Below are positions 1 through 51,083 of a stretch of DNA of 51,083 nucleotides, piece after piece. The stretch covers positions 42,542 through 93,624 of the forward strand of contig CAYQLK010000001.1 of the NCBI GenBank assembly GCA_964418515.1, in the 5' to 3' direction. Within the stretch, counting starts at the first letter, position 1. Every line of letters starts with the position of its first letter. The translations under genes were made by a program, and so were the position numbers. Below the pieces are notes generated by a model. That model was not told the origin of the DNA. It worked only from the letters and a program-made list of their open reading frames with translations, and did no database searches. The DNA is from an uncultured Gammaproteobacteria bacterium (lineage in GTDB: Bacteria; Patescibacteriota; Microgenomatia; CAYQLK01).

Positions 1-54
1 GCAAAAGATAGATTAATAAAAAATATTACAATATTTAGATCTTCATTAAAATGA
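1..54 (+). CDS. 3' end of an unidentified upstream CDS (partial, runs off window)
   Basis: Frame 1 is open from the window edge (AKDRLIKNITIFRSSLK*). Its TGA at 52-54 overlaps the next ATG (51-53) in the same ATGA arrangement used repeatedly in this gene array. Only 17 codons, so it could be chance. Confidence 0.3.
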   Translation, partial: AKDRLIKNITIFRSSLK

Positions 55-926
55 ACAACTCAAAAATTTCTGTATTGATAGTAACTTACAATAGTATGGA
101 TTACATATTAGACTGTCTAAAATCCGTCTATCAATCTAAACTAGAAGGTTTTAGCCTTGAAGTAATTATTTCAGACAATGCCTCAAAAGACGATACTGTT
201 AGTTTAATCACAAAAAATTACGGAAAATCCAAAATAATTACAAACAAAAATAATACTGGGTTTGCCGGCGGAATTAATATTGCAATTAAAAAGGCGTTAG
301 ACTCTAATTCAGACTATTTTTTTATATTAAACCCCGATACTCTAATAAAAAAAGATACTATTCTAAACTTATTCAAATTTAGGGGAGAAGCTGACATTTT
401 ATCGCCAAAAATATATTTTACTGATAATCCAAAAGTTATCTGGTACGCAGGAGGAAAGATAGATTGGAATAATTGTTATGGTACACACATCGGTGTCGAC
501 GAGGAGGATTGTGGACAGTACGACCAAATTAAAGAAATTGATTATTCAACAGGTTGCGGAGAATTAGTAAGTAGAAAAGTTTTTGAAAAGGTTGGCTTTA
601 TGAACGAAAAATACTTTTTATATTTAGAAGATTTAGATTTTAGTTTAAGAGCCAAAAAAAATGGGTTCAAAATTAAATATATTCCTACTTCGAGCATGTT
701 TCATCATAACGCCAAATCATCAAGTGTAGGTTCTCCAATTCAAGATTACTATATTACGCGCAATCGAATGTATTTTGCCCTTATTTACGCACCAATTAGA
801 ACAAAAATTGCTGTTTTTCGGCAATCCTTTGGATTTTTAATTAACGGCCGTAAGGCACAAAAAATTGCTGTTCAAGATTTTTTAATGTTTAAAATGTATA
901 CAGGGAGTATATTTAAAAAAATATGA
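51..926 (+). CDS. Family-2 (GT-A fold) glycosyltransferase, WbbL/rhamnosyltransferase-like subtype
   Basis: 291-aa ORF with motifs VLIVTYNS, ISDNASKDDT, NTGFAGGINIAIK, ILNPDT and LEDLDFSLRAKKNGFKI. Same motif order as ORFs 5046, 16322 and 21496. Confidence 0.85.
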   Translation: MNNSKISVLIVTYNSMDYILDCLKSVYQSKLEGFSLEVIISDNASKDDTVSLITKNYGKSKIITNKNNTGFAGGINIAIKKALDSNSDYFFILNPDTLIKKDTILNLFKFRGEADILSPKIYFTDNPKVIWYAGGKIDWNNCYGTHIGVDEEDCGQYDQIKEIDYSTGCGELVSRKVFEKVGFMNEKYFLYLEDLDFSLRAKKNGFKIKYIPTSSMFHHNAKSSSVGSPIQDYYITRNRMYFALIYAPIRTKIAVFRQSFGFLINGRKAQKIAVQDFLMFKMYTGSIFKKI

Positions 927-1732
927 TAACTGCAGTAATTATTGCCAAAAATGAAGAAGAATTAATAGGTAATGCTATTAAAAGCCTTAAATTACTAACT
1001 AATGATATTGTCCTTTTGGACGATTCATCTACCGATTCTACGGCAAAAATCTCCAGTAGTCTTGGCGCTCAAGTAATCAAATTAGAGAAAAATTTAAATT
1101 TTTCACAAAAGCGAAATACAATACTAAATAAGCTAAAGACAGAATGGATATTTTATTTAGACGCGGATGAGAGGATTACAAAAAAACTTGCAGAGGAAAT
1201 AAAATCAGTTATTGCCTCGAAAAATCCAAGTTCTGCTTATTGGGTTAATAGAAAAAATTATATATTAGGCAAAGAGTTGGATAGCAAAACTTGGTATCCA
1301 GATGCCCAACCCAGACTGTTCAGGCTTAAAAAATTTAAAGGCTGGACAGGGCATATACATGAAGGCGTTAATTTTGAAGGAAAAAAGTCGAATCTAAAAT
1401 CAAATATCGTACACCTTACGCACAGAAGCGTGGCGGCAATGATAGAAAAAACAAATTCTTGGTCAGAAATCGAAGCCGATAATCTCTTTACACTTAACCA
1501 TCCTAAGATTACGTCGGTAAGGCTATTTAAGTTGTTCTTTACACAATTTTTTAAAAAATATATCAGTGACGAAAACTATAAAAACGGCATAAGGGGCGTA
1601 ATTGAGTCGTTTATGCAAGTGTTTAGTGTGATGATTACTTATTTTAAACTCTGGGAGCGACAACAGACCCCAAGTATTAAAGAACAATACAATTTAATTG
1701 AAGATCAGTTGGAAAAAGAAGCAAGCAAATGA
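923..1732 (+). CDS. Family-2 glycosyltransferase, second subtype (paralog of 9207..10025)
   Basis: 269-aa ORF with AVIIAKNEEELI, LLDDSSTDSTAKI, YLDADERIT and YPDAQPRLFRLKK motifs. Alignable over full length with ORF 9207. ATGA overlap with the upstream gene. Confidence 0.8.
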   Translation: MITAVIIAKNEEELIGNAIKSLKLLTNDIVLLDDSSTDSTAKISSSLGAQVIKLEKNLNFSQKRNTILNKLKTEWIFYLDADERITKKLAEEIKSVIASKNPSSAYWVNRKNYILGKELDSKTWYPDAQPRLFRLKKFKGWTGHIHEGVNFEGKKSNLKSNIVHLTHRSVAAMIEKTNSWSEIEADNLFTLNHPKITSVRLFKLFFTQFFKKYISDENYKNGIRGVIESFMQVFSVMITYFKLWERQQTPSIKEQYNLIEDQLEKEASK

Positions 1733-2772
1733 GAGTAGCAGTATATGATCCATATCTTGACACCTTGGGTGGTGGGGAAAAATATATATTAGCAATCTGT
1801 AGTAATTATCTAAAAAATGGACACTCAGTTGATATTCTATTTGATAAGGATTTAAATTTATTAGATATTAAAAAAAGGTTTAATCTACCACTAGAAGGAC
1901 TTAGTTTGGTCAAAATAAATCTCAACTCTCTTGGTTTGTTGGCTAAGTATCAATTTTTAAGAAAATACGACCACTATCTTCACTTGTCTGATGGATCTAT
2001 TCCAATACCGATGGCTTCAAAAAATTATATTCATTTTCAAGTGCCATTCAGCAAGATAAAACCAACAATAATAGATAAAATTAAGCTTAAATTGTTTGAC
2101 TCCGTAATTGTTAACTCTAAGTTCACAAAAAAAGTAATTGACAACACCTATTCAGTGAATTCTGAAGTTCTCTATCCTCCAGTTACTCTTTTTAAAAAAT
2201 CAAACAAAAAAAATATTATTATTTCTATCGGTCGATTTGATGCCGTTCTCAACAGCAAAAGACAGGATATATTAATTGAGGCATTCAAAATTCTTAGCAA
2301 AAAAAATAGGCATTTTAGTTTGTATTTAGTCGGAGGAATTTCAGATAAAGACTTGATACATTTGGATCAACTTAAATCCAAAGCAAGAGGTTATAAAATA
2401 AAGTTTTTTCCTAATTTAAGTTTTACTGAACTATCGAAGCTTATTTCAGAGTCAAAAGTTTATTGGCACGCAACAGGATTTGAGTGTAAAGAGTCTGATC
2501 CAGAATATTTTGAACATTTTGGTATATCCATACTAGAAGCTTCATCGTCTGGATCAGTACCTATTGTCTATGATGGTGGTGGGCCAAAAGAGTATATTTT
2601 AGAAAAAAATAATGGATTATTTTTTACTACGGCTGAGATGTTAGCAGTAAAAACTTTAGAATTAATTAGTAACCCTAAACTATTTTTACAAATGTCGAAA
2701 TCCGCACAAACTACTGCGAAAAAATATTCGGTATCAGAATTTAATAAAAATGTTGAAAAAATATTTTCTTAA
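1729..2772 (+). CDS. Family-4 (GT-B fold) glycosyltransferase
   Basis: 347-aa ORF. N-terminus MRVAVYDPYLDTLGGGEKY and C-terminal EX7E-type motif FEHFGISILEASSSGSVPIV. ATGA overlap upstream. Confidence 0.85.
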   Translation: MRVAVYDPYLDTLGGGEKYILAICSNYLKNGHSVDILFDKDLNLLDIKKRFNLPLEGLSLVKINLNSLGLLAKYQFLRKYDHYLHLSDGSIPIPMASKNYIHFQVPFSKIKPTIIDKIKLKLFDSVIVNSKFTKKVIDNTYSVNSEVLYPPVTLFKKSNKKNIIISIGRFDAVLNSKRQDILIEAFKILSKKNRHFSLYLVGGISDKDLIHLDQLKSKARGYKIKFFPNLSFTELSKLISESKVYWHATGFECKESDPEYFEHFGISILEASSSGSVPIVYDGGGPKEYILEKNNGLFFTTAEMLAVKTLELISNPKLFLQMSKSAQTTAKKYSVSEFNKNVEKIFS

Positions 2773-5053
2773 AATATTTTCGGTATTTATTTTTTTATCT
2801 ACCCTAATTATTTTGTGGCCAAAAAAACTTTTCCCTGGTGATAACTTGGTCGGACTATACCATCCTTTTAGAGACTTATTTTTAAATATTTACCCTGCTG
2901 GATATCCGTTCAAAAATGCTCTAATTACTGACCCGTTTTTGCAAATATTTCCATGGAAGTATCTAACTGTCGAGGCAATCAAAAATTTTAGCCTTCCACT
3001 CTGGAATCCTTATTCTTTTTCTGGTTATCCACTACTGGCAAATTTTCAGTCCGGCGTTTTTTTTCCGCTTAATATAATGCTTTTATCTTCAGGGTTAGAC
3101 TCGTGGCATTTATTTATTTTTATTCAGATTCCAATCACTTTTTTTTCAATGTTTCTTTTTCTTAGAAAACTTTCAGTTTCAAAAATTAGTGCTATCTTTT
3201 CAAGTGTTTGCTATGCCTTGTCAGGCTTTTCAATCGGATGGTTAGAATGGGGAAATATTGTCTTTATTTTTGCTTTTTTACCACTAGCTCTGTATTTCGT
3301 CTTATGCTTAGAACAAAGTTTTAGCCGAAAAAATATATTTTTATTTTACGCTAGTCTAATATTAATTCCAATATCAGGACATTTACAATTTACTTTTTAT
3401 TCATATCTAGTTATCGTATTTTTTGTCATAGTTATTTTTTTTAACAGTAGATTAATAAGCAGAGTACCTCAACTTTTAATTATTTTAATTTTATCGATAC
3501 TTACGGTTTCGATTCAAATTTTTCCAACTTTAGAATTAATAAAAAATTCATACAGGTCTGTTGACATATCCTATTTTGGTCAGGAGGATTGGTTTATTCC
3601 ATTGAAACATTTTATTTCTTTAATATCTCCAGACTTTTTTGGTTCTCCGGCAAGACAAAATTATTGGGGCGTATGGAATCATTTAGAATTTAATTTAAGC
3701 TTTTCTGTAGCTGCCTTATTTTTTTCACTATTAGGAATTAAAAAAAGAAAAATTAATATTTTCTTTTTAATTCTTTTAATTATCGCTTTAGTTTTTTCAA
3801 CCAACAATTTACTTTCTCAGATAATTTATGCAAATCAAATACCATTTATTTCTTCTGCTCAGCCTAGTCGTTTAATATTTATCGTGGTTTTTGCTTTATG
3901 CTGTCTAGCTGCTTTTGGTGTGGATGAAATGTATAAGCTTAAAATTACTAAATTTAAGTTGATTACAGTTTTTGTAATACTAACTTCAGTATTCGGACTT
4001 TTAATTTATTTAACATACGTTAATTTTAATATTTTTTTACCAGAAGATTTCCTCAAAAACCAAATAACAGCAAAAAGAAATCTTATTTTTCCTTTGTTTG
4101 TATTTTTACTGGTATTAATGTTTATATTTTTGTCACGATTAAAACTTATTCCTCTTAAATTATGTCTTATATGTCTTACAATTATTTCACTCGCCGAATT
4201 AACATTTTATGCAAATAAGTTTTTGCCCTATTCGACCAAGGCTTTGTTTTATCCCACAACCAAAATAACCGAATTTATAAATCACGACAATTCTGTTTTT
4301 CGTGTTTCAACTAATGATGATCGAATATTTCCACCCAACATTTCAGCCGTGTATGGAATTCAATCACCTGAAGGTTACGATCCGTTGTATCCCAAAACAT
4401 ATGCAGAATTTATTGGACTAATTGAATCTTCTGACACAGAACAAGTAAAGTTTAACCGTATTGTGAGACCTAAGAATATTAATTCAAACTTATACCCCTT
4501 AATTAACGCAAAATATATTTTGAGCTTTGATAAAGAATTAAATAATACAAAACCAATTTTTAGTGAAGGAATTACAAATGTATTTATAAATCAAAAATAT
4601 CTTGAACGAGCCTATCTGGTTCAGGATATTATTAATGCTAATTCTGATATTGAGAGCAAACAATTTTTGCTCGATAAAGATTTTGATCCCAAATCTCAAG
4701 CTGTTGTTATTGATGTTAATAGTAACAATGTTCTTCAAACTACTAATTCTGAAAGCATCGTCAATATAACTAGTTATAAGTCTAATATTATTAAAATAAA
4801 AACTAAAACGACTGGCAACTCATTTTTAGTTTTATTGGATAATTATTTTCCTGGCTGGAAAGCCAAAGTAAATAATGTCGACACGAAAATATATAGAACT
4901 AATCATACTTTTCGTGGCATTTACGTTCCATCGGGAGAAAATGAAATTATTTTTGAATACAATCCCAACTCATTTAGGGTTGGTGCACTAGTCTCTTTGA
5001 CTTCTATAATACTAATGTCTTTGTTTATTTTTAAAATTAAAAAAAATGAGTAA
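2750..5053 (+). CDS. YfhO-family polytopic membrane glycosyltransferase (GT-C type)
   Basis: 767-aa ORF with many hydrophobic helices over about the first 500 aa. A soluble C-terminal domain ends in LLDNYFPGWKAKVNNVDTKIYRTNHTFRGIYVPSGENEIIFEYNP followed by a final TM helix, which is characteristic of YfhO proteins. Confidence 0.8.
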   Translation: MLKKYFLKIFSVFIFLSTLIILWPKKLFPGDNLVGLYHPFRDLFLNIYPAGYPFKNALITDPFLQIFPWKYLTVEAIKNFSLPLWNPYSFSGYPLLANFQSGVFFPLNIMLLSSGLDSWHLFIFIQIPITFFSMFLFLRKLSVSKISAIFSSVCYALSGFSIGWLEWGNIVFIFAFLPLALYFVLCLEQSFSRKNIFLFYASLILIPISGHLQFTFYSYLVIVFFVIVIFFNSRLISRVPQLLIILILSILTVSIQIFPTLELIKNSYRSVDISYFGQEDWFIPLKHFISLISPDFFGSPARQNYWGVWNHLEFNLSFSVAALFFSLLGIKKRKINIFFLILLIIALVFSTNNLLSQIIYANQIPFISSAQPSRLIFIVVFALCCLAAFGVDEMYKLKITKFKLITVFVILTSVFGLLIYLTYVNFNIFLPEDFLKNQITAKRNLIFPLFVFLLVLMFIFLSRLKLIPLKLCLICLTIISLAELTFYANKFLPYSTKALFYPTTKITEFINHDNSVFRVSTNDDRIFPPNISAVYGIQSPEGYDPLYPKTYAEFIGLIESSDTEQVKFNRIVRPKNINSNLYPLINAKYILSFDKELNNTKPIFSEGITNVFINQKYLERAYLVQDIINANSDIESKQFLLDKDFDPKSQAVVIDVNSNNVLQTTNSESIVNITSYKSNIIKIKTKTTGNSFLVLLDNYFPGWKAKVNNVDTKIYRTNHTFRGIYVPSGENEIIFEYNPNSFRVGALVSLTSIILMSLFIFKIKKNE

Positions 5054-5969
5054 AAAAATTACAGTCGTTATACCTAACTACAACGGGTCGAAATTGCTTA
5101 GACGTAATCTTCCAGATATAATCAAAAATTTTCCAGACTCACAAATAATAATATCTGACGATAACTCAAGCGATGATAGTTTAAATTTTTTGGCTAATAA
5201 TTTTCCCAATATTGAAATAATAGCAAATAAAACGAACAAAGGCTTTTCATCAAATGTTAATAGTGGTGTAAAAAAAGCAAAAACTCCAATCGTTGTTTTG
5301 CTCAACACAGATGTAGCTGTAAACAAAGATTACACAAGGCAAATTGAAAATTATTTTGAAAACGAGAATCTTTTTGGTATTGGTTTTCAGGATCGAAGTT
5401 TTGAAGACAAAAACATTGTATTAAGGGGTAGGGGAGTCGGTATCTTTAAAAAAGGTCTACTTAATCACGCAAAAGGAAATAATGAATTTGGTAGGACGCT
5501 TTGGATTTCAGGAGGTAGTTGCGCAGTTAGTTTAGAAAAATTTAAAAAGCTTGGTGGATTTAATGAAATATATAATCCATTTTATTGGGAGGACATTGAT
5601 TTATCTTACCGGGCAATTAAGTCTGGATGGGAAATATTATTTGCACCTGAAATTGTGGTTGATCATTTTCATGAAATTGGTTCAATTAGAAAACACCATT
5701 CCGCCGACAGGATTACAAAAATAGCTGCTAGAAATATGTTAATTTTTTCTGCTAAAAATATTACTGACAAAAAAATATTGTTAAGTTTTTATATTACTTT
5801 GATTATGTTATCAATTAAATCACTCATTAAAATGGACGCAAACATGTTAAGTTCGATTATGTGGTTTTTATTAAAATATCCAAAAATTATCACAAATCGA
5901 AATAAGGAAACAAAATACTACAAACTATCAGACAAAGAAATCATCAATAATTTTGGCAATGTTGGGTAA
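5046..5969 (+). CDS. Family-2 glycosyltransferase, WbbL-like subtype
   Basis: 307-aa ORF with VVIPNYNG, ISDDNSSDDS, NKGFSSNVNSG, LLNTDV and WEDIDLSYRAIKSGWEI motifs, plus a hydrophobic C-terminal tail. Its start overlaps the yfhO-like stop by 8 nt. Confidence 0.85.
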   Translation: MSKKITVVIPNYNGSKLLRRNLPDIIKNFPDSQIIISDDNSSDDSLNFLANNFPNIEIIANKTNKGFSSNVNSGVKKAKTPIVVLLNTDVAVNKDYTRQIENYFENENLFGIGFQDRSFEDKNIVLRGRGVGIFKKGLLNHAKGNNEFGRTLWISGGSCAVSLEKFKKLGGFNEIYNPFYWEDIDLSYRAIKSGWEILFAPEIVVDHFHEIGSIRKHHSADRITKIAARNMLIFSAKNITDKKILLSFYITLIMLSIKSLIKMDANMLSSIMWFLLKYPKIITNRNKETKYYKLSDKEIINNFGNVG

Positions 5970-7602
5970 ATTTAAAAAACATATCTTAATCCTAAGTGTT
6001 TTATTTATTGCTATTTTTGTACGAACTTACGCCTTTGAAAAATCAGCAACTTCGTTAAATTGGGACGAGGTATCAATAACTTACAACGCTTGGTCTCTTC
6101 TGGAAACAGGTAAGGATGAGTACGGAGATACGCTACCACTGGTGTTTAGATCGTTTGATGACTACAAATCGCCGTTATATATTTATTTAACAGTGCCATT
6201 CGTTGCAATATTTGGACCAGTTGGTAATGTAGTGAGATTGCCTAGTTTGATTTTGGGCTCATTTAGTGTTTTGGGGATATATTTGTTAACTTTTCAATTG
6301 TTCAAAAAAAGAAAGATTGCAATATTTACTTCTTTATTTTTGGCACTTCTTCCGTGGTCCATTCATTTCTCAAGGGTTGCTTTCGAGGGAAATATTTTAG
6401 TATTTTTTATTATCTTTGGAATATATTTTTTCTATAAATTTGTTAATGGAAAACATAACAATATTAATATATCGATTATTTTCTTTGCTATTGGGATGTA
6501 TGCGTACCATTCTGCAAAATTAATTATTCCTCTTATTGTTGCAATTCTAATAATTCTTTACTGGAAACAAATTTTTAGCTTAACAAGAAGACAAATTATT
6601 TTTTCCGTTTTATTAAGCTTAATCCTAATAGCTCCTCTCACATATTCGATATTTTTTTCTGGAGCACAAAAGCGTTTTGAAGATACGAGTATTTTTTCTA
6701 AAAAAAATATCGACCAGGTTGATCCAGCCAGAAAACTATTTGACATTGAAAATGGCAATAATTTACCGTCAAAATTATTTCACAATAGGAGTTTTTATCA
6801 GTTAGATCTCTTATTTTCTAACTACTTATCACATTTTTCACCAGAATTTTTAATTTATACACAAGATAATCCAAGACATCACGCAACAAGAGTTGGTTTA
6901 GTTTTGTTGCCACAATTGGCATTTATTATTTTAGGTACATGGGTATTAGTAAAAAAGAAAAAATTTAACAAGGAAAAAATTCTTGTATTTTCACTTCTGC
7001 TTACTTCTCCAATGGCGTCAGCACTGACATTTGAGGCACCACATTCGATTAGGGCATCAGTTTTAATGATTCCTCTGTCAATATTAGGGGGTTTAGGAAT
7101 TAGTTGGCTGAGTAAGAAAAACAATCGACTACAAAGGATAATACTTGGATTATTAATTATTTTTACTTTGGTTAACTTTTATTTTTATTATCATCAATAT
7201 ATTAGCCACTACAAGTTTGAAACATCACAAGACTGGCAGTTTGGAAGGAAAGAGGCAGTAGAATATAGTAATGAGGTTGAGTATCAGTACGATGAAATAT
7301 GGATATCAAATAAATTAGAACAGTCTTACATTTATTGGCTACTATATTTGAAAGTGAATCCAGAAATATATCTAAGCCATGGTGGAACAAAAGCAGGGTA
7401 TGAAGGTTTTGAGGAAAACACTTTGGGGAAATATCGATTTATAAACATTAACCCCAAAACCATTACAAATGATAAAAAAATATTATTAATTGGAGAGAAA
7501 GACGAATTTTTAGCAAAGCCGATAAAACAAATATTATCCCCTAACAAGGATACGGCTATCGATATAACAGACTCATCTCAATATGAAAAAATTAATAAAT
7601 AA
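5959..7602 (+). CDS. ArnT/PMT-like (GT39/GT83-type) polyprenyl-phosphate-sugar-dependent membrane glycosyltransferase (GT-C)
   Basis: About 547-aa polytopic ORF. First-loop acidic motif SLNWDEVSITYNAWSL followed by DYKSPLYIYLT and a C-terminal soluble domain. ATG at 5959 is preferred; the ORF track starts at an in-frame TTG at 5953. Confidence 0.75.
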   Translation: MLGKFKKHILILSVLFIAIFVRTYAFEKSATSLNWDEVSITYNAWSLLETGKDEYGDTLPLVFRSFDDYKSPLYIYLTVPFVAIFGPVGNVVRLPSLILGSFSVLGIYLLTFQLFKKRKIAIFTSLFLALLPWSIHFSRVAFEGNILVFFIIFGIYFFYKFVNGKHNNINISIIFFAIGMYAYHSAKLIIPLIVAILIILYWKQIFSLTRRQIIFSVLLSLILIAPLTYSIFFSGAQKRFEDTSIFSKKNIDQVDPARKLFDIENGNNLPSKLFHNRSFYQLDLLFSNYLSHFSPEFLIYTQDNPRHHATRVGLVLLPQLAFIILGTWVLVKKKKFNKEKILVFSLLLTSPMASALTFEAPHSIRASVLMIPLSILGGLGISWLSKKNNRLQRIILGLLIIFTLVNFYFYYHQYISHYKFETSQDWQFGRKEAVEYSNEVEYQYDEIWISNKLEQSYIYWLLYLKVNPEIYLSHGGTKAGYEGFEENTLGKYRFININPKTITNDKKILLIGEKDEFLAKPIKQILSPNKDTAIDITDSSQYEKINK

Positions 7603-9223
7603 TAATAAATACCTAATCTTAATATTATTTTTTGGATTTTTTTTAAGAATCTTTAATATTTTTAATTCCCCTCCATCCCTATATTGGGATGAAGTGTCAA
7701 TTGGTTACAATAGTTATTCAATTGCTGAAACACTAAAAGACGAACATGGCAACTTGTTGCCAGTCCAAGCATTCACTGCATATGGTGACTATAAAGCACC
7801 GCTATATATCTATCTAACTGCTCCAATTGTTAAATTATTTGGCCTGAACTATCTAACAGTTCGATTAACATCAATAATTTCAGGGACTATATTAATATTA
7901 TTACTTTATCTTTTAGCCAAAGAGATTACTCCAAAAAACAAAAAATATCCGCTTATTGCTTCACTCTTTATTTGTATTTCACCTTGGAGTATACAATTAT
8001 CCAGAGCAGCATTTGAAGCTAACCTTGCGACAACTTTAGCTACAGCTGGTACGTTATTTTTTGTTAAATCAAGAGTTAAACCAAAGTTAATATTTTTGTC
8101 AGTAATATTTTTTATTGGGTCAATGTATGCATTTAATGGTACCCGGTATTTTCTCCCAATTTGGATATTTTTTCTTGGATTATGGCAATTATTTAACAAA
8201 AGAATTTCTATAAATTACGCAAAATATCTAATTGTTTCAGTATTACTAGGCATAATATTAATTATTCCATTAATTTCATTTGGATTAACTAGCTCAGGAC
8301 AGTTAAGGTTTAATGAAGTTAATATCTTTTCTGATCCTGAGCCAGTCAGCAAATCAAATTCACTACAACTTCAAAATAATAATTCGATAATTTCAAAAAT
8401 AATTTATAATCGCCGAGTATTTCATGCGCAAAATTATTTTGATCACTATTTGGATCATTTCTCATTTCAATATTTATTTTTAACAGGTGATATAAATCCC
8501 CGCTTCTCTTCACAAAAAATGGGGCAACTATATTTGGTTGAATTAATACTTATTTTTATAGGATTAATATATCTATTCAAAAACAAAAGGAAGTTTTTTT
8601 ATTTTATTTTGTTTTGGATTTTGCTCTCTCCAATTGCTGCAAGCGTAGCCAGAGAAACGCCCCACGCCTTGAGAACACTTCACATGTTGCCAGCATTAAT
8701 TCTTACCAGCTCGTATGGAATGATATATCTATTTGAGCAGGTAAAAAAGGCCAAGCTAAAAAAAATCTTATCAAGCACCTTTCTGTTTCTTATATTATTT
8801 CAATTTTTAATATTTTATTCAGATTATATTTATTTTTATCCTAAAAAATTTGCAGATAGTTGGCAGGATGGTTATAGGCAAATGTCTGAAAGTTTAAAAA
8901 AAGTTAAAGATAAATATCCAAAGATTTTGGTAACTGACGAATATGGTCGTGCTTACGCCAATCTATTATATTATTGGCGGTATAGTCCCGAAGATTACAT
9001 CAAAACTCGAAAGGCTAATTCAGAACCATCTGGTCTATGGAATGTATATGGATTTTCGAATATTTCATTTAAACCAACATTGTCATGTGCGGATTCGAAT
9101 AGTGCAGATTTGTTGGTTGGCACACCTAGCGAGTTCAGGGGAATCAATAATCGTGAGGTCATTTTTGATAGCTTCAATCGACCGAAGTTTGTTATGATTA
9201 ATTCCAATGACTGTAAAAAATAA
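7583..9223 (+). CDS. ArnT/PMT-like GT-C membrane glycosyltransferase, tandem paralog of 5959..7602
   Basis: 546-aa polytopic ORF. SLYWDEVSIGYNSYSI and DYKAPLYIYLT align residue-for-residue with the preceding gene. 20-nt overlap with it. Confidence 0.75.
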   Translation: MKKLINNNKYLILILFFGFFLRIFNIFNSPPSLYWDEVSIGYNSYSIAETLKDEHGNLLPVQAFTAYGDYKAPLYIYLTAPIVKLFGLNYLTVRLTSIISGTILILLLYLLAKEITPKNKKYPLIASLFICISPWSIQLSRAAFEANLATTLATAGTLFFVKSRVKPKLIFLSVIFFIGSMYAFNGTRYFLPIWIFFLGLWQLFNKRISINYAKYLIVSVLLGIILIIPLISFGLTSSGQLRFNEVNIFSDPEPVSKSNSLQLQNNNSIISKIIYNRRVFHAQNYFDHYLDHFSFQYLFLTGDINPRFSSQKMGQLYLVELILIFIGLIYLFKNKRKFFYFILFWILLSPIAASVARETPHALRTLHMLPALILTSSYGMIYLFEQVKKAKLKKILSSTFLFLILFQFLIFYSDYIYFYPKKFADSWQDGYRQMSESLKKVKDKYPKILVTDEYGRAYANLLYYWRYSPEDYIKTRKANSEPSGLWNVYGFSNISFKPTLSCADSNSADLLVGTPSEFRGINNREVIFDSFNRPKFVMINSNDCKK

Positions 9224-10025
9224 AGCTATTAAGTTGTCGATTGCGATGGCAACGTACAACGAAGAAAAAAATATTGAACACTCGCTTAATTCTGTAAAGG
9301 GTTGGGCAGATGAAATTGTAATTTTTGACGGATCATCCTCAGATAACACAGTCAAATTAGCCAAAAAATTAGGAGCCAAAGTTTTTGTTGTGGATAATCC
9401 ACCACACTTTCATGTTAATAAGCAAAAAGCAATCGACATCTGTCAAGGAGATTGGATTTTTCAGTTAGATGCTGACGAAGAGTTAACCTCAGACTTAAAA
9501 GAAGAAATTTCAAAAATTATTTTAAATGGCAGTAAGTATGCTGGATATTACATTCCCAGAAAAAATTATTTTTTAGCTCACTGGATGAAAAAAACTGCAA
9601 ACTATCCGGACCCAGTCATTAGATTGTTTAAAAAAGGGAAAGGCAGGGTTCCAGCCAAAGCCACACACGAACAGATTGAAATTGATGGTGAAATAGGTTG
9701 GGTAAAAAACGACATGCTGCATTATGGGGATGTAAGTTTTACTAGATATCTAATTCGTTCAAATAGATACAGTAGTATGGACGCAAGATATCTTAAGGCA
9801 GCTGAGACAAAAATAACCTTTGGTTTTACTGTTAAGTATTTATTTTTTTATCCTATAAAAACATTTTTTTTACTATATTTTCGCCATCAGGGATTTCGGG
9901 ATGGTATGGCAGGTTTTGCGTTTTCGCTTTATTCTGGATTCCATTATATTTCTACGTACTTAAAATATTATGAGTCAAAAAACCAAAGTATTGATCGACC
10001 AGACCCGCTTGATTACTGGGCATAA
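9207..10025 (+). CDS. Family-2 glycosyltransferase, second subtype (paralog of 923..1732)
   Basis: 272-aa ORF with IAMATYNEEKNI, IFDGSSSDNTVKL, QLDADEELT and YPDPVIRLFKKGKG motifs. Collinear with ORF 923. Confidence 0.8.
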   Translation: MTVKNKAIKLSIAMATYNEEKNIEHSLNSVKGWADEIVIFDGSSSDNTVKLAKKLGAKVFVVDNPPHFHVNKQKAIDICQGDWIFQLDADEELTSDLKEEISKIILNGSKYAGYYIPRKNYFLAHWMKKTANYPDPVIRLFKKGKGRVPAKATHEQIEIDGEIGWVKNDMLHYGDVSFTRYLIRSNRYSSMDARYLKAAETKITFGFTVKYLFFYPIKTFFLLYFRHQGFRDGMAGFAFSLYSGFHYISTYLKYYESKNQSIDRPDPLDYWA

Positions 10026-10989
10026 AGCCAGAGGATCTGGAACTTATATTAATAACCTAGTTAATTCGCTTAAGTCGGAAAGTCTTGTCAGATTAGTTGA
10101 TAGTTACAGCGACGAACCAGATGTGGTGCATTATCCATATTTTGATCCATTTTTTTTAACGTTGCCTAGTAGGTTTACTCGCCCCACCGTTATTACTGTC
10201 CATGATCTAATTCCCATTGATTATCCAAAAATTTTCCCAAAAGGAATAAAAGGTGCAATTAAATGGCAAATTCAAAAGCGAAAATTAAAAAAAGCCGATG
10301 CAATAATTACTGATAGCTTGCATTCAAAAAAGCGTATTTCAGTCCTTACAGGTATAAGTCCCAAAAAAATATATTCAATTCCACTAGCGGCTGATCCAAT
10401 TTTTGTAAAAAAACAAAAAAAAGAATTAATTCAAACCCAAAAAAAATATAAACTGCCTGAAAAATTTGTACTTTATCTAGGCGATATTAATCCCAACAAA
10501 AACGTTATTCGACTTATTCAAGCCGCCGAGAGTTTTAAAATCAGACTGTTTTTAGCCGGTAGGCCATTTAGTGGTCATTCAGTAGAAGTAATAAAGATTA
10601 AAAAAATGATTGCAAATTCAAAAAATTCTCAAATTATTGGCGAAATCGAGTCAATAAACGACCTGGTAGATATTTACAATTTAGCACACCTAACAGTTGT
10701 TCCTTCTTGGGATGAAGGGTTTGGTTTTCCAATTCTTGAATCAATGGCGTGTGGTACACCAGTTGCCACATCGAACATATCTTGTCTGCCTGAAGTAGGT
10801 GGTATTGCTGCAAGATATTTCGATCCATATTCGAAAAAAAGTATTATTGATACCATAAATCAAATAACTACACTTAATAAATCGGAATATGATCAGTTAT
10901 CAAACGATTCAATTAAAAATAATCAAAAATTTACATGGGAAAAAACAGCAAAATTAACTTCTGATGTTTATCAACAAATCGTTCATTAA
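9970..10989 (+). CDS. Family-4 (GT-B) glycosyltransferase
   Basis: 339-aa ORF with VLIDQTRL..GSGTYINNL at the N-terminus and DEGFGFPILESMACGTPVATSN as the EX7E motif. The ATG at 9970 gives a 56-nt overlap, so the true start could be an internal TTG (9991 or 10009). Confidence 0.85.
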   Translation: MSQKTKVLIDQTRLITGHKARGSGTYINNLVNSLKSESLVRLVDSYSDEPDVVHYPYFDPFFLTLPSRFTRPTVITVHDLIPIDYPKIFPKGIKGAIKWQIQKRKLKKADAIITDSLHSKKRISVLTGISPKKIYSIPLAADPIFVKKQKKELIQTQKKYKLPEKFVLYLGDINPNKNVIRLIQAAESFKIRLFLAGRPFSGHSVEVIKIKKMIANSKNSQIIGEIESINDLVDIYNLAHLTVVPSWDEGFGFPILESMACGTPVATSNISCLPEVGGIAARYFDPYSKKSIIDTINQITTLNKSEYDQLSNDSIKNNQKFTWEKTAKLTSDVYQQIVH

Positions 10990-12094
10990 AAAAAAATACA
11001 AAGAATATAGATTTGTATTTTTTGTATTTATATTATGGAAGCTAGTATTAACAGTATTAGGCGTTTATCTCGCAAAGATTTTAGAGTTTAATCCAACCTA
11101 CCCATATTTTGAAAATCTTTTAAGGGAATACGGATTATTATCATCTTATGTTTGGGGTGGATTTGATGGTGTTCATTATCTGAATATTGCTTCGGATGGC
11201 TATGCAAATCAATATACACAAGCATTTTTCCCATTTTATCCATTGTTAATTAATATTTTGTCTTTTGGTGTGATACCCAAATTATTTATAGGTATTGCGA
11301 TAAACAATATCTGTTTATTTGTTTCATTAATTTACATACAAAAAATTGTAAAAAAATATTTTATCCAAATCGAATACAAAATTGTGGTTATTTTAATACT
11401 TTGTTATCCTTTTTCTTTCTTTTTTAATTCTGTATATAACGAAGGGTTATTTTTAATGCTGACAACAGCATGCTTTTACTATTTTTTTATTGACCGAATA
11501 TTTCTATCTGTTGGTTTTGGTGTTTTTGCAACAGCAACTCGCCTTGCAGGCATTTTTATATTACCCGCACTAATGATTACCTGTTTTTATAAACGAAAGA
11601 AAACAATTTTACCTATTTTTTTAATTCCACTTGGCCTTGTATGCTACATGATATTTCTACAGATTAAATTCGGCGATTTTTTATATTTTATTCACGCCCA
11701 AAATTATTTTGGTAACTCAAGAAGCAGTGATTTTGTACTACTGCCCCAAGTTATTTTTCGTTATTTCAAAATACTAACTACAGTTTCACTTACATCAAAC
11801 GCATTTATTTTGGCTCTAACTGAAATTTTTATTACTCTTAGTTTCTTAGCTATTCCAATACTGTTTATAAAAAAACTTCCAAAACAATTAATCGTATATA
11901 CACTTCTGGTAGTATTGGTGCCGCCACTAACAGGAACATTTAGTTCAATGCCAAGGTACGCGCTTACAGCATTTCCAGTATTTATTTGTATTGCCTACCT
12001 GAAGCCTTTATTTATTTACCCGCTCCTTGTTTTGTTTATATTACTTCAAATATTTTTTCTATCACTGTTTGTCTCAGGAACCTTTGTATCATGA
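10964..12094 (+). CDS. PIG-V/mannosyltransferase-like polytopic membrane protein (GT-C type)
   Basis: 376-aa ORF, hydrophobic throughout. WGGFDGVHYLNIASDGYANQYTQAFFPFYPLL resembles the W-D-x-x-H-(Y/F)-L-x-I-A-x-x-G-Y ... AFFP signature of GPI mannosyltransferase 2-type enzymes. Confidence 0.6.
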   Translation: MFINKSFIKKKYKEYRFVFFVFILWKLVLTVLGVYLAKILEFNPTYPYFENLLREYGLLSSYVWGGFDGVHYLNIASDGYANQYTQAFFPFYPLLINILSFGVIPKLFIGIAINNICLFVSLIYIQKIVKKYFIQIEYKIVVILILCYPFSFFFNSVYNEGLFLMLTTACFYYFFIDRIFLSVGFGVFATATRLAGIFILPALMITCFYKRKKTILPIFLIPLGLVCYMIFLQIKFGDFLYFIHAQNYFGNSRSSDFVLLPQVIFRYFKILTTVSLTSNAFILALTEIFITLSFLAIPILFIKKLPKQLIVYTLLVVLVPPLTGTFSSMPRYALTAFPVFICIAYLKPLFIYPLLVLFILLQIFFLSLFVSGTFVS

Positions 12095-13527
12095 AAAAAA
12101 TAAACAAACCAATAATTATTGTTCTCGTATTTGCTCTTATTCTTAGAGTTCTAAGTTGGAATCAGAGTTTTTGGTTAGATGAAGGAATTGCCGCTGAGAC
12201 AGCAATTAATTTTAGTATTAAGGAATATTTTAATGGTTTTTTATTGGGCGATTTTCATCCGCCATTATATTTCATAATTCAAAAACTTTTTTATTTCGTT
12301 TTAGGTTCAGATGAATATGTTTTTCGTTTACCCGCACTAATTTCAGGCGTAATAACAGTTTTGGTTACTTATTTAATTTCTAAAGAAGTTATTAAAAATA
12401 AAACCTTTCAGCTTTGGCCTTCAATACTTGTTACTACCTCACCAATTTTAATTACGTATTCATTTGAAGCCAGGCCATATTCTCTTACGGGATTAATTGT
12501 AATTTTAAATCTATATTTTTTATTACTAACGAAAAAAAAGTTTTCAAGAAAATACTGTACTTTATTTTTTATTACAAATATTTTAATCATCTATCTAAAC
12601 TACATTGCATATTTGTATGTTTTTAGCTCTTCAATATATATGGGGTATATTTTATGGAAAAATAAAAATAAGAATTTTACATATATATTTTCCATTTCAA
12701 TTATCTTTGTAATTATTTCAAGTTTAATGTTTCCGATTTTTATGACTCAATTAGTTTCAGGAAGCAATATCTCTTCGTCATTTAGTGGTTGGCAAAATGT
12801 AATTGGCAGTAATAACTTTTTAAAGAACTTTACCCAATTTTTTATAAAAACTTCTACTGGCTTAGTTGATTTTAGTTATTCAGTGCATATATCAATAGTT
12901 GCACTGCTAAATACAGCTGTCTATTTATTGGCGATAGTATATTCTCTGGCAAAAAGGCAATTTAATCCTGTTTTAATAGTCTTTTTAAGCACTTTTATGT
13001 TCGTTATGGCAATTGCAGTTTTTCTGCCAATATATTCATACTTTAGATTGCTATTTTTAATTCCATTTATTTATATTGTCATTATAAATCTCAATGTTAG
13101 TCCTCAAATTATCAAAAAAGGGTTTTATTTTATTCTTGTTTCCAATTTTATTTTCATTTTGCTTTATTTTGCTAACCCAATATTTTGGAGAGAAGACTGG
13201 AAAGGGGCAAAAGTATATTCTGATTTTTTAAGTTCCAAGTACCCCAATGCGATGACAGTTTTTTCAACTAAAGTGCCGTACGATATTTATTATTACTATA
13301 ATACGAGTAAAGCCGTTGGGGCAGGGGATGAGTTTATAATGAATAAAATTCCAACTGAAAAACAGCAAATTTTATTAAAGTATGATCAAATTATTTATTA
13401 CAGTTATCTTTCAGATTTGACTGATCCAAGCTTGATTACAGAAAATTTTTTGAAAACATATTATTCTGAAATAACTGGTTATAGCTTCAATAAAATAGGC
13501 AGTGTAAAGATTTTTATTAAAAAATGA
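12091..13527 (+). CDS. PMT_2/ArnT-like GT-C membrane glycosyltransferase
   Basis: The ORF track starts at 11986, but the ATG at 12091 forms an ATGA overlap with the upstream stop and begins a typical N-terminus, MKKINKPIIIVLVFALILRV. Loop motif SFWLDEGIAAE, then FHPPLYF; polytopic with a soluble C-terminal domain. Confidence 0.7.
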   Translation: MKKINKPIIIVLVFALILRVLSWNQSFWLDEGIAAETAINFSIKEYFNGFLLGDFHPPLYFIIQKLFYFVLGSDEYVFRLPALISGVITVLVTYLISKEVIKNKTFQLWPSILVTTSPILITYSFEARPYSLTGLIVILNLYFLLLTKKKFSRKYCTLFFITNILIIYLNYIAYLYVFSSSIYMGYILWKNKNKNFTYIFSISIIFVIISSLMFPIFMTQLVSGSNISSSFSGWQNVIGSNNFLKNFTQFFIKTSTGLVDFSYSVHISIVALLNTAVYLLAIVYSLAKRQFNPVLIVFLSTFMFVMAIAVFLPIYSYFRLLFLIPFIYIVIINLNVSPQIIKKGFYFILVSNFIFILLYFANPIFWREDWKGAKVYSDFLSSKYPNAMTVFSTKVPYDIYYYYNTSKAVGAGDEFIMNKIPTEKQQILLKYDQIIYYSYLSDLTDPSLITENFLKTYYSEITGYSFNKIGSVKIFIKK

Positions 13528-14618
13528 AAAAAATAGCTATCGACGTTTCACAAATTATTTACGGTACTGGTGTTTCGAACTTAACTGCTGATTTGGTCGA
13601 ATCAGTAATTAGTCTAGATAAAAAAAACACCTATGTATTATTCGGAGCAAGTCTAAGAGGATATTTTAAACTAAAAAAATTCTGTTCAACTTATCCGCAA
13701 GCTTTAACAAAAATATACCCCTTTCCTGTTTCAGTATTTGAGTTAATTTTTCACAAGTTTAATGTTCCTATAGATTATTTTTGTTCCGGCATTAATGTTT
13801 TTGTTTGTTCTGACTGGTTAACTCCAAGATCAAAAAAAGCAAAGATTATTGTGCCTATTTACGACTTAACAACAAAAATTATGCCAGAAGATCACACGGC
13901 AAAGACTGTAAAGGTACACCAAACGCGCATGGAGAGAGCTGTAAGGTACGCATCTTTTATTACATTTTTATCAAAGTCCTGCAGAGATGATTTCTTTAGG
14001 TATTTTAAATTCGATATAAATAAGACAGAGATTGTTTATCCAAGTACTAAAATACAAAATAAAAAAGCCAGCAGTTTTAACAATGTCTCAAAAAAATTTA
14101 AAATAACTAAACCTTATTTTTTAAGCGTTTCAACATTACAGCCTAGAAAAAATCTTAATTTATTAGTTAACGCTTTCAATAAAATAAATCATGATAAAAA
14201 ATATCAACTAGTTATTGTCGGACCAAAAGGTTGGGGTAATATCAATTTACCCACAAGTGACAATATTACTCAGACAGGTTTTGTTTCAGACGGTGAGTTG
14301 GTTTCTCTATATAGAAATTCCACCTTATTTATTTACCCTTCTTTATATGAAGGGTTTGGACTGCCAATAATTGAAGCAATGAGATTTGGTACGCCAGTTA
14401 TTGCGTCTAATACGTCCTCAATGCCAGAAGCTGGTGGTCAGGCAGCTATGTATTTTGATCCAAAAGATGAAAATGACTTGGTTCAGAAAATTATAAAATT
14501 TTTATCTTTAACAACAAACTCAATTAAAATCGTAAAATTAAAATCTCGAGAACATGCGGAAAGTTTTTCTTGGAATAACTCAGCCAAAAAGTTAATATCA
14601 ATTTATGACAAAGTCTAA
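13524..14618 (+). CDS. Family-4 (GT-B) glycosyltransferase
   Basis: 364-aa ORF with [19 protein letters not shown] at the N-terminus and [32 protein letters not shown] overlap upstream. Confidence 0.85.
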
Positions 14619-15711
14619 ATTTATTGCTATTGACGGAAACGAAGCAAACATCTCTCGACCAGTTGGGAGTAATCATTATGCTTTGCAAATAATTATTAAC
14701 CTAACTAAATCTTATCCAGAAAAAAAATTTAGAATACTGCTCAAGTCCCAACCGCTTCCACACATGCCGAATGGGGATAATATTGAATATGAAGTATTTG
14801 GTCCACAAAAGTTGTGGACGCGTTTTGCACTACCATTAAGGATTAAATTCCAAAAACCCAAAATTTCTGTCTTGTTTACTCCTGGGCATTACACGCCAAA
14901 CATCAAGGGAGTTAAAAAAATAATTGTTATTTTTGATTTGGCATATTTAAAGTTCCCTGAACATTTTGCCAAAAAAGATCTTATCCAGTTAAAAAAATGG
15001 ACTAATATTTCACTGAAAGCTTGCGATGGGATAATTACTATCTCCAACTCAACACGCAACGACATTCAGAAATATTACCCAGACTTAAATAAACCAATAA
15101 AAGTGATTTATCCAGGGTACAACACCAATATTTTTAAAAAAATTACAAATATAAAATCCAAGGAGTCTGTAATTAAAAAATACGCTTTACCGAAAAATTT
15201 CACAGTATTTGTAGGAACTGTACAACCGAGGAAGAATATTCAAGGAGTTATTTCAGCGATGAAATTCAATAACGATTTTAATTTGGTTGTAGTTGGCAAA
15301 AAAGGTTGGCTTTTTGATCCGATTTTTGAAAACGCGAAGAATTTTAAAAACAGAATAACATTTACTGATTATGTGCCCGACGAAGATTTGCCGGTAATTA
15401 TTTCATTGGCAGACAGCCTAATTCTTCCATCATTTTATGAAGGATTTGGTATCCCTGTGGTTGAGGCTTTAGCATGCGGATGTCCGGTCATAGTTTCGAA
15501 AAATTCGAGCCTTTCTGAAGCGGCAGGTAATGCGGGTTTATTTGTCGACCCCCATAACCCAAAAGATATTGCTGAAAAAATTTCTATCTTACAAAATGAC
15601 AAAAAAATTAAAAATAATTTAATTAATAATGCTCATAAACAGATTTTAAAATTTTCATGGCAGGAAAATGCAAAACAAACTTACGAGTTTATCTCAAGTA
15701 TTGTAGACTAA
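14605..15711 (+). CDS. Family-4 (GT-B) glycosyltransferase
   Basis: 368-aa ORF with [28 protein letters not shown]. Collinear with the preceding GT4. 14-nt overlap. Confidence 0.85.
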
Positions 15712-15715
15712 ATAT

Positions 15716-16318
15716 ATGATTGGAATAACTGACAAAAACGGACAATCTCTAAGTAGTTCAGAAATAATTACTAAAATTATAATCAGGATAAATAGTTATT
15801 TGTTAGATTTTTGGTTAATGATTCTCAATTTTATTAGTGTAGTTCCATCACATAGCATTAGAAATCTATTCTATAGAGCCTCAGGAATAAAAATTGGCCC
15901 AAAGTCCTACATTCATTATGGAGCCAGGTTCTATATGCCTATGAATATTAAAATTGGAGACGGAACAATTATTGGTGATCATGCCTTTATTGACGGAAGA
16001 GCACCAGTAAAAATTGGAAACAATGTAGATATTGCTTCAGAGGTTAGAATCTATAATTCCGAACACGATATAGAGAGCAATGATTTTATAGCAACAAATG
16101 CACCAGTAAACATTGAAGATTATGTTTTTATTGGTCCAAGAGTAACAATATTGCCGGGAGTAACTATCGGCAAAGGTGCAGTTATTGCTGCTGGGTCAGT
16201 GGTAGTTAAGGATGTTGACGCATCAACCTTGGTTGGTGGTGTGCCAGCAAAATACATAAAAGATAGAAACTTGAAAGAATACAAATACAGATTGGGAAGA
16301 CCAAAATTATTTCAGTAA
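15716..16318 (+). CDS. Hexapeptide-repeat (left-handed beta-helix) O-acetyltransferase, WcaF/WbbJ-like
   Basis: 200-aa ORF with repeated [LIV]-G-x4 hexapeptides ([49 protein letters not shown]) and a terminal GGVPAKYIK. Confidence 0.85.
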
Positions 16319-16321
16319 ACA

Positions 16322-17227
16322 ATGATTGATTTCAGTTACATTATTGTAAATTTTCGCACGCCAAAACTAACACTCGAAGCAGTTCGGTCAATAATTTCTC
16401 ATGAGAAAAAAACAAAATACGAAATTATTGTTGTAGACAACAACTCTGATGACGGTAGTCTGGCATATCTTTCAAAAAATCTTCCCAAAAGTGTCAAATT
16501 TATTGTTGCTCCTGAGAATCTAGGATTTGGCCGAGCAAACAACCTTGGATTAGAAAAAGCTAAAGGGAGATTTTTTGTGATTTTTAACTCGGATGCTTAC
16601 GAAGTCGAAGAAATTCTTCCAAAAATCAAAAAAACTTTTGATTCGAACAAAAAGATTTCAATTTTAGGAACAAAGATTCTTTATCCTAATTACGAACTTC
16701 AACAATCGCACGGTAGTCTTCCGAGCGTATTGTCAATTTTCTTTTGGATGTTTTTTGTTGACGATATTCCATTATTAAACAAAATTATTCCTACACTTCA
16801 CAAAAAATCCCACTCCTATTATAAAAAAACTAAAAAAACTGGATGGGTAACTGGCGCAATGATGGTTTTTAAGCGAAATGTTTTCAGACAGCTTGGCGGA
16901 TTTAATCCTAAAATATTTTTATATTCAGAAGATATTGATATTTGTCTTAGAGCCAAAAAAAAGGGTCTTAAAACATATTTTTCTCCTGATACACGAGTTA
17001 TTCACATTGGACAACAAAGTTCAAAAGGATTACCAGGCAATGCTTTAGTTGGCGAAGTAAAAGGGTTGTTATTTGTTTCAAAAGCAAACTTTAATCCCGT
17101 AAAATATTTGCTAATTAAATTAATATTGACCATAGGCTCATTGCTAAGACTTATTATCTTTGGGATAATCCTTAGAAGCACACAAAGAAAACAGATATAC
17201 AAACAAGTAATTAAAACCATTTGGTAA
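16322..17227 (+). CDS. Family-2 glycosyltransferase, WbbL-like subtype
   Basis: 301-aa ORF with YIIVNFRT, VVDNNSDDGS, NLGFGRANNLG, IFNSDA and SEDIDICLRAKKKGLK motifs, plus a hydrophobic C-terminal tail. Confidence 0.85.
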   Translation: MIDFSYIIVNFRTPKLTLEAVRSIISHEKKTKYEIIVVDNNSDDGSLAYLSKNLPKSVKFIVAPENLGFGRANNLGLEKAKGRFFVIFNSDAYEVEEILPKIKKTFDSNKKISILGTKILYPNYELQQSHGSLPSVLSIFFWMFFVDDIPLLNKIIPTLHKKSHSYYKKTKKTGWVTGAMMVFKRNVFRQLGGFNPKIFLYSEDIDICLRAKKKGLKTYFSPDTRVIHIGQQSSKGLPGNALVGEVKGLLFVSKANFNPVKYLLIKLILTIGSLLRLIIFGIILRSTQRKQIYKQVIKTIW

Positions 17228-18810
17228 AATCCGTGAAAGCACTACTAAATTTTGTCGACAATCACCTTTTAGAATTTATAGCTATTTTCCTAATAGTTTT
17301 TATTCCTGTTTACCCAAAATTTCCTTTATTTGATATTCTTCCAGGTTACATTGTTCGAGCTCGTTTAGAAGATATTTTGATATTTCTGGCATTTATAACT
17401 TTTGGTATTTATTTAATCCGCAGAAAGGTCAGCTTAAAAAACAATCCACTTACATGGCCAATAATAATTTATGCGGTTGTTGGCTTGTTATCCTGTCTGT
17501 CAGCAATATTTATTACTCAGTCAGTTCCAGCTGAGGCCAATCATATTGGCAAAATGTTCTTGCACTACTTTAGACGGTTAGAGTATTTTTCAATGTTTTT
17601 TATTGTTTTTGCGTCAATCAAATCTTTAGAACAAGTTAAAAAATATATTTACATAGCATTTATTGTTTTACTCATTATTTCTGTTTACGGTTTTGCACAA
17701 AAATATATGTATTTCCCCGCCTTTTCTACAATGAATAGAGAGTTTTCGAAAGGTTGGGCACTTTATTTGACCGAACATGCAAGAGTACTTTCAACATTTG
17801 GAGGCCATTATGACTTGGCTGCCTATTTAATGATGTCATTAACGCTACTATTAAGCTTTATTTTAACGATTAAGAAAAAGCTTATTCAGCTCGGATTAAT
17901 AGTGTTGTATATATTTAGTTTCTGGATTTTAATTCTTACCGCTTCGAGAATTTCGTTTCTAGCGTACTTGGGCGCAATTTCCTTAGCAGTCGCGGGGGTT
18001 TATTATTGGGACAGAAAGAAAATCAAGGCTGTGGTTAGCTTTGTCGTTGTCATGATGTTTTCGCTAGTAATTATGTTGTCGTTTGGTGATTTGTCTTCAA
18101 GATTTAGCGGATTAATAAAAAATGACCAACTCACAGCTTTAATTGAAAAAGCCCAAAATCCGTTTGCAAAAAAACCAACTGAAAAAGCCGCGTTTTTGGA
18201 AAACAATCCAGATAGTCCGTTAGCTGCATCAGATCAACAACCAGTTTCAACAAAACCGAGTGATGTTACTAGCGACCAGCCAATTTACGTCATTGCTACC
18301 AATGCTGCTGGAGAATCAACCTTGACGGCTGTACCGAGGCAATATTCTGATAATGCCCTTAAATATGATCTATCTACAGCAATTAGACTAGATAAGTTAT
18401 GGCCGCAAGCAATCAGCGGTTTTAAAGCAAACCCAATCTTTGGTTCTGGATACTCGACATTAACCAAATCTTCAAAATACGAATTTACTGAGGCAGAATC
18501 AACAGATAATGATTATTTGCGATCTTTAGGCGAAACTGGTCTTGCGGGTTTCATTTCATTCTTTGGAATAATCGCCTATGTTATATACGCGAGCTTCAGA
18601 TCAATTAGAAAAATTTCTGACCCAACAATTGCTGGAATAGTAATTGGAATCAGTTGTGCAGTTATTGGCCTGCTAGCTAACGCAATATATATTGATATTT
18701 TTGAAGCATCTAAAGTCGCTTTTACTCTTTGGGGTTTGGTTGCAATTCTTATGGCGGCAATCAAATTTATTGACGCGAAGCCATCAAAAACTAGTAGTAA
18801 GAAAAAATAA
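17221..18810 (+). CDS. Wzy_C-domain membrane protein (O-antigen ligase / polymerase / O-oligosaccharyltransferase-like)
   Basis: 529-aa polytopic ORF. LTASRISFLAYLG helix, then a hydrophilic loop of about 150 aa (approx 18088-18540) ending in NPIFGSGYS...DNDYLRSLGETGLAGF, then terminal TM helices. There is no ATG; the start is TTG 17221 (overlapping the upstream stop) or GTG 17233. Confidence 0.65.
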   Translation: MVKSVKALLNFVDNHLLEFIAIFLIVFIPVYPKFPLFDILPGYIVRARLEDILIFLAFITFGIYLIRRKVSLKNNPLTWPIIIYAVVGLLSCLSAIFITQSVPAEANHIGKMFLHYFRRLEYFSMFFIVFASIKSLEQVKKYIYIAFIVLLIISVYGFAQKYMYFPAFSTMNREFSKGWALYLTEHARVLSTFGGHYDLAAYLMMSLTLLLSFILTIKKKLIQLGLIVLYIFSFWILILTASRISFLAYLGAISLAVAGVYYWDRKKIKAVVSFVVVMMFSLVIMLSFGDLSSRFSGLIKNDQLTALIEKAQNPFAKKPTEKAAFLENNPDSPLAASDQQPVSTKPSDVTSDQPIYVIATNAAGESTLTAVPRQYSDNALKYDLSTAIRLDKLWPQAISGFKANPIFGSGYSTLTKSSKYEFTEAESTDNDYLRSLGETGLAGFISFFGIIAYVIYASFRSIRKISDPTIAGIVIGISCAVIGLLANAIYIDIFEASKVAFTLWGLVAILMAAIKFIDAKPSKTSSKKK

Positions 18811-18826
18811 TTAATTTATTGACAAT

Positions 18827-20254
18827 ATGAAGATATATAAAAAGATATTTCTATCTTTAATATTGCTTGGGGTTATTTTTTTTATAACATTACTGCCAAG
18901 GCTCTACAAAATCGATAATTCAATTACAGACTGGCACTCCTTTAGACAAGCAGATACTGCGATGGTGGCTAGGAATTTTGCCGATGAAGGATTTAATATT
19001 TTGCATCCCAAAACCGATAATATTCTTGCTATTTCTGATAGCAAAAAACCAAACCCACAAGGTTTAACCTTCTTGGAGTTTCCAATCTACACATTAATTG
19101 TTGGTTTAGTCTGGGATATTTTTGGTGTTAATGAATCAAGTGCAAGACTCGTTTCTGCAATATTTGCCTCATTTTCTACCGTTTTCCTATTTTTATTAGT
19201 CAGAAAGTTTTCCAATTCCCGAGTAGCAATTATAGCCGCCCTAGTATTTGCGCTTACGCCATACAGTATTTATTACGGAAGAGTAATAATGCCAAATTCG
19301 ACAATGATTTGCCTAGGCTTGGCCTCATTATGGTTATTTAGTAGATATTATTTTAATAATTCTAAAGTTTCTTTTTTTATGTCTAGCGTATTATTTGCAT
19401 TAGCCAGCCTTAGTTACCCTTATGTTGTTTTCTGGCTGATTCCAATAATCTACCTCGCCTTAATAAAGGATGGTTTGTTTTACTATTCCTTAAAATATTA
19501 CGGGTTTTTGTTAATTGCTTTTATTCCTTTGGTCCTATGGCGGGCATGGGGAGCAAATTATCCCGAGGCACAAATTGGTTCAAATTGGTATTTAAATTAT
19601 GGAGATATTCGATTCTCGGGAGCATTTTTTAGATGGTTAATTTTTGAAAGACTAGCTAAATTAATTTTAGGTACAGGTGGATTTGTTTTAATGTTTTTTG
19701 GGCTGGTAGCCAAAAGGGAGAATAAAGAGAATTATTTTTATTTTGTTTGGTTATTTTCAATGATTTTGTATTTTGTAATCTTTGCTTCTTCTAACGTCCG
19801 TCACGATTACTATCAATATATTTATATGCCAGTTTTAGCAGTATTTGTTGCACTTGGTATTGATCATCTTCTGAAAGCCGGTCAATCCATTATCGAAAAA
19901 TCAATTAGTGTTTCTATAGCAATTTTTCTCGTCATTATTTCAATAGCTTTTGGGTGTTATGAGGTGAAGGGATACTATTTAACAAATAATGATATTGTCG
20001 AGGCGGGTAAAAAGGCTGATGAGCTGTTAAGCGCCAATGACAAAGTTATTGCACCTCTAGCTGGTGACTTGTCGTTACTGTATTATGTTAACCGGCCAGG
20101 ATGGGCAGAATTTTATGAAGAAATGCCTGTTTTTAAAGCTCAAGGGGCAACAGCTATTGTTTCACTAAAATTCGATGAAGGTATTGAAAAGCTTGCCAAA
20201 GAAAACAAGGTTTTATATCGTACAAATAAATATATAATTATTTCCTTAAAATAA
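18827..20254 (+). CDS. ArnT/PMT_2-like GT-C membrane glycosyltransferase
   Basis: 475-aa polytopic ORF. N-terminal ITDWHSFRQADTAMVARNFADEG loop, ARLVSAIFASFSTVFLFLLVRK helix and a small C-terminal soluble domain. Confidence 0.7.
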   Translation: MKIYKKIFLSLILLGVIFFITLLPRLYKIDNSITDWHSFRQADTAMVARNFADEGFNILHPKTDNILAISDSKKPNPQGLTFLEFPIYTLIVGLVWDIFGVNESSARLVSAIFASFSTVFLFLLVRKFSNSRVAIIAALVFALTPYSIYYGRVIMPNSTMICLGLASLWLFSRYYFNNSKVSFFMSSVLFALASLSYPYVVFWLIPIIYLALIKDGLFYYSLKYYGFLLIAFIPLVLWRAWGANYPEAQIGSNWYLNYGDIRFSGAFFRWLIFERLAKLILGTGGFVLMFFGLVAKRENKENYFYFVWLFSMILYFVIFASSNVRHDYYQYIYMPVLAVFVALGIDHLLKAGQSIIEKSISVSIAIFLVIISIAFGCYEVKGYYLTNNDIVEAGKKADELLSANDKVIAPLAGDLSLLYYVNRPGWAEFYEEMPVFKAQGATAIVSLKFDEGIEKLAKENKVLYRTNKYIIISLK

Positions 20255-21493
20255 ATGAAAGTACTACTGATATCACCATATATTCCTTATCCGCCAATCA
20301 CTGGAGGAAAAGTTAGAGTTTATAACTTTCTAAAAAAACTAAGCAAAAAACACGAAATAGTCTTAATCTGTCTGTTAAAAAACACTGACGAATTTAAGGA
20401 CGTTAAAATTTTGGAAAAACAAGGATTTAAGATTTATCCAGTTTTGAGGAGAAAAGCATGGTCTGCCCAAAATCTAGTAAGGACTTTACTGACAAAATAT
20501 TCATTCCTTACTGTAGTAAATAACTTTTCTTCCGAAACGGAAAATTTAATTCTTGAAGTTATCAAAAAAGAAAAACCAGATCTTATTCATCTTGAAACTT
20601 TTTATATGGCACAAAGTTTACTGGCTGTTAGAGATAAGATAAAAATTCCAATTTTACTCGCCAAAGTTGACGTAGAGGCTCAAGTTTATTTTAGAAATGC
20701 ACAACAGAAAAAAAATCCATTACTCAAACTGGTTGGATACATTGATGCCAGAAAAATGCTTAATTATGAAGTCCAAGTTTGCCAATATTTTGACAAGGTT
20801 ACATTTGCAAGTGAAATAGACAGAATACTATTAACTTCCTATCTTAAAAAAAGAAAAATTAGTGTTGCCACTGATTTAATTCCTAACGGGGTAGATACTA
20901 AACATTATGTTCCAACAAAAACCAAAAAATATTCCAAACCAACTGTTGTGTTCTTGGGTAATTTTCGATATTTTGCAAATACTGATGCGGCGTTTTTCTT
21001 TGTGAAAAATATTTGGCCACTAATTACGAGTCAAATTGATGCTCATCTATATATTGTTGGACCATTACTTCCAAAAGGTATACAAAGAATGTTAAGTAAT
21101 GACGTAGCAAAATTAAACTCAGAAAACATCACCGTAACTGGGTTTGTCGAAGAAGACATCAAAAAAGAAATATTAACCAAATCATGGCTTTCAGTTGCTC
21201 CAATTAGGATTGGTTCAGGGACAAAATTAAAGATCTTAGAGTCTATGGCAATCGGTACACCAGTTGTAGCTACTCCTGTTGGTATAGAAGGGATTGAAGC
21301 GATAAATAATAACAGTGTTCTTGTTGGTGAGTCACCTCAGCAGGTGGCCAATATGGTAGTGAAACTGCTAAAAAACAAACCACTTAGAGAAAAAGTTTCA
21401 AAAAACGCCCGCAAGCTGGTAGAGAATGTTTATGAGTGGGAAGTAATCGGCAACAAGCTTGATGGAATATATAGAGACTTAACTAAAAAATAA
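20255..21493 (+). CDS. Family-4 (GT-B) glycosyltransferase
   Basis: 412-aa ORF with MKVLLISPYIPYPPITGGKVRVYN at the N-terminus and a C-terminal GSGTKLKILESMAIGTPVVATPVGIEG. Starts immediately after the upstream stop. Confidence 0.85.
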   Translation: MKVLLISPYIPYPPITGGKVRVYNFLKKLSKKHEIVLICLLKNTDEFKDVKILEKQGFKIYPVLRRKAWSAQNLVRTLLTKYSFLTVVNNFSSETENLILEVIKKEKPDLIHLETFYMAQSLLAVRDKIKIPILLAKVDVEAQVYFRNAQQKKNPLLKLVGYIDARKMLNYEVQVCQYFDKVTFASEIDRILLTSYLKKRKISVATDLIPNGVDTKHYVPTKTKKYSKPTVVFLGNFRYFANTDAAFFFVKNIWPLITSQIDAHLYIVGPLLPKGIQRMLSNDVAKLNSENITVTGFVEEDIKKEILTKSWLSVAPIRIGSGTKLKILESMAIGTPVVATPVGIEGIEAINNNSVLVGESPQQVANMVVKLLKNKPLREKVSKNARKLVENVYEWEVIGNKLDGIYRDLTKK

Positions 21494-21495
21494 TT

Positions 21496-22407
21496 ATGGT
21501 TAAACCTACAGTCGATATAGTCATTGTTAATTACAACGCCGGTATTTATCTTAAAAACTGCATTTTTAGTCTAAAGGCATGCCTAAAATCAAATTTTAAA
21601 CTAAATTGTATTGTTATCGACAACGCCTCGAGTGATGACAGTATTTCACAAATTAAACATCTTAAGCTACCTTGGCTCACTATCATTAATCATCCAGAAA
21701 ATGTCGGGTTCGCCGCAGGATGTAATATTGGAATCAAAAAATCCAAAGGAAGTTATGTATTACTTCTTAACCCTGATACCAAAGTTTCAAAAGACACAAT
21801 TGTTAAAATGGTCGACTTTCTTAGCATTCACCCAAAAGCTGGGATTGTAACTCCGAAACTAGTTTTATCAAATGGTCAGATTGATCCAGCCTCTCACCGA
21901 GGATTTCCGACACCTTGGGCATCATTTAGTTATTTTATTGGTCTTGAAAAGTTTTTTCCTTCTAATCCAAAATTTAGTCAATATCATATGAGGTACAAAT
22001 CAATGGATAAGGTTCACGAAATAGATTCTCCATCAGGGGCGTTTATGCTAATTAAAAAAGAGGTAATCAATAAAATCGGGTTATTAGATGAAGATTTTTT
22101 CATGTACGCCGAAGACATTGACTTTAGCTACAGGGCAAAAAAAGCAGGCTTTCAGATTTTTTATAATCCATCTTCAATTGTTTTGCACACAAAAGGCATT
22201 TCCTCTGGTATTAAAAAACATTCAGAAAAAAAATCTAAAGCAAGCGTCGAAACCAGACTTCGGACCTCTAAACATTTTTATGAAACAATGAAAATTTTCT
22301 ATCAAAAACATTACAGTCACAAATATCCCAAATTACTTGAAATATTAATTTTTCTTTTTATTGATATTAAAAAAAATATTAAAATATTTCAGTTGAAGTA
22401 TTTATAA
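21496..22407 (+). CDS. Family-2 glycosyltransferase, WbbL-like subtype
   Basis: 303-aa ORF with IVIVNYNA, VIDNASSDDS, NVGFAAGCNIG, LLNPDT and AEDIDFSYRAKKAGFQI motifs. Confidence 0.85.
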   Translation: MVKPTVDIVIVNYNAGIYLKNCIFSLKACLKSNFKLNCIVIDNASSDDSISQIKHLKLPWLTIINHPENVGFAAGCNIGIKKSKGSYVLLLNPDTKVSKDTIVKMVDFLSIHPKAGIVTPKLVLSNGQIDPASHRGFPTPWASFSYFIGLEKFFPSNPKFSQYHMRYKSMDKVHEIDSPSGAFMLIKKEVINKIGLLDEDFFMYAEDIDFSYRAKKAGFQIFYNPSSIVLHTKGISSGIKKHSEKKSKASVETRLRTSKHFYETMKIFYQKHYSHKYPKLLEILIFLFIDIKKNIKIFQLKYL

Positions 22408-22409
22408 TA

Positions 22410-23513
22410 ATGCGAGTATTAATTGATGCAAGACTTTTTGGTCCGAAGCACACAGGTATTGGTAGATATAGCCAAAACTTAGTAAACAACCTAGTCAAAC
22501 TCGCACCGCAACATCAGTTTATTTTAATTACACATGATTCAGCTCAAACCCAAAGCCAAAAAAATTTATCAGTTATCAAAACAAAAATAGGCCATTATGG
22601 ATTTAGTGAACAACTTAAACTAATTCAATTAATTAATTCACAAAAACCAGATTTAGTTCATTTTACCCACTTTAATCATCCAATTTTTTATAACAAACCT
22701 TTTGTCGTAACTATTCACGATTTAATCAAAAGTGAATTTAAGGATTTTTCGGCCTCAACTAGAACAAGAGTTATATATGAGTTAAAACACTTTGTTTATC
22801 AAAAAGTTATTAATCATGCCATTAATAAGTCGATATCCGTTATCACTCCCTCAAACTATTCAAAGACTCGTATTTTGTCTGCTTATCCAGCTTGTTCCAG
22901 TCAAAAAATAATCGCAATTTACGAAGGTGCTGATCAGTTTGAAAACATTAGAGTAAAAAAAATGTTCGACTACAAAAAATACTCAATTAAGGACAATTAT
23001 TGTTTATATATAGGTAATAGCTATCCTTACAAAAATCTTACACTTGCTGTCGAGGCCATCAAAAAAATTCCTGAACTTCAGTTTGTGATTGTTAGCAAAT
23101 TCAACAAGAATCTAAACGATATCAAAAACTTAACAAATGGCAGCAAGCAATTTGTTTTTTTAGAGAATCTTGATGATGCAGAAATAGCTTCACTTTATCA
23201 AGGTTCAATGTTTTTTTTGTTCCCTTCAAAATCTGAGGGTTTTGGTGTTCCAGGGTTAGAAGCTATGGCAATGAAAACCCCTGTGGTCTGTTCTGATGCT
23301 GGTCCGCTTCCAGAAATATATGGGGATGCTGCAATATATTTTAATCCTGAAAGTGTGGATGATTTAGAAGAAAAAATTAGATTTTTACTCAAAAATTATA
23401 AAAAAGAAAAAAATCGTCTAATAGACCTAGGTACTAAACAACTAAAAAAATATTCATGGCGCAAAACCGCCGAACAAACACTTATTATTTATGAAAATAG
23501 CATTAATATTTGA
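22410..23513 (+). CDS. Family-4 (GT-B) glycosyltransferase
   Basis: 367-aa ORF with MRVLIDARLFGPKHTGIGRYSQNL at the N-terminus and SEGFGVPGLEAMAMKTPVVCSDAGPLPE. Confidence 0.85.
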   Translation: MRVLIDARLFGPKHTGIGRYSQNLVNNLVKLAPQHQFILITHDSAQTQSQKNLSVIKTKIGHYGFSEQLKLIQLINSQKPDLVHFTHFNHPIFYNKPFVVTIHDLIKSEFKDFSASTRTRVIYELKHFVYQKVINHAINKSISVITPSNYSKTRILSAYPACSSQKIIAIYEGADQFENIRVKKMFDYKKYSIKDNYCLYIGNSYPYKNLTLAVEAIKKIPELQFVIVSKFNKNLNDIKNLTNGSKQFVFLENLDDAEIASLYQGSMFFLFPSKSEGFGVPGLEAMAMKTPVVCSDAGPLPEIYGDAAIYFNPESVDDLEEKIRFLLKNYKKEKNRLIDLGTKQLKKYSWRKTAEQTLIIYENSINI

Positions 23514-24561
23514 TCCCGTTACTCAATCAGGAGGGGCAGAAAAATTACTTTGGTGTTTAGCCGATGAGTATCCAGATTCAAAAATATACACCGCTATCTA
23601 TAATCCTGAATTAGTCCCTGAGCGATTTAAAACAAGAATTGTGTGTTCTTGGTTGCAAAAATTTCCCAGAGCTGCACAAAATCCCAAGCCATATTTGCCA
23701 TTATTCCCCGTTGCCTATGAATCCTTCGATCTTTCAAATTATGATCGAATAATTTCACTTACAACATTGTTTGCAAAAACAGTAATTACTAGGCCAGAAA
23801 CGCTTCATATCGGCTATATCAACTCACCACCCAGATTTTTGTATTCCGAACAAAATTTGAAAAGATATATAAACAATAGTTTTCTTCAGCATCTAGTTTC
23901 GCCAATTTTTAAGTGGTTAAAATTTTACGACTCTTTGGCGACTAAACGCCCAGACATATTGATAGCCAATTCGCAAAATATTCAACAAAAAATAAAAAAT
24001 ATTTATAATCTTGATAGTCAGGTGGTCTATCCTTTTGCAGACGATCGTTATTTCAAGAAAAGAATTATTGCAAAAATTCCCAATCAATATGTCGTCGTTT
24101 CTCGCTTAGAAAAATGGAAAAGAATCGATTACGCTATTCAAGCGTTCAATAATCTACCAGATAAAAAATTAATAATTATTGGAACAGGCAGTGATATGAC
24201 TCGGTTAAAAAAAATTGCAGCAGACAATGTTATTTTTACAGGTTGGATCAATGATTCAAAAGTCGTAGATATTGTTTCTAGGTCTCAAGCAATGATAATG
24301 CCTCAAGACGAAGATTTTGGTATCACCTCAGTTGAATCGCAGGCACTTTTTACTCCAGTAATTGCTTTAGACAGTGGAGGCGCCAAAGAAACAGTTATTC
24401 ATGGTGAGACCGGAATACTTTACGAAAAACAGACACCCCAGTCATTAATAAATGCTATTAAAGTTTTTGAAAAGAAAGGCTTCAAAGCTGACAAACTCTA
24501 TCAAAATGCGCTAAAATACCGCCAGAGTCAATTTATCCAAAATATAGCAAAATATCTATGA
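23491..24561 (+). CDS. Family-4 (GT-B) glycosyltransferase
   Basis: 356-aa ORF with MKIALIFDPVTQSGGAEKLL at the N-terminus and DEDFGITSVESQALFTPVIALDSGGAKE. 23-nt overlap upstream. Confidence 0.8.
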   Translation: MKIALIFDPVTQSGGAEKLLWCLADEYPDSKIYTAIYNPELVPERFKTRIVCSWLQKFPRAAQNPKPYLPLFPVAYESFDLSNYDRIISLTTLFAKTVITRPETLHIGYINSPPRFLYSEQNLKRYINNSFLQHLVSPIFKWLKFYDSLATKRPDILIANSQNIQQKIKNIYNLDSQVVYPFADDRYFKKRIIAKIPNQYVVVSRLEKWKRIDYAIQAFNNLPDKKLIIIGTGSDMTRLKKIAADNVIFTGWINDSKVVDIVSRSQAMIMPQDEDFGITSVESQALFTPVIALDSGGAKETVIHGETGILYEKQTPQSLINAIKVFEKKGFKADKLYQNALKYRQSQFIQNIAKYL

Positions 24562-25661
24562 CAAAAGACCAATCGATAAAAATTGCAATTTTTTGTGGAG
24601 GTAGTGGTTCAAGAATGTGGCCTGCTTCCAGATCAGACAAACCAAAACAGTTTCAGCCACTAATCGGCGGCAAGAGTACATTCGAAAAATTAGTAGCTAG
24701 TCTTGAAAAAGAGTTTGGATCTGTAAATATTTTCCCCGTAGCTAGAAGGGAGTTTGTTGGTCATATCGTTTCTCAGGCTCCGCACATTCCATTAGAAAAT
24801 ATTATTATCGAACCCGAAGGTAGAGATACTATGGCTGCTATTGGTTTTGCCGCAATGATGTTAGATACCAAATTCAATAACCCAACTGTTATCAGTCTTT
24901 GGAGTGACCATTTAATTAAAAATGAGAAGAATTTCCTGAAGTCTTTGCGTAAAGCCGCTGAGGTCAGTGCTAAAACTGCAAAGATAGTTGAGCTTGGAGT
25001 TAGGGCAACATTTCCAAGCACTCAGCTGGGATATATAAAAACAGGCAAGATGATCGAAAAGATCGAAGATTTAGGTTTGTTCGAATTCATTGCCCAAATT
25101 GAAAAACCCAGCCTAGAAAAAGCGCAAGAATTTCTTGAGTCTTGGGAATACCTTTGGCATTTGGGCTATTCTGTATGGTCAACCAAAACACTCCTTAGTT
25201 ACTATGAAGAATTCGCTCCCGCTACATACAAAACACTCCTTAAAATTTCAGAATTAGTAAAAAACGGAGACAGCTCAAGTAAAGCAGTAAAAGACTTATT
25301 TGCCACAATCGAAAAAACCTCAATCGATCTCGCAATTCTCGAAAAACTCGGGCCAACAGAACGCCTAGTAATTTCTGCTGATCTGGGTTGGAGTGATGTG
25401 GGAACATGGGATGTGCTAAAAGACGAGCTTGGCGAATTACCAGAAGATAACGTGTCGACCGGTAAGTCAATTACAGTTGAATCCAGCGATAATTTACTCT
25501 TTTCGACCAACGGGAATAAAATGCTCGTTGCGGTTGGTGTTAAGGGGCTAATAATTGTTGACACACAAGACGCTCTATTAGTCGTTGCCAAAGATGCTAG
25601 TGGAAAGGTTAAAGATGCTGTGATTAAACTTAAAGAGGAAGGGCACGAAGATTATCTTTAA
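24558..25661 (+). CDS. manC: Mannose-1-phosphate guanylyltransferase (nucleotidyltransferase domain only, no cupin/isomerase domain)
   Basis: 367-aa ORF. IFCGGSGSRMWPASRSDKPKQFQPL matches the GG-x-G-x-R-(L/M)-W-P-x-S-R...PKQF signature of GDP-mannose pyrophosphorylases. ATGA overlap upstream. Confidence 0.8.
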   Translation: MTKDQSIKIAIFCGGSGSRMWPASRSDKPKQFQPLIGGKSTFEKLVASLEKEFGSVNIFPVARREFVGHIVSQAPHIPLENIIIEPEGRDTMAAIGFAAMMLDTKFNNPTVISLWSDHLIKNEKNFLKSLRKAAEVSAKTAKIVELGVRATFPSTQLGYIKTGKMIEKIEDLGLFEFIAQIEKPSLEKAQEFLESWEYLWHLGYSVWSTKTLLSYYEEFAPATYKTLLKISELVKNGDSSSKAVKDLFATIEKTSIDLAILEKLGPTERLVISADLGWSDVGTWDVLKDELGELPEDNVSTGKSITVESSDNLLFSTNGNKMLVAVGVKGLIIVDTQDALLVVAKDASGKVKDAVIKLKEEGHEDYL

Positions 25662-25664
25662 ATA

Positions 25665-26303
25665 ATGTTTTACGATTTCGCAAAACGCACAATCGATATA
25701 GTCGGTTCACTGGTTGGAATGTCAATTTTGTGTTTAATTTTTCCTGTAATTGCAATCGCAATCAAAAGATCAAGCCCAGGACCTGTGTTTGCCGATGTCC
25801 CTAAAAGAAGCGGTAAAGACGGTAAGTCATTCAAAATGTATAAGTTCCGCTCAATGATAAAAGATGCTCATCTTTTGTTGCAAAGTGACCCAAAATTCAA
25901 GAAACTTTATGAGGAATACAAGAAAAATTCCTACAAACTCTCACACGATCCCAGGGTCACTCCTTTGGGGCATTTTATACGCAAAACAAGCATTGATGAG
26001 CTACCACAATTTATTAATGTTCTAAAAGGAGAAATGAGTCTTGTTGGGCCAAGAGCGTATTATCCAGACGAGTTAATTAATCAGCAAAAAGCCTTTCCAG
26101 AAACCAAAAAATACGTCAAAACACTCTTAACCGCCAAACCAGGCTTAACAGGTCCTTGGCAAGTTTCTGGTAGGAGTGATATTTCGTTCGAAAAAAGGGT
26201 CAAATTGGATGCGGATTATGCAAAAAAGCGCTCAATCTTGTATGATTTAAAGATTATAATCCTCACAGTTCCTGCACTGCTTTCTCAAAAAGGTGCTGTC
26301 TAA
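25665..26303 (+). CDS. Small monotopic initiating phosphoglycosyl transferase (bacterial sugar transferase family, PglC/WbaP C-terminal-domain type)
   Basis: 212-aa ORF with [12 protein letters not shown] plus a re-entrant helix, [56 protein letters not shown] and LDADYA. Confidence 0.9.
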
Positions 26304-26339
26304 TAATTTTCTTAGTTTTAGTTAGATTATTCACAAAAT

Positions 26340-28229
26340 ATGCTTAAATTTTCAACGAACTACCAATCTCACAATAGCCATGTTTATCGCAATAAACAAA
26401 AAAAGCGGTCATTAAAGAAAATTATTATTATCCTTGGGATTTTTGTAATTTTTGGCCTTTATATTGGTATTCCAGCTTTTGCCATCGGATCTAGTCTCAA
26501 AAATGCCAAAAACAATCTAAGCGCTTCAGTTGCGTCGCTAAGATCTGGTAATTTGCCAGAAACAAAATCGAAACTAGAGTCCGCTAAGGGGGATTTACAA
26601 AAAGCTCAAGCAGCCTCCCTTGTTTACAAACCATTAACCTTTATTCCTCTAATTGGATCATATCCTTCGGATCTTGAGCACGCCTTGTCAGCCGGTGTCC
26701 AGGGTGTTGAGGCTGGATTAATCATTACTAAATCAATTGAACCCTACGCAGACCTTCTGGGTCTAGGTAGTGGTGACTTTTTGGGTGGAACTGCCCAGGA
26801 TAGAATGCAAAAAGCCATCCAAACCTTATCAAAAATTACGCCAGAATTGGATAAGGTAAACGAAAAATTATCCAAGGCTAATAAGGAAATGGCACAAATT
26901 AACGCCAACAGATATCCAGATTTTATTCCTGGCAAACCCAGAACAAATATTAACCTCGCCAAAAGTTATCTCGTTCAAGGTGAAAAAGTCTTGACCGAAA
27001 CCAAACCACTTTTAGAAGTTTTACCAAGTATTATGGGTGATGATCGGGCCAAAAAATACATGGTTCTTTTTCTTAACGACAAAGAGCTAAGGCCTGGTGG
27101 TGGATTTATCACAGCTTATGCTTACTTAAACATCGACAAGGCTTTAGTTAAAGCAGAAGGTTCTGATAACATTTACGATCTTGATGACACCATTACTGAT
27201 AAACCTTCTGCACCTGAAGCAATTATCAAATATCTACCTTTAGTAGATTCATTTAACCTTCGCGATTCGAACCTTTCACCTGATCTTCCAACTTCACTTA
27301 CGGCTTTTGAAGATTTATACAAACTATCACCCCAATATCAGCCAGTCGACGGGTACTTCACGGTTAATACTAGAGCACTTTCTGATGTTTTAAGTGTCCT
27401 AGGTCCAATCGAGATAGAGGGTGTTAAATACACCAACGATATTGTGCCTGCCTGTGATTGCCCGCAAATAGTTTATTCTCTGCTTGAAAGTTCAGGACAA
27501 CCAAGAGGTTTTATTGTTGAGGAGAGAAAAGCCTTAATTGGTGTTTTGATGAACGCAATCATGGATAAGAGTTTAAGCGCAAACAAAGACACACTTCCCA
27601 AGTTAATAGAGCTTGGTCTCAAACTTCTTGCACAAAAAGATGTAATGCTTAATTTTAAAGATGAAAAAACCCAAGTTGCTTCGGAAAAACTAGGTTATGC
27701 CGGCAAAATTAAACAATCTGAAAGTGACTATTTATCAGTCGTTGACAGCAACTTTGCTGGTGCCAAAAGCAATCTTTATATTCAACAAACGGTTACTCAA
27801 GACATCAGAACAGATGGTGACAAAATTATTAAAAAGGTGACTGTTAATCTCAAAAACCCTCGAGCCGCTGATAATTGTTCGCTAGAAAGAACCGCAGGTT
27901 TATGTCTAAACGGAATATACAGGGATTGGATTAGAGTATTTGTTCCTATTGGCTCAAAACTTATTAGTTCAACGGGTTCTGAAACGGATGTTGTTACTTA
28001 TGATGATTTAGGAAAAACTGTTTTTGAGGGATTTTTTACGTTACGTCCTTTAGGAACTTCGCAAATCGAAGTCGAATATGAATTACCATTCAAAGCAAGT
28101 GGTGATTACAAAATTCTTATTCAAAAACAATCAGGCAAGGGTATAGTTCCTCATGTAATTAATATTGACGGCAAGAAGAAAGAATCGTTTGACCTAAGTG
28201 GTGATCAGGAGATAAAGTTAGATATATAA
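26340..28229 (+). CDS. N-terminally anchored extracytoplasmic protein, DUF4012-like
   Basis: 629-aa ORF. One N-terminal TM helix (IIIILGIFVIFGLYIGIPAFAIG), a helical region, then LFLNDKELRPGGGFITAYAYL, which matches the E-L-R-x-x-G-G core I associate with DUF4012. Function unknown. Confidence 0.6.
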   Translation: MLKFSTNYQSHNSHVYRNKQKKRSLKKIIIILGIFVIFGLYIGIPAFAIGSSLKNAKNNLSASVASLRSGNLPETKSKLESAKGDLQKAQAASLVYKPLTFIPLIGSYPSDLEHALSAGVQGVEAGLIITKSIEPYADLLGLGSGDFLGGTAQDRMQKAIQTLSKITPELDKVNEKLSKANKEMAQINANRYPDFIPGKPRTNINLAKSYLVQGEKVLTETKPLLEVLPSIMGDDRAKKYMVLFLNDKELRPGGGFITAYAYLNIDKALVKAEGSDNIYDLDDTITDKPSAPEAIIKYLPLVDSFNLRDSNLSPDLPTSLTAFEDLYKLSPQYQPVDGYFTVNTRALSDVLSVLGPIEIEGVKYTNDIVPACDCPQIVYSLLESSGQPRGFIVEERKALIGVLMNAIMDKSLSANKDTLPKLIELGLKLLAQKDVMLNFKDEKTQVASEKLGYAGKIKQSESDYLSVVDSNFAGAKSNLYIQQTVTQDIRTDGDKIIKKVTVNLKNPRAADNCSLERTAGLCLNGIYRDWIRVFVPIGSKLISSTGSETDVVTYDDLGKTVFEGFFTLRPLGTSQIEVEYELPFKASGDYKILIQKQSGKGIVPHVINIDGKKKESFDLSGDQEIKLDI

Positions 28230-28268
28230 ATAGATTTAAATTCCGTTTATACATTTAACTTTTTGATT

Positions 28269-28925
28269 ATGTCTCAGCCTCGGTCGTATCGCACAAAAGC
28301 AATTATTGTCTCCCGTAGAAGGTTTTCTGAAGCTGACAGAATTGTCACCTTTTTTTCCCCTGAGCTTGGTCTGCATGAGGCGATTGCGCACGGAATCCGC
28401 AAACCAACTTCTCGAAAATCAGGCAGTTTAGAATTATTTAATCTTGTGAGCCTTTATATCATCAAAGGCAAAAGCATTGATATCATCAGCGAGGCATCAA
28501 TAATTGATAGTTTTTCAAGAGTAAAAAAAGACTTTGCTTTAACCCACCCCGTTTTTTATATGCTCGAAATAGTTGGAAGATTATTTAGTCACGGTCAGTC
28601 GCAGGGTGAAATATTTGACCTTCTCCAGACAACAATTAATTTATTAAACACCAAAAAGCTTTCTGCAAAACAAATAGACTGTCTACTTAGTCGTTTCGAG
28701 ATTAAAGTTTTGGAAGAATCAGGATTTTTTAGTCTTCATAAGTCAAATTTTTCCAATCAATCAATTTATGAATGCGCCATGACTTTGTCAAAACAAAGCT
28801 TGCCAGTCCTATTAACTTCAAACTTTGTGCCCCTTAAATCACTAAAGGAATCACTCAAACTAAGCCTCGAAGAAATAATTGGTCGTTCATTTGTCACCTT
28901 GTCATACCGACCTGTTTTGGCATAA
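28269..28925 (+). CDS. recO: DNA repair/recombination mediator RecO
   Basis: About 218 aa. The N-terminal OB-fold segment YRTKAIIVSRRRFSEADRIVTFFSPELGLHEAIAHGIRK and the helical C-terminal part follow the RecO pattern. ATG 28269 is preferred over the track's TTG at 28263. Confidence 0.8.
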   Translation: MSQPRSYRTKAIIVSRRRFSEADRIVTFFSPELGLHEAIAHGIRKPTSRKSGSLELFNLVSLYIIKGKSIDIISEASIIDSFSRVKKDFALTHPVFYMLEIVGRLFSHGQSQGEIFDLLQTTINLLNTKKLSAKQIDCLLSRFEIKVLEESGFFSLHKSNFSNQSIYECAMTLSKQSLPVLLTSNFVPLKSLKESLKLSLEEIIGRSFVTLSYRPVLA

Positions 28926-28935
28926 TATTACGCAG

Positions 28936-29763
28936 ATGAATTTACTATCAAAAGTCAAAGCTATTTTCACTCGATACCCAGTCTCAAAAATCGTCTTACC
29001 AATATTATTAAGTCTGATTTTTTTAGTTTTGGTTTTTAGATTTGTTGGTATTGGCGCTAACTCGGAGTCAAATGATATCACTGAAGGAGAATCAGCTGAT
29101 ATTAGAGACCTTGATGCTAAAGATAGGCCATATGTCGGTCTGGTTCCAAGGGCAGATGGTCATGCATTAATTCTGACAGTTACCAATCATCAGAATTTTT
29201 CCTCACTCGATTTCGAAATTCTTTATCAAGCCGGCAATCTCCAACAAGGGTCAATTGGCCAAATTGATTTAACCAAAAGCGCCTACAAAACCGAAATTAC
29301 CTTAGGGGCTTGTTCAAAAGGTGTTTGTAGATATGATGACGACGTAAAAACCGGAAGTCTTAAGCTAAATGGAGTCAAAAATAAAAAACAATTTATCGCC
29401 ACAATTCCATTTGTTTTAGAAAAAATTACCCCTGAAGCATCCAATATTATTGGTCCAGTTGGCACACTTGATATAGAGATTCCCTCTGGTTCAGTTACGA
29501 ACGACTACTATGTATTACTAGCTGAAACGCTTGGCGTTCCAATCCCTGTTGGTAATCTAAAAGGCCAAACAGTTGCAATATTTTCAATTGCACCAAAACT
29601 TAATCGGCCTGCGGTTATCAAACTTAAAGATCAAAACATCGCAGGACTAAAAGTTAATCATTTTGACTTTAGTCAAAACGCTTGGTCTACACTTGAAACT
29701 AATGTCGAAAACGGCAACCAATTCAACTCCGACTACTTAGGATTATTCGCCTTTACTCAGTAA
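28936..29763 (+). CDS. Hypothetical N-terminally anchored extracytoplasmic protein
   Basis: The ORF track starts at 28879 (overlapping recO). The ATG at 28936 gives MNLLSKVKAIFTRYPVSKIVLPILLSLIFLVLVF (signal anchor) followed by about 240 aa of beta-rich sequence with a single Cys pair (GACSKGVCRYDDD). No family recognised. Confidence 0.6.
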   Translation: MNLLSKVKAIFTRYPVSKIVLPILLSLIFLVLVFRFVGIGANSESNDITEGESADIRDLDAKDRPYVGLVPRADGHALILTVTNHQNFSSLDFEILYQAGNLQQGSIGQIDLTKSAYKTEITLGACSKGVCRYDDDVKTGSLKLNGVKNKKQFIATIPFVLEKITPEASNIIGPVGTLDIEIPSGSVTNDYYVLLAETLGVPIPVGNLKGQTVAIFSIAPKLNRPAVIKLKDQNIAGLKVNHFDFSQNAWSTLETNVENGNQFNSDYLGLFAFTQ

Positions 29764-29768
29764 AAACT

Positions 29769-31145
29769 ATGGACTTAATTGAAAAGGTCGTTGATGTATC
29801 AAAGCGCAGAGGTTTTATTTTTCCTTCCTCAGAAATATACGGCGGAATGGCCAATACATATGATTTTGGACCATATGGTACTTCGCTCAAAGAAAATATT
29901 CGCCGAATCTGGTGGAATAAATTCGTCGAAGACAGAGAAGACATTTACGGTATCGATAGCAGTATTATTATTAATCCTAAAGTCTGGGAAGCTAGCGGGC
30001 ATATCGCGAACTTTGGCGATGTCATGGTCGAGGATGTCAAAAACCACAAGCGTTATAGAGCTGACCACCTAATTGAAGAGCACTTTGAGAAAAAAGGCGA
30101 GAATATTAAAGTCGATGGAAAAACTCCAGAAGAGCTAAATGAAATAATTGTAAGTGAAAAAATAAAAAGTCCTGACGGTAATGATTTAAGTAAAGCCAGG
30201 AAGTTTAACTTACTTTTTAGAACTGAAATTGGGATTATTGAAGGCGAGGGTGCAACTGCTTACCTAAGAGGAGAGATTGCCCAAGGATTATTTATTAATT
30301 TTAAAAACATTCTCGATTCAATTCATCCAAAACTTCCGTTTGGTATTGCTCAAACGGGTAAAGCTTTTAGAAACGAAATAACCAAAGGTCAGTTTACTTT
30401 TCGCACGCTCGAGTTCGACCTAATGGAATTTGAATACTTTTTCGATCCTGAAACCGACGATTGGAATAAATTATTTGATGATTGGAAAGTCAAAATGGAC
30501 GAATTTACAAAAGAAATCGGACTAGATTCCACCAAGCTAAGATGGAGGGCGCATGAAGAATTCGAGCTATCGCATTACTCAAAAAGAACCGAAGACTTGG
30601 AGTATGAGTTTCCTTGGGGATTTAAAGAAATGTTTGGAATTGCTTACAGAACAAATTTTGATCTTCTTAATCACGAAAAAAACTCCGGCGTTTCCCAAAG
30701 TTACACATATCCTGACGGCAAAAAGGTTGTTCCTCACGTAATCGAACCTACTTTTGGTCTATCAAGACTTGTAACGATTGTTCTTATGAATGCTTTTACA
30801 GAGGAAGAAGTCGAAGGAGAAACAAGAATCGTTTTAAAATTTAATCCTCAAATTGCTCCAGTCAAAGTCGCAGTATTGCCTCTAATCAAAAAAGAGGAAT
30901 TGACTAGTCTATCTAGAGCAATTCAGGCATCCCTCAAGTCGCTTGGTGTCATTGTCTATGACGAAACAGCTTCAATCGGCAAAAGATATCGCAAACAGGA
31001 CGAAATCGGCACGCCTTACTGTATTACAGTTGATTTTGACTCACTTGAAGACAAAAAAGTCACAGTTCGCGATCGCGACACAATGAAACAGGAGAGAATT
31101 GAAATTTCCAAACTTCTTGACTTCCTAGCTCCAAAATTCCAATAA
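29769..31145 (+). CDS. glyQS: Glycine--tRNA ligase, single-chain (alpha2) class II type
   Basis: 458-aa ORF with KRRGFIFPSSEIYGGMANTYDFGPYGTSLKENIRRIWW at the N-terminus, FRNEITKGQFTFRTLEFDLMEFEYF (motif 2 region), and a C-terminal anticodon-binding domain with GKRYRKQDEIGTPYCITVD. Confidence 0.95.
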   Translation: MDLIEKVVDVSKRRGFIFPSSEIYGGMANTYDFGPYGTSLKENIRRIWWNKFVEDREDIYGIDSSIIINPKVWEASGHIANFGDVMVEDVKNHKRYRADHLIEEHFEKKGENIKVDGKTPEELNEIIVSEKIKSPDGNDLSKARKFNLLFRTEIGIIEGEGATAYLRGEIAQGLFINFKNILDSIHPKLPFGIAQTGKAFRNEITKGQFTFRTLEFDLMEFEYFFDPETDDWNKLFDDWKVKMDEFTKEIGLDSTKLRWRAHEEFELSHYSKRTEDLEYEFPWGFKEMFGIAYRTNFDLLNHEKNSGVSQSYTYPDGKKVVPHVIEPTFGLSRLVTIVLMNAFTEEEVEGETRIVLKFNPQIAPVKVAVLPLIKKEELTSLSRAIQASLKSLGVIVYDETASIGKRYRKQDEIGTPYCITVDFDSLEDKKVTVRDRDTMKQERIEISKLLDFLAPKFQ

Positions 31146-31244
31146 CACTACTTAAATCACAAGTTCGTTTTTAAGTCTTTGGCTGTAGTCAGTCCAGACA
31201 AAGCATTTGTTTGTATCGAAAGCATAAATTATTATTTTAGGTTG

Positions 31245-31274
31245 TTGACACAAACTCTTTTTATGGTGAATAAT
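31245..31274 (+). promoter_or_regulatory. Candidate sigma-70-type promoter of the dcw operon
   Basis: Perfect TTGACA at 31245-31250, an 18-nt spacer, then AATAAT at 31269-31274, about 45 nt upstream of the mraZ ATG. This is the largest non-coding gap in the window (31146-31319). Confidence 0.5.
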
Positions 31275-31317
31275 GGTTACAGATGGTAATAAATGGTGAT
31301 TTAGGGCAACTTAGGGC
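31263..31317 (+). promoter_or_regulatory. 10-bp-phased direct-repeat array, candidate MraZ operator
   Basis: ATGGT starts at 31263, 31273, 31283 and 31293 (exact 10-nt spacing). The phase continues with AGGGC at 31303 and 31313, inside the duplicated TTAGGGCA at 31301 and 31311. The array overlaps the putative -10 and the leader. Confidence 0.6.
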
Positions 31318-31319
31318 AG

Positions 31320-31724
31320 ATGTTTTTAGGACAATTTGAACCACAATTTTCCTCCTCATCTAAGAGGCTTTCTATTCCGGTTAAGCTCCGGTCAAGTCTA
31401 GCGAAAGGTAAAGTAATCCTTTCAAAAGGTTTTGATCAGTGCATCTTTGGCTATTCGGCTAAAGGCTGGGAGGCGCAAAGCGCTAAGCACCTTGAAAACC
31501 CAATCTCAGACGTCCAAAGTCGAGATCTAAGAAGATTTATATTTTCAGCTTCAGAAGAAGTAGATTTTGACACACAAGGCAGAATGGTTATCCCAAAATC
31601 CTTAATCGACTATGCAAATATTTCTGACTCCGTTACCGTAATTGGCGCAGGAGATCATTTCGAAATATGGGCAACCGACAAATGGCAGCAAAAAATAAAT
31701 GAAATCGACTCTAACAATCGTTGA
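31320..31724 (+). CDS. mraZ: Transcriptional regulator MraZ
   Basis: 134-aa ORF with two SpoVT/AbrB-like halves: KRLSIPVKLR in the first and DTQGRMVIPKSL in the second, then GAGDHFEIW. First gene of the dcw cluster. Confidence 0.9.
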   Translation: MFLGQFEPQFSSSSKRLSIPVKLRSSLAKGKVILSKGFDQCIFGYSAKGWEAQSAKHLENPISDVQSRDLRRFIFSASEEVDFDTQGRMVIPKSLIDYANISDSVTVIGAGDHFEIWATDKWQQKINEIDSNNR

Positions 31725-32577
31725 TAAACATATTCCGGTATTACCCAAGGAGACAATTGAATTACTAAGACCCTCAACGGATAAAAAATTCATTGATGCA
31801 ACTCTTGGTGATGCAGGTCATACCGTTCTTATTTTAGAAAAGGGAGCAATAGTTCTAGGGATAGACGCTGACTTAAAAAATGTCGACAGAGCAAAAAATA
31901 TCTCTCCTAATCTGACAACAGTTCACGGGAATTTCTGCAATTTAGCCAATCTTGCCAAAGCCAATAATTTTGCTCAAGTCGACGGCATACTTTTTGATCT
32001 TGGATATTCCTCAACCCAACTACAAGATCCAGAAAAAGGAATCAGTTTTTTAAACGAAGGACCTCTAGATATGAGATTGGATCCAGTAAATCAAGGCGTA
32101 ACAGCTGCTGATTTATTAAAAGTATTAACAGAAAAACAGTTATATGAATTATTTATCGAATATGGTCAAGAAAAGCGTGCTCGGGTCATTGCTGATGCTA
32201 TTGTCCGCGCCCGTTTAGTCAGACCAATTGAAACGACTACTCAACTAGCCCAAATAGTTGAGAACGTTATTCCTCGGAGGAATAGTGACAAGATTCATCC
32301 GGCGACTAAGGTTTTTCAGTCACTAAGAATCGCAATCAATAGCGAACTGGACAATCTGGAATCCGCTCTTTTACAGTCTGTAGAACTTCTAAAACCAAGA
32401 GGTGTTTTGGTAGTGATCTCGTTTCACTCATTGGAAGATAAAATCGTAAAGAATTTTATTCGTAATAATTTTTTGTTGGAAAACTTAACAACAAAACCAA
32501 TTATTCCCGATAGTCTAGAAGTTCATCAAAACAGACGTGCTCGAAGTGCAAAGCTTCGGGCAGCGCGGAAAATTTAA
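31699..32577 (+). CDS. rsmH: 16S rRNA (cytosine-N4)-methyltransferase RsmH (MraW)
   Basis: 292-aa ORF with HIPVLPKETIELL, IDATLGDAGH, FDLGYSSTQL, GPLDMRLD, SFHSLEDKIVKNF and NRRARSAKLR motifs. Confidence 0.95.
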   Translation: MKSTLTIVDKHIPVLPKETIELLRPSTDKKFIDATLGDAGHTVLILEKGAIVLGIDADLKNVDRAKNISPNLTTVHGNFCNLANLAKANNFAQVDGILFDLGYSSTQLQDPEKGISFLNEGPLDMRLDPVNQGVTAADLLKVLTEKQLYELFIEYGQEKRARVIADAIVRARLVRPIETTTQLAQIVENVIPRRNSDKIHPATKVFQSLRIAINSELDNLESALLQSVELLKPRGVLVVISFHSLEDKIVKNFIRNNFLLENLTTKPIIPDSLEVHQNRRARSAKLRAARKI

Positions 32578-32627
32578 CTAAAACTGGGCAGCGGTTTTTA
32601 ATTTAAAAGCCAAATAAACTGCTCAAA

Positions 32628-32975
32628 ATGAACTCGACCGTTCTACAATCAAATATCTTAATTGCTCGTCAGGCTCCTTCGGCCAAAACATTACCTCACA
32701 GTACTAAACTAATTTTTGCAATCTTTACAATTGTCTCAATTTTAATAATGGGCAATCTGTTTGTTTCTAACTCACTTGCGACCAAAGGCAAACTTGTTAC
32801 AGACCTCAAGTCAAAAAGTGAAACCTTAAAAAAAGAAAATATTGTTTTAAAAAGTGAGATTGCTGAATTAGGATCTTTGGCTGAGATTGAGAAAAAAGCC
32901 CTAAACTTAGGTTTTCAAAAAAATTCTTCGGGTAAAATATTTGTTAAAGATCCAGCGTTTGCTTACTCTCGTTAA
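32628..32975 (+). CDS. ftsL: Cell-division protein FtsL-like (small bitopic coiled-coil protein)
   Basis: 115-aa ORF with a single TM helix (LIFAIFTIVSILIMGNLFV), a heptad-like stretch (LKSKSETLKKENIVLKSEIAEL) and LAEIEKKALNLGF. Sits in the canonical position between rsmH and ftsI. Confidence 0.6.
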   Translation: MNSTVLQSNILIARQAPSAKTLPHSTKLIFAIFTIVSILIMGNLFVSNSLATKGKLVTDLKSKSETLKKENIVLKSEIAELGSLAEIEKKALNLGFQKNSSGKIFVKDPAFAYSR

Positions 32976-33024
32976 TTAGTTTTACTTAAAAACTATTTAG
33001 TTTTTGTTCCATAATATATTAATC

Positions 33025-34794
33025 ATGAAAGAAATCAGGCTGGTATATATTGCTTGTTTGATAGTTTTTAGTTTAATTGTTCTTAGACTGTTTTATTGGC
33101 AGGTCATTAGTCGCGACTCACTACAGGCCAAAGCAGAAAAGCAGTATTTAAGAGATATTGAGCTTTTTCCTAAAAGAGGAGAAATATTAGCCTCAGACAG
33201 CTCGCCATTAGTTACCAATCAAACCGCATATCTAATGTATGCAAATCCAAAAGAAATTTCTGACCCCAATACTGTTGCTGAAAAAATCCAGCCGATTTTG
33301 GATCTTAGTGATATTGCAACAGTAAGCGCCGAGCTTTTGCCGGAATATAATCCAGAGGTTTATAAAAAAGAGCAGGAACTTAAGCAAAAAGAGAGACAAG
33401 TTGCTTTAACAGAAAAAATTACTCAGACCAATCTTGATTGGGTACTACTCGGAAGAAAACTCACCAACATTCAAAAGGAACAAATTGAAAAGTTAAATAT
33501 TAATGGTCTAGGTTTTAGCGATGAGATTGCACGAGATTACCCTGAAGGTTCAATGTCTGCACATCTATTAGGTTTTGTTGGTTTGGATGATTTTGGGCGC
33601 GACACTGGCTATTTTGGACTAGAAGGTTTTTATAACAGGCAACTTAAGGGTCGCTTGGGGGTAACAAAGGAAGAAACAGATGCTAAAGGTAATCCAATCT
33701 TACTAGGTGATTACGGCCAAATTGGTGAAAACCCAGGCAGAACTCTTAAGCTCACAATCGATAGGTCGGTACAAAAAATAGTTGAAGAAGAGCTGCTTAG
33801 CTCAATCGAAAGTTATCAAGCCAAAGCTGGTCAAGTTTTAATAATGGACCCTAACTCAGGGGCAATTATAGCTTCTGCTGCATATCCCGCTTATGATCCC
33901 GCTAATTACACTAAATACCCAAACGCCAATTATGTTAATCCAGTGGTAGCAGAGACTTACGAGCCTGGATCGACTTTTAAAGTTCTCGCTATGGCGGCAG
34001 GGATTAACGAAAATGTCATTCAACCAGAGACAATTTGTACAATCTGTGACGGTCAAGTAGAAATTAGCGGTTATAAGATTTCGACTTGGGATAATAAATA
34101 TCACCCCAATTCCACCATGACCGAAGTGATTCAAAACTCTGACAACACGGGAATGGTATTTTTGTCCCAGAAACTAGGGTTCGAAAAATTTCATCAATAT
34201 CTAAAGAATTTTGGTTTTGGGGATCTAACTGGTGTCGATATTCAAGACGAAACATATGGGGTAATAAGACCAAAGAAAGACTGGGGGGAAATAGACTTAG
34301 CGACTGCATCTTTCGGTCAAGGAATTGCCGTTACCTCGATTCAAATGGTTAAGGCGGTCTCAGCTATAGCAAACGGGGGAAAACTCCCAACTCCACACTT
34401 TGTCTCCGAAATAATAGACGGAGATAACCCGCTTAAAGTTTCTCCAGATAGTAATTCATTCAAAACCATAATTACCAAAGAAACTGCCGACAAAGTTACA
34501 GAAATGATGGCCAAAGCAGTAGTGGCAGGGGAGGCTCATTACAAAATTCCAGATGGTTACTCCTTAGCTGGCAAAACTGGAACAGCACAAATTCCTGTTG
34601 CTGGTCATTACGACCCAAGTAAAACAATCGCAAGCTTTGTTGGGTTTGGCCCATTGCCCAATCCAAAATTTGTAATGTTAGTCCGATTTACAGAGCCCAA
34701 AAGCTCGCCATACGGTTCAGAAACAGCAGCACCAACCTTCTTTAGGATATCTTCAGAAATTTTTAGACTTTGGTCAATTCCTCCAAATCTTTAA
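33025..34794 (+). CDS. ftsI: Class B penicillin-binding protein / peptidoglycan D,D-transpeptidase FtsI
   Basis: About 589 aa. N-terminal anchor, then SXXK (GSTFK), SXN (NSDNTG) and KTG (GKTGTAQ) active-site motifs in the correct order. ATG 33025 is preferred over the track's TTG at 33004. Confidence 0.9.
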   Translation: MKEIRLVYIACLIVFSLIVLRLFYWQVISRDSLQAKAEKQYLRDIELFPKRGEILASDSSPLVTNQTAYLMYANPKEISDPNTVAEKIQPILDLSDIATVSAELLPEYNPEVYKKEQELKQKERQVALTEKITQTNLDWVLLGRKLTNIQKEQIEKLNINGLGFSDEIARDYPEGSMSAHLLGFVGLDDFGRDTGYFGLEGFYNRQLKGRLGVTKEETDAKGNPILLGDYGQIGENPGRTLKLTIDRSVQKIVEEELLSSIESYQAKAGQVLIMDPNSGAIIASAAYPAYDPANYTKYPNANYVNPVVAETYEPGSTFKVLAMAAGINENVIQPETICTICDGQVEISGYKISTWDNKYHPNSTMTEVIQNSDNTGMVFLSQKLGFEKFHQYLKNFGFGDLTGVDIQDETYGVIRPKKDWGEIDLATASFGQGIAVTSIQMVKAVSAIANGGKLPTPHFVSEIIDGDNPLKVSPDSNSFKTIITKETADKVTEMMAKAVVAGEAHYKIPDGYSLAGKTGTAQIPVAGHYDPSKTIASFVGFGPLPNPKFVMLVRFTEPKSSPYGSETAAPTFFRISSEIFRLWSIPPNL

Positions 34795-34826
34795 GTCCTA
34801 GCCGATTTAGATTAGAATATCGAATA

Positions 34827-36005
34827 ATGAACTCGCAAAAAATAAAAAATATTTGGCACCTAGTTAACGCCATCATCGCCAATATTTATTACATGTTTCC
34901 AACCAAAAAACTTATCGTAATTGGTGTTACAGGAACTGATGGAAAGACAACGGTTTCTAGTGCGATTTATCACATATTAAGAAAATCGGGAGAAAAAGCC
35001 GCATTAATATCAACTGTTGGTGCAGAAATAAACGGGAATTTTATTGAAACAGGGCTTCATGTTACGACCCCAGGACCTTTCGAAATTCAAAAATTCGCCA
35101 AACTTGCCATAAATGCTGGTTGTAAATATTTAGTTCTAGAAATAACTTCAATTGGTTTAGATCAGTATAGAGACTTTGGTACAAGTTACCAGATCGGACT
35201 TGTAACAAACTTAAGCCATGAGCATCTTGATTACCATGGGACGATGGATAATTACGCGAAATCAAAATTTAAATTACTCCTAAGATCAAAAATAAAACTT
35301 GTTACCTTAAATTGCGGGCCAATTAATGATCTGAGCCAAAACTTATCCAATCTCCACACATATTCGTTTAATAAAAATACAGATTTTACAAAAACCAACT
35401 TTAATATTCCAGAAATTATTGGTGACTACAATAAAGAGAACTTAGTTGGTGCGGCAAGTACAGTAAGTTTGTTGGGTATTGATAATGAGAAGATAAATAC
35501 CGCACTTAAATCTTTTCAACTCCCCAAAGGTCGAATGGAAAAATTTTTAGGCAAAAACAAAGAACTATTTTTTATTGATTTTGGACACACACCACAGGCT
35601 CTTGAATCCGCACTCTCATCAATCAAAAAAGAATATCCAAATCACAAAATTATCTCGGTATTTGGTGCGGCCGGACTTAGAGATTATTCAAAAAGACCGT
35701 TAATGGGCAAAGCTGCCTCCAAGTATAGCGATATCATAATAATTACAAATGAAGATCCAAGAACGGAAAATCAAGAAAAAATCTCAAGTGACATAATTTC
35801 AGGTATACCCAAAAACTTTAGCAAATCAAATCAAATTTTAGTCATTAACGATAGGCAAGCCGCAATCAAAAAAGGCGTCGAGCTATCAGACAACAAAACT
35901 ATTTGTTTATTTTTTGGTAAGGGTCATGAAAAATCAATGAATATTTCTGGGGTCGAAAAACCTTGGGATGAACAAAAAGTTTTAGTTAAGGCTTTAGGAA
36001 AATAA
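34827..36005 (+). CDS. murE: Mur ligase, MurE-like (UDP-MurNAc-L-Ala-D-Glu:diamino acid ligase) lacking the usual N-terminal domain
   Basis: About 392 aa from ATG 34827 (the track ORF 34770 overlaps ftsI). P-loop GVTGTDGKTT begins near residue 33. Also SHEHLDYHG, DNYAKSKFKL and a C-terminal TNEDPRTEN (DNPR-like) motif. Position after ftsI fits murE. Confidence 0.7.
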   Translation: MNSQKIKNIWHLVNAIIANIYYMFPTKKLIVIGVTGTDGKTTVSSAIYHILRKSGEKAALISTVGAEINGNFIETGLHVTTPGPFEIQKFAKLAINAGCKYLVLEITSIGLDQYRDFGTSYQIGLVTNLSHEHLDYHGTMDNYAKSKFKLLLRSKIKLVTLNCGPINDLSQNLSNLHTYSFNKNTDFTKTNFNIPEIIGDYNKENLVGAASTVSLLGIDNEKINTALKSFQLPKGRMEKFLGKNKELFFIDFGHTPQALESALSSIKKEYPNHKIISVFGAAGLRDYSKRPLMGKAASKYSDIIIITNEDPRTENQEKISSDIISGIPKNFSKSNQILVINDRQAAIKKGVELSDNKTICLFFGKGHEKSMNISGVEKPWDEQKVLVKALGK

Positions 36006-36016
36006 GTCTTACAAAA

Positions 36017-36985
36017 ATGAACGAAGATCAAATTAAAATCATAAGCAGTACGCTTGGCGCCGAAAGAATTCTTTTTGACGAACAGTTAAAATCGCACACA
36101 TATTTCCATCAAGAAACCAAATCAAGGATGTATTTTGATGCGCTTAATTCTTCAGATTTGGAGTTAGCAGTCTCAACTTGTATTAAAAATAAAATACCCT
36201 TTATTGTTTTAGGACTAGGAGCTAACACCTTTCTACCTGAAAACAGTGAATATTTTTTGATAAAAAACCTATCTCACAATATTATCCTCAAAGGATTTAG
36301 AACCTCAATAATAGAAAAAAAAACAGTCCCAGAAGTATTAATACAAGTTGATTCTGGTGCTTCTTTAACGATGCTAGCCAGATATTGCATTCATGAAAAA
36401 ATTGACGGATTAGGATTTCTATTAAGTATTCCAGGCAGCGTTGGTGCAGGGATTAGAAATAATATTTCACTAATGCCGACGGTCAAAAATATTATAGGTA
36501 ATTATCTTTCACTAGCTGAAATAATTGACGCCAAAACTGGTGAAAAAAAACTTGTCGACAACTCATACTTTGAATTTGATTATGATCGGTCCAAGTTGCA
36601 AGTTACTCGCGATATCGTAATAAAAGCAGTATTCAAATTACCTAAAACCTCACCTAATAATCCATGGTCAACTGGTAGTAATGATGGTGTTATTAATCAT
36701 TCGCTTACTGGTCCAATTTTTAAAAACATTTCACACAGAGATGCTGTTAGATTATCAACCAAGCATTTCACACTCTCACCGTCATACTTAATCAGACAAA
36801 TAGATATTGCTGGTTATAAAATTGGAGGTGTAACGATTTCAAGCGAAGATCCAAACACATTTATTTTGGACAATGATTTTAAAACCGAAGACATTGCCAG
36901 AATGATGCGTTATATTAAACGTAATATTAAAAATAAATTTAAACTAACATTAGAATCACGGGTAGATATTATTAACAAAATATAA
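36017..36985 (+). CDS. murB: UDP-N-acetylenolpyruvoylglucosamine reductase (MurB) homologue, divergent
   Basis: 322-aa ORF collinear with type II MurB. VLGLGANTFL matches the G-x-G-S-N region, SIPGSVGAGIRNN matches IPG(S/T)VGGA, GPIFKNI matches GS-x-F-K-N-P, and AGYKIGGVTIS and FKLTLESRVDII match the C-terminus. Several normally invariant residues differ (see findings). Confidence 0.7.
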   Translation: MNEDQIKIISSTLGAERILFDEQLKSHTYFHQETKSRMYFDALNSSDLELAVSTCIKNKIPFIVLGLGANTFLPENSEYFLIKNLSHNIILKGFRTSIIEKKTVPEVLIQVDSGASLTMLARYCIHEKIDGLGFLLSIPGSVGAGIRNNISLMPTVKNIIGNYLSLAEIIDAKTGEKKLVDNSYFEFDYDRSKLQVTRDIVIKAVFKLPKTSPNNPWSTGSNDGVINHSLTGPIFKNISHRDAVRLSTKHFTLSPSYLIRQIDIAGYKIGGVTISSEDPNTFILDNDFKTEDIARMMRYIKRNIKNKFKLTLESRVDIINKI

Positions 36986-38107
36986 ATGAATTATTTTAAA
37001 GTCCTTAAAGAGGTTAAAACACACAAAAAACCATTTCACGTTGCACGCGCATTAAGTGCAAAATATTATTTGTTATTAAGTGCTAAAACCGTCGTCGGTG
37101 TGACGGGTAGTGTAGGTAAAACTACAACAACCAACGCAATTCGTACCGCACTAGGCAAGGAAGCAATTTCTACCACAGAAAACCTTGATTCAATTTTTAA
37201 TATTCCAATTACTGTTCTCAAATCTAAAAAATTCAAATATTTAGTGTTAGAAATGGGCGTTCAATATCCCAAAGATATGGAATTTAATAGCTCAATCGCT
37301 CCAAGTGATATTGTCGTTTTCACTCAAATTTCTCCAGCTCATACACAGTATCTATCTTCTTTGGAAAAAATATTTACAGAAAAATCAAAAATAATTACCA
37401 AAAAAACAAAAATCGTGATTTACAATTATGACGATAAGTTGTTAAGAGAAAAATTTTCTAAACTTAATATTCCGGTAATTAAATATGGAATTTCTAAAGA
37501 ATGTGATGTCAGATTGTCAGTAGAGTCGCAAAATCTTAAAAACACAAAAATTAATATTTACTATCAAGGAGAAAAATTTAATATAACAACATCTCTTATT
37601 GGTCAACATCAATGTCTATCACTTGGTGCGGCTTTTGCGGTCGGCACTTTTTTAGGTATTGATAAAAAAATATTGATTAAAAATCTTTCAAAAACTAAAT
37701 CTGCCACTAACAGATTTAATATCGCAAGAATTGCCAACGCCGATGTGATAAAAGATATTTATAATTCCTCACCACTGGCGCTCTCAAATGCAATTAATTT
37801 TGTAAATTTACAAAAACATAAAACTAAAATTGCTATTCTTGGCGATATGCTTGAACTTGGTAAGATGTCGGAAAGTGAACATATTAAAATTGCCAAACAA
37901 CTGCTAAATTCCAGTTTTGATCAGGTTTTTACTTACGGAGAAGAGGCACAAAAAATTTATTCATATCTGTCAAGCAAAAATACCAAACTTAAACTTACGC
38001 ACCTAGAAAAACCGTTTAAATTAGAACAAAAAAAATTCGACAATAGTACGTTAATCTTAGTTAAAGGATCTCACGGGATGCACATGGAAGACTTTTTTAG
38101 CTCCTAA
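36986..38107 (+). CDS. murF: Mur ligase, MurF-like (UDP-MurNAc-tripeptide:D-Ala-D-Ala ligase) lacking the usual N-terminal domain
   Basis: 373-aa ORF starting directly after the murB stop. P-loop GVTGSVGKTTT near residue 38, with NSSPLALSNAI and AILGDMLELGKMSESEHIKIAKQL typical of MurF. Confidence 0.75.
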   Translation: MNYFKVLKEVKTHKKPFHVARALSAKYYLLLSAKTVVGVTGSVGKTTTTNAIRTALGKEAISTTENLDSIFNIPITVLKSKKFKYLVLEMGVQYPKDMEFNSSIAPSDIVVFTQISPAHTQYLSSLEKIFTEKSKIITKKTKIVIYNYDDKLLREKFSKLNIPVIKYGISKECDVRLSVESQNLKNTKINIYYQGEKFNITTSLIGQHQCLSLGAAFAVGTFLGIDKKILIKNLSKTKSATNRFNIARIANADVIKDIYNSSPLALSNAINFVNLQKHKTKIAILGDMLELGKMSESEHIKIAKQLLNSSFDQVFTYGEEAQKIYSYLSSKNTKLKLTHLEKPFKLEQKKFDNSTLILVKGSHGMHMEDFFSS

Positions 38108-38126
38108 AACTGTATAATTAAATATT

Positions 38127-39161
38127 ATGATTGGGCTGTTATTGTTAATACTCATATCTTTTTTTACCGTCGCAATTTTGTCGGTTCCTTTTATCAATCT
38201 TTTGTACAAGATTAAATTTCAGAGGCAAAATCAACAAACACGCGACATGTTCAACAAAAGAACACCTATTTTTGACAAGTTTCATGCTCACAAAGCAGGC
38301 ACTCCATTAGGTGGTGGGGTATTAGTTATTTTCAGTGTCGTTGTGCTGTTTTTACTGGTTGGCTTGTTCCGCGAAGTTTTTAATATTGAATCTACATCCG
38401 TCTATCCATACGCTCAGGAAGTTTTTATAATTTTATTTAGTGTAGTTTCATTTGCGATTTTAGGTTTAGTTGACGATGTCCGAAAAACATTTCAATTAAA
38501 AAAAACTAGCTTTTTTGGATTAAGATTCAGGCAAAAATTTTTAATTCAAGTTGCTTTGGCGGCGTTTATCTCAAGCTATTTATATTTTGTCTTAAAAATC
38601 GACATTGTTAACTTAAGATTTATTGACGTTTTTCATATTGGTCCTTTGTTTATTCCATTTGCGATGTTCGTAATTGTTAGTTTTGTAAATGCAGTAAATA
38701 TTGCTGATGGTCTTGACGGTCTTGCTGGGGGGCTACTTCTAATTGCCTTAATTGCATTTCTAATGATTTCATCTTCAATTCTTGATACCACTCTTTCTTC
38801 CTTTTTGGGGTTATGGATTGGTGCCTTAATTGCTTTTCTGTACTTTAATATCTACCCAGCCAGAATATGGATGGGGGATGCTGGGGCATTAGGTTTTGGT
38901 GCGGGTCTGGCGATTACAGGACTTTTGTTGGGTAAAACTCCAGCTCTAGCAATAATTTGTGGAATGTTTGTTGTCGAAGTAAGTTCTTCTTTGCTGCAGT
39001 TGATTTCGAAGCGCTTTTTTCATCGCAAATTAATTGAGGCAGCACCATTAAATTTATATCTCCAGCACAAAGGCTGGCCTGAGCCCAAAATTGTTATGAG
39101 ATATTGGCTAGCTGGTATCTTACTTGCCGTAATGGGGCTTTTGCTCGCATTTATTGGTTAA
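38127..39161 (+). CDS. mraY: Phospho-N-acetylmuramoyl-pentapeptide transferase MraY
   Basis: 344-aa polytopic ORF with HAHKAGTPLGGG, LGLVDDVRK, NAVNIADGLDGLAGG and MGDAGALGFG motifs. Confidence 0.95.
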   Translation: MIGLLLLILISFFTVAILSVPFINLLYKIKFQRQNQQTRDMFNKRTPIFDKFHAHKAGTPLGGGVLVIFSVVVLFLLVGLFREVFNIESTSVYPYAQEVFIILFSVVSFAILGLVDDVRKTFQLKKTSFFGLRFRQKFLIQVALAAFISSYLYFVLKIDIVNLRFIDVFHIGPLFIPFAMFVIVSFVNAVNIADGLDGLAGGLLLIALIAFLMISSSILDTTLSSFLGLWIGALIAFLYFNIYPARIWMGDAGALGFGAGLAITGLLLGKTPALAIICGMFVVEVSSSLLQLISKRFFHRKLIEAAPLNLYLQHKGWPEPKIVMRYWLAGILLAVMGLLLAFIG

Positions 39162-39195
39162 ATAATAGTATCCTCCATTTAAGAGAAGTTTTTGT

Positions 39196-40500
39196 ATGGA
39201 TAAATCTGATTTTAAAGATAAAAAAATTCTAATCATGGGTCTGGGATTAAATGGCGGTGGACTTGAGGCTGCTAAGTTTTTTTATAAACTCGGGGGGAAG
39301 ATTACTGTTACAGATTTACAATCCGAGGATATTCTCAAACCAACAATTGAACAACTGAAAAGCTGTCCAGAAATAGAATATCATCTTGGTCATCATTTAG
39401 AGAGTGATTTTAGTAACACAGATATTGTTATTAAAAACCCTGGGGTTCCACCAACTTCAAAATTTTTGGAAATTGCCTCAAAAAGTGGGGCGACCATCAC
39501 TTCTGACTTAGAAGTGTTCCTAAACTTAGCTACCCCCAAAAAAATAATTGCAGTAACAGGAACAAAAGGAAAAAGCACAACAACTACATTTATTAGTCAA
39601 ATATTAAGTTCACTCGAAATTGAAAATATTCTTGCTGGAAACATTGGCAAATCACCACTTAATACTCTGGGTTATGAAAAAAATAAATATGTAGTTATTG
39701 AACTGTCATCGTTCCAAATTGACGACCTTGGCAAAAAAATGCCTTATTTTGACACAGTTGCATTTACCAATATTTTCCCTGACCACCTAAACAGATATGG
39801 CACTTTTGACAAATACCAAGAATCAAAATTGAGATTAATCAATTATCTAAAACCGGACGGTACAATTGTTTATCCAATAGATAACTTTCCACAAATTAAG
39901 CATTTAGATTCACAAACTGCAGTTCAGTTTGATGGTGGTTTTAAAATTAATCTTGAAAACGACACACCTCAAAATATTCTTAACTTTAACGCCGCCCTTC
40001 TCGTTGTTTCCAATACAACCAAACTTGCTGTTGATAAAATAATTCCTAAAATTGGCACTCTCACCCCACCGAGGTTTAGAAACCAAACAATTCGCACTAT
40101 TGACAACATTTTATTTATTAACGACTCAACTGCTACCAATCCAACCGTGACCGTAGGAACTCTCAAAAATTATGACCCAACTGAATCAGTTGTTATTCTT
40201 GGGGGATCTGATAAAAATTTAGATTCGTCGATTCTCTCAAAGTTTATAAACGATAAACAATTCCATGTCGCATTACTTAATTCTCCAGTTGGGGAAAAAC
40301 TTTCTTCACTAATTCATAAAGATTTAATTATTTCAAACTGCACGCAATTCGAAAAAGCAATTATAGATTCCTATGATTTTGTAAAAAAAATAAACGGAAA
40401 ATTTGTCATTCTATCCCCCGCAGCTGCTTCGTTTGGAATGTTTTTAAACGAATTTGATCGAGGTGAACAGTTCAATGAAATAGTTTCTAAGCTTCAATGA
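39196..40500 (+). CDS. murD: UDP-N-acetylmuramoylalanine--D-glutamate ligase MurD
   Basis: 434-aa ORF with an N-terminal Rossmann segment ILIMGLGLNGGGLEAAKFF, P-loop AVTGTKGKSTTT, NIFPDHLNRYG, INDSTATNP and SPAAASFGMF. Confidence 0.9.
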   Translation: MDKSDFKDKKILIMGLGLNGGGLEAAKFFYKLGGKITVTDLQSEDILKPTIEQLKSCPEIEYHLGHHLESDFSNTDIVIKNPGVPPTSKFLEIASKSGATITSDLEVFLNLATPKKIIAVTGTKGKSTTTTFISQILSSLEIENILAGNIGKSPLNTLGYEKNKYVVIELSSFQIDDLGKKMPYFDTVAFTNIFPDHLNRYGTFDKYQESKLRLINYLKPDGTIVYPIDNFPQIKHLDSQTAVQFDGGFKINLENDTPQNILNFNAALLVVSNTTKLAVDKIIPKIGTLTPPRFRNQTIRTIDNILFINDSTATNPTVTVGTLKNYDPTESVVILGGSDKNLDSSILSKFINDKQFHVALLNSPVGEKLSSLIHKDLIISNCTQFEKAIIDSYDFVKKINGKFVILSPAAASFGMFLNEFDRGEQFNEIVSKLQ

Positions 40501-41654
40501 AAATATTTTCAACGCAGAATAGAAATATTATTACACTGATTTCAACAACTTATTTATTAATATTAATCGGCCTTATCTTAATTTATAACGCCTCAGCTGT
40601 TACCAGCCTTAGGGACTTCGGCGACCAAAGCTATTTACTTAAAAAACAAGCTGTGTCTGTATTGTTAGGAACAGTCTCTCTTTTTTTATTGTCATTTATT
40701 AATTATCGAGTTTTAATAAGTTTTTCAAAAGTGTTTTATTTTGGATCATTAGCACTTTTAGCTGCTCTTTACATACCGGGTGTGGCAGATAGTATTTATG
40801 GTGCCAAAAGATGGATTACTATTGCAGGTCAGCAATTTCAACCATCTGAAGCAGCTAAATTGTCAGTAATTATTTATTTGTCGCAATGGCTTGGGAGTTC
40901 AAAAATTCCCAAAAAACTATATTTTCAGTCACAACATGCGAACTTAGCATTAGTACTGGGGCCAATTTTGGGTCTTATATTTTTTGAGCCAGATCTGAAA
41001 TCAACAATTATTATCGCAGCCACTGCTATTACTGTATATTACGTTTCAGGTGCCGTAAAAGCTAAATTACTATTATCTTTAATACCGCTTTTTTTAGTCA
41101 GTGTGATGCTTTTAATATTTACACAAAGTTACCGCATCGACAGGCTTAAAACATTTATTGACCCAACTGCTGATACACAAAACACGTCATATCACATCAA
41201 TCAAATATTAATTGCTCTTGGTAATGGCGGATGGTTTGGTGTCGGACTTGGTCAATCAAGGCAGAAATTCGAGTTTATTCCCGAAATAACTACAGATAGT
41301 ATTTTTGCCATAGCTGCAGAAGAATTAGGATTTGTGGGGGCGTTAACAATCATTGGCGTTTTGTGGTTTTTGCTCATCAATTGTTTTGCTGTTGCTGGTT
41401 CAGCAAAAGATAATGTAGCTCGGCTTTTATCTGTTGGAATAACAACATCACTTGCTTTGCAAATAGTAATTAATCTTGCGTCGATGGTCTCATTGTTGCC
41501 ATTAACAGGTATCCCTTTGCCATTTTTGTCGTACGGAGGAACTTCACTAATCATGGCAATGTCGTCAATTGGTATTCTTATTAATATATCTAAAAATCAA
41601 ACTGAACCAAGAGCAAACATATATCGGCCAAAAAAAAGAAAATGGAAAAAATAA
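40497..41654 (+). CDS. ftsW: SEDS-family peptidoglycan glycosyltransferase FtsW
   Basis: 385-aa polytopic ORF with RWITIAGQQFQPSEAAKL, EPDLKSTIII, PEITTDSIFAIAAEELGFVG and LPLTGIPLPFLSYGGTSL motifs. ATGA overlap with murD. Confidence 0.9.
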   Translation: MKIFSTQNRNIITLISTTYLLILIGLILIYNASAVTSLRDFGDQSYLLKKQAVSVLLGTVSLFLLSFINYRVLISFSKVFYFGSLALLAALYIPGVADSIYGAKRWITIAGQQFQPSEAAKLSVIIYLSQWLGSSKIPKKLYFQSQHANLALVLGPILGLIFFEPDLKSTIIIAATAITVYYVSGAVKAKLLLSLIPLFLVSVMLLIFTQSYRIDRLKTFIDPTADTQNTSYHINQILIALGNGGWFGVGLGQSRQKFEFIPEITTDSIFAIAAEELGFVGALTIIGVLWFLLINCFAVAGSAKDNVARLLSVGITTSLALQIVINLASMVSLLPLTGIPLPFLSYGGTSLIMAMSSIGILINISKNQTEPRANIYRPKKRKWKK

Positions 41655-42781
41655 AAAAAGTTGTAATAATTGGTGGACACCCAACCCCAGCCATCGCTCT
41701 AATTGAGAACCTGGAGAAAGAAAAAAATATAGAAATTTATTTTTTTGGTAGAAAAAAATCGACTGAAGGGGATAGTGCTCAATCACTCGAGTACAAACTA
41801 TTATCAAATAGAAAATCAATAAAATTTTATTCGGTTACAACAGGTAGACTGCAGAGAAGGTTTACGCAATACACTATTCCATCTTTGTTGAAAATTCCTT
41901 TTGGATTTTTACAATCTTTATTTTATTTAATCAAAATTAAACCTAATTTAGTTGTTGGGTTTGGCGGTTATTTGTCTGTTCCTGTGATTATCGGCTCGTA
42001 TATATTAAGAATTCCAATTTTCGTTCACGAACAAACATCAATTCCAGGTTTGTCAACCAAAATTACAGGCAAGCCAGCTAAAAAAATTTTTATTTCGTTT
42101 AGGTCTTCCTCAAGATTTTTTAACAGTCAAAAAATTATTTTTTCAGGTAATTTATTAAGGGATGAAATTATTAGACCTAGTCCTTTATCTGACTCCGAAT
42201 TAAAAAAGTTTTTAAAACTTAAAGAACCGTTAATATACGTTACAGGCGGTGGTCAAGGTTCCAAACTAATTAACGATTTTGTGATTAACAATTTTGAAGA
42301 ACTTGTAATAATGCCTTATAGATTTATCATTCAAACAGGCAGTCTTAATAATGCCAAAAGCTACTCTGACCTCAAGTACAAAAAGTCTCTTCAGGATAAT
42401 TTGAGACAAAAAATATTTATTGTTGAACACCTAAGCACTAGCGAAGTAGGGGCAATATTAAATAAAAAACCAATTATTTTTGGTAGGTCTGGTGCCAACA
42501 CCATTACAGAGATTGTTTATCACCATATACCTTCAATTCTCGTACCACTTGATATTGCAGCCGGCTCAGAACAGTTACAAAATGCTCAGCTTTTAACAGC
42601 CAAAAATCTCGCCAAAATTATTAAAGCCAAAGATCTTAACTTCACATCCTTTTCTAATTCGCTCACCACCCTACTCAAATCTTTTGATTCAAAATCCTTC
42701 ACACTATTAAACGAGGAAATAAAAATTGATTTAGATAACCAGCTCGCCAAACAAGTCAAAAGTATTTCAGATATAAAGTGA
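41642..42781 (+). CDS. murG: Lipid II synthase MurG (UDP-GlcNAc:lipid I GlcNAc transferase)
   Basis: 379-aa ORF with VVIIGGHPTPAIAL, GGYLSVPV, HEQTSIPGLSTK, TGGGQGS, GRSGANTITEI and EQLQNA motifs. Confidence 0.9.
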   Translation: MEKIKKVVIIGGHPTPAIALIENLEKEKNIEIYFFGRKKSTEGDSAQSLEYKLLSNRKSIKFYSVTTGRLQRRFTQYTIPSLLKIPFGFLQSLFYLIKIKPNLVVGFGGYLSVPVIIGSYILRIPIFVHEQTSIPGLSTKITGKPAKKIFISFRSSSRFFNSQKIIFSGNLLRDEIIRPSPLSDSELKKFLKLKEPLIYVTGGGQGSKLINDFVINNFEELVIMPYRFIIQTGSLNNAKSYSDLKYKKSLQDNLRQKIFIVEHLSTSEVGAILNKKPIIFGRSGANTITEIVYHHIPSILVPLDIAAGSEQLQNAQLLTAKNLAKIIKAKDLNFTSFSNSLTTLLKSFDSKSFTLLNEEIKIDLDNQLAKQVKSISDIK

Positions 42782-43632
42782 AGTATTCATCAAGGCATCA
42801 CAAACTCAAAACTCCGAGAAAGCCATTAAATTTAAATAAAAAAAAACTACTTAAATATTTCACATTTTCTTGCGTTGTAATTGGTTTAGTTTGGGGAATA
42901 ATGTTTACCAATCTTTTAAAAATTCAATCATCTAAGTTTAATTTTCCTAGTAATTTTAATTGCTTTTCGGTCGAGTCTTTTAATGATTATGACCGTACAG
43001 GCCAGTCAATTATATTATTCAACACTCGAAAACTAGAGGAAGAGATCGAAAAAAACCCATGTATTGAAAGTGCATTTGTTGAACTCACACCAAATAGGAT
43101 TTTAAATATTACTATTACTCAGACTCGTCCAATTGCGAGCTTATTTATTAGTCCAAAATTAGAAGAAATAAATAAAATTGCAACCTCAAGTGTCGACCTT
43201 AGATCTGCAACAGTTTCAGCCATCCTAGAATCGTCTCAACTAGTCGACACAAATAAGGATCTTAATAGTCGTTTGCTTTTACAAAATAGAGTATCTACTG
43301 AGTCATCTTTGCCAAAATTTATTATTCCCGAAAAGCAAAAAAGTGATAACTATACAGATTACAAAATCAAAAATGTACTTGATTGTTTAACAGATAATCT
43401 TATTCAGACAACTTCTTTTTTAATTATCAACCAAAACTTAAATATATATTTTATTAATGTTAATAACGGATTTACTACTCTCGATGCCAAATTATTTGTC
43501 AGCCCAATTACTATAAACGAAAAGTTTTGTCCAGCTTTGCAAGAAATAATTCAAAAAAGTACAATAGATGGTATCAAGCTAGATTCAATTGATCTAAGAT
43601 TTAAGGATCCAGTTGTAAACATAAAAAAATAA
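42778..43632 (+). CDS. ftsQ: Cell-division protein FtsQ/DivIB-like
   Basis: 284-aa ORF with a basic N-terminus, one TM helix (YFTFSCVVIGLVWGIMF) and an extracytoplasmic domain. Canonical position between murG and ftsA. GTG start in a GTGA overlap. The call rests mostly on architecture and position. Confidence 0.5.
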   Translation: MKYSSRHHKLKTPRKPLNLNKKKLLKYFTFSCVVIGLVWGIMFTNLLKIQSSKFNFPSNFNCFSVESFNDYDRTGQSIILFNTRKLEEEIEKNPCIESAFVELTPNRILNITITQTRPIASLFISPKLEEINKIATSSVDLRSATVSAILESSQLVDTNKDLNSRLLLQNRVSTESSLPKFIIPEKQKSDNYTDYKIKNVLDCLTDNLIQTTSFLIINQNLNIYFINVNNGFTTLDAKLFVSPITINEKFCPALQEIIQKSTIDGIKLDSIDLRFKDPVVNIKK

Positions 43633-43648
43633 ACTTAACCTTTAATTT

Positions 43649-44926
43649 ATGGCAAAAGACAGAGTTATTGTTGGTATAGACATTGGATCATCTAAGATCT
43701 GCACAATTATTTCGACTATCGACGAAGATCAAGTTCCTCACATCATTGGAGTTTCTTCTATGCCATCAAAAGGCATTAGAAAAGGCCAAATAATTGATAT
43801 TGAAGAATCAGTTGGGGCAGTGACAAAATCAATCGAAGCCGCTGAAAGAATGGCTGGTTTTTCGGCTGGAAGCGCCTTTGTCCTGATTGGAGGAACACAT
43901 ATTGAGTGTCAGAATTCAAAAGGGGTCGTTGCAATCAGTAGTTCAAGCAGCGAAGTCGATCACGCGGATATTAATAGAGTTATAGAAGCCGCCAGAGCTG
44001 TCTCTTTGCCTTCTTCTCGAGAGGTACTTCACGTTATTCCAAGACACTTCTCAATTGACTCTCAAACTGGCATCAAAGACCCTGTTGGGATGACGGGAGT
44101 GAGATTAGAGGTTGAAACTCATTTAATTACCGGAGCAACTACAGCTATTAGAAATTTAGGAAAATGTGTCCAAACCGTTGGGGTCGGTGTTGAATCAATG
44201 GTTTTTTCAGGATTAGCTGCTGCCGAAGCAGTTTTGTCGGATACAGAAAAAGAACTTGGTGTCGTCGTCGTCGATATAGGTGGTGGTACCACCGATGTTG
44301 TGATTTATGTTGATGGTGCGGTTGCCTATTCTGCTGTTTTGCCAGTTGGTGCTAAAAACATCACCAACGATATAGCAATCGGTCAAAGAATTAGTCTGGA
44401 ATCAGCAGAAAAAATCAAACTTCATCTTTCCAAGCCATCAGTATTAAAGTTTTTAAAGCCTCAATCAGAAAAACCAACACATAAAAAAGACGACTATTTA
44501 GACTTGTCGAGTCTGCGTTTAGACGAACCAGTCGAAAAAGCCTCGTTCAAAATGTTGACTGATGGTTTTATTAAGCCGAGAGTGAACGAAATATTAAAAA
44601 TGGTAAAAGACGAGATTAAAAAATCCGGCTTTGGCTCACTTACACCAGCTGGCGTTGTTCTTACAGGTGGGGGAGCGCAAACTATTGGCATTGTCGAACA
44701 CGCCAAAAGAGAACTTGCCATGCCAGTAAGGCTAGGCAAGCCTCAATATGCTAAGGGCCTAATTGATGAAATCTCAACCCCAGAATTCGCCGCGTCATTA
44801 GGGTTAATTCTTTTCGCTCTTAAGACTGATACGTACGAAGATTCTAGAATGCCGATTGTTGGCAGAGTCGAAATCAAAGAGAGCGTGACAAAAGCGGTTA
44901 ATTGGGTAAAGTCTTTACTCCCCTAA
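43649..44926 (+). CDS. ftsA: Cell-division protein FtsA
   Basis: 425-aa actin-fold ORF with VGIDIGSSKICTII, VVVDIGGGTTDVVIY and VLTGGGAQTIGI motifs, plus a C-terminal amphipathic tail AVNWVKSLLP. Confidence 0.95.
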   Translation: MAKDRVIVGIDIGSSKICTIISTIDEDQVPHIIGVSSMPSKGIRKGQIIDIEESVGAVTKSIEAAERMAGFSAGSAFVLIGGTHIECQNSKGVVAISSSSSEVDHADINRVIEAARAVSLPSSREVLHVIPRHFSIDSQTGIKDPVGMTGVRLEVETHLITGATTAIRNLGKCVQTVGVGVESMVFSGLAAAEAVLSDTEKELGVVVVDIGGGTTDVVIYVDGAVAYSAVLPVGAKNITNDIAIGQRISLESAEKIKLHLSKPSVLKFLKPQSEKPTHKKDDYLDLSSLRLDEPVEKASFKMLTDGFIKPRVNEILKMVKDEIKKSGFGSLTPAGVVLTGGGAQTIGIVEHAKRELAMPVRLGKPQYAKGLIDEISTPEFAASLGLILFALKTDTYEDSRMPIVGRVEIKESVTKAVNWVKSLLP

Positions 44927-45073
44927 AAATAGAGAAAAAAATAACTTGAATAAAGTTATATAATTTGTTAGAGTTCGACTAGACAATTTAGTCTAAATTC
45001 TTTCCCTGCCATAAGAAATATTAACGAGGCTAAATTGCAAAATGATTAAAAAAAGTGTTCATTTTGACATAAA

Positions 45074-46291
45074 ATGCTTGTAAAACCCGAAGTAACAAAT
45101 TTCGCAAAAATTAAAGTCATAGGTGTAGGCGGTGGTGGTGGAAACGCCATTAATTCCATGATTGCTGGCAATACGATTCATGACGTCGATTTTGTGGTTA
45201 TTAACACCGACGCACAGCAATTACTTTCCTCCCTCGCGCCAGTTAAGGTTCAGCTTGGTGATCAACTTACCAAAGGGTTAGGTGCTGGTGCCGATCCAGA
45301 AATAGGTCGCCAAGCCGCCGAAGAATCTATTGATAAAATCCAAGAAGTGCTCGAAGGATCAGATATGGTTTTTGTTACCTATGGTGGGGGTGGTGGAACC
45401 GGTACTGGAGCAGGACCTGTTGTAGCTTCAATTGCAAAAAAATTAGGCATCCTTACTGTTGCAGTCGTAACCAAACCTTTTGCTTTCGAGGGTACCAGAA
45501 GAATGTTAATCGCTGAAGAGGGTATCGCGAACCTTCGAGATAACGTAGACACTTTAATTGTTATCCCTAACCAAAGGCTTATTGAAGTTGTTGATAAAAA
45601 AGTTTCACTAATTGACGCGTTCAAGTTGTCAGACACAATTTTAACAAATGGCGTTCAGGGGATTTCTGATTTAATTACTGTCTCAGGCAACATTAATGTT
45701 GACTTTGCAGATGTAAAAGCCGTAATGAAAGATTCAGGGTCAGCGCTAATGGGTATGGGTATAGCTTCAGGCGAGAATCGAGCAATTAATGCCGCACGCC
45801 AAGCTGTTGTTTCTCCGCTTCTTGATGTTTCAATAGAAGGCGCTAAAGGACTTTTGTTCAATATTACTGGTGGACCAGACTTGTCGCTAACCGAGGTTGA
45901 TGAAGCCGCTCAAGTTATTACCAAACCAGCTGATCCAGACGCGCAGATAATTTATGGTTACACAATCGACGAAAACATGGTCGATCAAATAAAAATTACG
46001 GTTGTGGCTACAGGATTTGATGACGAGATTAAACTAGGTGGTGGTTACGCCACAAGCTCGTCATATGCTCCAAGACCTGTTAATTATCACGACGATAATG
46101 AGGAGGAGGAAAAAGATGATTCAGAGGAACACTCTTATTCTCGTCCAAATATCCAATCTTCAAGTCAGCAAAACGAAAATCGCGATTTTGAACAATCAAG
46201 CGAAACGCTTAAATCCACTGCCGAAAATAAAGAGGAATTCGTCGAAGAGGATGAGTGGGATGTTCCAGCCTTTCTTCGCCAAAGAAATTAG
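45074..46291 (+). CDS. ftsZ: Cell-division GTPase FtsZ
   Basis: 405-aa ORF with [15 protein letters not shown], the tubulin signature [18 protein letters not shown] and a T7-loop region. A long acidic linker precedes the terminal DVPAFLRQ peptide. Confidence 0.97.
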
Positions 46292-46327
46292 GCTAACATA
46301 GATACAGAAAATTAAAATAAAAATAAA

Positions 46328-47959
46328 TTGGTGGTCAAAAAACCTAGAAAATACATTTTTGTTTCTGGTGGTGTTATTTCCGGAGTCGGAAAAGGTATAA
46401 CGACCGCTTCAATCAGTTTACTTCTCAAAAGTCACGGTTATAAAGTTTCCCCATTCAAATGCGATCCATACATTAATGTTGACGCTGGCACCATGAATCC
46501 TACTGAACATGGTGAGGTGTTTGTCACAGATGATGGAGCCGAAACAGATCAAGATCTTGGCAACTACGAGAGATTCTTAAATGAAAACTTGTCAAAACTT
46601 AATTTCACTACTACCGGCAAGGTTTATTCAGAAATCATAGCCAGAGAACGCAGACTAGAATTTGAAGGTCGTTGTGTTGAGGTTGTACCTGACGTACCAA
46701 ATCAAATTATTAGCCAAATTGACCTGCTTGCTGACAAATCCAAAGCAGATATTGTAGTTATAGAAATAGGTGGTACGGTCGGTGAATATCAAAACACGCT
46801 TTTTTTAGAAGCCAATAGAATTCTTAAACTTTTGCACCCTAAAGATGTTGTGCATATACATGTTGGATATTTGCCCACCCCCAAGTCGATTGGTGAAATG
46901 AAGTCAAAACCAATTCAGCAATCAGTAAGAATGCTTAATTCTTTCGGGCTTCAGCCAGACTTTTTGATTTGCAGGTCAGAATTTCCCATGGATCAAAAAC
47001 GCAAAGACAAACTTTCCCTTTTTTGCAACATGATTCCGGAAAATATTATTTCCAATCCCGATGTTGAATCAATTTATGATATTCCGATAATTCTCAACTC
47101 TCAAAAATTTTGTAATCAAATACTTAAAAAATTATTCTTAAAAAAGAAAAATTCCAAGATTGCCGCTTGGGAAAAATATGTACAAAAAACCAAAAATCCC
47201 AAAAAAACCATTAACATAGCCGTCGTCGGAAAATATTTTAATACTGGAGATTTCAACTTGTCTGATTCGTATATCTCAGTAATCGAAGCAATTAAACACG
47301 CCGGAGTTGCCAACTCTGTTGCTGTTAAACTTTCTTGGATTGACTCACAAACTCTCGATTCGGATAAAAAAACCAAAGAGGTTCTTTCTGAATTTAGCGG
47401 TATTGTAGTACCTGGTGGTTTCGGTGTACGAGGTGTGGATGGAATAATTAGAGCGATAAAGTATGCCCGAACAGAAAACGTTCCTTATCTTGGTCTTTGT
47501 TATGGGCTTCATTTGGCTGTTGTGGAATTTTGTAGGAATGTTTTAGGTATTAGTGACGCCGACACAACAGAAATAAGTCCCAAGACTAAAAACCCTGTTA
47601 TCGATATTATGGAAACCCAAAAAATCAAACTTGCTAAGGCTGAAATGGGCAACTCAATGAGATTAGGATTATATAAGTGTAAATTATCCCCATTAAGCCT
47701 TGCAAAAAAACTTTATAACAAAGGCATAATTTTTGAGCGCCACCGACACAGGTATGAAGTTAACAACTCTTATGTCAACAAATTCACCAAAGCCGGTCTT
47801 GAGGTCAGTGGAATTAATCCTGAGACAGGTCTTGTTGAAATTATCGAAATTCCAACTCATCCATTTTTTATTGCAAGTCAATTTCACCCTGAGCTGTTAT
47901 CGAGGCCGCTTTCGCCTCATCCAATGTTTGTAGGTTTTATAAAATCAGCGATTAAATAA
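46328..47959 (+). CDS. pyrG: CTP synthase
   Basis: 543-aa ORF with KYIFVSGGVISGVGKGI, DPYINVDAGTMNP, a glutaminase domain containing GLCYGLH, and HRHRYEVN. Non-ATG start (TTG 46328 or GTG 46331). Confidence 0.97.
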   Translation: MVVKKPRKYIFVSGGVISGVGKGITTASISLLLKSHGYKVSPFKCDPYINVDAGTMNPTEHGEVFVTDDGAETDQDLGNYERFLNENLSKLNFTTTGKVYSEIIARERRLEFEGRCVEVVPDVPNQIISQIDLLADKSKADIVVIEIGGTVGEYQNTLFLEANRILKLLHPKDVVHIHVGYLPTPKSIGEMKSKPIQQSVRMLNSFGLQPDFLICRSEFPMDQKRKDKLSLFCNMIPENIISNPDVESIYDIPIILNSQKFCNQILKKLFLKKKNSKIAAWEKYVQKTKNPKKTINIAVVGKYFNTGDFNLSDSYISVIEAIKHAGVANSVAVKLSWIDSQTLDSDKKTKEVLSEFSGIVVPGGFGVRGVDGIIRAIKYARTENVPYLGLCYGLHLAVVEFCRNVLGISDADTTEISPKTKNPVIDIMETQKIKLAKAEMGNSMRLGLYKCKLSPLSLAKKLYNKGIIFERHRHRYEVNNSYVNKFTKAGLEVSGINPETGLVEIIEIPTHPFFIASQFHPELLSRPLSPHPMFVGFIKSAIK

Positions 47960-47966
47960 AATCCGA

Positions 47967-47996
47967 TTGTAATTTTTGCCAAATTTTTGGCATAAT
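47967..47996 (+). promoter_or_regulatory. Candidate extended -10 promoter for ileS
   Basis: TTGTAA (47967-47972), an 18-nt spacer, then TGgCATAAT (47988-47996), 37 nt upstream of the ileS ATG. Overlaps the 16-nt palindrome TGCCAAATTTTTGGCA (47977-47992). Confidence 0.3.
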
Positions 47997-48032
47997 CAGC
48001 CACACACCAAAGTAACCAAACCAATTTAATTA

Positions 48033-50843
48033 ATGAAAAAATCCAAACTGCCATCCAACCAAAACTTTATTGAGTTAGAAAAAGAAGTTTTAGATTTTTG
48101 GTACAAATTCGGCATTATTGATAAATACCTTCACAAAAACGACTCATCCAGTCAAACATTTTCATTCATTGACGGCCCAATCACTGCCAACAACAAAATG
48201 GGTGTCCATCACGGATGGGGCAGAACATATAAAGATGTTTTTCAGAGATTTCACACGCTCCTTGGTCAGGCCCAAAGATATCAAAACGGGTTTGACTGTC
48301 AAGGTTTGTGGGTCGAAGTCGAGGTGGAAAAAGAGTTAGGTTTTAAGAACAAAAAAGATATTGAAGCCTATGGAATCGATAATTTTGTAGAAAAATGCAA
48401 AGAGAGAGTAATTAAATACGCTCACACAATCACAGAACAAAGTAAAAGACTGGGATATTTAATGGATTGGGAAAACTCTTATTTCACTATGTCTGAGGAG
48501 AACAATTACGCGATTTGGAATTTCTTAAAAGTTTGTAATGAAAAAGGTTGGATTTACAAAGGGCGTGATGCGGTACCTTGGTGTCCACGTTGTGGAACTG
48601 CCATTTCTCAACACGAAATATTGTCAGAAGAATATCAAAATGTTACTCATAAATCGATATTTTTTGTACTTCCAATCAAAAACGAGAATAAAAAACTACT
48701 TGTTTGGACAACCACGCCTTGGACTATTCCAGGTAACGTCGCTGTCGCGGTCCATCCCGACCTAGACTATGTTGAAGCAGAATTTGAAGGCGTTATTTAT
48801 ATAATTTCCAAAAAAATAGCCAACAAGATAATTCCCAAACACAAGGTAATAAAGGAGTTTAAAGGTAAGGAATTAATTGACCTTGAGTACATAGCACCAT
48901 TCGACGACCTTAAACTATTAACCGGAGTTACCCATAAAATAATTCCTGCTCCAGATTTAGTCACCGAAACAGAGGGTACAGGGCTTGTTCATATTGCCCC
49001 AGGCGCTGGAATGGAAGACTTTGCGCTTAGCAAACAACTCGACCTTCCTGTTATTAATCTAATTGGTGAAGATGCGGTTTATAATTCTGACCTTGATTAT
49101 CTAAGCGGCAAAAATGCTAAAGAAAACCCCGAGTTAATAATTGAGTTATTAACCGATAGGGAATTTTTGTTCAAAGCTCTTGATTACACTCACAGATATC
49201 CTAACTGTTGGCGATGCAAAACCGAGTTAGTTTTTAGGGTTGTCGACGAGTGGTACATCTCAATGGATACTCCTGATCAATCAGGCAAAACTTTCCGCGA
49301 ACAAATAGTTGAAAGCACCAAGATGGCGCATTGGATGCCGGAGTGGGGATTGTATCGTGAACTGGACTGGCTCAAAAATATGCATGATTGGTTGATTTCC
49401 AAAAAAAGATACTGGGGTTTGGCTCTACCGATTTATGAATGTTCGTCTTGTGATAGTTTTGAAGTGGTTGGTTCAAAAGACGAATTACAGCAAAAATCAG
49501 TTTCAGGCTGGAGTGATTTTGAGGGCAATACTCCGCACCGCCCATATATTGATAAAGTCCAAATCAGTTGTACAAAATGTGGCAACCCCATCAAAAGAAT
49601 TCCCGATGTCGGCAATCCTTGGCTTGACGCAGGTATCGTTCCAATGGCCACACTAAAATATGACACCGACAAAGAATACTTTGAAAAATGGTTCCCAGCT
49701 GACTTTGTGGTTGAAGGATTCCCTGGTCAATTTAAAAACTGGTTTTATTCACTTCTTGCCATGTCGACAGTTTTAACTGGCAAATCTCCTTTTAAGAATC
49801 TGCTTGGTCACGGTAATGTTCAGGACGAGTTTGGAAAAGAAATGCACAAAAGTTCAGGTAATGCTATTTGGTTCGACGACGCAGCTGAAGAAATGGGTTC
49901 AGACATAATGCGAGTTATGTATTCCTTAAGTAATCCAGAACTTAATCTTAAGTTTGGTTACAAAAACGCTTCTGACATCAAAAGACGATTCTATCTGATT
50001 CTCTGGAACTCCTTTCTCTTCTATTACAACAATGAACAGGCAGCCAAAAAAGGTCACGTCTCCGACAGTATATTAGATGTGTGGATCTTATCTCAACTAG
50101 ACACTTTAACCAACTACTGTAAAAATTATTTAGAAAAATTCGATTCCGCATCAGCTATTAAATTAATCGAAAAATTTGTAGTCAACGATCTTTCTGGTTG
50201 GTATATCAGATTATCCAGAAAAAGAGCTGAAAACCCAGATACTTCAACAGACGTACTCACCACACTCAATCAGGTTTTTACAAGCCTTTCGATAATTTTT
50301 TCACCATTTGCGCCTTTTATCTCAGAAAAAATTTACCAACTTACCTCTGATAATGAGTCTGTTTTGCTAGCCGATTGGCCAAGTGAAAGTAAGACCACAA
50401 ATAAAGCTAGTGAAATCAATCAAAATATTATTCTTACCAGAAGTTTGGTGGAATTTGGACATTCACTTAGAAAAAGCTTGGGTGTAAAGGTTCGCCAGAC
50501 AGTAGATGCAGAGTATCAAGTAAAAGCCAAACTTGATCCAATATATGAAGAAATGTTGTCCGCTGAACTTAATATCCGCCATCTTTCCTACTCGCCAAGT
50601 AACGAAATTGGAGTAAAAATTAACGATAATTACAAAATTGACAAAGAACTAATTGCACTCGGTCTTGCCAGAGATTTAATTAGAGAAATTCAAACCTTAA
50701 GAAAAAATCTTCGTCTCACGAAAGATCAGCGAATAAAAATTACTGCCACAACTTGGCCCGAAGACCAAATAGACTCAATTCTAACCGCAACATCTGCTGA
50801 TTCCATCAGTGTTGGTGATGAGTTAAAAATCGAACTTCTTTAG
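48033..50843 (+). CDS. ileS: Isoleucine--tRNA ligase
   Basis: 936-aa class I synthetase. TTTPWTIPGNVAVAVHPD is the IleRS CP1 editing hallmark. Also WCPRCGTAISQHE and CWRCKTELVFR zinc knuckles, a HIGH-region variant VHHGWGRTYKD and a KMSKS-region variant KEMHKSSGN. Confidence 0.88.
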   Translation: MKKSKLPSNQNFIELEKEVLDFWYKFGIIDKYLHKNDSSSQTFSFIDGPITANNKMGVHHGWGRTYKDVFQRFHTLLGQAQRYQNGFDCQGLWVEVEVEKELGFKNKKDIEAYGIDNFVEKCKERVIKYAHTITEQSKRLGYLMDWENSYFTMSEENNYAIWNFLKVCNEKGWIYKGRDAVPWCPRCGTAISQHEILSEEYQNVTHKSIFFVLPIKNENKKLLVWTTTPWTIPGNVAVAVHPDLDYVEAEFEGVIYIISKKIANKIIPKHKVIKEFKGKELIDLEYIAPFDDLKLLTGVTHKIIPAPDLVTETEGTGLVHIAPGAGMEDFALSKQLDLPVINLIGEDAVYNSDLDYLSGKNAKENPELIIELLTDREFLFKALDYTHRYPNCWRCKTELVFRVVDEWYISMDTPDQSGKTFREQIVESTKMAHWMPEWGLYRELDWLKNMHDWLISKKRYWGLALPIYECSSCDSFEVVGSKDELQQKSVSGWSDFEGNTPHRPYIDKVQISCTKCGNPIKRIPDVGNPWLDAGIVPMATLKYDTDKEYFEKWFPADFVVEGFPGQFKNWFYSLLAMSTVLTGKSPFKNLLGHGNVQDEFGKEMHKSSGNAIWFDDAAEEMGSDIMRVMYSLSNPELNLKFGYKNASDIKRRFYLILWNSFLFYYNNEQAAKKGHVSDSILDVWILSQLDTLTNYCKNYLEKFDSASAIKLIEKFVVNDLSGWYIRLSRKRAENPDTSTDVLTTLNQVFTSLSIIFSPFAPFISEKIYQLTSDNESVLLADWPSESKTTNKASEINQNIILTRSLVEFGHSLRKSLGVKVRQTVDAEYQVKAKLDPIYEEMLSAELNIRHLSYSPSNEIGVKINDNYKIDKELIALGLARDLIREIQTLRKNLRLTKDQRIKITATTWPEDQIDSILTATSADSISVGDELKIELL

Positions 50844-50852
50844 AGTAGAGCA

Positions 50853-51083
50853 AATGCTATCAATTAGATATATTTTCACCACACTCTTACCTTTTGCGGC
50901 CATATTATTATTGGGTGTATTGGGAGTCGCTAGTACCGAACCAGAACTTTTACCCAATCAAATTACATATTACGTTTTAGGTTTGGCTACGATTTTCTTT
51001 TTCACTTTTGTCGACTCAAGCTTAATCAAAAAATTCTCGCCATATTTTTTCATACTTGTCGTTATTTTTTTAATTGCCGTTTT
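50853..51083 (+). CDS. 5' part of a polytopic membrane protein, possibly a second SEDS (RodA/FtsW-like) protein (partial, runs off window)
   Basis: The ATG at 50853 opens a frame with no stop to the window end: MLSIRYIFTTLLPFAAILLLGVLGVASTEPELLPNQITYYVLGLATIFFFTFVDSSLIKKFSPYFFILVVIFLIAV. The pattern of TM1, short loop, TM2, then a helix starting at PYFF resembles SEDS N-termini. Not in the ORF track because it is open-ended. Confidence 0.4.

Follow-up and report, generated by a model that had tools for sequence, protein, structure and literature searches.

A conserved locus in Candidatus Curtissbacteria that reads as an uncharacterised surface-glycan operon

Results

Gene content of the window

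The 24 genes at positions 51-28229 of the window (the whole 51-kb stretch of DNA that was analysed) are probably the downstream two-thirds of a single ~36-gene, ~42-kb envelope-glycan locus of Candidatus Curtissbacteria (Microgenomates, Patescibacteria/CPR), which is vertically inherited, complete and of known logic. The first-pass annotation had described 24 consecutive + strand open reading frames with tiny or negative spacers, and the mechanical list of reading frames agrees (spacers of -108 to +36 nt). With the starts used by gene callers the overlaps are mostly 4 to 25 nt, which suggests a putative operon. Sharing one strand does not set the cluster apart, because all 43 genes of the window lie on the + strand. 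The starts proposed at 5959 and 12091 match the gene calls on related contigs, but the start of the Wzy_C gene does not (callers use 17233, not 17221). The earlier family calls all hold by Pfam match or fold, and the set consists of six GT2, seven GT4 and six GT-C-fold proteins together with a Wzy_C protein, an acetyltransferase, ManC, a small phosphoglycosyl transferase (PGT) and a DUF4012 protein.

1..54, +, wzx/MOP flippase gene, 3' end (17 codons and stop); remainder left of the window
51..926, +, GT2a, 291 aa, soluble; PF00535 68.8 bits; best NCBIfam match a rhamnosyltransferase subfamily, below cutoff
923..1732, +, GT2b, 269 aa, soluble; PF00535 65.1 bits; best PDB sequence matches GmaR and SunS
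1729..2772, +, GT4a, GT4-type GT-B; PF00534 75.9 bits
2750..5053, +, YfhO-family GT-C, 767 aa, ~12 TM; PF09586 85.4 bits
5046..5969, +, GT2c, 307 aa, one C-terminal hydrophobic segment; PF00535 72.9 bits
5959..7602, +, PMT2a, PMT_2 GT-C, ~10 TM, WDE motif after TM1; PF13231 43.9 bits, PF02366 27 bits
7583..9223, +, PMT2b, PMT_2 GT-C, DE motif; PF13231 32.7 bits; PMT2a paralogue, 34% identity
9207..10025, +, GT2d, 272 aa, soluble; PF00535 67.2 bits; best PDB matches GmaR and SunS
9970..10989, +, GT4b, GT4-type GT-B; PF00534 77.1 bits
10964..12094, +, PIG-V/Gpi18-like GT-C mannosyltransferase relative, 376 aa, ~10 TM; assigned from homologues and AF2 fold
12091..13527, +, PMT2c, PMT_2 GT-C, LDE motif; PF13231 31 bits; ATG at 12091 as in the ortholog's gene call
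13524..14618, +, GT4c, GT4-type GT-B; PF00534 106.3 bits
14605..15711, +, GT4d, GT4-type GT-B; PF00534 116.2 bits
15716..16318, +, hexapeptide-repeat O-acetyltransferase (WcaF-like); PF00132 62.3 bits; WcaF family NF007797 106 bits, below cutoff
16322..17227, +, GT2e, 301 aa; PF00535 69.8 bits; PDB matches ordinary GT-A enzymes
17221..18810, +, Wzy_C-domain polytopic protein, ~10 TM; PF04932 49.2 bits
18827..20254, +, PMT2d, PMT_2 GT-C; PF13231 59.6 bits
20255..21493, +, GT4e, GT4-type GT-B; PF13692 89.8 bits; TIGR03087 (stp1-like) 205 bits, below cutoff
21496..22407, +, GT2f; PF00535 67.9 bits
22410..23513, +, GT4f, GT4-type GT-B; PF00534 97 bits
23491..24561, +, GT4g, GT4-type GT-B; PF00534 102.6 bits
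24558..25661, +, ManC, mannose-1-phosphate guanylyltransferase without PMI domain; PF00483 and PF22640 (NTP_transferase and ManC beta-helix)
25665..26303, +, small monotopic PGT (priming enzyme); PF02397 (Bac_transf) 198.5 bits
26340..28229, +, DUF4012 protein; PF13196 64.1 bits; AF2 pLDDT 79

The six GT2 proteins matched PF00535 with 65-73 bits (cutoff, 23.3), and the seven GT4-type proteins matched PF00534 with 65-116 bits (cutoff, 26.4). GT2c gave chondroitin synthase and further ordinary GT-A enzymes as its best PDB matches rather than GtrB or DPMS, and the PDB sequence match of GT2d to DPMS reached only E 0.005. Thirteen cytoplasmic glycosyltransferases exceed what a single ordinary repeat unit would need; the products of the locus may be two or more glycans or one long non-repeating oligosaccharide.

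The four PMT_2 proteins of the window scored 31-60 bits (cutoff, 26.1), and a DE motif follows TM1 in five of the six PMT_2 proteins of the whole locus. The sixth GT-C protein (10964..12094) has no Pfam match of its own, but its homologues carry PF04188 (PIG-V/Gpi18 mannosyltransferase family), its residue D68 is invariant, and the 33 best Foldseek PDB matches of its AlphaFold model (pLDDT, 93.1) are all GT-C enzymes, including ArnT, STT3, ALG12/9/6, Emb, AftB and PimE.

ManC aligned with positions 3-352 of the 467 in TIGR01479 (235.7 bits), and the small PGT matched the C-terminal catalytic domain of the WbaP/WcaJ models. The AF2 model of the DUF4012 protein has an N-terminal TM, a long-helix bundle and then alpha/beta and beta-sandwich domains; a fold search with this model was uninformative. 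The Wzy_C protein, which had no PDB sequence match, may be a polymerase, a ligase or an O-oligosaccharyltransferase.

Flippase and synthases upstream of the window

The first-pass annotation had reported no flippase, ABC-2 exporter, Wzz or GtrB/DPM1-type synthase and had considered the connecting parts missing or novel, which would require a novel flippase and a novel polyprenyl-P-sugar route. Within 51-28229 there is indeed no MOP, ABC-2, Wzz, GtrA or GtrB/DPM1/ArnC match, and none of the genes contained entirely in the window encodes a flippase, an ABC-2 exporter, a Wzz or a GtrB/DPM1-type synthase. However, the left edge of the window cuts wzx, the synthases lie further left, and the absence of both is therefore a window-edge artefact.

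Positions 1-400 of the window are identical to positions 3156-3555 of contig L002, which matches window 1-2008 with 99.95% identity and has the full wzx, a standard MOP/Wzx gene overlapping GT2a by 4 bp. The translation at the window edge agrees with that of this flippase (490 aa), which in profile searches matched Polysacc_synt_3 (E 2.9e-48), Polysacc_synt (1.8e-21), MurJ (5e-7) and the NCBIfam MOP flippase model NF007773 (4.8e-28). Contigs of 99.5-99.9% nucleotide identity were taken as the same population. One of these, L048 (99.49% identical over window 1-10277), has genes for PMT_2, GT2 (242 aa), MptA_B, PMT_2, a 544-aa PTPS_related paralogue, PTPS_related and Wzx upstream, and another, L047 (99.66% identical to L048), has a gene for a GT2 with a GtrA_DPMS_TM domain.

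On the same-population contigs, the upstream set thus comprises the flippase, two DPMS/GtrB/ArnC-type GT2 synthases 8-10 kb upstream and five further GT-C-like proteins (two PMT_2, PTPS_related, its 544-aa paralogue with no Pfam match above threshold, and MptA_B). One of the two synthases carries a fused GtrA-like four-helix domain (GtrA_DPMS_TM, 51.8 bits; cutoff, 26.1) and matched Pyrococcus furiosus DPMS (5mlz) over its full length (residues 1-379; E 2e-46); the 242-aa GT2 matched the same structure with 1.5e-18. The next PDB matches of both were GtrB (5ekp) and ArnC. With these synthases on contigs 99.5-99.7% identical to the window, and with a GT-C rather than a transporter fold for the sole Pfam-less polytopic protein of the window, the need for novel connectors is very improbable, and that reading was rejected on finding Wzx and the synthases upstream in the same population.

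Borders and conservation

The locus sits between a housekeeping block starting with ftsEX and the recO-glyQS-dcw genes. Its left border was seen in a 94-95% identical relative, in which housekeeping genes (ftsE ... CAP) are followed by RmlA (463 bits; cutoff, 360.65), an RmlD-like reductase and Gmd (448 bits; cutoff, 415); this RmlA/Gmd block was seen in that relative alone, and no same-population contig showed it. Synteny was compared across related genomes, as the first pass had recommended. In one relative (L054) the locus is collinear gene for gene, with 46-89% protein identity, and in contig L055 its right end is kept at 37-56%, which is also the range of GlyRS, MraW and FtsI. Most of ~30 Microgenomates loci show the order PMT_2, GT2, PMT_2, PTPS_related, Wzx, ..., GT2, GT2, GT4, YfhO, in full or in large part.

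Discussion

Proposed pathway

The locus reads as a complete two-compartment pathway, in which a Wzx/Wzy_C route is combined with GT-C decoration of the three-component type. The upstream RmlA, Gmd and RmlD-like reductase, together with ManC, would supply activated sugars, with GDP-mannose and a GDP-6-deoxyhexose among them. The small PGT would prime polyprenyl phosphate, and up to 13 soluble GT2/GT4 enzymes and the O-acetyltransferase would extend the lipid-linked glycan at the cytoplasmic face. After export by the Wzx/MOP flippase, the Wzy_C protein would polymerise the glycan or transfer it to an acceptor. In parallel, the two DPMS/GtrB-type synthases may attach mannose or another hexose to polyprenyl phosphate, and at the outer face the eleven GT-C-like enzymes could use these lipid-linked monosaccharides for lengthening or branching the glycan or for protein O-mannosylation. 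The mechanism of known analogues has been described (PMC8035078, PMC5836110, PMC11127046, PMC3485146). The genes, their families and folds, their contiguity with those upstream and their conservation are observed; the sugars, step order, lipid carrier, role of Wzy_C, product and acceptor are predicted.

The two-compartment organisation had been proposed from the window alone and is supported. The earlier suggestion of a mannose-containing product likewise gains from ManC in the window, from Gmd and a DPMS-type synthase upstream, and from the PMT_2, MptA_B and PIG-V-like families, characterised members of which use polyprenyl-P-mannose. No Wzz/PCP (or ABC-2 exporter) was found in the roughly 72 kb examined and no LCP-type ligase in general Pfam scans, which also covered tyrosine-kinase families, so the genes found do not account for how polymer length would be controlled or the polymer attached.

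Alternative functions

It is possible, but unlikely, that the locus is a general protein O-glycosylation system, in which an oligosaccharide is assembled and flipped by the PGT, the GT2/GT4 enzymes and Wzx and is transferred to surface proteins (for example pilins or S-layer proteins) by a PglL/PilO-like Wzy_C protein, with the PMT_2 proteins taking mannose directly from polyprenyl-P-mannose to O-mannosylate Ser/Thr-rich regions. PglL/PilO transferases belong to the Wzy_C family, protein O-mannosyltransferases are among the members of the PMT_2/PMT families, no Wzz was found, and the nearest matches of GT2b and GT2d are GmaR and SunS, GT2 enzymes that glycosylate proteins. A streptococcal GtrB-type synthase and GT-C enzymes O-glycosylate membrane proteins (PMC11092751), and glycosylated CPR pilins have been predicted (bioRxiv 10.1101/2024.11.25.624915). 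The best NCBIfam match of Wzx is an 'O-glycosylation flippase' model, but at 103 bits against a cutoff of 720, and every match to a specific model is far below cutoff. The Wzy_C protein has no PglL_A or Wzy_C_2 domain match in Pfam, and the other known case of a PGT paired with DUF4012 is a polysaccharide locus. Furthermore, to our knowledge, known O-glycosylation loci have gene counts far under the 11 GT-C-like and 13 cytoplasmic glycosyltransferases found here.

A lipomannan-like lipoglycan as in Corynebacteriales, the mechanism of which has been described in actinobacteria (PMC3485146, PMC2440535), appears doubtful. GT4 enzymes would mannosylate a membrane lipid anchor at the inner face, MptA/B-, PIG-V- and PMT_2-type GT-C enzymes would build a mannan from polyprenyl-P-mannose after flipping, and Wzx, Wzy_C and the PGT would serve a separate polymer sharing the operon. 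The MptA_B_family protein (PF26314), the DPMS/Ppm1-type synthase with ManC, several GT-C families with characterised polyprenyl-P-mannose users, and a weak, below-cutoff similarity of GT4 proteins to the glycolipid-anchor enzymes IagA/BgsA and Dgs are consistent with such a product. However, profile searches gave no PimA/PimB equivalog match and no sign of phosphatidylinositol or another lipid anchor, and CPR bacteria are mostly without de novo lipid synthesis. The GT-C genes are also tightly interleaved with the GT2/GT4 genes and wzx, an arrangement kept throughout the class that favours one integrated pathway.

Comparison with known systems

As the first pass had supposed, no characterised cluster of this composition was found in a literature search, and the locus reads as a conserved, uncharacterised surface-glycan operon. 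Its unusual feature is the presence within one operon of 11 GT-C-like enzymes (six PMT_2, YfhO, PTPS_related and its paralogue, MptA_B and the PIG-V-like protein). The PGT-DUF4012 pair is common to this locus and the Bifidobacterium longum EPS locus, a polysaccharide locus (PMC5412050).

Gene content of the glycan cluster

All 43 substantial ORFs in the window are on the + strand (two short minus-strand ORFs are nested within larger genes), and co-directionality is therefore a trait of the whole region rather than of the glycan cluster. The 24 consecutive ORFs at 51-28229 have a maximum spacer of 36 nt and overlap, by gene-caller starts, mostly by 4 to 25 nt. Pfam scans agreed throughout with the families assigned in the first-pass annotation, the only call without a direct family match being 10964-12094. 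The previous count of 19 glycosyltransferases, six of them GT-C, was upheld when this PIG-V-like protein was included on the basis of its homologues and a fold search.

Genes of the glycan cluster with direct family matches
within 51-28229, + strand: six GT2 glycosyltransferases (PF00535, 65-73 bits)
within 51-28229, + strand: seven GT4-type GT-B enzymes (PF00534/PF13692)
start 2750, + strand: YfhO (Pfam scan)
starts 5953/5959, 7583, 11986/12091 and 18827, + strand: four PMT_2 proteins (Pfam scan)
start 15716, + strand: hexapeptide acetyltransferase, WcaF-like (Pfam scan)
17221-18810, + strand: Wzy_C protein (Wzy_C domain 49.2 bits, cutoff 31.7)
start 24558, + strand: ManC (Pfam scan)
25665-26303, + strand: Bac_transf phosphoglycosyl transferase (PGT), 212 aa (PF02397, 198.5 bits, cutoff 27)
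26340-28229, + strand: DUF4012 protein (Pfam scan)

In a hydropathy scan the polytopic proteins had 7 to 12 membrane segments, and most of the GT2 and GT4 enzymes had none. Two small soluble GT2 enzymes, GT2b (923-1732) and GT2d (9207-10025), were nearest among solved structures to GmaR, a flagellin O-GlcNAc transferase, and SunS, a peptide S-glycosyltransferase. In a search for specific GT4 functions, none of the GT4 enzymes reached any equivalog.

Downstream of 28229 are recO, a gene for a 294-aa membrane protein, glycyl-tRNA synthetase, the dcw cluster (mraZ to ftsZ), pyrG, and ileS. The G+C content is 29 to 33% over most of the glycan genes (window 1-24000) versus 36 to 41% for ManC, the genes after it, and the housekeeping genes. 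No tRNA genes or Rfam families were found in the 51-kb window. The 294-aa protein (28879-29763), encoded between recO and glyQS, has one predicted transmembrane segment and no Pfam or NCBIfam match; a 282-aa counterpart (24% identity) occupies the same position (12508-13356) on L055, a distant Curtissbacteria contig. Within the dcw block, 34770-38107 includes a divergent MurB (NCBIfam, 102 bits versus a cutoff of 259) flanked by a pair of short Mur ligases, of 411 and 373 aa, in which only the middle and C-terminal domains of this enzyme family are seen.

A flippase cut by the window edge and predicted lipid-sugar synthases upstream

The lack of a flippase and of polyprenyl-phosphate-sugar synthases had suggested that the parts connecting the two sides of the membrane were missing or novel. 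A look-up of the protein encoded by the first GT2 gene (GT2a) in public assemblies yielded short contigs 99.7 to 99.95% identical to the window. One of these, L002, is identical to the window over positions 1-400 and runs 3.1 kb further left. It carries a gene for a 490-aa protein that stops at window base 54, with a 4-base overlap with GT2a, and the translation of window 1-54 is the last 17 residues of this protein. The product matches Polysacc_synt_3 (E value, 2.9e-48; 165 bits, cutoff 23), Polysacc_synt, MurJ weakly, and NCBIfam MOP-flippase models. Thus, the locus includes a MOP-family (Wzx) flippase, the gene for which lies on contigs 99.5 to 99.95% identical to the window.

A 46.9-kb contig of the same population (L048), which like L001-L006 comes from an aquatic metagenome and is 99.49% identical to window 1-10277, gives the upstream gene order as PMT_2, a 242-aa GT2, an MptA_B_family protein, PMT_2, a 544-aa PTPS_related paralogue, PTPS_related, and Wzx. 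L047, which overlaps L048 at 99.66% identity, extends one gene further left; this gene encodes a 383-aa protein in which a GT2 is joined to a GtrA_DPMS_TM domain (51.8 bits, cutoff 26.1), and it thus supplies a GtrA-family component. The full length of this fusion aligned with the dolichol-phosphate mannose synthase of Pyrococcus furiosus (5mlz; E value, 2e-46), followed by Synechocystis GtrB and ArnC. The 242-aa GT2 gave the same ranking, 5mlz (E value, 1.5e-18), then GtrB and ArnC. Both upstream GT2 enzymes are therefore predicted to be polyprenyl-phosphate-monosaccharide synthases of the GtrB/DPM1/ArnC type. No free-standing GtrA gene was seen in the locus, where the GtrA-like part is joined to the synthase.

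The reported absence of a flippase and lipid-sugar synthases thus holds inside the window but not for the locus, as both are encoded directly or shortly to the left of the edge on same-population contigs. Because the Wzx gene, which ends at window base 54, is cut by the left edge and the synthases are upstream on contigs with 99.5 to 99.7% identity, the apparent gap is an artefact of the window edge. Wzx and the two DPMS/GtrB-type synthases occur in standard form 0 to 10 kb left of the window, and so the idea that these parts are missing or novel had to be abandoned, together with the implied unknown route for glycan intermediates across the membrane.

The possibility that GtrB/DPM1-type synthases were hidden among the GT2 enzymes of the window was also considered. 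GT2a and GT2f, the first and last of the six, were judged by NCBIfam search and the others also by PDB sequence search. These searches returned ordinary GT-A enzymes, GmaR, or SunS, and DPMS was matched only at E values of 0.005 or 5e-4; none of the six resembled the synthase class, and the possibility was rejected.

The earlier statement that there is no ABC-2 exporter and no Wzz-type regulator stood, as neither was found across ~72 kb. No ABC-2 or ABC_tran match that would indicate a Wzm/Wzt exporter was detected in the cluster, and the sole nearby ABC pair is FtsE/FtsX, upstream.

Extent and conservation of the locus

The left border was found in CAYOLO010000002.1, which represents the nearest sequenced species and has 95% nucleotide identity across window 1-10051. 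On that contig the cluster opens with genes for RmlA, an RmlD-like reductase, and Gmd, of which RmlA and Gmd score above the equivalog cutoff and the reductase below it. These three directly precede the gene for the DPMS-type synthase; further left are ftsE, ftsX, a PcsB-like peptidase gene, tsaE, tsaD, and other housekeeping genes. The complete locus therefore extends from rmlA to the DUF4012 gene, with ~36 genes in ~42 kb.

An NCBI protein of 'Candidatus Curtissbacteria bacterium' matches the DUF4012 protein at 100% identity, and relatives of Wzx are found in Woesebacteria, Daviesbacteria, and other Microgenomates MAGs. In L054, a relative at 46 to 89% protein identity, the cluster is collinear gene by gene from GT2b to GT2f. 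L055, from a more distant genome, retains the order Wzy_C - PMT_2 - GT4 - GT2 - GT4 ... ManC - PGT - DUF4012 - recO - unknown - glyQS - mraZ, with glycan proteins 37 to 56% identical, the same range as GlyRS (45%), MraW (52%), and FtsI (52%). Most of ~30 Microgenomates loci share all or a large part of the order near Wzx: PMT_2 - small GT2 - PMT_2 - PTPS_related (1 to 4 copies) - Wzx - polytopic proteins/PMT_2 - GT2 - GT2 - GT4 - YfhO. This pattern is that of a vertically inherited core envelope function and not of a strain-variable O-antigen or capsule island, the lower G+C content of the glycan genes notwithstanding.

Sixteen loci from Daviesbacteria, Woesebacteria, and related genomes (L015, L018-L020, L023, L024, L026, L028, L029, L031, L035, L037, L038, L040, L042, and L043) encode polytopic proteins just 3' of Wzx, of roughly 1,000 to 1,170 aa (11 to 15 transmembrane segments) and 620 to 690 aa (9 to 13 segments). 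Neither size class had a blastp match to any protein of the window locus. The same types of genomes carry PTPS_related genes upstream of Wzx, in up to four tandem copies. Many of the MAG records found with Wzx relatives (L007-L043) are titled 'uncultured Gammaproteobacteria bacterium' and are collinear with the Woesebacteria and Daviesbacteria loci, one being 95% identical to the window; these titles look like placeholder or wrong taxonomy.

GT-C enzymes

Proteins of GT-C families above Pfam cutoffs were YfhO and four PMT_2 proteins in the window and two PMT_2 proteins, PTPS_related, and MptA_B (a precomputed Pfam match) upstream. With the 544-aa PTPS_related paralogue (U544), which had no Pfam match above threshold, and the PIG-V-like protein, the whole locus encodes 11 GT-C-like proteins, six of them PMT_2. 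To our knowledge, this is more in one array than in any characterised locus. PMT2a and PMT2b, the first two PMT_2 proteins in the window, are a paralogous pair, as are PTPS_related and U544. An Asp-Glu motif after the first transmembrane segment is retained in five of the six PMT_2 proteins. Polytopic GT-C transferases are thus present, and the families to which they belong suggest an active site on the outer face.

The PIG-V-like protein (10964-12094; 376 aa, ~10 transmembrane segments) had no PF04188 match even at an E value of ≤1 and no Pfam or PDB sequence match. PF04188 (PIG-V/Gpi18, Mannosyl_trans2) is precomputed on most of its homologues at 36 to 80% identity, some of which are named 'Gpi18-like mannosyltransferase' in their source records; it is therefore a divergent relative of the family rather than a scored member. 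An AlphaFold (AF2) model built with 45 homologues had a pLDDT of 93.1 and a pTM of 0.92. The best 33 Foldseek matches in the PDB were GT-C-fold enzymes without exception (ArnT, STT3/AglB/PglB, ALG6/9/12, EmbA/B/C, AftA/B, PimE, and Pmt1-2), at a weak best E value of 4e-3, probabilities from ~1.0 to 0.57, and TM-scores to the query mostly of 0.4 to 0.5. The model thus predicts a polytopic membrane protein of the GT-C fold. D68 (FDG) is invariant in the 45 homologues and is probably catalytic; it falls in the first outer loop, after TM1 (16-39) and ahead of the membrane helices that follow. That 10964-12094 might be a hidden flippase or Wzy protein was considered in view of its lack of Pfam and PDB sequence matches, but its homologues and the fold search indicate a GT-C fold.

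A variant contig of the same population, L050 (JGI 3300007437), has 99.5% identity to window 1-3967, falling to 98.2% for 4063-11828, and its YfhO is 735 aa versus 767 aa in the window. This divergence points to local microdiversity or recombination within the GT-C-rich segment.

The priming enzyme, the Wzy_C protein, and the DUF4012 protein

The small PGT, which its family marks as the initiating polyprenyl-phosphate phosphoglycosyl transferase, matches WbaP/WcaJ models over their catalytic domain. The Wzy_C protein matched no specific model and no PDB sequence, and PF04932 was its only match at an E value of ≤0.01; the accessory domains PglL_A and Wzy_C_2 gave no match. The Wzy_C family also includes WaaL ligases and PglL/PilO transferases, and no match discriminates among a polymerase, a ligase, and an O-oligosaccharyltransferase. 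Wzz/PCP proteins were not found among the 24 cluster genes, 19 downstream genes, and 12 upstream genes. General Pfam scans returned no LCP ligase in ~72 kb and no tyrosine kinase-like protein.

The AlphaFold model of the DUF4012 protein (pLDDT, 79) begins with a transmembrane helix at the N terminus that leads into a bundle of five long helices (~200 residues); the domains after the bundle are of the alpha/beta and beta-sandwich types. Several cysteines (C372, C374, C513, and C522) are invariant. The fold search was uninformative as to a Wzz/PCP analogue: Foldseek gave no PCP match for the model, and what it returned was limited to a match of part of the beta domain to M1 aminopeptidases (TM-score, 0.14). 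The only mentions of DUF4012 found in the literature were as a family enriched in CPR and Gram-positive bacteria (PMC6744442) and in the Bifidobacterium longum EPS locus, in which the PGT-DUF4012 gene pair also occurs (PMC5412050).

Proposed pathway and product

Established knowledge of these contiguous and conserved gene families allows a pathway to be inferred. ManC would supply GDP-mannose, Gmd and the reductase a GDP-6-deoxyhexose, and RmlA dTDP-glucose. The small monotopic PGT would prime polyprenyl phosphate, and the glycan would be extended on the cytoplasmic face by the 13 soluble GT2/GT4 enzymes and the WcaF-like acetyltransferase, flipped by Wzx, and then polymerised or ligated to an acceptor by the Wzy_C protein. 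The number of cytoplasmic glycosyltransferases suggests either a long oligosaccharide without repeats or several products. At the same time, polyprenyl-phosphate-mannose and perhaps a second polyprenyl-phosphate-hexose would be made by the two DPMS/GtrB-type enzymes, the fused GtrA-like domain being a candidate for passing the product to the outer leaflet, and the 11 GT-C-like enzymes would use such lipid-linked donors outside the membrane.

An envelope polysaccharide decorated outside the membrane is the preferred reading of the product. A general protein O-glycosylation or O-mannosylation system is a live alternative; it has a streptococcal precedent (PMC11092751), and the resemblance of GT2b and GT2d to GmaR and SunS is a hint, no more. 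A lipomannan-like lipoglycan also stays in contention, although no Pim model was among the GT4 matches at an E value of ≤1e-10. A bolder reading, which we consider rather unlikely as a whole, is an envelope glycopolymer or lipoglycan that is rich in mannose, specific to CPR, and probably essential, and whose assembly on the outer face would require an unprecedented 11 GT-C-like enzymes from one operon. It would have a role like that of teichoic acids or lipomannan in other monoderms and might mediate episymbiont-host attachment, and the CPR-enriched DUF4012 protein would be a new component that takes the place of Wzz in assembly or length control.

Literature searches that linked CPR, Microgenomates, or Patescibacteria to glycosyltransferases, GT-C enzymes, mannosyltransferases, or O-antigen gave no account of this locus. 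A CPR bacterium with a reduced genome appears to retain ~42 kb, roughly 4 to 6% of a genome of 0.7 to 1 Mb (a size that is estimated, not measured), for one surface-glycan system. Little is understood of CPR envelopes or of what they contribute to episymbiosis, and the conserved locus is a testable candidate for the major Microgenomates envelope glycan that also gives context to the uncharacterised DUF4012 and PTPS_related families.

Comparison with known systems

Gram-positive Wzx/Wzy loci such as that for EPS/CPS in B. longum 105-A (PMC5412050) likewise have a Bac_transf PGT gene followed directly by a DUF4012 gene, a run of GT2/GT4 genes, an acetyltransferase, a MOP flippase, a polytopic Wzy_C-type protein, and nucleotide-sugar genes within the locus. 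In contrast to these loci, the window locus has no match to Wzz/PCP or, in general Pfam scans, to a tyrosine kinase-like protein, embeds 11 GT-C-like enzymes and two polyprenyl-phosphate-sugar synthases, and is kept gene by gene over deep divergence rather than being strain-variable.

Three-component extracytoplasmic glycosylation systems of Gram-positive bacteria consist of a GtrB/CsbB-type GT2, a GtrA-type flippase, and a GT-C such as GtrV or YfhO (PMC8035078, PMC5836110, PMC11127046). The window locus similarly combines DPMS/GtrB-type GT2 enzymes, a GtrA-family membrane domain, and YfhO/PMT_2 GT-C proteins in the locus of the glycan that they would decorate. However, the GtrA-like part shares a polypeptide with the synthase, in the style of archaeal DPMS, instead of being a separate small protein, and there are two synthases for 11 GT-C-like enzymes rather than a ratio of about one to one.

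Assembly of lipomannan and lipoarabinomannan in actinobacteria, in which Ppm1 acts with the GT-C enzymes PimE, MptA, MptB, and MptC (PMC3485146, PMC2440535), resembles the window locus in having many proteins of GT-C mannosyltransferase families fed by a polyprenyl-phosphate-mannose synthase; the locus includes an MptA_B-family member and encodes its own GDP-mannose supply. The actinobacterial genes are dispersed, whereas those studied here form one operon-like array with a PGT/Wzx/Wzy_C route, lack evidence of a PI-mannoside anchor, and belong to an unrelated CPR lineage.

PglL/PilO O-glycosylation and PMT O-mannosylation have counterparts in a candidate Wzy_C-domain transferase, Wzx, and the PGT, and PMT-type O-mannosylation also in the PMT_2 proteins with a DE motif in the first outer loop. 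Unlike PglL/PilO, the Wzy_C protein of the window has no PglL-specific domain matches, and the number of genes in the locus is far above that of any O-glycosylation locus known to us. Taken together, the locus encodes a pathway that is complete and assembled from modules of known kinds, with the inferred logic of three-component systems and Ppm1-fed GT-C enzymes layered on a Wzx/Wzy_C route. It is unusual in encoding 11 GT-C-like enzymes within a single array, in keeping its gene order over deep divergence, and in lying beside the cell-division and wall genes of a reduced CPR genome.
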